This document shows, in pieces, positions 1-64,000 of a stretch of DNA of 64,000 nucleotides (position 1 is its first letter; the number at the start of each line of letters is the position of its first letter). Made by a program: the position numbers and the translations under genes. Source of the DNA: Auanema rhodensis. Taxonomy: Eukaryota; Animalia; Nematoda. The notes beneath the pieces are model-generated. The model ran no database searches and was not told the origin of the DNA. It saw nothing but the letters and a program-made list of their open reading frames with translations. The stretch lies in assembly GCA_964057225.1 (NCBI GenBank), contig OZ059898.1:13206001-13270000 (forward strand). The letters run 5' to 3'.

Positions 1-727
1 GCAACTCGTGACTGAATAAAGAAAGTTTAAATCTTCCGTTAAACTGACATAAGGAATGGCTTTTATAGGATCAGGACTTTGAATTGACAGTCAAAAGTCG
101 CAGATCTAAATACAAACAGATGTCAGATGATTTGAAGGGTCAAAGCTGCACAACCAACTCACGCTCTCATGAACGCTTCCTATTCTCTTCATTTTCTTTT
201 AATGAACACTTAAAAAAAGGAGTTAAGAAATTATATGCTAAACAACAAAAACTTTGTATTAAAAGATCAAAGAACTATGCGGGATCTTCTTATTGCGTAC
301 GATGAGATAATTCTTTTAAAACAGATTGCAGATTAAATTTTGAAATTTTATGGTAAAGCATTTATACATTAACATAAACTTCTATAGCAAAACTATTGAA
401 AAGAAAAACAAACAACAACTTTGGTATCGAGATAACTGAAGGACTCACATTGAAAGTACACTAACAATACTGAAAATAAAATTTTGCATTAAATTCACAA
501 CAATAATACCTCATGGGGTAAAAACAAGAGCTATAAAAGATTTGGAGTATACGAAAAATATATCTGCGGGATATAATCACATAAATCCAGGTCATACTTT
601 GATTGAGAAATTGGAAGATAACTCTTGAAAGGATAGAAGAGAACTTTTTCTTTTGTTTTACAAAATTATGAACAAATTGGAGGAATAACACGTAGTGTTT
701 ACAATTTTATGGAAAATACTTATAAAA

Positions 728-1422
728 TTAATGAAGGTTGTGTTTTCTTTTGTATTCCTTCAATATGCCTCGGTCAAAAATGGGTGTGATCATTTTCAAT
801 CCGGCACTATCATAACCCTCATCCACACCGTTTATAAAGTCACTTTCAACTTGCTCTGTGCAAAATGTGTATCCAATCCATCGTACTGCATAATGCCTAA
901 CTCCGTCAACATATCGATGAGAGAAGATATCTTCTACGACATAGCATCTTCCTGTTAAATGTGGTAATTTAGCTGAAATATAGAATTTCATGTTTACCAA
1001 ATCCTGGAGCCAAATATTGGAAATCCCAAAAATGTCGGACATCTAGACCAACAACAGACTGATATTCTTTCAAAGACTTAGGTATCAAGGTCTAGAAGTT
1101 GATGAGTTTCTCGGTTGACAGCTGTTGATGGTTTAGGACTTACAGATACGAGTTCTTCGGGAATATTTTGTTGGACAATTCCTTCTCGATCGAATACGCA
1201 AGTGTATTCCATGTTTCCGTAAGCATCTTCTTGATGACCGACAATCCCAAAAACCTAGAAGTAAAAGTTAACTTTGCTAAAGATTTCAGAAATAATTCGC
1301 TATGTTGCCATTTACATAAAAAAAATGTTTTTAGAATAAGAATATTATTTGGTTTGAATTTGAATTAATAAATAAATAATACCTATAAAACAATTTTTAC
1401 GTCTTACCTGAGGAGGCTCCAT
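728..1422 (-). CDS. Small chromodomain protein (147 aa, 4 exons: 1422-1408, 1254-1144, 1091-998, 951-728)
   Basis: GT-AG splicing gives an open frame: MEPPQVFGIVGHQEDAYGNMEYTCVFDREGIVQQNIPEELVSTLIPKSLKEYQ...CYVVEDIFSHRYVDGVRHYAVRWIGYTFCTEQ...ILKEYKRKHNLH*. The last exon has the chromodomain pattern YxVExI...YxVRWxGY with the Y/W/Y cage residues. Confidence 0.8.
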
Positions 1423-1596
1423 GATGCTATATTAATGTTAAGACTGACAGATAACTAAAACAGAAATAGCTATTATGAAATATTTTATTAATCAAGCTGC
1501 CAAGGCGGTAAATTTTTAAATTTTTAAATTTTACATCAAAATTTTTTTTTTTTTAATGTGAAATCATGGAAAGTACACGTTTGGATTACATGCTTA

Positions 1597-1633
1597 ACGT
1601 GACTACGTGAAAGTGCAAAGTCAGTTCACGTAA
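1597..1633. repeat. Dispersed ACGTG-box element, degenerate copy
   Basis: ACGTGACTACGTGAAAGTGCAAAGTCAGTTCACGTAA; no CGGTTG partner seen. Confidence 0.45.
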
Positions 1634-2839
1634 CGCAACTAGGATAGTTGTATTATCATGAAGCAATTAAGATAGCAATTAATGCTTTGAATGAAATTAA
1701 TAAAATTAACTAAAGGTAAACAACTAAAATATAAAATAATCATCCTATGTAAATTCTTCGGTAATCCGCTAGAATCAGCAAAAGGATTAAATAACGAAGA
1801 TCTACGTACAAGACAAGCAGGATTTCCACTGTGGGAAAAAGGCATTTTTTTCCGAAACAGTGAGATATTGGTGATTACAGCGAGCGATCACAATCACTTT
1901 TGGCCGAATAACTGATCCATACGGCTTTTTAATGAATAAATTCTTAAATACATTCAAAAAACCAACAACACCAGTTAACAAACGGCCTGGCCCGCTCTTT
2001 TTGCGAATAACATGGATACCCTATTCCGTGATTGGTTAGCAGTAATGCCGCTGCATGTTCATTTTGTGAAGACAATTCTCACAATCCACATAGTACTTTG
2101 AGAAGATAAGGAAAGGGAAATGGAGAAGTTAGTATGAGTAAGCATGCATGTGGGAACAAGTGTGTCATCTATTCTCGTGAGGGAACGGTATCAATGGGGA
2201 AACATTTTGGATGAATGTAGATAATGGCAAATGGAGAATACACAAAGAAAACCTAGCGACATATGGTACTCTGCGCATTTCAGTTCAGAATTAGAGCAAC
2301 CCCAAAACGATGTTGCACGTAGAATGTGTTTTCATAAGTAATTGGAAAAGCTGTAGTATTTGATGTGGCTTGAATCAATTAGGATCAATTGTATGCTTGA
2401 TAAATCTTCTGATAAAGCTATATATTTTTGTATTTAAATTTCATTAATTTCATATTAATTTTCTTATTTTGAAATCTAATTGTTGTAACATATGCTGCTG
2501 ATGATTGAAGTTGTTGTGGTGTTAATCTGTTGTATAATCTGAGATATATGATATGATATGATGTTGCATGATTGAATCTATGTATTTGAAAAATGAAACA
2601 AAAATCCCATTATATGTTTATTGCATTGATTATATTGCATCTGTACATTATTATCTGCACAATATATAATAAATATTTTGTTTGGTTGTTGTATGAATGA
2701 AAACAGACGAGGTTATTATGATTGACGAGGAGAGAGAATTTGAGGAAAAAATAAAAAGAGAGATAGGTTACACATAGTATAAGGAGAATTGATTGATAAC
2801 ATTTCTGGAAAATAAATTATCAATATCATGAAGACAGAC

Positions 2840-2871
<32 letters not shown>

Positions 2872-4235
2872 GAAAACAAATAACATGAAGAAAAGAAACG
2901 TTCTCTATCACCAACCCGCTATCGCAAGAAAGTGCTCTGGGTAGCTGATGAGCAGATCTACCGACCTGTAAGGATATGAGAGTTCAAGCTAAGCTTGAGA
3001 TGTCATTACACACCTTACAAGTGGCAAATGCTCTTTCCGATTTACTAAGTTAATAGGCATATGTATTAAAAATATGAATATAAGTAAAAAAAAATAAATA
3101 GGAGATTGAGGTTATAGTTACATACAATTCTTCTACTGTATAACAGCTAGAGAGAATGATAGAGAGAGGGAGAAAAAGAGAAAGATAGTTGTGAGGGCTT
3201 ATATGATATTTATCATATGGTATAGATAGAGAAGAATATTCCTTTTAACTATATGATATAAATTATAATAATGAACAATATAATAAATACAAGGAGAGAA
3301 TTGAGACGTGAAACGAATGCTCCTGAAAGCACCTACTAGGTAGTTCTACCGGTTTTGTTCTATCACTTTTGATGAGAAGACTTCCTCGTCGATATGGATC
3401 TAGGCTTTATGGAGGATGAGAAAAATAAAATTAAAAACAAAAAAAAAAGCTCCAGAATACCCGTCCAAACGACGACTAAGGTGTTAAGTGTTTGAGAGAG
3501 AGGAGGAAGAGGGTCTGGAAATAGTGATATACATGCTTTAAATTCTAAGAATTATGGAAGGGCAACCTCCGAAAGGGAGGAAGTGAGAGGGAGAGAGAGA
3601 GTGAAAGGCTAACGAGAATCGTAGTTTGTTGTTCTGGTATTTGAGTAATAGAAGTGTTGATTAAAGGAAATAAAGGCACTTATAAAATCCAATAAGGACA
3701 CTTCGAATTGAGACACGATGTTTCACAGATAAATTAGTTTGAAAAGGCACAATATGGGAGAATAAGACGTATTGAAAGAAGATTTTCAGTAAAGAAAACA
3801 AATTCCGAAGATCTAAATTTAGAGTACAATATGTATAAATATATATATGTATATAGTGGGATAAGCATATGAAAGAGATTATTGCTATTCACGACACATC
3901 AGTAGTTTCAAGTTGTAATCCAAATTTAGATTATCTTTACGAGAGATATGGAAAGTTTCTGAGTAACTAAGAGAGGAAAAGCACAACCAGCTAAAGAAGA
4001 GAGTGAAAAGCGAAATCTCATTGGACAGATAAACGATTTCTTTGAATGTTCTGGATTCAGAGAGGGATTGAACAAAGAGAGAGAGAAAAGGCTCACAGCC
4101 AAAAAAGACGGTGCAACCGGCATTTACAGTTATTATAAGTCAAAAATGCCAAAACTCGGCTCAAAAAATGTGAAAAAAAAACAAAAATGCTGAATCAACA
4201 GCGTATTTATATGATTAGGAGCTTTTGGTCTGCGA

Positions 4236-7200
4236 TCAACATTGGCTGACCGGCCGATTTCGACAAGTTGTATCTTCACAACAACATACTCGGACGATGC
4301 GACATCCACAACCACTTTGGAGGCAATGAGAGACTTTGATGTCCTGAAATAAGAATATGAGATTGAATCTTAACACGAAAAAGGCAATGTTGATGTTTAA
4401 GCTTAATCTTTAGCAAAAGACTCAGCCAACAACATTCTTCAGATGAAACATACCTCGGCGGTTTGGGAGGCGGCATCTGACTTTTGAGGGGACGGAGCAT
4501 TTGAGGCCATCATTGGACTACTTTGTTGGGGTAACTCCTTTGGCTTGGGAGCAGCAGCTAGGGGCAACTGCTTCTTGGGAGTTGGAGGAGCAGCCACAGG
4601 GGCCATAGGTTGACTTAAAGCTGCCAATGTGGATAACATGTCCATACCGCCAGCAGCTCCGATCATGTTGGCCCATAGTAAGCTCATAGTGTCCTGTTCA
4701 ACATTCATCCAAGGGTTAGCCCTGTAACAACAAAAATTAAAAATCATAAGATGATATTGTAAGTCTTACATTCCGTTGAGCATGTTGGCATGTAAAAGAT
4801 TTGCTGTTTGCTCTGCGGTAGCGGTTTTGGGTTGGGGAGGAACAGCGGCAGTTTGGCGGAATGAAGAATCAACTTTGACATTTGTGAAAAGTGAAGTAGT
4901 ATCAACAAGTCCGAATGACTGAAACAATATGGGATTAACGATGTATTCAGAAGAAGAAAGAAGAAAAAAATCTTAAATTTGAAAAAAAAACTTACTGGAT
5001 CAAGCTCAGTCTTAGGGAACTTTATGAGGTTGTTCATCATGCTATCTGGGAAGACTTGGCTTGTTGGATATTCTTCTTCTTCTTCAATTTTCTGCTGCGT
5101 GTTAACCTTAAGAGGTGACAACAATCCCTCGTGTCCATCGAACATCATCAGTTTTCTCTTTTGTGGGTTCGTTGTTCGAGATCTTGGCTTGCGTGGTTTT
5201 CCAACACGAGAACGAGCAAGTTGAATACTCTTTCTAAGTCCCTCTTTGTTATCGAATGTTACTCCTTTGCTCAAATATTCACAGGCTTGATTAACAAGTT
5301 CACCGGCATCCATATCGGGATTCTCAAGAGCAGCCATGTAGAGTTGAGACTGAAATTGGAAAAAAATTAGATTTTGAAGTGTTGTTGCTGAAAAAAACTG
5401 AAATTCGTTCGAACCCTGAACGCTCATCAATGACATCTGGCCCCTATTTTCAGAAAAGTTGTCAAACTTCTGGCTGACTAACTTGCCCTCAAACAACATG
5501 TCGTTCACGAAATTATTCTTCATCGTGGTCATTCACTCATCTGTCTGTTCGATACGCAGGTCAGATACGATAGAATGGATACAAAGTGCAGTGGCAGTCG
5601 GTGGCAGGGACGACGACGCCAAGAAAGAGGTCAGTAGGCCCGTGACGTCTTATTATTCTGTGCCATTCAACGACCCCGACATCGACTATCGTTTGACGTC
5701 CTTGATCTGTTTTCATGTTGCTACGATGCAACCAGACTGACGAAGACGACGTAGTACCTGAAGACGCGCTTTCTTCGTTTCGGCGCCGCCGATGTCGTAC
5801 ACAGTGTACCGGAATTTCAAAAGTTGTTCCTTTCCTGTTGACCTATCGCCGACTTCTGCAGATGATGTCGTTATTGTTGTTGTTGTTGTTGTTGTTAATG
5901 GTCAAAGCTAGATGAATGGAATACAGCCAGTTAGACTGACTTCCATCATCCGAGTAGATTTCTCGAACAGGAACGACCCGGAGACGGATGTCGCCGTGAA
6001 TATCGCCTTGTCCTCCTCCGACGTCGTCGACATAGAAGCAGCCGTCGTCATCGAACGGTCGCCTCCATCATCATCTGATTTGACGAGCGCTCGTTGTTCA
6101 GCCAAACGAAGAAAAAAGGGAAACGCAAGCGGGGTGTACAGAAGGATATTAAGTATAGCTAATTAGGCCCCTCGGCTACAGCTATTTTGGATAAACAAGG
6201 AGAAAGCCTAGATGGATATACTGGGCAAATAAGTGAGAGTGAAATGTCAGATTGTCAATCGCCGTTTTTCTCTCTCATTTTCTCTCTACCGAGAATGTTT
6301 CCCTGAAGTCTTTCTAGCTCACATTTCTCTTTTTCTTCTTTTTTTTTTCATTGACCATTCCTCTTGTTCTATGTACATGTTCTATTTCTACGAATGACCC
6401 TTTCTTTCCATTCCACAACTCTCCGTGGTCATCGTCTACCTCTTCATCCACAAAACCATATACAGGCATCTTCGCTGACGATGTAGGAAAACGATTAACG
6501 TTGGCCGCGCCTCGTCGTTGTCCAATTGACACCGTGGTCGGCGGCGTTAGTCAGAAAAACGACTGGCAGATAACCTAGATTTGGCCCATAACCCAAAAAG
6601 AGAGAAAGAACGACGAGATGCTGCAGCATTGGGTGGTCAGGACGATGCTAAGATGATGATGATGAACAGCGGTATCGAAACTGTAGGTCGTGAACATTTT
6701 CTCAGAATAGAAAATAACTAGAACTGATGTGAGAAGAATTTGTCGCTTAGATGCTGTAGGCTTCCGTGCGTCATCATAATCAGCTTCACAATGTTTTAAA
6801 ATTCTCAAAATCACGCGTGTAGGAAAGTATGAAAGATGGGCCCGAGTGATCGAAATACTTTATCAGTTTGGAATTCTTGTTCATTGTCATAGGTGAGCTA
6901 GATCAGGTGGCAATCATTTCGAAATATTCTCTGATTTCAGTGGATATCTTTCAGTCATCTGTTGCGATTCAGAAAGTATGCTCTGTTACCAATAGATGGA
7001 AAGATTTAAAAGCCTCAAAGTACAGCACAAGTTCATATCCAATATTCCGTAACAGCTGAGCTTTCATAGGGCATAGTAAAAAAAGTTAGAAATTCAGGTA
7101 TCTATTGAGATAGATACGTTGAAAGAGAGGAATAGGGAGGTCTGCAACTGGACTGGACAGGGCGACGAAGAAGGGAAAAGCTAAACAAGCTTGGAAGCTG

Positions 7201-9064
7201 CTGATAAGATAGCATTCTGCCATCAACTCACTGGCCAATGAAATTTGTTGATAAGGTGTTTCGGATTGCTTGCTGTCGCTTTCAATTGAATGACGACGTC
7301 AATTGTTTGCTCATATAAGGGCAAAAAGAGTCAAACTCATCAGAAGTTAACAGCGATTATGCCATCGTTATGGCCATTTTAGTAGCAAACTACTGATAAC
7401 ATCAGCATGTTATTCAAAGGAATCTGGAGATGATCACAGTAGAAGAGAAGGACGTTTGGTTGAAATTACATTTTCGTCCCCCAATATCTATGAGTTCATA
7501 AAGCGATTGATACTTTGGAAGAGAGAAAGTAATCAAATGACTCCAATGTGCCTTCTCGATTTTCGTTAGAATCAGCAAAGTTCGTTTAACCTGATTCAGA
7601 CAACATAGAGGAGCGTGCTCCCGAAGCAGGAGGAAGATTAATGCTTTTCAGTTTTGACACTCTCGTGTACTCGCAACAGCCCAGGCTGTAATGGCCGGTC
7701 TTTAAATAGGGAACCTGGGCAAGTTAAATGTGATAGTTAGCGACGAGAAGTTCAAAAGCTGGAAGGACATTATGTGAGAAAGTGCTAAAGAATGTTGTAA
7801 ATGATAGAGAAGCAGAGATTACAAGATTGAAAATGAAAGAGAGACGGACTAACAGTTGGTAAATGGTCCTCAGCATAACCTCAGTTCCTTCGAACCTTAT
7901 CACATGGCAAACAGCCCCACGGCTCAAAACTTTTTATCTTTCGTGACACCACCAACTTCCTCTCTTCATACCTCTTGTCTCTTTGTTTCTATAGTTCTGT
8001 TCTTACCTTTGTGTTGTCTATGAAATGTGAAAAACATTGCAAGATAATACTGTGGCAGATGATAGCAGAACTAGAGAAAATGAAGATGAAAACGAGAGAC
8101 ACGATCTTTAGATGCCGTTGTGCATTGACCAATCAAAATCAGCTGACTGCCAGCCAGGTATCAATATTTAAAACGCATCTGGTGGTCATCAACATGGCAA
8201 GCTAGAAAATCGAGTTTTCGAACTATCGTTCCTGCTCGTGCTTGATAGGCAAAACGATAGCTGAGCTCTGATCATCAATATCATAGAAAGTATTGTGATT
8301 AAGACTGCTGGACGCAAAGCCTTGAACTAGAATACGTGAATACGAGCGACTTCTAATGTTTGTTGTTTGAATTTGACCCAATAGTTGTGAAAGATGATGT
8401 TGATTGTTGTAGTTGTGGCTGCGCCGTCACAGACGAAGACCATCATCACCTCCCCCCCCGGGCACTACTAAGTGGTGGCAGGGACGAGATTGTCATTGAT
8501 GAGACAGAGATGAGCGAAATCGCAGAAAATCGTAAGAAAAATTAGGTTACCTTAATGAATTCGAGTTCAGCTACAAGATCTTTGGGTGGATGATTGTGCT
8601 CTCCACGGGTAATGGCGTTTTGATCATCCATCGTCGTCTCGGCACGGCATTTACACCATGTTCCACTATCGGGAATCTTTTTGGCACACACGCAGCGCCA
8701 CGATTTGAAATTACGATCAGGCAAGACCTAAAGTGGAGCATGAGAAAGGTTGAATGAAGAATAAGCATACTTGGTAAATGTTATAACGATATCCCTTATA
8801 CATAAGCTTCTGATAACCTTTGAAGGAGGTAACTAGTTGTGGTACATTTGGATTATAACGTACGAATTGAATCTGAAAAAACAGTTGATGATGAAGAAGT
8901 TTTTGGAAGCAAATTTGGAATTTTTGAATTAAATCTATACGAACTTTCTTCTTCTCCTTTTCTGGTGATGGCGGAATACTGTTTACACTGACAGGAGAGA
9001 TGGCTGATGTCTCAGTCGATGATGACGATAGATCAGACGATCCGGCCTTTTCCAGACCCAACAT
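4236..9064 (-). CDS. peb-1: FLYWCH-type transcription factor, PEB-1 orthologue (7 exons: 9064-8945, 8872-8771, 8727-8551, 5349-4996, 4918-4770, 4721-4454, 4343-4236)
   Basis: The spliced protein starts [27 protein letters not shown]. It has a FLYWCH domain ([22 protein letters not shown]...SWRCVCAKK...CKCRAET...GEHNHPP), then [12 protein letters not shown], and a Cys-rich C-terminus ([23 protein letters not shown]). All of these match my recollection of C. elegans PEB-1. All introns are GT-AG, and a TTCCAG acceptor directly precedes the ATG. Confidence 0.95.
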
Positions 9065-11844
9065 CTGGAAGAAAGTTGATGATAAATTCGAAATGAGAAC
9101 AATAATAAGAAATTATAAGAAAAACAAACAAAAAGAAGCAAAATAAAGTTAAGAAAAATTATCAAATAAGTTGGAAAAGTTTGGAAAGAAAGACAACGAC
9201 TCATTTTACTATGAGATTATAGTTAAGGATTGTAAATCAGCCGAATAACGGGAGTAGCATAGACATCCCAAGAATTATATAAACAATCAGAAATATAGAT
9301 GAATATGTAGAAAGTTTAAGAATATTATTAAGAATATAGTATGGCAGAAGAACAGACAGAGTATATTGTATCTCGACGACGAATTCCTCAGGCTGGCCTG
9401 GATGAAGGTGAAGGGCCAAACACGGAATGAGGACGTCCAAAAGCGAAAGTTGTCGCGGAAAATGGCTGGATATAGTATGTAGGAGAGGGGGTGAAAAGAT
9501 GGGGGGGTGATGGACACACACTGCCCCCGAACGAATAACAGCAAGAACAGATTGAAGAAACTGTAGGAGGAAAGGAGTGCTAGACGACATCGGATAATAA
9601 TGAGATTGGCCGTTGGACGAGAAGAGGAGGACAACCACGACAGGGAGATCGTGGATTGATGGAGGGGGACAGTGGACGACGAAGTAAAGGCAGAATGACG
9701 TCCGGCGAAGATGACGGGAAAGACGTGAACGACTACAAGAACTGACCAGCCCGTGGATGGATAGATGGATAGTTAGGGGAGAGGGTAAAACAAAGATGAT
9801 GATGATGTTGATGATGGTGGAGATGGTGGGGAAGACGACGACAACGACGACGAAGATGACGACGTCAACGAAGAAAAAGAAGATGAAGCGGCCGTATGCG
9901 GTGTCGGCGGCGAAAGGGGGTCGACGACACCCATTTCTAACGACAACGACCAACGGCTTCGTGCAAAAACAGAAGGAAAATTGTGAGAGAGTATGTGAAA
10001 AAGGTGATAGAGAGACACAAACAGCCTTTTCCATATAGGGTCAAAGGGGAGAGGAGTGGAAGAGTATGATGAGAGGCTACGGCTGAGAGAAATGGATAAA
10101 AAGAGAGAGACTGTGAACAGGATAGACTACAGGGCATACAGCGCCTCAGGCAATAAAAGCAAGAGTGACCGACTACTAGGGGGCAAATCGAAAAATTCAT
10201 CTCTCTTTCTTGAATGTTCTCTTTCTCTCTTTTTTTCTCTCATTCTCTCAATTCCGATGGTATTCATCCTCATTCAAAATCTTAATCGGCACAAGCCAGA
10301 CTTCGATCAGCAAAAAAAAACAAGACTACCACTCGATTCAACAACATACACATATAACGCCTAGGGCGGAACTGTGTCGCCGGCCTATTCGACACGGTTC
10401 GGATCCGGGACAGTTGGCTGTTTGGCAATATTGATGACGTCAATGTGCTGAATAAGTGTGTGGAAGGGCTGAGTATGAAAATAATGGAAACGATGCGCAA
10501 CATTACATGGACGATTGGCACAAAACAGCGTCATAGCGGTGATGCAAAAGCATTGATGCTAGCTAGCATTATGAAGCAAATGGATGATATGCGGAAATGA
10601 AACATACTCAGCCACATTTTCTTTAAGTTTTAAAGAGAAAAAAAACGAATCAGATGAGTAGAAAACGTTTTGTCAGAGAGGCAGTTTCCAATGAAAAACT
10701 GCTTTTGTTCGGAAAAAATAGCGAACGGCACAATGATGATCACGAGAGCAACAGGTGTAGAGGACAAGGAACGTCATGAACGAGCTAGCTGATGATGCTG
10801 TTAGCGCATTCAGATTGTGAAGCATGAGGACGAAGAAACAAAAGATTGTTCAACGATAATATTTAAATGAAAATCGGATGAACTAGTTGAAGTTTGAAAC
10901 GGCCAATGATTTGTGTTGTGGAAGAAGGAAAAGGTAAACGGCGGTGTCGTAGTTGATGTACAGGAGGAGGAGAGTGATAAGCGCTTAACCAAGCCACGAG
11001 ATTCAAATAAAACGAAAGGCTGAGTGGCAGACGAATAAGGGCAAGCTACAGTTCGGTATTGAATAGCAGATTCTTGTTTAAGCATGAAATGAGTATGCAA
11101 CAACGATGTGATAGCAGGAATATGGAAGAGAGTCAGAGGTGTATGGAGTTGGAAAGTGATGTGACATGATGGGGAAGAGATCAGTCATTGCTGATGCTAT
11201 GTGTGGCAAAGTGTTCCGTAGCTTATCAGTACGTCCAGGACACAGCCAATGTGATTAGGCTGGTAGCTGAAGGGTTATGAGAGAAGATACAAAGAAGGAG
11301 TGTCCTACCTTGAGTCATAGACTAGGGACACGAACTAGTGCTCTTATAATTTGGTTCAGCTCTCTATCTCGATCATCTCAATTTGCTATAATCTATCAAA
11401 CTGATCACTTGGCTGTCTACAAGTTTTGAAATTGTTCTTTTGAATGTTGTGTGGCACGTCGATGTGAGAGGGAAACGAGAGTGAACAAGAGTATGAAAGA
11501 GAGAAAGACAGAGAGAGATACATCTGATGAGTGAAAAAGAAAACGATAGATAGAGTGCGAAGCCAGCCACAGAAACAGCAGTAAGAGATCAGAGCTCGGA
11601 AAGAGATCTGGCTTAGAGCCATGGTGCGCCTGCTTGTTAGGTCTGTCTATTGCTCACTCTTGATCTTTTCCTGTTTCTCAGCTTTTGCCTGTCTTAGCCT
11701 ACTCTTCTCTGTCCAGCCTGAACATTCTTGAGGGCATAGTGACGTTACGTGTGTTGGTTGATTACTTGGCTGGCTTGCTGATGACAATCAGCTGATAGCT
11801 AACAGGCTGATAACGACGGCAGACCATGCGCCCCTCCTCTCAAA

Positions 11845-11951
11845 GTATATATAAGGCAGTTTCTTTGTAAAAGTTCTTACTTTCTGATAACTTTCAGACT
11901 GTTCGAATGGAAAAACAATCCAGAGTTGTTATCTGGTGCAAATCATCTAAG
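11845..11951 (+). promoter_or_regulatory. TATA box + acceptor + ATG + donor: candidate first exon of an unannotated + strand transcript
   Basis: GTATATATAAGG at 11845-11856, CTTTCAG at 11891-11897, ATG at 11907, 15 codons (MEKQSRVVIWCKSSK), then AAG|GTGAGA donor. Confidence 0.35.
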
Positions 11952-12877
11952 GTGAGATGACACAGAAAAATAGAAAGGAAAAGGGAAAAAAAAACGTGGC
12001 CGGAGGGGATATGAATCTGCAAATGTCGTCCTATCTTCTGCTTTGTATTGTTGATCATATGAACACTCGTCTGTAGAATGGAGTGAGATGTACATGTGTG
12101 ATTGAACTATCAAGAGATGCCACAAGGCTAATGATGATGCACTCCAGCCAGCTGACTGATCTGATCTGATCACCTTTGACCTTCAGCTGTTGGAATCCAA
12201 TCAAATGATAACAATATCCAATGAATGCAAAAGATTTTTGTTTTTTCAGAGAAGTAATAACTTGACTTTTTGAATGACTTCTTATCCCGGAGTAGGGAGA
12301 GAAACAGATTCCCAGGCCTAAGGATGGATGAGAGGGAAGTGTATAATACAGAGAAGATGTGATGAAATGAAGATATATAAAGTAAAAGAGATGAGAGAGA
12401 GAGAGAGAGAAAGAGAAGGCAGAAAGAGTTCGGTGTCGGGTAGTTATGGGCTGGTGCTATGGTTGTGGCCCTAATAGGGGACACGCCGACGGTCACCACC
12501 GTGCGCACGCCAACCAGTTTCACTTGGCACAGATTTGGACGACGAAAAACAAGCCGCCAGAGATGCTGAAACGGACGATGAGATTTTCGATGAGCAGGAC
12601 TTGAGTTGGTTTATGGAACAGGCAGATAGGTTATGGCGTCAAATGTTGAATAGACTATTCGGCTGGCCATTTGACTACATGAATAATCTCAGGTTTTGGC
12701 CTTTACATGTGCGATGAGGATGGTATTGCTAAGGCTCGAGAAGCCGCTTGTCCTTTGTCAACAAAGAGAAAATGGCCAAAAAGATGTGTGAGCCAGGCTA
12801 AAAGATAAAACGATATGAAAGAAAGAAGTACGGAGAATGGGAAGACAAAATAAAAAGAATAGTGAGGTAGTTTAAGG

Positions 12878-12955
12878 AGAAGTAGAAGTAGAAGGAGAAG
12901 AAGGAGAAGAAGGAGAAGAAGAAGACGAAGACGAAGACGAAGACGAAGGCGACGA
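12878..12955 (+). repeat. Compound purine-rich simple repeat (GAAGTA/GAAGAAGGA/GAAGAC)n
   Basis: Tandem units are directly visible. Confidence 0.85.
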
Positions 12956-15900
12956 CAGCGATGATTAATATAAAGAAGACGACAAAACGATGAATAGCAA
13001 AATAGAAGTTTAGGGTTTTGAATGATGAGTGAGTAGTACTATCCAAATTGGCTGACTGTACTGTTTGACCAAACTGTCGGCCACATGTAGAGGACAATTC
13101 CATAAATGGCAGTCGAGCGGAGAGATAGGAGGATTCGACAACGATGGAATTGACCAATACAGAGGAAAGGGAGGACGAAGACTAGGTGGAAGATAATGAA
13201 AGACAGAGATGAGGGATGAGGAAGATGGCTACAAGGAATAAGATGCCGAGAGAAGAGGACCTTGAGAGAGCATGCTGGGGTCATATCTAAAGAGTTTGCG
13301 GCAAAACAAGGAGGACGAGAACATCGGGAATAATAAACGGTCCACACGGCGCAATCCAGAGGGTTGCACCTCTGAGATATACATGGAGAAAAGGTAAACG
13401 AGGCGACCGAAATACTGAAATGGCTGGATGATAATCATCTTCAACCCACTACACCGATGTCAACGGCGTAGTGACGACGTCGTTGTTTCGACTCCATCCG
13501 ACGATAGCGGAACGGTGTGCCAGGCTGAGCGAGGACTGGCCAAGTCATCAAGGGATGGCGATCAGAGCGGGCTGGGGCGGGACTGTATTGCGCCTTTCTT
13601 ACCCGCCCCGGTGTTACTCTATCTCTCTCGTACTTCGTGATGACGTTACAAAGCCTGATTAAAGCTTGAGGTGAAACTCGGTAATCAGTGCTTGCTATCG
13701 AGAGGTGCAGTAGCAGCGAGAACCAGGGGATAGCAAGCAGGAAATAGGTTAGAAAGTTTCTGTGAATGATGAAGTATGTGCTAAGAATTGTAAAAAACAA
13801 GCTTCGGATTCGGGTCGAAGTAGCATATACATCGTTAACCAGAATTGGACCAGATTCCGCGTATGGCAAGCATATCGAAAAATACAAAAATTGATCTTAA
13901 ATCGACACTAATGGGGACAAATGTTTGTAGAATAAATTCAAATGTTTCAACATTTTGAAGAAGAGGTGATTGACTTCGATTGAGGTTAACGTTCTGAGCT
14001 GAATAAAGGCAGACACTGACTATCCATGTGGAACGGAGCTAAGAGATACGATGAAACAACGAAGAATTTCGGAGAGAAGATGAGATAGAAAGAGGGAAGT
14101 TCTAAGGACGTGCCAGGTTAGATGACCTTACGAGGTCAGACGGATGGCAGCCCAGAGGGCGTATGCTTGAGAACCGAAACGGACAACGACACAGCTAAAC
14201 AGTGAGAGAGTGGAAGAGAATCATCACGGTGACAGCAACGACCACAGTGACTCCAAGGGCGGTCCTTCTGTAGTCCTCTTAAGGCGATCTCCTACGTGTT
14301 CTGCAACTATGAGCGAGTATCTTCCACGGGGCCTGAGACAGATAGAGAATCAGACATATAGATGTAGACGTCGAGGTAATATGACAACGATAGCGCCGAC
14401 GTCGACAACGGTACAAGGACTTGTGATAGCTCTCTGCAAAAAGGACAAAATGTATTCGGAAGTATGGAGATTGTACGCAATCTCAAACGAACAGATAGAC
14501 GTAAAGGAAAAAAAATAATGAAGACGAAAAAAAAAAAGAAGAAAAATGAGAACAAGAGATGGACGGCAATTGATAGAAAAATGCAAAATGTAGACCAAAG
14601 AGTGGCAGATGAAATGAAAAAAAAGTTGAAAAAAGTGGCAAAAAAAGAAAAAAAAAAGAAAATCTGAATAACAATTGGGGTCATGATGATTCTCTATTGT
14701 GCTTTTTGACTTTTGTGGCGATGATGAACAAATGCTGGCAGGAAGATGGATAAGCAAATGTTTAGGAAAATGAGTCATTTAACCACAATGTTATTGGCAG
14801 CCAAATGACACAAAACCATAGATATAACTCATGACTAGTTGCTTAAATAGAATGTATATTTTAGAAGACAAATAGTACAATTTGAAAAGATGAAAACTTG
14901 GTTGCATAAGTTGAAAATTAAAAAAAAAATAATTTGTGAAAGAAATTGAGGGAAATTGAAATTTTTTTAAGGAGGTGACGACGAGAATAGCTGCTACAAA
15001 CATATGTCAGCACACAGCGGAAACTGTAAGGCTTGAAAATGTTCTGATAAGAGGAATGGTTTGGGAAAGTTGATGACAAGGCAGCTGACGCGAATTTATG
15101 TGAATCGTGGATCGGACTGGTACCGCAAACGGCAATCACAGTTTGTGCTCCGTGCTTGGTTCTACAAGCTTGAAGAGGGAACAGTTAAATGGCGAGATAA
15201 GTACATGATAGTCAGCGTGCTAGGTGATGAAAGTTGATAAATAACTTCAAATGAAGATGTTTAGTTGACTAGTTGACTGGTGTTGTTGTGAGGAATTGAA
15301 CAGAATAATAAAGAGGACCGAGAGAAATAAAAAGAGGAAAGGGGAAGGAAAAGCGACGTCGGCAGCATAGTCGTGAGTTTGGTCTGATCGGACAATCTGA
15401 CGTGTATCGACTGTACAATAGGTATTTTCTTCTCTCTGTATTGCCCCATAGTCTTTCTTCCTCCTCCCCTTTTCGTCGTCTTCCTTCCTCCATTATGTTC
15501 TCATTCTACACCTTCCTTCTTCATACCAGCCGATGAGGCAATTGACGGAGCAATCTCCCTTTGGCTTGTTGGTTAAAATGAAAGTAGTAACATCGACAAC
15601 GATGTGAAGGAAAAGAAGGTGACGAAGAGCGTCATCTTAAATGTGGGTGACTGACCAGACGTCGGCTTGTTTTCGGATCCTCAGATGAACGTCTTTGACC
15701 TTAGATAGGTCAAGATGACCGCACAAGGTCTTACCTTCCTGGCAGCTATCACTCTGCTCTGGTTCTCCCCTCTCTATCTTACTTTCCCTCTTGTTCTCGA
15801 ATATATTCCATTTACTATTAAAATGAAAGATGTATATGCTAAAATGGGGGCAATGGCTATGATATGATTAAATGGAAAAAGCATAAAAACCCTCTCGAAG

Positions 15901-18900
15901 ACAACGATGGGAATGAGATTCAGAAGCCAATGAGGCCATGCATAGTACAAATTGATGGATTTTAGTAGACTAATATGATTAAAACTATAGCAGTGATAGA
16001 AAATGTCGTGGATTACAAGTGACGGGAATGGTTGGAACAGACTATCTCTCGATGCCATCGATTGGCAGCGAAATACACTCAGAATAGGAGACAAGAGGCA
16101 TAGAGTGAACGAATGCAAAGGGCCGAGGGTTCAATACAACACATCGGACTGTCATAGAAGGAAAAGGCAGACGAACAGAGGAGGCACAATACAGTCAGAG
16201 CCGTAATACGAACAGTCGGGTTGAGGCTTGGGCTATAGCCCCAGCATATTTGTGAGAAGAGAGAAAAGGCTATGTACATTTACAAATTGTCATAGGCAAG
16301 GTGAATAGTAGCAGAAAAGGAAATAGAGAAAGAGTAGATGAAGAGATAGAGTTAGAGAGAGAGAGGGGGGAAAGAGATAGAGAGAAAGAGAGAGAAAGAC
16401 CACCTGGAAAGCGATCAGGAAAAAAAGAGATTCAAATGATGCCAGGTACAACCTGGCATTATTGGAGTCCTAGATCTTTTCACCAATTTCTCTTTAGAGT
16501 CTTCAGTCTCCCATATATCAGATAGGGAAATGTTGCCTTTTATGGACAGATGGACAGTACATAAAGTGCAACTTAAGTTGAAAAAAACCTGTAGATGATT
16601 ATAGAAAAGAAGGAGAAAGAGAGAATAAAGTGATTATTTAGATGAGTGATTGTAGTAAATTCATAGAGAAAGAGAGAAAGAGAGAGGTATGCCATTCTCT
16701 TACTGAAATAATGACAAAATTCTTTTTATAATATATGTATATGTATATATCTATATATGTATATATAGTTTAAGAAATTTATAGGTTGCTTATTCAATAG
16801 ACTTTTCAAAACATCATGATAAAAGACAATTTGATGAAATGTCAGTCAAGAGGAACAATGAAAAGGAGGAGAAGTCCTCGTAATACTAGATAGGCTATAT
16901 AAGGCATGAATGTACAGAAATGGCTCAAATAACTTTGATAAAAGAAAATATAGTAAAATGAAATGGTTCATCAATGTGGTGATAGAACAGGATGAATGAA
17001 CTCAGACTGAAGATATGAAAACAGTAGCATGACAGATGAGGCCAAAAACATGAAAATACAACAGATATCAACAATGGCTGATGAAGAAAAAAAAAGTTGA
17101 AAATCGACTTTGCTTTGCAACTCAGCATGCACAGGGCAACAGCAATGCGATAGTGTGAAAGCCTTTGATAATTGACCACGATGTTGTTGCTGTGGCTGCT
17201 GATGCTGAGAGATGTATTTTGCCCTGCGGCAATTCTTATTGCTATCCATGATAAGGAATGTAGGAGCAGATACAGAGTACAGAGAGCACAGCTGTATGTA
17301 ACAAGACAGCAGCTGGATACTCCTGATAAGAGAATTGACCGAAAAGAAAAAAAAGGCTAAGCTTAATTGCTTCATTTCTTCGCCACCCATGCTCATCACG
17401 GGTTAACTGTTCGAAGAATTTTGAGATACAAAAAGCATGACAAGTCATTTTTCAGACATACAAGTCAAAAGACCTTTTGGGAAAAAAAAATAACGAAAGA
17501 TAAGATAAAAAAAAAAGCAATGAAAAGCTATACTACAATGGCAATCATTCGATAGACACTTTTTCGGCTGAAAAAAAGCTGGGAAAATGAATGACAATAC
17601 ATTGAAAAACATGAACAGATATAGAATAACTCATAGTTATAGCAGCATAGTAGCAGTTTCACTTTATGGACGTTACATTACATATTTCATTACCATAATC
17701 TATATCACTGGGTTAGGTAGCTGGATTGACTTCTCAGCTGGACAGCACGTTCATCAGCTAACATCAGGTCGAGTCTGTTTGTTGGTCGTTTTGTTTATTT
17801 TTGTTGACTTCATTTCAGTTAATGCTGATGGTCGTCTGATTGATGGCCCTGTAGACGCTACTGGTGATGGTCAACTAGTGGAATGGATATACATAGATGC
17901 TCCCTATCTCTCGTTCTCTCCCTATGTCAGGAAAAATTGAAATCAGAAGTGAACTCGTCTAATGTCAATCTCGATATCTCGCTTCTCTCACAATAGTTTT
18001 CTCTTTTTGTCTTTAACTCCTTTCCACAAGTTATTCGTTGCTTTTTCTTCGTATTCCTTCCATCTCTTCGTTTTTCATTCGTTCTCGAGCATTTCAGCCT
18101 TCTCTCCCTCACTAGCCCCAGATTCACCATCTGTTTGCTCTTCGAAAAATGCGCCTCACGTACGTGCTAAGTGAAAAACAATTCGGAACAAATCGTGGTG
18201 GAGAGACAGATTGACCATCAGCCCCGGGTGCCCCAAGTACTGATGCATCATTCTTTCCTTCATTCTTCCCTCTAACTCTCTCTCCGTTTCTTTCGTCTTC
18301 TCTCTGTTTTTTACATTGGTTTCTCTTGATCTTTTCTTATCTCCGGTCCCCATAGTGTATGTTCCTTTAACGGAAAAAAACGGATCACATTGAAAAGTCC
18401 CGTCAACCGTTAATGCTAAACAGAGAAGACCATATGAAGACAAGAGAAAGGAAAGAGAGGGTGAGAGAATGAAGCTCAAGTGAGCCTATTACAAACCTCA
18501 GATGACATCAGTCATCACCATCATCATTATCGTCACCATTTCTTCAAGACAGCACTGATTTCAGAAGATTTGAAACGCAATTTTTCTTTAATTTTATCGA
18601 TTAAACTCAGTGCAAATATTAAATTTAATGGGCGAAGAGGACGGTAAGGCAGTTAATGCAAAAATTGAAAGAAAATAGGAAACGATGAGAAAAAACTCAA
18701 AATATTCGACGACTATCTCTTGGAGTAGTGTCGTCAACGTCGTCAGCTGATGTCAGATTGTCTGCCACGTGGACGACATCAAGGCATTCTTATAGAGAGA
18801 GACACACACGCACATTCATACATCGAGCCATAATACCATCTATGGCAGAACGAATAGGAAAGGAAGAGTAAGAGAGGCAAAGAGAAGGAGAGAACAGAGA

Positions 18901-21689
18901 AACGATGGCAGTAATCAGATAGATAGAAAAATAAGATTGATAGTAGTTGATATGAATAAGAAAAAGAGAATGAGAATATAATTTCTAGACTAAAAATGAA
19001 AAAAAAAAGAAAAATGCGGCTTAGTTATCAGGAAAAACTATAGTTATATGATGTGGCAGAGGGGGGGGGGGAAGAGCTGACAGAGCGGGGACGGATATAC
19101 TATGCTTATGTATATTAACTTCACCATTGGCATACACAATCATAGAGAGAGCAGTGGTCTATTCATAGAAATATTGAGAGAGGGTCAAATAAGACAGAGA
19201 GAAAGAGAGAACACTGGAAAGAGGCTTCTAAAGCAGAAGGGAAAATAACCCCATCAGTTGAGAGGGTGAGAGGGCGCCAGCCATATACAGGGAATATGAA
19301 AATGAATGAGAGCAATGAATTGATAGAAGAAACACAGGAGAGAGTGAAGACTAACAGAGAGATAGAGAGGTGGGGCTTGTTTGCAAAATCATGGCCATCG
19401 GCGTGGTGGTAGTGCTGACGGTGTTGGTAGTGGTAGTAGAACTGTTTGGTCCGCGTAATGACCCATACAGCTGCACCAGCCACACCACACAATCAACACA
19501 TTTGGATCAGCCAAACAGCCGATTAGCAGCACCAGCAGCAGCAACTACCGTCACGCCGTTTCAGCTGATGACAGCTTAGATTTGGTTTAGCCACGCCTTG
19601 TTTCATAGAGCTCAAGAACTTTGTATATAATCGTGATTTCAAGAAGGTAATAACCAAGCACAGAAACTTGAGAACAGGCGCAAATGGGCGCCAATGGACG
19701 CCACGAATGCTGACGTCGTGACCAGCTGTCATACATTGCCGTAGTTTGCCCTTTGGTTGAATGGAACGGCTGCAAAGTTCGCAAAGCTTATCGACTGTCT
19801 AACGGCTAACTAAAAGATGGCCGGAGGGCATTCCTTCATTTTGATGATATCTTTGAACTTCATCTTATAAACTCGAATGAAGTTGAAAAGATAACTGATA
19901 GAAAAAAGAAAAGAACAAGAAGATATGGGAGGGAGCGTAATGAGATAACTAACTGGATGAGAGAGGCAGAAGCAAGAAGAGAGAGAGAGATGAGACACAG
20001 TTTCCTTCCTAATTTTCCAATGACGAAATGTTAATGATAAGGGACGGAGCCTAGTGGCAACTGTCTCTCTTAACAGGAGTTTGCTAAGTGCAAATTCATC
20101 ATGACCAGCCTGATGAAGGCAAAGAAACTCCTGTCATCGTAAGGGCATGATGTAAAGTAAGAATAGGGGAGAACATCATTGAGGTGAAAAGACATTTTGC
20201 AGATTTCCAGGTGAGGTATAAGCTAGCACAGTAATCAGTAGCTAGGAAATGACGTCGGGATACATAAAGCCGGAAGACTGACAGGGAGAATTAGTGTCAC
20301 TGAGAGAGCAACAAAGCATTGATAGTGGCAAAGGAAGGGAATGCAGCAGAGGAGAAGAACGAAACATATCAGGAGAATGTGAAAAAGCTTCAAATACCGA
20401 GGACTATTCGCTCAGTTCATTCATATGTATAGATGGCAAAGCTGGTGAAATGAATAAGACAGATGAGATAGCTTCCAGGTGGGCAAAAGTGTTGCCACTA
20501 CAGCATGATTTCAATGAAAACTATCTGCCCACACGCTGTTTTGTTTGTACTTTATACCACAATGTGCCAATGTCCTCTTTTACTTCCTGTTTTAATCCTC
20601 TGGGTATATAAACTATCCGAATGCTCATAACATTGTCGTGAAATGCTGGCATCAAGTTTATTGGCCAGCAGCCAGGTCAACTGATTTTGCCTGATATGGT
20701 TGACGGTTGAATGTCATCGTGCTGGTTGGCAATGCATTTTACAACATTCAATATACACATTAGATGTATATATACAGATTTATAAAAGAGAGAAAAAGAA
20801 AAAAGAGAGCGAGAGAGAAGAACTGTTAGAGTGTAAGTTAGAGAGAGAGATGGGGAGAGAAAGAGGGAGAGAGAGAGGGAGAGGAGAGTATTTGCACGTG
20901 GGAGGCAAAAAGAAAAATGGATGAAATATTAGAAAGATAAGAGAGACGTAGAGAAGCAGAGTTACCACGGAAGAAGTGTCCTCAAAGGACAAACTTCAGC
21001 ATGACTTGTTGGCTGGCTAGCTGGCAGGATTCTAACGTTAAACTGGCAAAGATAGATAAAAGGAGAAGCAAAGAAGCAAAAATATTGAAGGAACACTTAA
21101 TGGAACTGTCTAACGGTACAAATGGATTGTTGGGCTTATACAGAAACATCGAAGCTTATACTCATATAGCTCTTATCATTGAAATTCAACAACAAATGGG
21201 TTCGACAACGAACACTCGTAGGTCCGAACTGCCAATGAGCTGTCGAGGAAATGCGAAGACATGACCACAAAAACTGATCGAAAGGCAGACATGAGGGGTG
21301 ACACAACACGAGAAAGAAAATGGGTCCCGAACAGAATGTTAATGACTGTTGATCAGACACACAACACCCTACCAACTTGACGAACTTTCTATTCTTTCAT
21401 GAAGAATATGAGAAACTAAAATTCGACAAGAAAGAGTATGATGTTGATATACGAATAGGTGAATCAAAACAAAAGAAAACGATAAAAAGGAAGGCAAATT
21501 CACTTTTTAGCAAATTTTCTACAAACAAAAACATAGAAACGTGGTTCACATTGAAAATATTGCAAGAGATATATGACATATAAAGTGGAATATGCCATAC
21601 AGTTCGTTTTTTTTTTGAATATGACATACTATTATCAGTGAAATCAACATAGCTCAATTACATCCAAAAAGGATTTTCAAAAAGAGGGT

Positions 21690-21692
<3 letters not shown>

Positions 21693-21724
<32 letters not shown>
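21693..21724. repeat. (AG)n microsatellite
   Basis: Directly visible; similar tracts lie near 2840, 22578, 29787 and 42840. Confidence 0.9.
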
Positions 21725-21735
<11 letters not shown>

Positions 21736-22575
21736 TCCGACTATAACTAATAGATTTGGCAACAAGTATTGAAAATAGAAAAACATTGATGATTGAACTG
21801 ATGAGCTTTCAGATGAAAGTTCGTTCGTCGTCCAAGATACAGATTGCTTCTCCCCTCCCTCATCAATTTTTCGAAAACTTATTTGTATACGGTACACGTC
21901 GGAGACTCCACTTAAGGCGATGAAGGAAGGTAGAATATCCTCTTCCCCCCTATGTTATTAAAGTTAAAAAGACAATGAATAAGATGAGATGAAGTTTTTT
22001 TATACTTAACTAAAATAAGAAAGATATAAATAGGAAGAGGAATAGTATTGAAAACGAATGAAAGTGAGAAAGCGAGGGGGCTGACTATTCAATCTAGCAT
22101 TGCCCCGGATTCATAACGAGAACTTTGACCACTAACAGTTTGTTAAAGGCAGAAATATGTTTTGACAGGAGAGAAAAGAGGGGGGGGGAATGATGAAATG
22201 ATGAGAATACGTCTGGGTGGGCCGACTACGGGGGCTACATGATCACTGGCGAAGCGAATCGTGGCATGTAGGAAGTCATGAATTGATTATACGTAAATGA
22301 GCTATATGGTTGGCAAACACTAGAAATAATTCAAAGATATAAAAACTATTTCAAACTCATAAGTGGTCAGAAAAGTTTTTTTTTTTTTAAAAAAAAAGAG
22401 GAAATCTTATGAGATAAATGAGATTTTCATGTTTGTGTACTGTATGGAATCTTACTATCTATCTGAGGCGCTTGTTGTTGAGTTGTGATGATGCATGTAT
22501 CGATGAGACCTTCACCGGGTCAATCTGGATCTGTAATATACTAGAATGAAAGAATATATAGAGAGGGAATGAGAA

Positions 22576-22613
<38 letters not shown>

Positions 22614-22753
22614 AACTTTCATAAGATGATAGAGATGGCAATTCATCTGATATAAATAAATGTATATGAATAGTTAAAGATCGATAAAAATTAAAAATTA
22701 ATACAGGAGCACATACCGAAAAAGGATGGAATGAGGGAGAAAAGAGAAAAGAT

Positions 22754-22811
22754 CAACCGTTCGGTAGATCAACATTGCGGAAAATAACGTACACGTGAAG
22801 TTCCACGTGAA
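22754..22811 (-). repeat. Dispersed bipartite ACGTG-box/CGGTTG element
   Basis: Minus strand reads TTCACGTGGAACTTCACGTG...CGGTTG. Confidence 0.7.
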
Positions 22812-25800
22812 GCCAAGAGACTGTATAGAAATATGTTAATTATTTAGAATAAAAATGATTCAGCATCAGGAAATTTGGAGAAAACTCATGAGAGAAATTC
22901 GCAAAAACAAAAACAACTAAAAAAAAGAAAACGGAGATAATGTTGGAGTAAATTGAAAAGTGAACGCACTAGAGATTTGAGATATCTCACTCTTCATATC
23001 TACCAGCTCTTCGTCTTGCTTTTCTACTCATTGTGCTTCTTTCCTTTCTCATTCTCTTTATTCCTTTTGAGTCAGTGCTTCGTTGTCATTCAAAGCTTTC
23101 TGTTGCCTGTCATCCTATAGATGGACCTTTTCGTTCCGTATGCCCCATCTTCTCTCAGTCCCGTTAAGTTCGGACAATCAGAGTATATGGTAAGATGAGA
23201 GAAAATTGACAGTAAAATGAAAAGGTAATAGATTACTGAGAGAGTTAAGACTAAAAGAGAAACAACGAGAGATTGAGTCAATGCATTGAACTGACGGATA
23301 AGAGTGCAGTTTTGCAGACGGACAGACTGACAAACAAACAAACAGGCAAGCAAACAGACCGTGCCGCCAGCACGACCAACACCATCGTCAGACATTCGCA
23401 CTCACAGCAGCAGCATCAGCAGCTTTGGCTCAGTTCACCTGAGCTACTGAATCATCCTCGAATGTGTATTGTTGTCCTTATACAGACAATGTCTATTACA
23501 TGAAGATGATGATAGTGCTAGAGATGGCGATTCTGAGGTTCATCTCCATCTCTCTTGTCAACATTGGCAGACGTAGACATGAAGCCAGAGAAAGAAATCA
23601 AGAAATGATCTTATCATCATAATATACAATACAATGTGGAAGGCATACCACAGTTACTATTCGTTCGATATCGTTTCATCTAGCTCAGTTCAGCTGTCTC
23701 ATGCAATGTCTAATGCTGTCAGCGGTAAAAGAAACGTTTTACGAACGCAGATACTAGATGTAATCAGCCGTATATAGGCAATTGATATGGTCAAATGCGG
23801 TCAATGCTAGGTATGGCACTGAGATATCAGGTCATCTAGTAGACAGCACCATCAGCAGTTTTTGGGCTGAATCGAATGAAACATTCATGGAAATGATTGA
23901 ATGAAAAGGATCATCGGATGAAAGTGCGTTACACATACATATACACACTCATATAACAGCTTTACTCTCGGTTCAATTCGTTCCTGATGTAAATTCTTCG
24001 ATTTTCGATGAAAAAGCAATTCCAATGTTCGATTTCTTTGTTTTTTTTTGTTGCAAAAAACGTCTAACAGGCGGTTAGTGGAATAGAGGTTACCGATTCA
24101 TCTTGAATGAACTGAATAAGGTTTAAAATTAGCAAAAAACTATGAGAAGAGAACAACGAATTCGCGGATAATCTTAAAGATTCATGAACCCATGATGATC
24201 AGGAACATCTGAATAAGCTCAAGACAGCAGGCCCATGAGCAATTTACATTCAAACAAGGCATAACAGACAGACAAATGTGTGGAAACAATGTTTTTCACA
24301 AAAAAAAAAATATATAAAAAGATTTTTAGTAAAATAGGTTTTTAGTACAAAATTCAGAAAAATGAGTTAGTAAGAGGCAAATATTAGAATGAGCAAGCCA
24401 GCTGTTTGTTACGTTGGGATGAGTGCTGTAGAAATTGCATAGTCAGAGGGATTATGTTCAAATTTTGGATAAGAAAGTTAGAATTTTAAAAATTTACAAA
24501 AGAAACGAGATAAAGAGGAAAGAAGTAGAGAGTAAGGTAGAGAGAGATAGAGAAACAAGAGAAACACAGAAACTGTTCTTCCTGGTCAACAATGATTATG
24601 GCATGATGAACTCCGCTCAAGTACCTTAATCGACCATAACAAACTTGATAAACTCTTCTGAGTTATTACTAAATGTTTTTCATTCAAATTCAAAAGTTAT
24701 AAAGACAGACAAGCTAGTTAGTAAGAAATATCTAAACGGTCATTACAAGGGGGTTTTGATTTGATTCGATTCAACTGTGATGTGATGATGATGTGTCATA
24801 GATAATTTGCTCAATACTTTATCTCTGTACCATGTCTGGCACCAAGTTTCCTGTATAAGGGTCACAAACATTTTAATGTAAACAACAGTTTACAGACAAC
24901 AAAATTGATATTCGTCATGTGCTTTCAACACAAAAATATAATCTGAACAACGCAAGTTTTAACTAGGCTGACGCCGAAATAAAACCGTTGACACTACGTA
25001 TCGCGTTTGTGGCTAGAAATCAAATGTGATCATCAACAGGGCTATAACCACATTTACTTCCCCTCAGGGCGTTTTCAACATAAACTGTCCGGCGCCAACT
25101 CTCTATACTTCGTTTTCTCACACATACACAACACAGATAGACGCAAGATAGTCTCTCATTTCAGAGTTTATTCTCCTTTAGTTTGGTGAATTTAAAAGGA
25201 AGTAAGGTATGATGATGGCGAATAAAATAAGAAAAACGAATGTAAATGACGGGAATGAATAGGAATGAATAAAAGATTCAGAGAAACACACACATATACA
25301 AGACATTGAGGTTAAAAAGTGAAAAGTTGGAAAAAATAGGAAATACAGTTTATAGATATAAATCGAAAAAAAGTGAAAAAACAAATTAAATTCAAAGACA
25401 ATCTTACTCAATACTCGAGATTTTCTAACTGGGATCTCATCAGAGCCTCCCAGCTAATTTATCATTGGATTCTTGAATTAATGATTTTCCTTTTAAGAAT
25501 GTTCTTCAAATCAAAAGCATCATGTAAGAGTATCAGAGCTAAATTCAAAATATGAAGTGCTGATGAGATACTAATCAAGTATCCACAGAAGCGACGTTGT
25601 TACGCTGCTGCTATGGCGTGGCGTAACTGGGTGGACCTTCACGTTGTGGCGGAGCTAGCCAGTGGTCGACAGCGACGTCGTTGTCCTCCTCGTCATCCTT
25701 TCTGTCCCGTCAATCCGTTTTGGTTGTTTGCTGAGAGTCGGCGCACGACGATCTACCGATAGTTAAACGGTCGACGGATCGTCGACAAGCCAGCTTCTTA

Positions 25801-27111
25801 CTTTGACAGCACAAAATAGGAAGGAAACACAGTTGCACAGAGACAGAATAGCCAAAGAGAACTTGACCAATGAAGAGAATGGGTGGGGGGGGGGGTGGAA
25901 AAAAGTAAGAGAAAGTAGATAATAGTAGATGGCTATGTGAATATAGAGCGAGAGAAAGAGGTAAAACGAGAAAGAGATTGAAGAAAGAGGGTCAGGCTGA
26001 AAATGAAGAAAGCGGTGGCGAAATTGGTGGTCAGGACAGTTATAGCATGGTCAGCATATACAGCGAAAAAAAAGAAAACAAGGAAAAAGAACGCCGGGAG
26101 GCAAACGAGAGAGAAATAGAGAGAAAGGGGTTGACAGTTAAAAGGGGAAAACGAAAATTAACCATATACTGGTTAGCGAAAACAGAACGGGATAAGTTTG
26201 AAGCCAAGTTGAGAAGAGTAAAGAAGAGAATAAGAGAGCAGACCTTTCTCTGCTTCTCACTCTCTCAAGCATAACAACAGTTATATTCTCTTCCTTACTT
26301 TCTAACAAGAAATAGAAAGAATTATTCGATCTCCTTTCTTCCTGAAAGAGAGAAAAAAAAGAAAAGAGAGAGTAAGAAGAGAAAGGGATAAGAGAAAGTC
26401 TAAATGTAGAATAAGGGTTGGCGGGACAAAAGTTAGTCAAACTTGACCAGACAAAAGTTTTTTTTTAACCATTTTATGAACTAAATAATACAAACTACAG
26501 GGAACAATTTGCTTGCAATATTGCAAAATCATCAAAATTGACTGAAAGGCATCATCTCATAACATGGCAGAGAGCAATAGACCAATAAGAAGTCAAAGTG
26601 ATAGACAGGAATTACTGCCCCGATATGATCGGGAAGAGAGAACTATGAAGGTAGCACATAACACACACACACACGCGCTTGCAAACATAGAATATGATGA
26701 AATTGCTTTGTAATGCTGGTTATGAGGGAAATAAAAATGTAAAAAAAAAGAAAAAGAAAAAGCAACAAAGAAAGAGGAAACAAGAGGTCAAGGCGGATTA
26801 TTTGCCAAAAAAATTCGATCCCAAGGATCAGTTTGGACATCTTTCTTCATAGTAAAGCGGAAGAAAAAAGTGCTAAATGGCATGTCAGAAGCAAAGCAAA
26901 CGAAGTGCTTTACCTATCTCGATTCGGTGCGGGTGTCAGCGCACATGCACACACAGATACAAGAACGGTGCCAGTCGTGTCCTCAACATACACAATCATT
27001 GGCTGCGACTATACATGACATGGAAAAATGAAATCAAATAGATAGATAACTGGGAAGAGGTGGGAATACAAAAGGAAGAGATTGGGTAGAAGGCATGACA
27101 GATAATAGGCT

Positions 27112-27118
<7 letters not shown>

Positions 27119-27166
<48 letters not shown>
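27119..27166. repeat. (GA)n microsatellite
   Basis: About 24 perfect units. Confidence 0.95.
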
Positions 27167-27169
<3 letters not shown>

Positions 27170-27226
27170 TGAAAGAGTAACTATGAAGATGACTGAAGAG
27201 TGATTGTATGAGATAGTAGGTAGATA

Positions 27227-27302
27227 TAACCGTTCTCTATGTTATTCATATAAGAAATGAAAACTGTTTTTCACGTATTACGTGAACAGATTTTACGTGA
27301 AC
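27227..27302 (-). repeat. Dispersed bipartite ACGTG-box/CGGTT element
   Basis: Minus strand reads TTCACGTAAAATCTGTTCACGTAATACGTGAAA...CGGTTA. Confidence 0.6.
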
Positions 27303-30300
27303 TAATAGATAAACCTACGAGATTGCGACTATTAGCAGAAGCAAGACCATTTTGATACATAGAAGCTGCATAAAACAACAAGAAGGAATCGGGTGACAAG
27401 TTTTGGCACGTCTCCTACTATGAACTAAGAAGCCACGCCTAGTGAGGATTAAAGAATACGTGAAAATGTGAAGTGAAATTAGAGAATAGAAAGAAAGAGA
27501 CAGTTAGAGAGAGAATCAAGAAGTGAGAGGCGACTAGTAAGGATGTGAAGGGATAGATGGGGTGGACGTTGACGACAACGACAGTATTTGCGTTCCAGCT
27601 CCTTCACAACTGCTCAATCAACACACACACAGACACACAAGTCGAGCCAAGTAACTTCCGTATTGTGGCTAAGAGCCAAGCCACAAAGGACATGTCGACG
27701 GGCAGTAAAACGACAGCATCACGGTCCAAACCTATTCCATTGTAATTACAAAACGGATCAAAACTTTAGCAAAGAGAAGGCCGACAATGCACGGAGATGA
27801 TGTAGGTAGGAGTGGTGTTAGAGGAGGAAAGAAGAGTTGATGCAGAGAGGAGGGGGGGGGGGTATGACTATATGGAATACGGTTAGCACAGGGCCAAATG
27901 AAAAATAGTAGCATAGTAATCTCATAATTCATAAAAATGCATCATGAGGGCAATTGGAATTTCCTATGTCTACATCTAAAAACTTTTTTTTTCAGAATTT
28001 TTCGGATGTGACCGATGCTGTAGGAATAGAATCATTCTCTTGATCTTTCCAAATACAATTTCATTAAGGGATATAAGTGATGGCTAAAAGTTCAAAGAAC
28101 ATAATGTATTCGAGATTAGAATCAGAGTAGAAGAGATTTATCATAGTCAAGAGACAGTAAGAATAGATAACAACATGACAGATGTAAGAGAGCCAGATAG
28201 ATGTTCTCTCATGTGTTGAGGATAGACGAGAGTATAAGGCAGAAGAAGAACTTCTGATAGATAATGAAACGAAGGCTACAGGATGGATCAGTTGAAAGGA
28301 TAGTTGAGAGGATAAGACCAAGACCAATTGAGCTAATTATTGATTTTAGATTTCTTTAATCATTAATTTCATTTGACCTTCTATTCCAATCATATATTAC
28401 CTCTCTAAGAAGTGCCAGATTGATTTAGTCTTTCATAGCATTTGTCTTGACAAATGAATGTTTTTCTTTTATCTTTGATCAATCCTCATACTCAAAACTC
28501 TCTCACCTCCCATCTTCGTTTCTCCCATACCGCAACCACACTACATCGATGTCGTGTACTTATAGATGTTGACCTGGTTCCTTAAGAAAATTCATTTTTT
28601 TGTACTTTTTGCCGTACAAATTGCAAGAGATTTCAGTAGATTTTAGATGTTTTAGTAGCTAGAAGAGGGGTAGAAGAACATTGTCGAGTTCTGCGCCTCG
28701 CGATGCAGGACTCCGTATCGAGGTCAATCGGCTGATGTCGTTTCGTGCCAGCCTCGGACTAAACAGCTACACCTCACTGTTTCAAACAGTATCCCATACT
28801 ATGGCGACCATAATGATGATGATGAGGAGAACCTCGCTGTAAGCTAAACACGAGGTAGATGTTTTGAGAGAGAAAGAAAGAGAGGGGGGGGGAGAAAGAG
28901 AAAGAGTGAGAGAATAAAAATCAAGTAGTTCAATGGTTTGCTCCAACAATCCGGTAATGCCCACACAAGGAAAGTCTACTAACTGTTGAAGAGAAAGAGG
29001 TCAAATTGAATGAAGCTTCTACTGCAAATCGGCTTGTTTTCTTTTTTCCTCTTCACAATCATTCCGTCTTTTGGCCATTTTTCCTTTTTTTTTCTTTCAG
29101 TTTTGAGTGAAATAAGTGAGGAGAGTAGAGAGTGTTAGAGAATAAAGAAAAGGATTGATTTTGTTTAAGGATGAGAAAAGAGGTTTTGTAGTCAACCTGA
29201 TTATAAACTTTCTGAATTGTCGTCATAGGCTGTCTCACGACCAAAACATCAATCATACAATGGCGAGGCATTTAAAGCAATCTAGACGAATTCACTTAAA
29301 ATTTTGGTCTTAATTGAAAAGAAAATTATCCAAAAGGTTATGATTAAGCCAAAGTTCAAAATCAGACTTTATAGCGATGTGATGTTCGTAGCTAATCTCC
29401 AAAAGGTGCTATACGATGATGATGACAAACAACGAAGTTGTTGGAAACGGAGGATGGGGAATCGAAGAGACAAGATCATAGATTCAGCGATTATGATATG
29501 ACATCATTCAGAAATGACCAGGATGAAAGGAGAAGGTATTCAATGACTGTCGATTTCTAGAATATGGAGCATACTCATTCGAAATACACAACATTGCTCA
29601 CCAGGCAAAACGAAATTTCTCAACTATAAGTTGATATTTACAAGTGAAATCTAGAGCCGTGTGACGTCAGATTCTCCGGAGCAGTGCAAAACTGTAGAAG
29701 GAATGGAGTTAACAGCAAATCTTCGATGAATAGTACTAATACAATATGAGCGAGTAAGAGAAAAGAGACCAAAGGGAATATGAAACAGAGAGAGAGAGAG
29801 AGAGAAAAAAAGAAAGAGAAAGAGAGAGAGAAGCCGGACCGTCCACTCTCTATCGTCCATCTATCCGTTTGCTCTGACAAGTACACACAAAGGTGAAAGG
29901 CAGAGAGGCAAACCGTGTATGCTGCTACGGACAACTCCGATCCAGCGACAACGATGATGATGACGACTCATTGTGTGCCGTCTGGCCTATCTGTTTAGGT
30001 TTCATCACCATCACCTCCGGCACTGCTCTCCATATTTGCCGTTCACGATAGATGGACAATACGACAACTACGTAGAGAGAGATCAGAGAAAAATCACTGT
30101 CTGTCTTTCTCTTCACCTTACTGTATATTTCATCTAAAGTTTGAACATACTCTATATTCATGTGCCAAACCAATAACACGTAACTGCCCGAGGGGGGGGG
30201 GAGGGGGAAGATGTAGATAATGGTCAGAGAAGAGGTCAACAACTCGTGGTTTGACAACAGTTTGCACAACTGACGAATGATGCAATTGAGCTCTGGGGGG

Positions 30301-31994
30301 GGAAACGACGTGAAGAGAAGGACCGATCTATACCATATTCAATACGGCTTTTGGAAAAAATAAGAGAAATCAGATTTTTAACATCGTCAACGGCACAAAT
30401 CAGAATTATTATTATAATCAAGTGTGGGGGGGGGGGGAGAATTCATAGTATAAACAGAAATAAGAGGATCGATCTTTTGAGTTTATTTCACAATTTGAAA
30501 ACATCTTACAACTAAAATCTTTTTCTTTTTTAAATTTCTCATATAACTTCTGCAACTTATACCTGTAAGGTGCTATGCTTAACATTAAGCTTTGAAGACT
30601 TCCCGGAAGTCAATTCGCACCGCTATCTGAAGGGCGACAGAACTCCGCTCCGAAGGTGTTTCCCTCAGTGTATCCGATTGCCGAGCAACTGTACGGAACA
30701 CAAACAGTCACGAAATAGCTGGACATAGGATGAGAGAAGTAGAAGTAAACCAGAGCAGCAATATAAGAGAGTGCGAGAGAACAGTGAAACTAATAAATGA
30801 AAGATGGACAGCCAGTATTCAACATTGTCGTACTTTTCGTTTTAAGTTCCCATTTTCAAGTGATCATTAGAGTTTTTTTTAGTAACAAGACACTCTTCTA
30901 TTACTGTTGTTACGATAAACCAAAAGATTATTTAACTCTTATGCTGACTCTTGATGCTAAAAGTAAAAAGAGACTGTAAGAGATTCATGTAGAAAGAGAC
31001 GAAGAAGAAAGGGATGCGACGAGAGAGAAAGATGATCCAAGCAGAGATATTGGGAAACCATATCACAAATGGTTGTCAATTGGTATATGTATATGGTATA
31101 AAGGTTGTAGATTTGTTATGTGATTCTGAACTCTAAATCTCACAATTTCAATGCCAAATATGTCGTCTTAAGACTTTTATTACCCTTCCTCCCCACCTTT
31201 ACCTCTCCTCTCCTCCTATTGTAGCATATTCATTGTTTCAATGTTTATCATTATATGGGATATATAGATGATACTATTCAAATTCAAGATCAATGTTCAT
31301 CAATGATTTTACACATCAGGGCAAGCACTCTTATACACGTATACACAAAGAATTTCATACCTTCATTGATAATGCTACTACAGCTAAAGTCTATGATAAT
31401 AAAGAAGCTGACCCGAAATATTGGCATTAGGGATTGATTGACAAGGACCATATGTAAGCTTGAGCAAACTTGGTAATGAGCGCAACTGTATTCCAAGTCA
31501 AAAGTAGTTACTCAGGCAAAATATTAACAAAACTAAACATACAAAGCAAAAAAAAAATTTTTTTTATCCATTTGTTTGAATGTTCCGATATTTAACAGTA
31601 GGGTTATATAAACAAAAACAAACATTTTACTAGTCAGAAATACAAAATGGAAAGACGAAAAGTAAAAAAAAAGCTGTCCTGGCGATCTACCCGTAAGGGA
31701 TCAAACTTCAAATTAGTTTCGACAAACAATATAACAACAAGAAAATCTAAATCAGCTCACTTTCTCTGTGTGACGATTCGTTTCTCTCCTATTTCTCGGG
31801 ATAACATCTATTGTTATGAACGAGACATATTACCATCAGCATACTTTTTCCTATTCTTATATGTCAAAATGCTTGGTTTAATGACAGAAAAAGTGAATTT
31901 GTGAGGTTTATTGGATCAAAAAAATAAAAACTTACTATGATCTTGATATATTCAGGACAATCTAATTTGAAGAAAAAAAAGGAAAGACAGTTTG

Positions 31995-32026
<32 letters not shown>

Positions 32027-32376
32027 GCCATAGCTGTCGTGGTTGTTCGTGGTTGTGCTACTGTTCATAGCCCATAGAATCCAATAGTTCAAGAAAAATA
32101 AAGAAAAGAGAGAAATATGGAGAGTGAAAGCTTTGTTATGTTTGGGACCTTTTGATCTCTGTCTTTTCCACTTTTTTTGCCTGTTTTTTATGAAGTTTGT
32201 TGTTGTTTAGTTGCTGTCATCGTAACGAAACTACGCAAACTTTCATTACGATATTCAGCTCAGAGACGATACTATGCGAAAACTTGGACAAATTGAATTT
32301 TAATTTGATAAATCTTGTTTATTTTTCTTTTTTATAATTAACTAATTATAATTAGGTAATTCGCATATTCGACGTC

Positions 32377-32443
32377 TTACGTCATTAGTCGTAAAGTTTT
32401 ACGTGAGAAGTAGTGTTAACGCAGATTGCGTGAGAAGCGGTTG
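32377..32443 (+). repeat. Dispersed bipartite ACGTG-box/CGGTTG element (degenerate)
   Basis: TTACGTCA...TTTTACGTGAGAAG...GCGTGAGAAGCGGTTG. Confidence 0.55.
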
Positions 32444-33588
32444 TTCTTATAACTGGATGTATATAGTTTGGCTTATTTGATTTGTTTTTTCTTTTTTGAA
32501 AAAAAGAAAAAGAAGTTTGAAAGAGTCTCAAACGATCAAATAGCTTCATTTCCTTTCACAGTTCAGAAATGTAACAAGAGAATCAAAAACTGTTGGGCAT
32601 CAACGTGGCCCCGACTGTGTTGTCATCAATGTCCGAAAAGTGTCTGAATCTCTCTGTTTATACTGTCATTTAGCTTTGTATTTTACTTTATGTTAAGAAT
32701 GGCAAATAGAGCACGGAAAAAAGCGAATAAAGAGCACGAAGTTCAAATAAGGCAGTTGAGACGACCTTTGGCTATCCAGCTGTCGTTCTTGTCGTGACCC
32801 GTGGAATAGCCGGAGGGAGGAGGGAGAAATGGTGTATGGAAGACAGTCTTGTGCACCTGATTCAGACGTGTGTTTTTTCGCTTTAGTGGAGTGAGATGAA
32901 TGAATCACGTGAAAAAAAAGTTTGAGATTTCAAAAAATCAATTAGAAACTGGAGTGTTTGTTTCTCTCACTTGTTTAATTCCCCCCCTTATGCCAGGATT
33001 ATTAGATATTTCTTTTCAGATTTAAAGTATATAAGCTATTTCTTTTTTTTTTCTCAAATTATCATTTGAGTTTGTGATTGACATGAGATGAAAATCGAAT
33101 GAGCTTCTTTAACGTCATCATGTTTGTTTTGCGCAATGCCAGTACCCTTCGGCAACAAGACGTGAAGCAAAATAAAAGGCGAAGTGAAAAGAATAGAAAT
33201 AGTAAAAGATATATAAAGTTAAAAGGAGATAGAGAGAGAAAGAAAGAAAGAGAGAGAGAGAGGGAGGAAGAGAATCATAACCTGTGCAAATGCATTAAGA
33301 CCTCACCTTGCACGCCTCACACAACAGGCCAAATAATGCGAATTGTCCACTGTGTCTTTCACCTTTTCATACCTTTTATAGTTTACAGAAGGGTATATGT
33401 ATAGTAATCTGTTTTATAGTTTAGATGAAGGTGGTATAATCAAAAATTTTGAATAATTCATTGTTACATTATCTTCTTTTGCTTGGACATAACTTGTTCA
33501 TAAATCAGTCAATTCAACGAATTGAGCAAGAAAGATCATACTAGATAATGATTAGAAAAAGTTTTTAATATTTGAAAAGTCATAAATA

Positions 33589-33667
33589 CAACCGTATCTT
33601 TGAAAAAAAATATAATTTAAAAATAAAAAAGGGTTCATGCTAATTTTCACGTGAACGTTCACGTGAA
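33589..33667 (-). repeat. Dispersed bipartite element containing a perfect 22-bp palindrome
   Basis: TTCACGTGAACGTTCACGTGAA at 33646-33667 is self-complementary; CAACCG lies at 33589-33594. Confidence 0.75.
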
Positions 33668-33749
33668 CATATCTTTGAAATACATATATGAATACATGGA
33701 TGTATTAAATGAGAGAATAATAAGTATTCTCTCTTATTTCTTACTATAA

Positions 33750-33752
<3 letters not shown>

Positions 33753-33837
<85 letters not shown>

Positions 33838-33838
33838 C
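33753..33838. repeat. (CT)n microsatellite
   Basis: About 40 near-perfect units. Confidence 0.95.
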
Positions 33839-34092
33839 TGCTTCAGAATCTATTTTACAAGCATCATTATCTAAACTGTAAAATTACTGCAAGAGATGAT
33901 GAAGCAGATAAGATATACATAGCATTAAATCAAAGGCAAAACAATTGAAATGGCAACGATTGACGACAATTCATTACCAGGCCGTGTCCTTTCTTCCTTT
34001 GCTGTGTACCGTAAATTCTATTCATAATCAGTATTCGATCGTGCCTGAGCCAAATGAATGAATATATGTACCTTACTCTCTACCTCTCTCTT

Positions 34093-34134
<42 letters not shown>

Positions 34135-35000
34135 CCCTGTGTAACTGGCCAACTGTATCTCTTTACCAATCATTGTCGACACACCTCCATCTCTCCCAAT
34201 TCCTTCTTGGTCTTTCTTGCTTATTCCTTGTATTTCCCTTTCTACAGTTTGCCATACTCTTCAACATCATGTCGAAGTTTGAGGTTTCAACTGCAAAAAG
34301 AAGAAGCAAAGAGAGAGCTGAGGACGTGAACGTCAATGAGTAGCAGAAAAAGCGAAAGAAGATATGTTTGAACTTCGAGTGGCGATGAACAGAATGCCGA
34401 CCGATTACCATAAATGGACTGTTTGCAGCTGAGCCTACTGGCCAACGGATTGTTTATTTGCTGAACCTCACCGGTGAGGAGAAGACGAGGAGCTTCCATT
34501 CTATGGAGAGAACTGTCGATTGTTATGATAATAAGAGAATAAAGAGAGAGAGACAAAGAGGGAAACAGCAAGAGAGTGAGAAACAGAAAGATAAAAGAAG
34601 AGAGAGAGAAAGAAAAGAGAGAAAAAAGAAAGAGAATGGATACCAATTTGAGTAAGAGTAGAAAAGAAAAAATAAAGAAAATAGTAATAATAGTAAAGAG
34701 AGAAGAGAATTATTGAATAATGGAATGAATGAGAGAAACACTATAACTATGTATAAAGATAAGAGAAAAAAGAAATATTCAAAATAAGAGATATAACTGA
34801 ATATAAGGAGAATTATAAGAAACAAAGTCTTCTACTGAATATGGCTGATCAGACAGTTGAAGCATTGAAAGGCAATTGTAAATATTACATTGACCAATAT
34901 GATGCCATATAAGAAATATATTTTAATAAGGGAATCTATATAGTTTTACATTCGAAAAATATTTTATTCAAAGTAATATTACTGAGAAACTCGATAAGCA

Positions 35001-35085
35001 TTTCACGTGAACTTCACGTAGTTGATATTAGAATATCATTTTGAGTTTATGAAGACGTTTAACCGGTTGTATATATGTTACATAT
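35001..35085 (+). repeat. Dispersed bipartite element; left arm of an ~85-bp inverted repeat
   Basis: TTTCACGTGAACTTCACGTA...TTAGAATATCATTTT...AAGACGTTTAACCGGTTGTATA aligns with the reverse complement of 36062-36147. Confidence 0.85.
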
Positions 35086-35503
35086 ATTTCAAATCATTAT
35101 TATAATTATATATATATATATAGTTTAATCATAGAAAGTTATAAAATCTTTATTCATACATTTTCGTCAGAACCTGAGAACATGGGCTTCAAATCTTCGC
35201 AGTTCAATTCAGCAAAAATACTTCCGACAATAGTAAAAGCCTGAAGCATATTCAGCAAAATGACGTAAAGGACAGATAAACCTGGATATTTTTTGTTATT
35301 GTTGCATAGTCTAGACTGTTTCATAGCTGTAGGTGCATGATTACATGCTGATTTTGTAGAAAAATGTGATGTTAAATGAACCGAAATACAATTCAAAACA
35401 TATCTTGTTTTTATATTTTTATTTGATACATGCTATATTCTAATAGAGTTTTTGTATAGTTAAGGAACAGCGTGAGATTCATCACCCTTGGTGTTAAATC
35501 AGC

Positions 35504-35511
35504 TATATAAG
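35504..35511 (+). promoter_or_regulatory. TATA box of the Cys-rich peptide gene
   Basis: TATATAAG lies ~100 bp upstream of the ATG; AATAAA follows the stop at ~36003. Confidence 0.7.
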
Positions 35512-35605
35512 GACTTCTATCATCTGAACAGATCATCATCAGCTGCCTCATCAGCAGCTTCATCTGCTATCTTCTCTTTTCAACCTGTAACTCAAACTTT
35601 TCAGA

Positions 35606-35961
35606 ATGAAACTCCTCATCGTTCTTGCTGTCTGCATAGCTGCTGCCTATGCTTCCTGTGTTAACTACTGTCAGGGAACTTTTGCTGGATCCAATTGTGA
35701 AGCTTCCATCCCCATCGTGTAGGTGCTTCTTCTTCCAATCTCCAACTTTGCTTTGATCTTTTCAGATGGAGAGATACAGAGTGTGCTCAGAGATGTCTTC
35801 AAAGATGTAACGATATGCAAATGTACAACTGTAACAGCAATTTCTACAAGTAAGGCTCTAAGCTCTAACTTGAAGTTTTAACTTGATCTCGTTTTAGGTG
35901 CTGTTTGACTGCCCACGAATTCAACGTCACTTTCGGATGCTGGAGGGCTGCTGGATGGTAA
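35606..35961 (+). CDS. Small secreted cysteine-rich peptide (86 aa, 3 exons, 10 Cys in the mature part)
   Basis: Spliced: MKLLIVLAVCIAAAYA-SCVNYCQGTFAGSNCEASIPIVWRDTECAQRCLQRCNDMQMYNCNSNFYKCCLTAHEFNVTFGCWRAAGW*. It has a signal peptide, two short GT-AG introns, a TATA box, TTTTCAG before the ATG and a polyA signal. It is absent from the ORF track. Confidence 0.9.
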
Positions 35962-36061
35962 ATAAGAAAAAAGAAACAATGATAATTGTGTTGTAACAAC
36001 TGAATAAAAATTTCAAATCAGTTAATTTACCTATAATTAGAATAATTAAGAAAATAGTTTG

Positions 36062-36147
36062 TATAGTTAACAGTATACAACCGCTTTCACGTCTTTTCAA
36101 AATTAAAATGATATTCTAAACATTTACGTACGTGAAGTTCAAGTAAC
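36062..36147 (-). repeat. Dispersed bipartite element; right arm of the inverted repeat
   Basis: Minus strand reads GTTACTTGAACTTCACGTACG...TTAGAATATCATTTT...AAGACGTGAAAGCGGTTGTATA. Confidence 0.85.
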
Positions 36148-36201
36148 TGTTAATCAAAACAAAATTCGAACAAAGGTGTTTATTTTCAAATAATCTAGGA
36201 A

Positions 36202-37227
36202 TTATTGCTTAATTTCAGAAATTTCCATAGGTTTTCCAGCTTCTTCAGCAACATTAACAGCATTATTCTCATTATTTTCAACAACCTAGAAAATCAAAAA
36301 ATTAGTTAATCAAATATTATTAAGATAGTTATATTACAAATTCTTCAAGATGAATACTGTCAGCTGATGGATGTGGGAATGGTACAGAATGCCACCAACC
36401 AGCAGGCAATTTAACACCAGAAGTAAATCTAAAATAATTATTTCAAATACAATGAATCTTCTATCCACTTCTATTACGGTAAAACAAAAATTCTATTGCT
36501 ATCTGGCTGACTATTGGCATTTGGAGCAGCAACAATCATGTAAACAGCTCCACCAGCTTTTGAGAAAATGGCAAAAGATCCTTCAGGTCGTGAAAGCAAA
36601 AGCTGAAAATAGTTTTAACGTATAGCAATATGCTGATATAAAATAAAAAAATAAACAAATAAGCAAAACATACATTAACACTAACAGATCCATTAGCTGA
36701 ATTGAAGACAACTCCCGGCTTGCCATTCTGACCCTTCAATGAGCCGGTTAAGCCTTAAGTGAGATTCATATCACAATCTATTGAAACATTTAATAATCCT
36801 TACCATTAAATTCAATTTCTTTTCCATTCTCAGTCTTAACCCAAGTCATTGTAAATTCCTGACTAATAGTTTTTCCAGCTTTAGATGAATCAGCCTAAAT
36901 CAAATTTAAATTTAAAATTAAATTAAATTAATTAAAATTACCAAAGTTATTTCATGTTGTGATAATGTAACAACTTCATTTGCATCAATATTTATAGATT
37001 TTGAATCAAATAACACAACATCTCCACTATTATCTTCAGTTATCTTTAAAAAAATTTAAATAAAAAACGTTTTAAAAAGAAAGATTCAAACATACTTTTA
37101 CATTTGAAACTTCTTTATAAGAAGCATATGATGGAATAACATTTTGAATAATCAATTTACTATTATCCAAACTCATTGTATTCAATGAATTAATTTGAAA
37201 TATGATCAAAGCTAAAAGAAATATCAT
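36202..37227 (-). CDS. Secreted cupin protein resembling ureidoglycolate lyase (AllA)-like family (7 exons)
   Basis: The spliced frame is open: MIFLLALIIFQINSLNT...EFTMTW...LLLSRPEGSFAIF...YMIVAAPNANSQPDSNRIFVLPFTSGVKLPAGWWHSVPFP...NVAEEAGKPMEISEIKQ*. GxKLPAGWWH is cupin motif 2. A TTTTCAG acceptor lies 7 nt before ATG 37227; an in-frame upstream ATG lies at 37260. Confidence 0.75.
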
Positions 37228-37572
37228 AATATAACTGAAAATATGGAAGTTTTCAGTCATTTTAAGGAATAAAATAGTTAAAATTGAATGATTACGTTAG
37301 ATCTACTACCACATACATACAACGATTTACGAACGTTTATATGAAAAATTGACCTTCATAGTTACAAATCGATGAATGATCCAACTTTTACATCGATATT
37401 CTCTTACTTTCTCTTTCTCTCTCCTTGTGCGATTGTCTTTTTTATAAAATTTTATGTAGTTCAATGTTTGTAGTTTGAAATAAAACTTTTATGAGTTAAA
37501 TATATTTATTTATTTATAAATTATTATTTTTAATAAATAAATTATTAAATTATAATCTGAAATTGACATAAT

Positions 37573-37772
37573 ATACGTCACAACAACTGTGAATATGTTG
37601 TTAGCTTATGCACTATTGGCATATCATATGGAGTTGGTATGGACGTTGGTTGCACGGTTTCAGAATCACGTCATAGCTGCAAATAATTTTCATGGAAATA
37701 ATTGGATGTGGTAGAAAAATAAATGAATGTGATGATAATGAATGTTTTTGTATAAAATCAAAAATCATTTAG
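37573..37772 (+). pseudogene. Possible decayed defensin-like (CS-alpha-beta) Cys-rich peptide
   Basis: IRHNNCEYVVSLCTIGISYGVGMDVGCTVSESRHSCK*F, then a 1-nt frameshift, then MEIIGCGRKINECDDNECFCIKSKII*. No intact start or signal peptide was found. Confidence 0.35.
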
Positions 37773-38239
37773 GATGTGCATGCAAGTTTACTTGATAAGT
37801 TGTATTTGAATTATTATTATTTGAACTTAAATAATGTAATTTTAACTATATAAATATTGATTGATAAACATCATTCAGAATTACTTATCATAGAAAAAGA
37901 AATATGTTTAAAAAAACCATAAAAAACTTCAATAAAGCAACGGTTGCATAATAGAAGCATATGGGTGACCCGATGAGGGGGTGTTAACGTATTCAGAAAT
38001 TGCCTTCATGAGCGAAATGAAGTCTTAAATAGGTATTCAAACAAAATGTTGATAAAAGGCCTTTCGATAAGAATATAAAGGTGTGGAGCAGATTTGATTG
38101 GTGTGCATCAGTTTTTTTCTCATTCACTCTCTCACTTCTTCATTATAGTCTTCAATCTTCTTCTAAATCTCTAATCATCTAATCAGCTTTAACATTAAAC
38201 TTTAAGTCATCAGTATACAAGATTGGGCATATTATCTAG

Positions 38240-40398
38240 ATGACAGTCTCATATAACTTAGATGTATCTCAATCCAGCTCATTTGCGTTTGTACGTCTTC
38301 TATTTCGATGGAAAGGATCTGTATGGAAATCTGTGTATAAAGAGCTTATAGTCTGGATAATTATGTATTATATAGTTTTTTTTATATATCGTTATGCATT
38401 GAATAGTGATCAACAAGAGTAAGTTGCTATTCAAGTTTTATGTCTTTAAACTTCATTTAAACCATGTTTCCAGCGTTTTTGGAAGAATTGCTCAAGGGAG
38501 TGACAAAGAGCTTAGTTATATTCCTTTAACTTTCTTACTTGGATTCTTTGTAAATATTGTAATTCATCGATGGAGACAAATCTTTAATAACATTGGATTT
38601 ATTGAAAAGTTGGTTTAAGTTTTATTTTTTTCAAAAAAATAATGTTTCATCATGCTCAGTAATGCTCTTACAATTGCTTCTGTGATACGCGGAACTGATG
38701 AAGAATCTGTTTTAATCCGGAGAAGCTTGATACGTTATCTAGTTCTAGCACAGGTACTTGATCATGTTTTTGCTTCTTGTAATCAGTGCTATACCTATTC
38801 AAGATTCTTGTGTTTCGGAATATCTCAATGAAAGTACGCCGTCGATTTCCTACGACTGAATCCATAATACGACAAGGTAATAGGAATCATTGATATTAAT
38901 TATGAATCGAATGATGAGTCCAAAAGTCAATGTTAAGGTTTTATGACTGTAGATGAACGCAACCTTCTGATATCCGTGGAATCCCCTTATAACAAGTATT
39001 GGGTACCAATACAATGGGCATTAAGCACAGTGTATGAGAAAGTTGAAAAAGATAAAATAGCTGCAGCTTATCATAATACTCTTGTTACTGTAAGTATTTC
39101 ATATTCTTCTTTCGTTCATGCTTTACTTCATCAACTATACAGCTGGCATGAAGTTGATACACATATATCACAATCTTCTCATAATAATCATGAAGTATCA
39201 TTACAGGAATTTAAAATTCTTCGAACAAATCTATCGATGCTAGCCAATTTTGATTGGGTTCCTATTCCATTGGCCTACCCCCAGGTAATACATTGAAATG
39301 TTTATTTGAGAAAGCAAGCTCATACATACATGTACTGATCAAGTGATCTGACTTGATTTGATTTCATTCACTTCATATCAGTTATCTTTCCAAATTATCA
39401 ATGAGAACTTCTGAAGAATAATTATCAAATTATAATATAAATCTATAAATAGAAAACAAATATGATTATAGGTTGTATTTCTTGCTGTTCGTGTCCATTT
39501 TCTTGTTTGTGTTGTATCTCGACAATACATCTTACCAAAGCCTGGTCAACCAATTGTTGGAGTACGTAATGATTAACTATCAATTGATTTTTTCTTCTAA
39601 AAACATTCCGTTTGAACAAAAATATTCTTAAAACTTAAAACATTGCAGTATGATCTGTATGTACCTGTTATGACAATTGTTCAATTTGTATTTTTGATGG
39701 GTTGGATGAAGGTGACGATTTGGAAATTCATCAAACATCACCGTATATTTCTGTTTCAGATTGCTGAAGCTCTTCTAAATCCATTAGGTGAAGACGACGA
39801 TGATTTTGAATGTAACTTCCTTATTGACAAAAATTTAATTGTAAATTATATAAACAATACGTAATGGTTCAGAAATATTATTTTCTTTTCAGACTGGACT
39901 GACCATCGTTGATGCAGCGTATGGTGCAAAACCAACTTTATCTAAAGATAGATTTATGGATCCCAGCTTTTTCAAACCAAAAACAGGAAATTTGGTCAAA
40001 GGATCGACTGCTGCAGTAGTGTAAATGCTTTATCAGCTTAATATGTTCGAAAGATCATTTTTCAACTGTTCACGTGTATTTTTACGTGAATCATCATCAT
40101 AATCTCAAAACCATTTCAACGCATATTCGCATGTTGAGCGGTTGCATCTTTATCTTTATTTTAAAAATAAAATAATTTCAATGTTAACAATTTCATATTC
40201 GAATTGTTACAAAAAAAAAGAAAAAAAATGTTTAATTTCTCTCTCTTGACAGTTATATTTACTTTTTTTTCCAGTTTGAGAGATTCTGAGGGAAATGAAG
40301 GGTCATGTGAAGACCTCGACATCGACTTTCTTCAAGGAGTTCCGGCAAAATCAAAGAGAGAACGTTTACGTGAACGACTTGGTACTATCTTTAGGTGA
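38240..40398 (+). CDS. Bestrophin-family chloride channel (11 exons, intact)
   Basis: Contains MTVSY...[22 protein letters not shown]...[10 protein letters not shown] (RFP motif), [13 protein letters not shown] and [17 protein letters not shown] (Ca2+ clasp). All introns are GT-AG; the last exon is 40275-40398. Confidence 0.95.
40069..40144 (+). repeat. Dispersed bipartite element in the last bestrophin intron
   Basis: TTCACGTGTATTTTTACGTGAA...GCGGTTG. Confidence 0.7.
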
Positions 40399-40807
40399 AA
40401 AGAGAAAGAACAAAGAATACAAATCATATTTTCTTGTTATAGCATAAGCAGTAATGAGCAGGAGTTTACAAGAAATGGTTCATATAATCGCGGATATTTC
40501 GCTCAGATGTCTCAGATCTCACGATATTAGAAGTTAAAGCAGATTGAATTCTTTTTGAATCAAAAAGAATAATTAGAAAACTATAAATAAGATATTTGTA
40601 TATATTTTGAATAGAAAAAATGATTAAAACTATAATATTATAATTATAATAATAATACAAATACTATTTAAATTTTTTTTTTTGTTTTTATTATTGTTTT
40701 GTATATATTTGTTTATTTTTTTTTTATTTTATTTTGTAAATTATGTCTTCAATGAAGAAAAATACATAGAATTATCAGAAAAAGGTTTTTAATATTCATC
40801 GAACAAT
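40105..40807 (+). repeat. 0.7 kb direct repeat, copy 1 (end of last intron, last exon and 3' flank of bestrophin)
   Basis: Matches 45350-46053; the only difference noticed is one A in a homopolymer run. Confidence 0.95.
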
Positions 40808-41361
40808 ATCAAAACCATTTCAACGCAAATAATAGATAAAAAGCCGTTCATTGGTGAAATGGATGGTCGAAATGGTCGAGAAAAGTGCGCTTCCGATCAG
40901 AGTTGTTTATGTTAGTTATGCTAGTTATCTGATCTAATGTGCAAACTAATGTTGCAAACATGCTCTTTCATGCTATGTTCGGTGATATGTTTTATTATAT
41001 TTTCAAATCAAATCAATTAAATAAATAAAAAACAAATAAAAATATTCAAAAAACACAATTACATACATACATTCATTAATTATTTTATTTTTCTTCTTCT
41101 TTTTTTCTAATAAATTTATTTTTATTTCTTTTTTTGTTAACAAAAAAAATGAGCATGCAACATTTGGTTTCAAAAAGATATATTATTTTTATTTTATTTT
41201 TAAGTAACTGTGTGCAATCCGGCAAAAGGGGCGGGGCTTACGGCTTGGGGGGGTTAATTACGGAACTGCACTTGAGCCAATTTCGTTAACAAAAAAAATA
41301 AATGAGCATGCAACAAGAAGAACTTATAAAACAAAGATGAAAGAAAAAAAAAAGAAATTAT

Positions 41362-42620
41362 TCAATAAATTGCTGTAACTTTTCTCATTGGTATGCTACT
41401 TAGAGATATTTTTGATAATGCATATTCACGATCACATAATTGGCGTTTGAAACACCGACGATATTCAGTACTACGCCAATAATAAACATAGAAATTACAT
41501 GAATACCCTAGCAAACCTATACATAAGAAAAAACATTTTTCATAATATTTAGGCAAATTTTACCTGGTATCACAGCCAGAAATGTAGCTTCTACTGCAGC
41601 TTCAGCATTAATCATTCCCACTACGAGTATGATAGATGACGATAAAACGGTAGAAAAAAAGAAAATTAGCTGCAAAATAACTAATAAGGATAATTAGTAA
41701 AATATTTTTAATTCTATTGTGATGAAAATATCTGAAAAACTTACAACTTGAGCCATTAAAGTACTTAATATATTTTTATGTTTTATATGTTGTTGGTTAT
41801 CTCCTTTAAATGGATCTGAAAAAACCACGTTTTTCTGGAATTTAATTGAGTAAAACTTACTAAATAAATATAATTTTACATAAGTTATAATATATAAAAC
41901 GAGAGTTACAACTCCAGAACATAAATTAAAATAATTCGACCAATTTGATACTTTAGGAGGCAAAGATGTAGGAAGAACACATATTGGAACAATCTCTTTA
42001 TCCATTTGAAAATATCCACATATCTTTAAATATAAATAAATAAATAAAATATTTTATTTTATTTTTATAAACTATACAGGAAATATTAAAGCAAATATTG
42101 CACCAGGAGCTATTATTACCATTATATATGTTTTTGTTGACCAAGTGCGATGCCTGAAAGCTAGCAAGTGTTATCAGATGAAATGACTTGATCAACTTTA
42201 CCGAGTTGGAATAGTTATAGCCAATATTCGATCAAATCCTACTAATAATCTACATGAAACTCCAAAATGTTCAATATAGATATAGATGATGTTGAACCAA
42301 AAACATGAGATACGCTTTGTCTCATATAATGAAAAAACTAAACGTATAAACGATTGAAATTCCCCCCAAAGTGATAAAAGATCTGTGAAGGCTAAGAAAG
42401 CCAATAGAATTGCTGAAATATATAACTAAATAAAGAAAAAACTTTATTATTTCCTGTTTTTTGTTTCAAAATCATGAAATGAAACAAACTATTTACCACA
42501 TTTGTGATGCAGTTCCTTATACCTATATGTTGCAATAATTATATTTAAATTACCAAATGTACCAAGAACATTGAAAAGAGCCAAGCTTACTTTAACTATT
42601 GTAACTGAAGTATCAGACAT
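41362..42620 (-). CDS. Serpentine chemoreceptor GPCR, srsx-like (7 exons, intact)
   Basis: Contains GTFGNLNIIIATYR, LAFLAFTDLL, CFWF...GFDRILAI, PICVLPTSLP and YSCNFYVYYWRSTEYRRCF; the spliced frame is open. Confidence 0.85.
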
Positions 42621-42863
42621 CTGAATCATAATCATGTTAATTCAAATGAAAAAATGTTCAAAAAAGCGAGGGAATCGAAAATCACAACTGAATAATGACA
42701 TATATGTATATATATATATATATACATAATTCTAATTGTAGTCAACAGTCTATATAAATAAATAAGAAAAGGAACAAGATTTCTAACTTCCAAGAAATTT
42801 TGAATTTTTGAAAACAAATTGTTCCTTTTGCAGACAAAGAGAGAGAGAGAAAGAAAGAGTGAA

Positions 42864-42896
<33 letters not shown>

Positions 42897-43751
42897 AAAG
42901 AATAACTACTAAGTTCGTATGAAATCAAATTTGTTGTCATTATCATCACTTTTTCTTTCGAATATTTTTTTAGTTTCGTAGTTATATCGAAAAAGAAGCA
43001 CAATTTTATAATTTTTTTTTGCTGCTGATCAAGTAGATGCATTATATTTTAAACATTTACACGTATGTTTTGAACAAATTAGGATATGCTCACAGGAATG
43101 CAGATTTGAATGTTATACAAGTGCCAAGTAGGCGATATGTTCTGTTTTCTTAACAGATCTGAAAAAAAAATATTTTTCAAAGAATTATAAGTATATAGTT
43201 ATACAGTAACAATCAAAAAACCCACAACATTCTTATTTGATAGTTTTTTTTATAATTTCAACTATATAACATCACTTGCTTCTTTTAGAAATGTAGGAGT
43301 TTTGAAAAATAAAAATAAAACATTCACAATTTTTTTTCAGATCTCTCTTAACCTACTTGAACTTAACATCTCAAGAAACTAGAATTTTAGACGTTCATAA
43401 CGCTTTTGCAAACCTATTTATAACAAATTAAAAAATTCTATTTGTTTCAAATTTAGCGAATTGATTCAGTTCATTTTACTATTCATGGATTTCAGACATA
43501 CAGCAAATTGCAGAAACAATATCTCTCTTTAAATTTTTAAATGTTAAAACATGATTTATTCTTTAATTAAAATCAACCCATTTAAAGTAAATTATAAAAT
43601 CAGATCTTTGCACCCTGAAGTTTCTTCTACAAATGATTTACTCAAGCTTGTGGCGATAATAATGAATTGCAGAGAAAAAGCTCTAAAAAAGTTTGTAATA
43701 ACTAAAAACATATTTATACGCTGTGTATAAAACTTACAGTGCTCTTCAAAT

Positions 43752-44626
43752 TTAGAAAAAAATATTTGCACACGGAACGATATGGTTGTATGAAGGTTCG
43801 GCAAGTTCTGTCCAAGCTTCAGCTACATCGTCCGCCAAAGACATATGTCTTGAATGCACGGTATTAGGAGGAATGTGCCCCGATACAACAATTCCAATCA
43901 ACGCAAAGCCGTTAAATACTCCGGCTCCGCTGCAACCGCGAGTAGTTCCTGAAGTGAAAATATATATAACATAACTGATATACTTAATATAACCTGGAGA
44001 ACCGAGAACATATTCGAGAGAAGCAAAATGTCGATTGTTTCTAATATGACCAAAGAATGAGCTTAAGAAAGTAGTCGCCTGATGATTATAACTATGATAG
44101 CCCTAAAAATTGAATCGTTAGCATGTTTTGAGCACAGCAAAATCATTAGCTTTGTTGATGTATGCCAATTGAACAAGTAAAGGCTTATTATCCTGATTAA
44201 ATATTTCAAATTAAAATCCTTCCGGAACTCCATCTGGTAAACAGTGAGCAGCTGTCATTGCATATTCTTTTTTAGCGACAGTAACACAAGAGCGAATTGT
44301 GTTCACATTTTCAAAAGATCCACACTCTGTTTTCATCAAAATCGAGTAATAAATAAATTTCTTCAACTTCAAAATATATTCCGTCTTGCTGTCGTTCAAG
44401 TCTAAAAAACATAACTCAATAAAAATAAATTAGATTTTAATTTTTTAGAAATTAATTTTTAGTTTTTAAAATAAAATATTTGTAAATATGTTTACAAAAA
44501 TTCAATTTCAAATAACATATTGAGGACTAAAATTTTATAAAAATTGTACCTTTAACGTTCACAGGCTGTTCATTTTGTTCCACTTTTAAGCAATAAAAAC
44601 TCACAAAAACATGAGATACTCGTCAT
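43752..44626 (-). pseudogene. Trypsin-like (Trypsin_2/DegP-type) serine protease pseudogene
   Basis: Catalytic-triad motifs appear in order: MTAAHCL, DFAVLK and GTTRGCSGAGVF...LIGIV. There is an in-frame TAA at 44211-44213 (EGF*FEIFNQ) and the splice donor after DFAVLKTC is missing. A frameshift in a T-run near 43760 is probable. Confidence 0.8.
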
Positions 44627-44676
44627 TTTTAAGTTTAAATTCATATGAAGAGTTGTGTTTAAATTCATGAATAAAA

Positions 44677-45114
44677 AGTTTTTTTGTTGTGGACTTATGA
44701 TTTGATTTATTGTATTCGCATGAAATTAAAAAAAAAACTTTTACCATTTTGAAATTTATCTTTTTTTTTTGATGTTTGAAAACTTTCGTTAATTATGGAT
44801 TTTTGCAGATCAAAGCTATTGCTATCAACATGGACTCGGTATGTTTTGTTGATATTTTATCTTACTAGTTAATAATCTTATTTTCAGTTTGTTGTTGTTC
44901 GAGGAAATGGACGTACTGTCAAAGTTACAGCGGAAAATGATGGAACAGTTAGCGAGAACACTCTTCGCAGTGCTTTTCAACTTGAAAAAATCCATAATTA
45001 ACGAAAGTTTTCAAACATTAAAAAAAAAAAGATAAATTTCAAAATGGTAAAAGTTTTTTTTTTAATTTCATGCGAATACAATAAATCAAATCATAAGTCC
45101 ACAACAAAAAAACT
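44677..45114. repeat. Fold-back: ~128-bp near-identical inverted arms (44677-44804 / 44986-45114)
   Basis: The arms are reverse complements apart from about one substitution and a homopolymer difference; the spacer is 181 bp. Confidence 0.95.
44830..45001 (+). pseudogene. Truncated 5' gene fragment (2 exons), possibly TDP-43-N-terminal-like domain
   Basis: TTTTGCAG acceptor, then ATG GAC TCG, a 49-nt GT-AG intron, then FVVVRGNGRTVKVTAENDGTVSENTLRSAFQLE, which runs into the inverted arm and stops. Confidence 0.65.
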
Positions 45115-45349
45115 ACAAATTGACACTTGCTACACATCATAACATCTTCTCGACCATTTCGACTATCCATTTCGACCACATTTTTCTCTCTAGCGCATTT
45201 CGTTCTTTTGGTCATTTTTGAAAATGAGACATTTTCGAAGAATTGAGACACAAAATCAATGATAATAAGTCTTAAAATGGCTTGTAAACAACGAAACTGC
45301 CAATCGGCGAAAAGGTGCTCTAGAACGGCTTTTTATCTATTATTATATT

Positions 45350-46053
45350 TCAAAACCATTTCAACGCATATTCGCATGTTGAGCGGTTGCATCTTTATCT
45401 TTATTTTAAAAATAAAATAATTTCAATGTTAACAATTTCATATTCGAATTGTTACAAAAAAAAAGAAAAAAAAATGTTTAATTTCTCTCTCTTGACAGTT
45501 ATATTTACTTTTTTTTCCAGTTTGAGAGATTCTGAGGGAAATGAAGGGTCATGTGAAGACCTCGACATCGACTTTCTTCAAGGAGTTCCGGCAAAATCAA
45601 AGAGAGAACGTTTACGTGAACGACTTGGTACTATCTTTAGGTGAAAAGAGAAAGAACAAAGAATACAAATCATATTTTCTTGTTATAGCATAAGCAGTAA
45701 TGAGCAGGAGTTTACAAGAAATGGTTCATATAATCGCGGATATTTCGCTCAGATGTCTCAGATCTCACGATATTAGAAGTTAAAGCAGATTGAATTCTTT
45801 TTGAATCAAAAAGAATAATTAGAAAACTATAAATAAGATATTTGTATATATTTTGAATAGAAAAAATGATTAAAACTATAATATTATAATTATAATAATA
45901 ATACAAATACTATTTAAATTTTTTTTTTTGTTTTTATTATTGTTTTGTATATATTTGTTTATTTTTTTTTTATTTTATTTTGTAAATTATGTCTTCAATG
46001 AAGAAAAATACATAGAATTATCAGAAAAAGGTTTTTAATATTCATCGAACAAT
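45350..46053 (+). repeat. 0.7 kb direct repeat, copy 2, with an identical copy of the bestrophin terminal exon (45521-45644)
   Basis: The same acceptor and [40 protein letters not shown] appear twice in the ORF track. Confidence 0.95.
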
Positions 46054-46560
46054 CAGCTATATCAAAGACACAAAAATGTTTGTTTCGCTCATCTAAATCA
46101 TCTAGCTCATATATAAATTTTGGCATTATAACAAACAAAGATGAGAGGGGACACAAGTTCAAGTTTTAAGAAAAAGGTTGGAAAAAGAAAAAACTTATTT
46201 AAATCAAAGTATTATGTGGGGAGTATGATATACGATGATTTGAAATCGCTCTATTATGCAATGATGTTATAATGCTTTTTTCTTTTTTCTCTTCTTTCTT
46301 TTGATAGTTTTATATCATATAGTCAAAAAATGAATGGCACATTGTACAAAGGGATGAAGTTGGGAAGGCACTCAGTGACCAGGATGACCAATTGCATAGT
46401 TTGAAGCAGAGAAATGTGGTTGAAGTACTGAAAGCACATTCACCATACAGAATTGGGGGGCAGACAGAAAGATGGAAGAGGATGGGAGGTGGAGGAGGAA
46501 GAGGAGGGACATGGACCGTATAAACTACTTGTTTTCGTGTACATCAGAAGAGCATGAGAT

Positions 46561-49500
46561 TTACTTCTCCTGAACAGCACGGGTGCGAGAACGAATGCGG
46601 ACGAGGCACTGCTCAGCAGAATCAGCACGTTCTTCAGCGGTTTCCAATTGGAGTTGGACGGTACGGTATTTTCCGAGATGGTGGTTAGCTTGCTCCTCCT
46701 GTAATACAGTAAATTATAATTCAAGCTTTTTTAATGGGAAACTTACAGCATCCTCAAGCTGCTTCTTTTGGATCTTCAGCTTAGCAGACAACTTTTCGAC
46801 TAATTCTTGAAGCTTGTCATAGTTCTTCTTATCTTCGGCAACCTAAAAGCAAAAATGTACATTTGTTTTTCTTATCATCTTCTAACCTGGAATTCGAGTT
46901 CTCTAACGCGTCGGTCAGCGCGAGCCAAGTTCTTGGATGACTCGCCTGAACGTCGAGTTTCGCTTTCGAGGTCCGTCTGAAGGGACTTCAGACGTTGCTC
47001 GGCCTTCTGGACGGCCTTGGCTCCTCCCTTCATGACGGAAGCCTCAGCGGCATCAGCACGGTCTTGGAGATCCTGGAAATGAGTTGACATTAAAGTTCGT
47101 TATTAGATTTTCCAATTTTCATCGTGTATTTATCCCCGATATACTGATAAAAGATCGAAAAAACGAGGTAAGATGAAGGAATAAGTATTTCCTGGTTGTT
47201 ATTAGAATGAGATGAGATGAAAGCTGGCCTTATGACGTCAAAAACGAAAAAGATTTGAAATCTTCAAAGTGGCAGGTGATCATTCAGATACTCGATAGTG
47301 CGTGGTATTCGAGAGCTCATTGTCATCTATTTGCTTAACGCCTATCCGGCATCAGACATAGTGAATTCAGAAGAGAACGACGCAACCGGAGATAAACGAA
47401 TAGAGATTCATCGTAAGTTTCGAATATTATTCGGCAGATTTAAGAAGACAAAAGATAAAGAGAGAAAGACAGAGAAGAAAATGAGAAGAGAGAAGACTTA
47501 AGAGCATACTATGTGTGTGTATGTGTCTGTAAGTGGGATTCGCTCAGCTGAATGTGGCTTTGTGAAGTCGAGAAAAAAAGAAACAGATAGAGAAGTTGCC
47601 GGGAATCAGTAAACAGTGTATGCGATTCCTAGAAGCGTCCGGTTTCTTCTTGATAATCTTAGATCGTGAAAGAATTTTTTCCACACTCAAGAGCTTTTTG
47701 AAAATAATAGTTTCGTACAAGAGTTAAAATAATAATTAATTTGAAATTCAAATGAGAAGAGCTTAATGTATCCCTGATCAAGCAAAACCAAATTTCTCTT
47801 ACCTTGACCTGGCTTTCCAGTTGCTTCTTGTATCTTTCGATTTGGAGACTGTGGTCTTGCTCATGTCTCAGATCCTCAGCCAACTTAGCGGCATCAGTCA
47901 TGGCACGACGTCCACGATCTTCAGAAGCAGCAAGTTCGGTCTGAGCCTCAGCAATGTCGCTCTGAAAATTGCTTTTGTAAAAAGATGAAAATGATCAAAT
48001 TCCCGTACCTTGAGGAGAGAGATTTCGTTGTCAAGTTGGTTCTTGGCAGTAGCGTAGGCAACGTTCTGGCTGTTCAATTCATTGTTTTGCTCTTGGTGTT
48101 CCTTGACGGATTGCTCAACAACACGACGAGAACGTTCGATCTGAAATGAATTTAATGTTTTGAAAGTTTGTTGAAGTTTAAGCATGAAGAAGAATGTATT
48201 TGAAACTTACGGCTTCAAGCTTGACAATAAGCTCTTCTTGCTCTTGCTTGGCAACAGCAAGCTTACGCTCGGAGCAGAGGAGGTGCTCTCTGAATTCCTC
48301 ACGTCTCTTTTGCTCCTCGTCGATGGTTTGTTGAAGCTCACGGGTTTGGTCCATGTATCTGCGGATGTTTTTCTGAGCATCCTCGTTAGCCTTATTGGCA
48401 TGATCGAGAGCGATCTCAAGCTCGTTGATGTCGGCCTCCAACTTCTTCTTGACACGGAATAAGTCAGCCTTAGCCTTGCTCTCAGATTCGAGGGTAGCCT
48501 GAATGAAATTTTGCACTACATGAAAGAAGATTTCAACCTTACCTGAATGGAGTCGATAGTCTGTTGGTGAACTTTGCGAGAATTCTCGAATTCTTCTTCC
48601 TTCTCGGCAATACGCTTCTCGATCTCGGCACGGATTTGTTGGACTTCAATGGAGCAACGGAGAGATTTGCTTTCTTCAGCTTCAAGGGCGGCTTCAGCTT
48701 CATCAAGACCTCTTTGGAGCTCTTCCTTCTCCATTTCGAGACGGCGAAGAGTTTTTTGGAGGGAGTGGGTAGCACGTCCTCCTTCTCCAAGTTGTTCAGA
48801 GAGATCTCTGACTTCATCTCCAAGAGCCTTATTCTCTCTCTTAAGACCTTCAACCTGATCAGCAAGAGCATCATGTTGTCCACGAAGCTTGTGAGCTTCT
48901 CCGGCGAGTTGACGGGCATCACGTTGAGATCCGTCGAGCTCGAGGTATAAGTCATCGACACGCTTCTTCCATTCGTCAATAACCTTATCGAAGGCCTTCT
49001 GCTTCTTCTCCAAGGAGCCAACAGCTTGAGCATGGTGTTCAGCTTCAAGACGGTTAGCATCAGCCTCGGCAGTAAGTCTGTAAGATGGTAAGGTACATCG
49101 TAAAAAAATCAAATGTCAGGTTGCTTACCTGCTTCTGGCGTTCTCCAAGGCGACGATCTTGGCGTTGCAAGCATCGAGTTGGTCTTGAATTTCGCTGGTC
49201 TTGGCGTGTTGACGTTTCTTAACCTCATCGAATTCATCGGCTCCGATCAAGCCCTCCTCTTCGAACTTAGCTCTCCATTGCTCCAACTCAACCTGAGCCT
49301 TTTGAAGCTGGCGAGAGCATTCGGATTTTCCGGCGATCTGAAATTCAATATTATTCTCATAGGATTAATTGAATTTGTTACCTCGTCTTCAATAGACTCA
49401 CGGAGCTGTTCGAGCTCACGGGTAAGGGTCTTGGAGAGGTTGCTAAGATTTTGGCGCTCACGGCTTTCATCATCAGCAAGACGCTTAGCTTGATCAAGCT

Positions 49501-52500
49501 CGTTGGAGAATTGAAGACGGAGGCGAGTAGCAGCCTGGTTCTTAGCTTCAAGCTCTTCAACTTGACGGCTAAGGTCAGAGTTTTCGGAGTGAAGACGTCC
49601 TTTAGATGAGACGAAGTCTTGAAGTTGACGGCTTTGTTCATCAGCCTTCAAACGGAGCTCGAGAAGACGGACTGAAAAGTATTTTGTATTAACTTTAAGA
49701 GTATAGAAATAGAATACCTTCGTGGGACTTAGCGATTCTCTCTTGTTCAGCACGAGCCTTAGCTTCAAGATCAAGAAGGGTAGAAGCTTCGTCAAATTCA
49801 CGTTGCATGTGTCCCTTTTCCTTTTCGGAACGGATCTTTTGCTTTTGAAGTTGTTCGACTTGGTCGCCTAATTCTTGAACAGCATCAGCTCCCTTTTTCT
49901 TCAAAGAAGCTAATTGTTCTCCGAATTTTAGTGAAGATTCTTCCAAATCACGACGTAACTTGGCAACTTCCATGTCCTAAAACATTTCAATGTAACTTGT
50001 AGAAATACATATGTATATCTGACCTTTTTCTTTCCAAGCTCGATTTGAGCAGCATAAGCACGAGCTTGCTCATCAAGTTGATCCAAAAGCTCATCGTATT
50101 CGGCTTGTTGATCAGCACGAGCACGATCGGCACGAGAACGAGCCTCCTTCTCATCAGCAAGCTGATCGTGGAGATCCTTCATCTTAGCTTCATCCTGTTG
50201 GATAGACTTTTGAAGTTTGGCAACAGCGGCCTGCTCGTCTTCCAACTTCATTCCCAAATTGTGAAGTTCAGTCTCTTTACGGCGAAGGCTGTTTTCAATG
50301 TCAGACTTAGCTTTGTTAAGCTCTTCCATTTCTTCTTGGGCGATCTTCAATTCACCCTCGGCCTTTCTCTTAGCCTTATCCATATCAGCGCGGTTTCTCT
50401 TCTCACGCTCCATGGCAGCTTCAGAGTCTTCAAGGCTCTGCATAAGTTTAGCTTTAAGCTTGTTGGCTGCCAAATTTTGTTCCTCAGCAGCAGACAAGTC
50501 TTCGCTCAATTTTCTAAAATAGATCGTGATTAGTGTACAGTTGTGCCAATCTAAAATTTACTTGTTGGTTTCGTCTTGATGCTTGCGCTCCTTGTTGAGC
50601 TTAGAGATATTCTCATCTTGTTGACGCATCTCGTCTTGAAGAGCCCGGATTTGGTGTTCCTTGGCCATCTTTTCAGCTTCAACCTTACGAAGAGACAAGT
50701 CAATGTCTTGACAGTTCTTCTTGAGTTCAGCGCATTCTTGCTCAACACGCTTCTTCTCTCTGGTCAATTCGGTGGCAGCAGCTTCCTCAGCCTCAAGGCG
50801 AGAAGAAGCATCTGCCAACTTGTTTTCCAAAGCAGCCTTCTGCTCATTCATCATAGTCATACGCTCTTCGATTTCCTAAATACGTTATATAAACAAGTGT
50901 TGAAGAAGATGTTGCTCACAGTGTTGGTTCCCTTGGTAGCTTCCAATTGAGCCAAAAGTTCAGTGGTCTCCTTTTGAAGACGGTCTGCTCCTTCGGTCAA
51001 TTGACGTTTCTTTTCTTCTTCCTCTTCCAAGGTGGCCTTGAGAGTTCCAATAGTATCTTGGAGCTTCTCGTATTGCTCTTCAATCTTTCCAGAAGCAATG
51101 AGAGGCTTGACCTGAAAAACATCATATCATAAATCATATAATCACTTTTCTGCACAAACCTTTCCGTATAACTTGAACCAGGACCAGGTACGAAGGCTAA
51201 CCCAGTTGCGGATGCTACGTTGGATAACCTTGAGTCCTTCTCTTTGCTCATTAAGACGCTTCTTGTTGACTACTTGGTAGTAGAAGCGGATTTGAGCTTG
51301 GAGTCCAGTCATAAGCTCAGCAAGGCGACTGTCACGTAAATCTTCAAGATGGGCAACAATACCAGCCTGGAAACAATTGCATGAGATAAATTTAATAAAG
51401 GATTTGATATGATAACCTTGAAGAAGACCTTGGTGAGTCCTACTCTGAAGTTATCATCAACCAATTTCTTCTCCTTGACTAAACGGGCAAGCATAGCTGC
51501 TGATCCCTTCTTTGGATCTTCTTTTCCCATGATGGCTTCATCGGCAGCAAGAAGAGCGTAACGTTGAACGAAGTCGGGGTGGAGGGTTCTGTTGGGGAAA
51601 CCTTTACGGCAAATTCTGATTCCTTCCAACACACCGTTACAGGTGAGCTGGTTGAGAACAAGACTAGCATCGATGACACCTAAACTCAGATGATATGGAT
51701 GTGCTTTTGTTCGAACTTATACATACCACATTGTTTCTTCTCGTTAGGAATGATACAACGGATGAAGTGAGGATGAGTAGAGTTCAACATGTTCATCAGC
51801 TTGGTGAGGGATTCACGGTACAACATAGAGACTGTCATGAAAGATCCGGACTTACCCTTCTTCTTTCCACCAGAAGCTGAAAATAGAAGCATTTTTGTAT
51901 CCGTATTATGATCGGTAAGACATACTCTTAGCCTGAACGGCAGCTTCTTCTTGGGTGGTGTAATCTTGCCAGACTTCCACGAGGAGGTCGTTGCTCTTGG
52001 AGTTCTTCATGGCTTGAACAACAGTGTCGTTCAGAGGGTCCTTGTTCTTCTCGAGCCAGTTGGTGACGTTGTATCTGACAGTACCAGCGTAGTGACGCAT
52101 GGCGAAGTGAGCTTCGGCTTGCTTGCCCTTTGGTGGTTTTGGCTTCTCGAAGTTAGGGTGCTTGCCCAAGTGGACATCGATGAGCTTAGTAGCAAGAGTG
52201 ATGTCACTAGCCTTTGGTACAATACATTCTTCGTCAAGCATAGCAATGATACCCATAGGCTACAAGAATTAACTCAAAAAATGAAATAGAGACAAGGTAA
52301 TACCTTCTCAATAAGTTCGATACAGGCTTGAAGATCAAGACCGAAATCGATGAAAGTCCATTGGATACCTTCACGAGCATATTCTTCCTGTTCAAGGACG
52401 AACATGTGATGATTGAAGAACTGTTGGAGCTTCTCGTTTACGAAGTTAATCCAGAGCTGTTCAAAGGAGTTGAACTGAAAATTAAAATTGTTCTGCTTAT

Positions 52501-55377
52501 TCTATCTCAGAGCTTACGTCGAAGATTTCGAAACCAGCGATATCAAGTACACCAATGAAGTGATCACGGTTGATACCTTGTTGATCAAGAGTCTGGTTAC
52601 ATTTCTTGACAAGCCAGTTGAAAAGTCTGGAGTAAAGACCCTTAGCCATAGCTCCGACAGCCCAGTTGACCTGAACAATTTAAGAAATTGAAACTTGATC
52701 AGACGCTATGCCATGTTTTACCTGTTCCAAGTTCTGTCCCTTGTTGACCCATTCGGCTCCGACCTTTACACGTGGGCGAGTCAAAGCCTTCAAGAACTCA
52801 TCAGAGTCAATGCCGTACATAGCAGCGGCCTTTTCAGCTTCGTCGGTTCCATCAGTCTCAGCCTGTTCTTCACGTGGACGTTGCTTGAACTTCATGTTAC
52901 CCATGTGCATCATAGCGGACACAAGCTTGTAACATTCCATTTTCTCTTGAGGTGAGAATTTGAGAATGTCGAAGGCTTCATCAGTAAGAGCATGCTCTTC
53001 CTTATCGTTGATACCATCGATCTTCAACTCAGCTTGAGCAACAAACCAGTAATCCTTCACAGGCTTGTCGAGCATAAGATCTTTGAGCAAAGTTGGAACA
53101 TGTCCAGAGAAAACTTGGTAGAAGATGTGATAACAACGCTCTCCAGGAGCTTGACGAATGACACGAGATTTCTCGAGAAGGTAATGTTCAATATCGCAAG
53201 AAGCGACACGTCCTTGCTTAGAGAAGTGAATACGGATGAATTTTCCGAAACGGGAAGAGTTGTTGTTACGAACAGTCTTAGCGTTACCTGAAGCATATTA
53301 GAAAGTCAATGTTATCTCAATTAGCTGAACTTACCGAAAGCTTCAAGAACGGGATTGGTTTGAACAATCTGATCTTCAAGGGTGACCTTGCTCTCGTTTT
53401 GATCCTTCTTGCCGTATGTCTCTTGTTGTGAAGCTCCGACAGCGGCGAAGTAAGCAATTACCTAATCAAAATGAGTTAGATATTAGATGAAACATTAGCA
53501 AACCTTCTTGGTATTTTCAGTTTTACCGGCACCAGATTCTCCGGTAATCAACATAGATTGATTTTCGTGATTTTGGAGCATATTGCGGTAAGCCTCATCT
53601 GATACAGCGAACAAGTGAGGTGGCATTTCAGTTCTACAACATGTCATTAACTATATGATATAATTAGAGTTCTATCTTACTTTCTTTTACCCATATACAT
53701 TCTAGCTACAGTATCGGTATAGATAGGTAAACGTTTGTATGGATTGATTACAACACAGAAAAGTCCGGAATAAGTCTGAAATGTTTTGAAATAAAACAAC
53801 ATGTATAGTTGATGAATGTAGTATATATGATTTTCCTTTTCCAGACATCCATAATTGCATTCTCATCCTTCTTCTTCCTAATACGGTATTCCTAGTGAGC
53901 TCATTAATCTTATAACATTCGATGATCTGATGATCTTCTTTGTTGAGTAAGACTCAGCATGAAATCCTGTTTACAGTCTTCCAAACTTTGGCCGTCCACC
54001 TTAATATCTGCCTCTCCCTTTATCTCTCCTCTTTCTCTTCATCTTTCTATGCCTCTGCTCATAAAGCTCGAAGCTTAATACTCTATATCTTCTCAATCTC
54101 TATCATGACTGTCTTGCTCGTGCCGTGCAAACAACTTCATCATCGTGAACTCTCTTCAATTTTTCTAATCTTTTCTTGAGTACTTTCATTGAATGTGTTG
54201 TAATGTGACTTCGCCATGCACAGAAGAAAAGATAAAAAAGATGAGGAATAGCATGAGAGTTTGATAGTTGAAGAGAAACTATCAGCACTAGTTAGTCTAC
54301 AAATCTCAATGCACATACATACATGTTGATTGGCTCATCCATTCGCTCACTCTCACTGTCTTTAGCCCGAACTAACGAATTTTGAAGAAAACATTTAAGT
54401 AATTTCTTACGTAAATAAGCATGGCAGCGTAACGAGCTCGAAGATTGTATAAAACAGAAGCATCGTTTAAGAAAGTCAAATTTGACATATCTTCGGTTTT
54501 TTCGAATTTAGGAGGATTCATCTCCTGGACTTGATCTGCTTTGAAGGTTTTCTGAAAATATATAATAGTCATCCGTTCTCAATGGCTTGTAAGCTTAAGC
54601 TTCAATGGTTTAAAGCTTAAATCATATTTCCTCATCTTGTACAAACCTCATTTCCCTGTCCGATAGCAACGGTAACATTATCACCTTCAGTCTTCTTGAT
54701 GATACCCTCAACATATCCTTCTTCTTCATCTGGGACCCAGCAATTCTTCTTAGAGTCATATGGTCTGGATTGGTCCTGCAACAGTAAGAATATAGAACTT
54801 TAGATATGATTCATGATGCTAATATCTTTTTTCTGAGATTTAGAAACAATGAAAAGAGATTCATTCTGAAGAATTTTGTGATCGAAATTCATGATATTTC
54901 TCAAGAAATTGCTCAGTGAACGATGTGTAGAGTGCTTAGCCTCTTTGTCAAAACTAAACAAATAAAAAGCAAATTAAGATAAAAGTTTGAGATGAGGGCA
55001 TTATTCGTTAGTTTATCTATAAGATGTATACAAAATGTATAATATTTATAGATTATATTACAGTAATAATACTGTAGAACTATACTAACTATATGTATAG
55101 TTAGTTAGTTCAAGAATTAGTTCAAGATGAGAGATGAGAGATGATTCTCAATAGAATATGGCATCAGAATTGCTGGAATGTCGAATCAGATATGTAGAAA
55201 ATGAAATATTTGAGTTATTTCTTAGTAAAACCAATGGAATAATAATAAAACAATTAATTTAAATCTCAGAATAGGATAACTATAGCATTGTAAAGAAGCT
55301 TGAAATTGCCATACCTCCAACATCTGCTCTCTGCTTCTGCGCAGATATTGCCATCCAGGATCGTTCTCGTGGTCCAT
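46561..55377 (-). CDS. myo-2: Pharyngeal myosin heavy chain, MYO-2 orthologue (~26 exons)
   Basis: N-terminus [32 protein letters not shown]; P-loop GESGAGKT; NNNSSRFGK; DIAGFE; a long coiled-coil rod; C-terminus [27 protein letters not shown]. The termini and segments such as [14 protein letters not shown] and RLVKEKKL match MYO-2 better than other muscle myosins, from memory. Confidence 0.92.
53960..54140. promoter_or_regulatory. Candidate pharyngeal enhancer in myo-2 intron 3
   Basis: PHA-4/FoxA-type TRTTKRY sites: TGTTTAC (53968-53974) and TGTTTGC (minus strand, 54127-54133). The second directly abuts CGTGCCGT (54119-54126), which fits the PEB-1 consensus YDTGCCRW. Confidence 0.4.
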
Positions 55378-58300
55378 TGTTGCCTGTAATTTCAGAATTA
55401 GAAGGCCTTTTCTTCAGATAGTAAGCAATGAAAAAACGAATTTCGAATTAACTAATTACAAAAGCTAGAGAATAATTCAGAGAAACGATGCTGTAGTTCG
55501 GAAAAATGGAAATTCGGATTTTCGATTCATCTGAAAGAGTCGTCAGCAGGGCTGTCTGGACGGCACTACGGAGAGAGATGCGGACTGTCGTCGAGTCGGA
55601 GGATTCCGGTGGGCGGATGATGAGCAGCAGCCGGCTTGAGGATCTCCAGAGGCGGAGCTTGCGATGTCTCTCGCCCCCGTCCTCCGTGCTCGTCTCAACC
55701 AATCGTCGGTTTGAGTCTCGACGTCAATCTACACTTCAGAAGGATAGGGAAGCAAAGTAGCAGAAATAAAATATTTCTTCTTTTCTCTATCTCTCTGTGC
55801 TTGCTTATATCTGTATATCTTTCGGGTCTCGGCTCTTTTCCTTTATCTCCCTCTTCTGTCCTGTCTCTCTCTATCTCACTCTCTCTGATACTTTTGCTTC
55901 ACATTGCGATCTTTCTTCTCAGTATTTTTTCTAATAATTTCAATATTTCCGAAAGCGAAAAGAAGAAAGAGGGAACTGAAATATACAAAAATTTCTTAAA
56001 ACAAGTCTTAACAGCATAACCATTCCTAAGATTGTATAATCCAAGTTCTGAAAAACTATTAAATTTAAAAACTTACAACTTAAAGATTTTGATTTGAAAT
56101 TTGTTTGTTGGCAATACCGTAATACTTGCACTATGCTACAATACACTGATAACGAAACAATATCGAATGTTGGAATGAAGAAAACAGTATTGATAATCAC
56201 ACGACAAAAGCCTGGAGCAATGTTGCCAAAGTCATTTTTGAAAAAAAAAAATATGAAGCCATAAAGTTCTTTTGCCTCGTTCGGCACTCCAACTGAAGCG
56301 TCCCGCTCAGAACGAAGATTTCAGCAAACAGAAATCCTGTGTGTATATTCAACTTTGCCTTTAGACACCTGTACTCTCCGCAACACTCTAGCCTGTTCGT
56401 TAGTCATTTTCGTGAAATTTTCTTTTCACCTTCCTATGTCTACTCATATCTCTTCCTCTTTATCCCTGTCGTCAACTAACTCTCTCTCTGCAATCTTTGT
56501 TCTTTTCCAAATCTTTCTCACTTCTGCTTACTTGACTTCAGAAGATATCATTCTATATCGTGATCATTTAGTAGCTGCCAACAACGATTCTGACTCTCAG
56601 AACAGTCTTTCTTCATTCCTACCCCTTCAGCTTCTCTTCATAAAACTTTCTAAACTTGAATCCCTCATCTCTTGCTCTAACTCCTTGTCTTCTTGCACTC
56701 TCTTTCTCTCTTAATTTCGACTAATCTTTGTCAGCTTTCCGAAATAACTTCATAGAGTCATTTGCACAAATAATTTTGATGTTCAAGGGATGTGAACGAT
56801 ACTTTCGTTTTAATATCAGAATTATAAAATAAATTGATTATTCTACAAATGTTTTGGACATTTTATTTCATTTCAGTATTTGCGTTGTATTGATGTATCC
56901 TCAAGCGTTAAGTTCTCAATGAAGTCTAAAGTCTACACCAATATGAACACATGAGAAGAACTAATATCTGTATATAGTATGATCGCTACTGATACCGATT
57001 ACTTCAACCATGTATGAATCACAGATCACACACATATACGAGAGTGTATATACTATTTATGTAATATATACATGAACAGATGTATATATTTTCAAAGAAA
57101 AACATTCAATCTTTCACTCTCGCCATGATAAAGAACTCTAACCACATGTGTGTACTACCTAATACGCTGATATCACAATTCTATGAATGTCATTTCCAGA
57201 CAGGTAATTTTATCAAATATCCTATCAATGCTTACAAAAAAAAATTGAAAAGAAATTGAATTAAAGAACAAAGGCTCAATTGTAATCTAGGAATGACATG
57301 ATGTGGCTACAAAAAATCTACCAAACATGTATAAACCGAAAAACACAGACAGTCACAGGGAATTTATTTTATTTTGATTATTAAGTTTACTTTTATCGTC
57401 GTTTTTCCCTTTCTTTTTCATTTCTCATCTCATCCCGTTACCTGGCTCCTTGTCCTCCTCATGCCGTTTCGTAGAAGACAAACTGAATGGCACTTGAGTT
57501 GCGGAGGCGAAAAGCGTCCGCAACGACCTCCTTCTGTAGATTTTCTTTAAGAATATCTGTGGGGAGGTCCTTTGTGTATCTCTCTCTATCTCTCTCTCTC
57601 TCAAAAGTGTTTTCAGCACTTATGCACCTTCCCTATCAGAATTCTAAGGTGTGTGATGTAAAGCTAAAAAAAAATTCAAGTTTCTAGTTTAGTTTGTCCA
57701 TAGATTATAAGTTTTGTAAGCCAATGAAGCTGAATAAGTGTCATAAATATGAGACCAATGTAACGATATAGAAAGATAACAGGCATCATAACATTTCTCA
57801 AGTTACCTAATGCAGATAAGAAACCAAATTTTTGCTACATAAGAAGCATCTTCACCAATGGAAAGACGTCAAACCCTATCCGCCAATATCAAACGGAAAA
57901 TTTGCGATCATTTCGTAGTATTTGTTATCAATTTTCATTAATTGTTGTACTTTCATAATGCTAAAACTTGTGTGAGAGAACAGCTTAATCCTCGCGGCTG
58001 AGTAGAGGCTTAAACTGAAGCAGACAGTAAGTCTATAATGAATTTTATCTGTGAATAGTTGATAACACTGAAATCCACTCCAAATACGCATCTTACTAAA
58101 GAAATAAAATCTTTATTTAGATTTCTTATCACTTCAGCGTTTATCGTTTTTCAGTATTCAAATACATCCGTATATTAAATGATATTTGTTGATTTCAAAA
58201 AACTCAAAGAGGAAAACAAATAATTTTCAAATAAATGTCTATTCTGAGTCTTCAGAGAGATATCCTGAACTTCCATAAACTCTAAACAGTGGATAAGCCT

Positions 58301-59028
58301 AAGCATGATGAGTCTCGAACAGTACTAGTTTCTGGTCATGTTAGACTCACAATGGTATATTAAGTGGGCTAGGTTGCATATTATAGATAAGAGCTTTTAA
58401 AACTGTAATTTCGAGCATTGAATCAAAGATAAAATAATTTTATTATAATTTGAATGATATACTATAAGAAATTTATGAAATTCTAAAAAGATTCAAAAAG
58501 CAGAAAAAGGAAGATCTTAAGGAGTTTTAACTTAAAAAAAAGAATTTGATGGCTCATCTGATTCTTTACTATCATCTTTATACATAATAAATATTCAGAT
58601 GTATGTTTTGTTCAATAATCAGATCACAAGTTCACTTTAAGACGTAAGATATCTACGGAAATAATAGGAACGATTAAATGATTATTATGTTTGTGAATGA
58701 AAGAAGAAAGTATTTAGTGAGAATTTTTATTTATTTGTCAAACTTTGACAATGGTGAAACATTATGTTCCCTACGTAGTCGTCAATATATCAACAAAAAC
58801 AAATAAATAATAATAAATACAATATATATTATATTCTTATTTCATATTGAAATCTAGTTATCAGATGTTCTGTTGAAGAAAGTACATGGGTTCAAAAAGT
58901 TCCGGTCTGGAACATTAAGATAACAGAAAACCGATTTGGCATAAATGGAGATATAAGACGAGATGTTAAATGATATTCTCTTTCGATAATTTTCAACTAA
59001 AAACTTTATACAAGCATGAGAACTCAGG

Positions 59029-59050
59029 TTACGTGCAACTTCACGTGAAA
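59029..59050 (+). repeat. Dispersed ACGTG-box element
   Basis: TTACGTGCAACTTCACGTGAAA; no CGGTTG partner seen. Confidence 0.6.
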
Positions 59051-59162
59051 GATAGTTGATGAAGGTATTTTTTTGGGAAGCAAATTTTTCAATGAATTTT
59101 CTTGAAATTCAGAAATCTAGCTAAAAAGCAAGATATGCTGTTTGTTGAAATTATTAGACTAT

Positions 59163-60755
59163 CTACACTTTCTGATGGAATGGATTAGAGTGTGTTGCTG
59201 TGGAGAGTGAGTTCTCTTCGTCTTCGTCATCAGAACTCATTGCCTCATTGACGTGCGAGTTCGGATTTACCAATCGAATGACTTCATCAGGTAAGCATGC
59301 TCGATATGCCTGAAAGAAAATTGATAAAAAAAAGTGATGACACCGGAAGTGTATATAGTTTTATGTCAGTAAATGCTGTCATATGTTGATTAAAATTAAG
59401 AAATTACCAAATATGCAAGCATCGTACAAACGATCATGCCTGCCAACACTGAGCCCACAATAATAGGAACTAAATCAACCTGATGCTGATCTGTTATACA
59501 AACATCTTCTACAAAACAAAGAAGTTACAACTTCAGCATTTCGTTATAAGCATGACTTACTGGGTCCAAAGATATTTGAAGATGCATAATTTCTTTTTTG
59601 AATATAAGATTGAAGTTGTAATAAAGAGAAAGTAATTCTGTAAAGTATGGATATTGAGGTGATCTTGTGAATTAGAGAAACATACGTTGCTTCTGGCCCA
59701 ACTTTAGGATCATCATTAATCATGAAAAGCTGTTTACTTGGGCAATACAATGAAGTATCAACATTCGCAAATAAATTATCGGCAATAATATTTTCTCCAT
59801 TCAACTTAACTTTATTTATATATTCATGTGTAGCATCTGAAACAACCTTTTAATTCTTCGTCGATTTTTTACCTTTCACTCTCTTTTTTTCTTTTTTCTT
59901 TTTTTTTTGAATTTTAATGACAGCTTTCCATCAATTCAAATGGAGAGCTAATAAAAACTAATTTTACTACCTGCTGGTGAAGGGAATAAATCGGGCAATG
60001 CGGTGTAATTAGCCATAACACGAATCTGATAAAGAGCCCATTCTTTACCATTATTAGTCTGGAATCGTGCATCTTTTGTGAAATAAAATTGAATGCTCCA
60101 CCCTGTCATCTAAACAGAGTTTAAAAATTAGAAAATACGAAATAATAGATAAAGCATACATTATATAAATCTAATTGCAGCATCTGACTATCAATAGCAT
60201 TATTATTAATTATATTAGTCATTTGACAGCTGCTCTTTGAGCTTACTGTTGACTTCTTCGGTACAGTAAGATGAGCATCTACCTATAATTAGCATATTCA
60301 ATTATCTTTTTTCATTTTTAAATGCAAATGAAGTGAGATCGGTTGAACTACACTACATCAATATTGTTAAGTTTAATAATAATTACCGGAGCATCTGAAA
60401 CTTTGACGATGTAACTCAAGCTCAAATCTAATTGACCATTCAAAGCAACACATGGAATGTTAGAATCAGGGTTTATGACCTGAAATTAAAAAATAGCTTT
60501 ATCAATAATTTTTTTCTAATTTGCGTTGACTCCCTGATAAAAAAAACATTTTTAAATCAAACAAATAAACAGGTTTTATGAGATTATAAAGAAATTAATT
60601 TTAGATACATACCTGCCATTGTCCTCTTTGACCTGAACCACCTCCATCAGCGTTAATATATTTACTTAACAAAGCTGTTAGAGAAAACAACAATTAAAAA
60701 TTAATAAATAAATGAATAAATTACCTATTAAAGTGATGAAGACTATATTTCGCAT
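59163..60755 (-). CDS. LAMP-family (lysosome-associated membrane glycoprotein) single-domain protein, lmp-2-like
   Basis: Signal peptide, WQVINPDSNIPCVAL, SLYCPSKQ, ITFSLLQLQSY and CITDQ, then the TM segment LVPIIVGSVLAGMIVCTMLAYLAYR and a ~45-aa cytoplasmic tail. Introns are GT-AG. Confidence 0.85.
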
Positions 60756-62259
60756 TACAATTTATATATTTTTTATAATTTAAAAAACTACACCTAAAAA
60801 GATTAATTTTAGAAATACGAATATCAGATATAAGTCGAATAATAGTTAGTAATAATTAAAACTTATTAGAAATATTGGAAACGGAAGAAAGGACAAAAAA
60901 AGATAATAAACCTATGTTAACGATGAACTTATTTTTTTCTTTTTTGAAATGAACAAAAAATGTTTTCTGAAAATTATTTTACTTTTCGTCACAGAAAATT
61001 TGCATCTTATCGATAAGAAATTTAATTATCAGATTTAATTACATTGAAGATAAGAACAGATCTATGACAAGAGCTCAAGTACACAGCTGGTATGAAAGAT
61101 GAAAGATTCAAGATAATCCAGTTTATCTTTGGTGCTTCCACGTAGTATGTATTATACTTGGAAGCGATTCTCAAATTGTTGAATTATCGAAAGCTCATTA
61201 TCGTCAATTAATCAAAAAATTGAGTTAATAAACGTAACATTTTTGTAAAAAATGTTTGAATTTTTAAAAAATGAACTTTTTGTTAATTTTTGGTAATAAT
61301 CGAACTCCCATAAAAATTCCTATTTTACTAGGAAAAACATATTTTTTTTAAGGTTAAAGAATAAATAAATTATGAATAATTCAAAGTTATTCATTATCCA
61401 TAATTGTGCTTAAGTATAGTATGTATATATGAGATGACAATATAAAAAAAATAGATGAAACAAAGGTGATTAGATCGTATATTCATTATTTCAGCAATCA
61501 AAGTTGACCATTTTGGAATACTTATATAGTTAATTGTTATCAGTTAACGCTGTTAGATGTACAATCTTAAATGTTAATCACATTCTATCAGACAGCTCAT
61601 CAGATATTATGAGGGATGACTTCACTTAAAAATGAATTTAGCAAGGTTAGGAAGTTAGTTATTCACGAATGTCCATTACAGTTTTTTTTGTTAATATCAA
61701 AAAAAAACAGATATTTCTTAATCATGAATAAGAACATGATGAATTTATCTGGCTGATGAAACTGTAACCACGTCATTTTTCACTTTTTCTCTACTTCAGA
61801 ACATTAAAATGTTCCTACTTGCCTAGACAACTGCTCTAAAAACGGCGCGTTGATTTCATGCCGCATTGAAAAGCTGTCGTTTCCTGTACATCCTTATCGT
61901 CATCCACTTGCTTCTTTGCTGTTTCTTTGAAGATTCTGAAAACGTTTACCCTATCAGTTCATTCAAACCTTTGCAAAATCCTGCTTCCCATTTGCAAATT
62001 AGTCAAATTCAGAAGAGTTCATGCGGGCTGAGCATCAATAGCTTCCCAACGAATACCTATGCATCCACCTTTTCAGAATAATTCATATGAAACCGAACCA
62101 TATCCACTATACTATAACAACTCTTCAAGCAAAATCAATAGTGCTTTACTATTGCTAATTGGGTAAAAAAAATATTTTTTTTTGTTTGATCAACGAAAAT
62201 ATTGTGGAACGTTTGAGCCTAGAAGGTCAGATTAGATATATATATATATATATACTGGA

Positions 62260-62346
<87 letters not shown>
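62260..62346. repeat. (CT)n microsatellite preceded by an (AT)n tract
   Basis: Directly visible. Confidence 0.95.
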
Positions 62347-62348
<2 letters not shown>

Positions 62349-64000
62349 ATCTAAACTTATGTATTCCTAGAATTTTCTTCTCGTGTTTGATCTTTTGTGT
62401 CTATTTTGAACTGCCATAAGCAGGACAATGAATGCTCATCGTGGTTGAAAAACAATTTGAATATCATTAGCGTGTTTCATCCAAGCTTTGTTCTTCACAA
62501 CAGCTTTCATTATTATATTATTTAATTTAATATATTAATATATATTGATTTTACTAGTTTTTAAAAAATAAAATTCGTGATGTAAATGAAATTCAGCTCA
62601 TGCTGACAACATGCTCTGGCAAGTCGGAATACAAATATACTTCAAAGGGCTGAAGAAGATAAAGCTAGTGAAAGATAAAATCCTTAAAAGCATATGCGTA
62701 TTGCTCATTTCGGAAAAACGATGAAGCTCTTTAATGCCAAACAGACAAAACAAAGTATGAATTCTCATGAACACAGTAATGGTGTTGCTGTTGCAGCAAA
62801 CAGCTGATGATGATGTTGATGATGATGAGCTGATGAGAATGAGCATGTACACAACACTGTCATAACGTCCATGTTCGCGTCTCAGAATGATAGTTGCAAA
62901 CTTCCATTTCCCCAACAAGACATTAGAAGAGTAACGCTCGTTTTCAATCTTTATAAAAGCCCCCTCAGTTTTCATATGTTGTATAGAAATTTTCAACAAT
63001 GTCGTCATATCGTCAACACGTTTGATGCACTTAGTCACATAATCTTTTTTCATTCATTCTTCCATTTTCACAGCAAAAATAGGAAGATAGAGAGATTCAA
63101 TAGGCTAATGATATGAAATAAGAGAGCATAGCAAGTAAGAAGCGATCGTCGATGGTAATATACGAGTTGTTTCAATCTGATGTCCTTTAGCCATATTGTC
63201 CTGAAAACGGACTACTCTTCCTCTTTTCTTTAGACCCCTCATAGACTCATATTGGTTTCTGAATAGTAGGTCAACTCACTTTCCAACAAAAAAAAGCAGA
63301 AGACGATAGTGGTGATGAAGTAAAATAGAAATTTTATTATTTCTTCCAATTCCAGAGAGAGAGGTTCATGGAAATTGCTTTTCATCGCACGTTCCTTCCA
63401 TTTAAATCAGTCCTTATGCATGTTTTCCTTGTTCTCACCATGCTCATCTCTTTTTAAATAGGTTGCAGGCTCTTGAATCAATGAGACCTTGCATCAATCG
63501 TCTTGTCGCTGATTATCGCCATCAAATTCAATTATGTGCCAAATTGTTTCCAACTTCAATCTGTTAAAGACGTTAGACGATCACGCCAGAAGAACTGCAA
63601 GTCCTCCATGTCCAGCGTACTGCTCACGTGTACGCTAGTCATGACTTCGAGCTTTCTGCTAACCTGCTGTTATATGATACTACACTATGCTGATGATGAC
63701 AAACCACAAACATAAGCCATCGAATGCCACGGCAGACGAAACTTTATTCTGTTTATGATATTCTATTATATCAATAGATCACCTGTTTCATCATCTCTTT
63801 CTCAGCTTTAGTTTAATAAATTTCGTAGCATTTTGCTACATTTCTTCCATCTATCCAAAATAATTCATCTTTCATATTAATAAAGTATTATTTTGGAGTA
63901 GATACATACGAGCTGTTCCAATTTCAACTTTCATATGGCGCTCTTCTTCAGTTACTTCTCATCTGCCTTACTTCTTCTCACTACTGTTCTTCATCATTTA

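Follow-up and report, generated by a model that had tools for sequence, protein, structure and literature searches.

Closest described systems

Tandem E1-E2 E-boxes accommodate two BMAL1/CLOCK (bHLH-PAS) heterodimers, which bind in a cooperative manner (PMC3043000; PMC2242825), and modules of transcription factor sites can be dispersed by transposons, as in the TE-derived circadian enhancers of mouse (PMC8240256). Paired motifs also direct DNA elimination in Caenorhabditis auriculariae and C. monodelphis, where a 13–14 bp and an 11 bp motif are separated by a gap of 9–68 bp (PMC13370393). In A. rhodense the elimination motif has been described as a palindrome of 29 nt, rare and very similar to that of Oscheius tipulae, in which the centre is GGC-N3-GCC; it is used at 28 break sites and has only four strong matches in the 60 Mb of DNA that is retained (bioRxiv 10.64898/2026.08.27.747507, 10.64898/2026.03.06.709695).

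The element described here is dispersed through a 64-kb stretch of Auanema DNA, referred to as the window. Like E1-E2 it has a pair of CACGTG-type hexamers with a 6-nt spacer (four copies) or a 5-nt spacer (one copy), an A following GTG (CACGTGA), and a second box that is often imperfect, and its box centres have the same spacing as in cooperative BMAL1/CLOCK binding (PMC3043000). In contrast to E1-E2, both flanks extend to TTCAC/GTGAA, the box pair is coupled to an oriented CGGTTG 19–56 bp away, and the element occurs about once per 7 kb and mostly away from gene starts. We know of no canonical CLOCK/BMAL1 pair in rhabditid nematodes.

The intact boxes also match the T-flanked palindromic E-box TCACGTGA of CLEAR or MiT/TFE (HLH-30, TFEB) sites; TT accounts for 13 of the 26 flanks of CACGTG in the window, which places the motif in this type. 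In A. freiburgense one copy, which has four boxes in total, lies within a beta-hexosaminidase gene, a gene class that is a classical TFEB target. However, many boxes are TTACGTGA, CACGTAA, or TGCGTGA, the genes near the elements (peb-1, bestrophin, chemoreceptor, myosin) are not lysosomal, and the CGGTTG partner is absent from CLEAR sites. Transposon-dispersed modules, including MITE- and Helitron-borne binding sites in Caenorhabditis, likewise carry a ready-made cluster of sites in a short unit with lineage-specific abundance, and residual homology persists between some copies of our element, whereas no parent transposon, within-unit terminal inverted repeats or target-site duplications were found for it and most of its spacers are unalignable. 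The 10-mer TTCACGTGAA is shared with bacterial parS sites and 11-bp iteron arrays, often in tandem at 11–12 bp, and is present in 74 metagenomic contigs and in the parS literature. These prokaryotic arrays have 3–6 units, with a CGGTTG partner in one of ~80; given the prokaryotic context and the lack of the partner, we rejected a relationship and regard the match as a sequence coincidence.

Organization of the element

The element, ~90–100 bp in length, has a double box that often reads CACGTG-N6-CACGTG, followed by a weak TCATTT and then by (A)AGCGGTTGTAT (Table 1). The boxes form the left block and are extended E-box or ACGT-core sequences with the half-site TT(C/T)AC/GTGAA, their centres being 12 bp apart in four copies and 11 bp in one. 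The right block has a constant orientation, with boxes 5′ of seven CGGTTR sites and 3′ of one, which bears out the direction assigned to the element in a preliminary description of this DNA; the nine double-box copies listed there are all present at the positions it gave, and all elements lie outside recognisable coding exons, as it had also stated. CGGTTG played no part in ascertaining the copies and is exact in six of the nine, with CGGTTA in a seventh; in the copies at 1597 and 59029 a degenerate TAGTTG stands in its place, closer to the boxes. The boxes at 32377 are variant (TTACGTCA, TTACGTGAG, TTGCGTGAG). A k-mer scan finds that the copies share only the boxes, CGGTTG, and the weak TCATTT.

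Table 1. Positions, motifs and settings of element copies in the window.
Copy	Coordinates	Strand	Motifs	Setting
1	1595..1653	+	three ACGT-core boxes AACGTGA, TACGTGAA, TTCACGTAA; close degenerate distal TAGTTGTAT (1645-1653)	between chromodomain ORF and peb-1 3′ end
2	22754..22811	-	CAACCG (22754-22759), 29-nt spacer, CACGTG-N6-CACGTG (22792-22809)	conserved non-coding landscape upstream of peb-1
3	27227..27301	-	TAACCG (= CGGTTA variant), spacer, boxes TTCACGTA, TTACGTGAAC, TTACGTGAAC	
4	32374..32443	+	variant ACGT-core boxes GACGTC, TTACGTCA, TTACGTGAGAAG, TTGCGTGAGAAG; CGGTTG (32438-32443)	
5	33589..33667	-	CAACCG (33589-33594), 51-nt spacer, perfect 22-nt palindrome TTCACGTGAACGTTCACGTGAA (33646-33667)	
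6	35002..35069	+	TTCACGTGAAC-TTCACGTAG, spacer, AACCGGTTG (35060-35069)	directly 3′ of minus-strand exon; ~540 bp upstream of small secreted Cys-rich gene (ATG 35607)
7	36078..36145	-	CAACCG (36078-36083), adjoining TTCACGT, spacer, ACGTACGTGAAGTTCAAGTAAC with second box decayed	
8	40069..40144	+	TTCACGTG-N6-TACGTGAA, 47-nt spacer, GAGCGGTTG (40139-40144)	ORF with signal-peptide-like start 89 bp downstream
9	59029..59060	+	TTACGTG-N6-CACGTGAA, close degenerate TAGTTGAT; no CGGTTG	~5 kb upstream of myosin heavy-chain gene
half	45350..45389	+	duplicate of the copy-8 spacer plus CGGTTG, lacking the boxes	

Enrichment in the window

Chance levels for single motifs were obtained from 100 dinucleotide-preserving shuffles of the 64-kb window, and those for box clusters and the bipartite arrangement from a separate set of 200. 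TTCACGTG occurs 13 times against 1.35 expected (largest shuffle 4), CACGTG 13 times against 4.7, and ACGTGAA 33 times against 6.7 (largest shuffle 15). The TTCACGTG at 52869 sits in a myosin exon and is probably a chance occurrence. CGGTTG by itself is not enriched in the window (16 sites against 10.5), and six of the 16 sites are 35–56 bp from a box cluster. There are 14 box clusters against a shuffle mean of 1.5 (largest 6), and a cluster with a correctly oriented CGGTT(G/A) at 10–80 bp is found six times against 0.04 (largest 1). This strict rule misses the copy at 36129, which brings the number of bipartite copies to seven. The bipartite element really is dispersed, at about one per 7 kb of this region and far above chance.

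Distribution in other nematodes

The Auanema DNA covered comprises the 64-kb window and a further 23 kb. The PEB-1 exon in the window is 87% identical to that of Auanema sp. JU1783, which places the DNA in Auanema, probably A. rhodense, rather than in C. elegans. In the syntenic locus of A. freiburgense (L001) ACGTGAA occurs nine times against 3.0 expected and there is one full bipartite copy, in the hexosaminidase intron, and no excess is seen at the peb-1 loci of C. bovis or Cylicocyclus; at this one syntenic locus the element is specific to Auanema. Two sites show partial retention at orthologous positions: the positional orthologue of copy 1 (L001, ~14934) retains TCACGTGAA, and the place orthologous to copy 2 (L001, ~1789) retains AACGGTTG and has lost both ACGT cores. 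Of eight orthologous sites, four retain ACGTGAA, whereas retention averages 20% over all 7-mers (ACGTGAA ranks in the top 12%); this is only suggestive of orthologous retention, and neighbouring non-coding blocks are more conserved than the elements.

A putative composite binding module

We interpret the element, tentatively and with a probability of about 0.45, as a lineage-specific dispersed composite binding module, with a tandem E-box for bHLH dimers and an oriented partner site, that would act in cis-regulation and was possibly seeded by an old mobile element. Protein binding, the identity of the binding proteins, and regulatory function are what we infer, and host regulatory proteins are the most likely ligands. 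The conserved blocks would be the protein-binding sites of an Auanema-lineage family of ~90–100-bp elements. Because the box centres are usually 12 bp apart, two basic-region dimers could lie side by side on nearly the same helix face of the tandem ACGT-core boxes, and would bind cooperatively. Candidates for the left block are class-B bHLH dimers, i.e. MiT/TFE-type HLH-30, Max-network factors, and AHA-1-containing bHLH-PAS dimers, and since variant boxes such as TTACGTGA and CACGTAA differ from classical MiT/TFE sites, a bZIP or other family is equally possible. An asymmetric second factor would be recruited by the right block, in which CGGTT(G/A) fits what we take to be the Myb-type consensus CNGTTR and half of the Grainyhead site AACCGGTT. 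Both blocks together may constitute a composite enhancer-like module, and the two oriented copies directed towards secreted-protein genes that begin downstream fit this reading. Duplication or transposition probably accounts for at least part of the spread of the family, after which selection would have retained the blocks while the spacers decayed.

Shared descent and a possible transposon relic

Copies 6 and 7, which are inverted relative to each other, share 79.5% identity across 83 bp (35008–35086 versus 36141–36062). The preliminary description had recognised a common spacer in 35001 and 36129 only; that pair is confirmed (z=6.9), and a weaker similarity is shared by 32377 and 40069 (z=3.9). 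The residual similarity in these two pairs indicates that the copies share some descent and that whole units have been copied. The other 19 of the 21 spacer pairs have no similarity, and neither the flanks of the copies nor most spacers align. The half copy lies within a 720-bp repeat that is 99.2% identical (40090–40807 = 45335–46053). Both blocks are far better conserved than the spacers, so uniform neutral decay of one family cannot account for the copies; the earlier choice between an old MITE and a protein-recognised cis-element thus brackets the evidence, in which block retention is combined with some common descent.

The main alternative, a rather unlikely one, is that the copies are remnants without function, left by an old non-autonomous DNA transposon (MITE or solo terminal repeat). 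Transposase would then have bound a terminal repeat of ~90 bp at an outer site, the boxes, and at an inner site, CGGTTG. The copying of whole units and the high Auanema-specific density at the syntenic locus favor this, as do two convergent pairs (32377/33646 and 35001/36129) with boxes outermost and similar spans of 1.29 and 1.14 kb, which would be the two ends of 1.1–1.3 kb elements. However, besides the retention of the blocks, CGGTTG included, the eight different spacers among nine copies would require dozens of subfamilies, within a unit the two ends do not form inverted repeats, those of the pair 32377/33646 have only the motifs in common, and the pair 35001/36129 encloses a spliced host-type gene. 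Inspection by eye revealed no target-site duplication, there is no transposase-like ORF among the listed window ORFs, and a profile search yields no additional decayed copies. At the two orthologous positions compared, each of the two species has an occupied site, and no empty site was found.

Promoter and chromosomal readings

It is improbable that the elements serve small secreted-protein genes or unannotated short transcripts as compact promoters or upstream activating elements, laid out as a double E-box, CGGTTG, a TATA-like stretch, and a start site. TATA-like sequences do follow CGGTTG by 0–25 bp in most copies (GTATATAT, GTATTTAT, TTATAAC), including the L001 copy (TTTATATATA), but such strings are plentiful in the AT-rich DNA here. 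Two of the seven oriented copies point into secreted-protein gene starts, with same-strand ORFs that have signal-peptide-like starts 89 bp after 40139 and 542 bp after 35064, a qualification to the earlier view that placement is not promoter-biased, which is otherwise broadly right: most copies have no identifiable gene start nearby, and for five of the seven no plausible same-strand ORF lies downstream. Moreover, a separate TATA box lies ~100 bp upstream of the ATG of the secreted gene at 35607, the copy at 36129 is directed at the 3′ end of that gene, the sequences downstream of CGGTTG have nothing in common, and the window contains no Rfam RNA or tRNA.

We think it similarly doubtful, at long odds, that these are oriented architectural elements, whether boundaries, insulators, loop anchors, or sites for DNA elimination or Auanema X behaviour. 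Directionality and a regular density, about one copy in 7 kb, are consistent with this, and each of the two convergent pairs encloses a small unit, in one case a gene that appears to sit inside an intron of a gene on the other strand. In outline only, the two short motifs with a set orientation and a variable gap of tens of bp resemble the Sequences For Elimination of C. auriculariae and C. monodelphis, although those mark a few dozen telomere-addition sites (PMC13370393). The A. rhodense elimination motif is described as a different sequence, the four GGC-N3-GCC sites of the window all lie away from the elements, no telomere repeats were found in the window, and breakage of gene-rich DNA every 7 kb would destroy the somatic genome. 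We therefore rejected identity with the programmed-elimination sequence of Auanema, and the cleavage or telomere-addition sites proposed in the preliminary description are unsupported. Its suggestion of a condensin or dosage-compensation recruitment site is unlikely, since the Auanema lineage has yielded no DPY-27-like duplicate of SMC-4 (PMC12629237), and X linkage cannot be deduced from the position of peb-1 and myo-2 in C. elegans because only some of the genes on the C. elegans X are carried by the X of A. rhodensis (PMC6469403).

Lastly, a by-product of chance or base composition, with which the lack of enrichment of CGGTTG alone would agree, is refuted by the shuffle controls, the observed TTCACGTG, ACGTGAA, box-cluster, and bipartite counts all exceeding every shuffle.

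Abundance and anatomy of the element

All nine copies of the element that the preliminary description had placed in the window are present, and under the dinucleotide-shuffle control that it proposed both the box counts and the bipartite counts stand far above those of shuffled sequence. TTCACGTG occurs 13 times where the shuffles predict 1.35, ACGTGAA 33 times (6.7 expected) and clusters of boxes 14 times (1.5 expected, with 6 in the largest shuffle). Box clusters accompanied by CGGTT(G/A) 10–80 bp away in one orientation number six, or seven if copy 36129 is counted, compared with 0.04 expected and 1 in the largest shuffle; chance is excluded by these controls. CGGTTG alone is not enriched in the window, and what is non-random about it is its pairing with the boxes and its orientation, which is 7 to 1. 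The Auanema DNA covered amounts to the 64 kb window and 23 kb of one relative.

Oriented on CGGTTG, the consensus is CAGTTCACGTGAAc-TTCACGTGAAagATAGT, followed by 19–56 nt and then by (A)AGCGGTTGTAT. ACGTGAA is the invariant portion of the box, and the opposite half-site is variable, reading CAC, TAC or occasionally TGC, GAC or AAC. At the 13 CACGTG sites, 13 of the 26 flanks read TTCACGTG, such that half of the flanks are TT and the half-site can be written TT(C/T)AC. The center-to-center distance between boxes is 12 bp in four copies and 11 bp in a fifth, corresponding to CACGTG-N6-CACGTG; the inter-box spacer is 6 nt at 22792, 33646, 40069 and 59029 and 5 nt at 35001, and is different in the other four copies. 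When the copies were scanned for k-mers together with 100 bp of flank, the only words in common were the boxes, CGGTTG and a weak TCATTT in the spacer, and the flanks do not align with each other. Two pairs are convergent, 32377/33646 spanning 1.29 kb and 35001/36129 spanning 1.14 kb, and the second encloses a small secreted gene. A scan of the window for bacterial promoters and terminators re-found palindromes only, and Rfam and tRNA scans of the window gave no matches.

Gene setting

Element copies and predicted genes in the window (strand column gives orientation for element copies)
Feature	Position	Strand	Remark
Chromodomain ORF	728-1042	-
Element copy 1	1597
peb-1	about 4236-9079	-
Element copy 2	22792	-
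Element copy 3	27270	-
Element copy 4	32377	+
Element copy 5	33646	-
Element copy 6	35001	+
Exons of gene of unknown family	35157-37055	-	surrounds small secreted gene; no Pfam match
Small secreted Cys-rich gene	35607-35962	+	spliced
Element copy 7	36129	-
Bestrophin	38240 to about 39864	+
Element copy 8	40069	+
ORF	about 40228	+	signal-peptide-like start
Srsx chemoreceptor	41362-42635	-
Trypsin-like exons	about 43750-44400	-
Myosin heavy chain	about 46875-54000	-
Element copy 9	59029

A long peb-1 exon on the minus strand (4747–5532) shares 87% identity with a FLYWCH protein of Auanema sp. JU1783 (A. freiburgense) and just 55–68% with proteins of Diploscapter, strongylids and Caenorhabditis bovis. 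By this measure the window, nuclear DNA of a nematode, belongs to a second Auanema species, probably A. rhodense, and not to C. elegans. The region from 9 to 26 kb, initially taken to be a gene desert, is not empty, as window positions 9079–25806 and positions 1–10000 of the syntenic A. freiburgense peb-1 locus (L001) share ~25 collinear conserved non-coding blocks of 80–96% identity. Because so many blocks are common to the two, this region is probably the regulatory landscape of peb-1. The stretch upstream of peb-1 is ~1.7 times longer in the window species than in A. freiburgense. In one conserved non-coding block (20673–20888; L001 2880–3095), A. freiburgense retains both CAACTG and CGGTTG, which are separated by 28 bp; the sole box there is a degenerate TCGTGAA located 60 bp upstream of them. 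Further to the right, the small secreted Cys-rich gene is apparently nested in an intron of the opposite-strand gene, and element copies 6 and 7 flank this arrangement on both sides.

Comparison with other nematodes and with bacterial sites

The site at 1597 has a positional orthologue in A. freiburgense, 367 versus 391 bp from a common anchor, that keeps T(T/C)ACGTGAA; at the site corresponding to 22792, AACGGTTG is kept and both ACGT cores are gone. ACGTGAA is kept at four of the eight projected A. freiburgense positions versus a mean of 20% for all 7-mers, which ranks it within the top 12% but by itself falls short of significance, and the elements are less conserved than the adjoining non-coding blocks. 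We take this comparison as modest support for constraint on the blocks of the element.

ACGTGAA is present nine times in the A. freiburgense locus (3.0 expected). One full bipartite copy, in which 19 nt separate CAACCG from two boxes, lies there within an intron of the beta-hexosaminidase gene, a gene with four ACGTGAA boxes in 2.3 kb. In both A. freiburgense (L001 10001–18763) and C. bovis (L082 10001–18114) peb-1 is followed by beta-hexosaminidase on the same strand, indicating that this microsynteny is conserved. The C. bovis peb-1 locus has five ACGTGAA (3.6 expected) and that of Cylicocyclus (L083) has two (3.6 expected), each without tandem boxes, and an unrelated nematode locus (L080) has three (3.4 expected), with no excess. 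Another locus (L081), in GCA_000183805.3, which we take to be Loa loa, has six (1.6 expected) and tandem CACGTGAAC boxes in two groups, at 13407–13440 and 17225–17262. One group reads TCACGTGAAC-CA-CGGTTATAT-GATGG-ACGTGAAAGG, such that a CGGTTA site lies between the boxes. From this locus there is a hint that the box on its own could be a motif of nematodes more widely, and because it has CGGTTA between tandem boxes, the box together with this partner may predate Auanema. This assembly and GCA_958450365.1, both recovered through bestrophin-exon matches in other nematodes, served as composition controls only; in an exhaustive search of representative genomes with the bestrophin exon, no match exceeded 58% identity across more than a single stretch. 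Logan contigs from a more distant rhabditid (L002–L005) end short of the element sites.

Perfect TTCACGTGAA-N1-2-TTCACGTGAA double boxes are found in 74 metagenomic contigs (L006–L079) of 27–69% GC, often as arrays of 3–6 units with an 11-bp period that look like prokaryotic iterons or partition sites, and a 10-mer of the element is also a bacterial parS. The CGGTTG partner does not occur in these 74 contigs beyond chance, and with their prokaryote-like 11-bp iterons we regard the resemblance as coincidence rather than kinship. A literature search for the motif strings returned bacterial parS papers only and no nematode motif, and a search for CGGTTG with C. elegans binding motifs returned primer sequences only.

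Descent of the copies and the transposon alternative

The copies appear to be related in part by descent. Positions 35008–35086 and 36141–36062 are 79.5% identical in inverted orientation (spacer z=6.9), a similarity that starts and stops roughly at the element limits. It had been proposed that only this pair shares spacer sequence; the sharing is confirmed but the exclusivity is not, since 32377 and 40069 have AACGCA-ATT-GC-TG-GAGCGGTTG in common, a weaker match (z=3.9). The other 19 of the 21 spacer pairs are without similarity.

A functionless transposon terminal repeat, which we consider unlikely, would account for the copying of whole units, the convergent pairs and the lineage specificity, but the contrast between blocks and spacers argues against it. 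Box conservation is partly a matter of ascertainment, because the boxes served to find the copies; CGGTTG was not used in finding them, and is exact in six of the nine copies, with CGGTTA in a seventh. CGGTTG is thus kept beside intervening DNA that mostly fails to align, a pattern that a single repeat family under uniform neutral decay could not produce; the alternative would be many transposon subfamilies with only the binding sites in common, requiring eight different spacers among nine copies. Also counting against a transposon, the unit has no terminal inverted repeats, the box block and the CGGTTG block being unrelated, and inverted similarity between copies is confined to the separate copies 35001 and 36129; a spliced host gene lies inside one of the putative pairs; and at the two orthologous sites tested, 1597 and 22792, A. 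freiburgense L001 is occupied and offers no empty site. A profile built from eight units detected no additional, decayed copies in the window or L001. Target-site duplications were not seen by eye at 35001/36129, the one pair inspected, where the boundaries are fuzzy and the DNA AT-rich, and among window ORFs of at least 90 aa none is evidently transposase-like. A recent 720-bp duplication (40090–40807 and 45335–46053, 99.2% identical) includes the copy 8 spacer and CGGTTG without the boxes, and the element is thus not an indivisible mobile unit.

A putative composite binding module

Our preferred reading, to which we assign a probability of about 0.45 on the sequence evidence, is that the element is a composite binding module. 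Two basic-region dimers would sit side by side on the tandem boxes, an asymmetric partner would occupy CGGTT(G/A) at a flexible distance from them, and the composite as a whole would work in cis-regulation. On this reading the abundance of the family would be particular to Auanema, and duplication or transposition would have seeded it at least in part. Both the function and the identity of the binding proteins are what we infer from these features.

In its geometry the double box matches the E1-E2 tandem E-box, where E-box-like hexamers come in pairs across a 6–7-nt spacer (5–6 nt in five copies of the element). E1-E2 is bound cooperatively by two BMAL1/CLOCK dimers, and its activity drops with 9–10-nt spacers and recovers one helical turn further on (PMC3043000). 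The T-flanked TCACGTGA core is of the MiT/TFE (HLH-30) type, in that the T at -4 and A at +4 of CLEAR sites are common to the intact element boxes, although the variant boxes misfit. CLEAR sites are expected close to where lysosomal or autophagy genes start; of the element, one copy is in the hexosaminidase intron of L001 and the window copies are beside unrelated genes. Boxes whose GTGAA half is fixed and whose other half varies would also suit heterodimers with a common subunit, such as AHA-1-containing bHLH-PAS pairs. All eight distal sites read CGGTT(G/A) and match AACCGGTT at 6–8 of 8 positions. AACCGGTT is the Grainyhead site, of which CGGTT(G/A) fits a half, and CGGTT(G/A) also fits the Myb-type consensus CNGTTR (YAACNG); Myb and Grainyhead are leads rather than assignments.

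If it is a working module, the element would be a compact and readily recognized Auanema cis-element, numbering thousands of copies per genome when its density here is extrapolated. The proteins that read it would then be accessible to pull-down, and its logic, which combines a tandem E-box spaced like E1-E2 with an oriented partner site across a flexible gap, would be open to transgenesis, available for Auanema along with editing (PMC6345965). It would also provide a clean example of a lineage-specific regulatory motif that spread first and was then retained by selection. A decayed transposon end would be ordinary.

Promoter, architectural and elimination readings

That the elements are compact promoters of small secreted genes is improbable, as this fits just two of seven copies. 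In Auanema, programmed DNA elimination is massive and the X chromosome is inherited in an odd way, and the element could have its place in either chromosome biology or ordinary gene control. An oriented site that would set a boundary or anchor loops in this CTCF-lacking nematode lineage, or a recognition site of Auanema chromosome biology (elimination, X behavior), strikes us as a long shot; here a double-box binder and an asymmetric CGGTTG binder would act such that convergent pairs enclose small gene units. It draws on a resemblance to the bipartite Sequence For Elimination (SFE) of the early-branching Caenorhabditis auriculariae and C. monodelphis, in which 13–14 bp and 11 bp motifs are separated by 9–68 bp (PMC13370393). 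Both consist of two short motifs in fixed relative order, with gaps of 19–56 bp and 7:1 orientation in the element, and the likeness is one of outline architecture only.

The element is not the A. rhodense elimination motif, and the suggestion that it is a cleavage site finds no support. A. rhodense discards two thirds of its germline genome and breaks at a 29-nt palindromic SFE, described by the authors as strikingly similar to the Oscheius motif, the O. tipulae SFE having a conserved GGC-N3-GCC center; the motif is present at 28 break sites and has four strong matches in the ~60 Mb that are retained (bioRxiv 10.64898/2026.08.27.747507, 10.64898/2026.03.06.709695). None of the four GGCNNNGCC (GGC-N3-GCC) sites in the window (1984, 5782, 6503 and 8417) is at an element, the window has no TTAGGC telomere repeats, and at nine copies in a gene-bearing 64 kb the density is too high by orders of magnitude. 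Recruitment of condensin for dosage compensation had also been suggested, but the element is probably not a rex site, as the literature reports the DPY-27-type SMC-4 duplicate to be absent from the Auanema/Oscheius/strongylid lineage (PMC12629237). The A. rhodensis X shares only part of the C. elegans X gene complement (PMC6469403), so that X linkage of genes in C. elegans does not imply it for the window.

Other repeats in the window

Long (GA)n/(CT)n microsatellites are present at 27111–27183, 33749–33843, 34072–34132, 42832–42901 and 62259–62353; several such tracts are 50–150 bp from element copies 2, 3 and 5, and they are generally abundant. The two copies of the 720-bp direct repeat are 5.2 kb apart, flank the Srsx chemoreceptor and trypsin-like exons, and each contain an ORF that starts in signal-peptide-like fashion; at 40809, immediately behind the first copy of the repeat, its initial 19 nt appear again. 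Just upstream of the second copy of the repeat is a palindrome (44677–45114) without ACGTGAA boxes, whose 132-nt arms are 97.7% complementary and separated by ~175 nt, and which looks like a MITE or foldback element.
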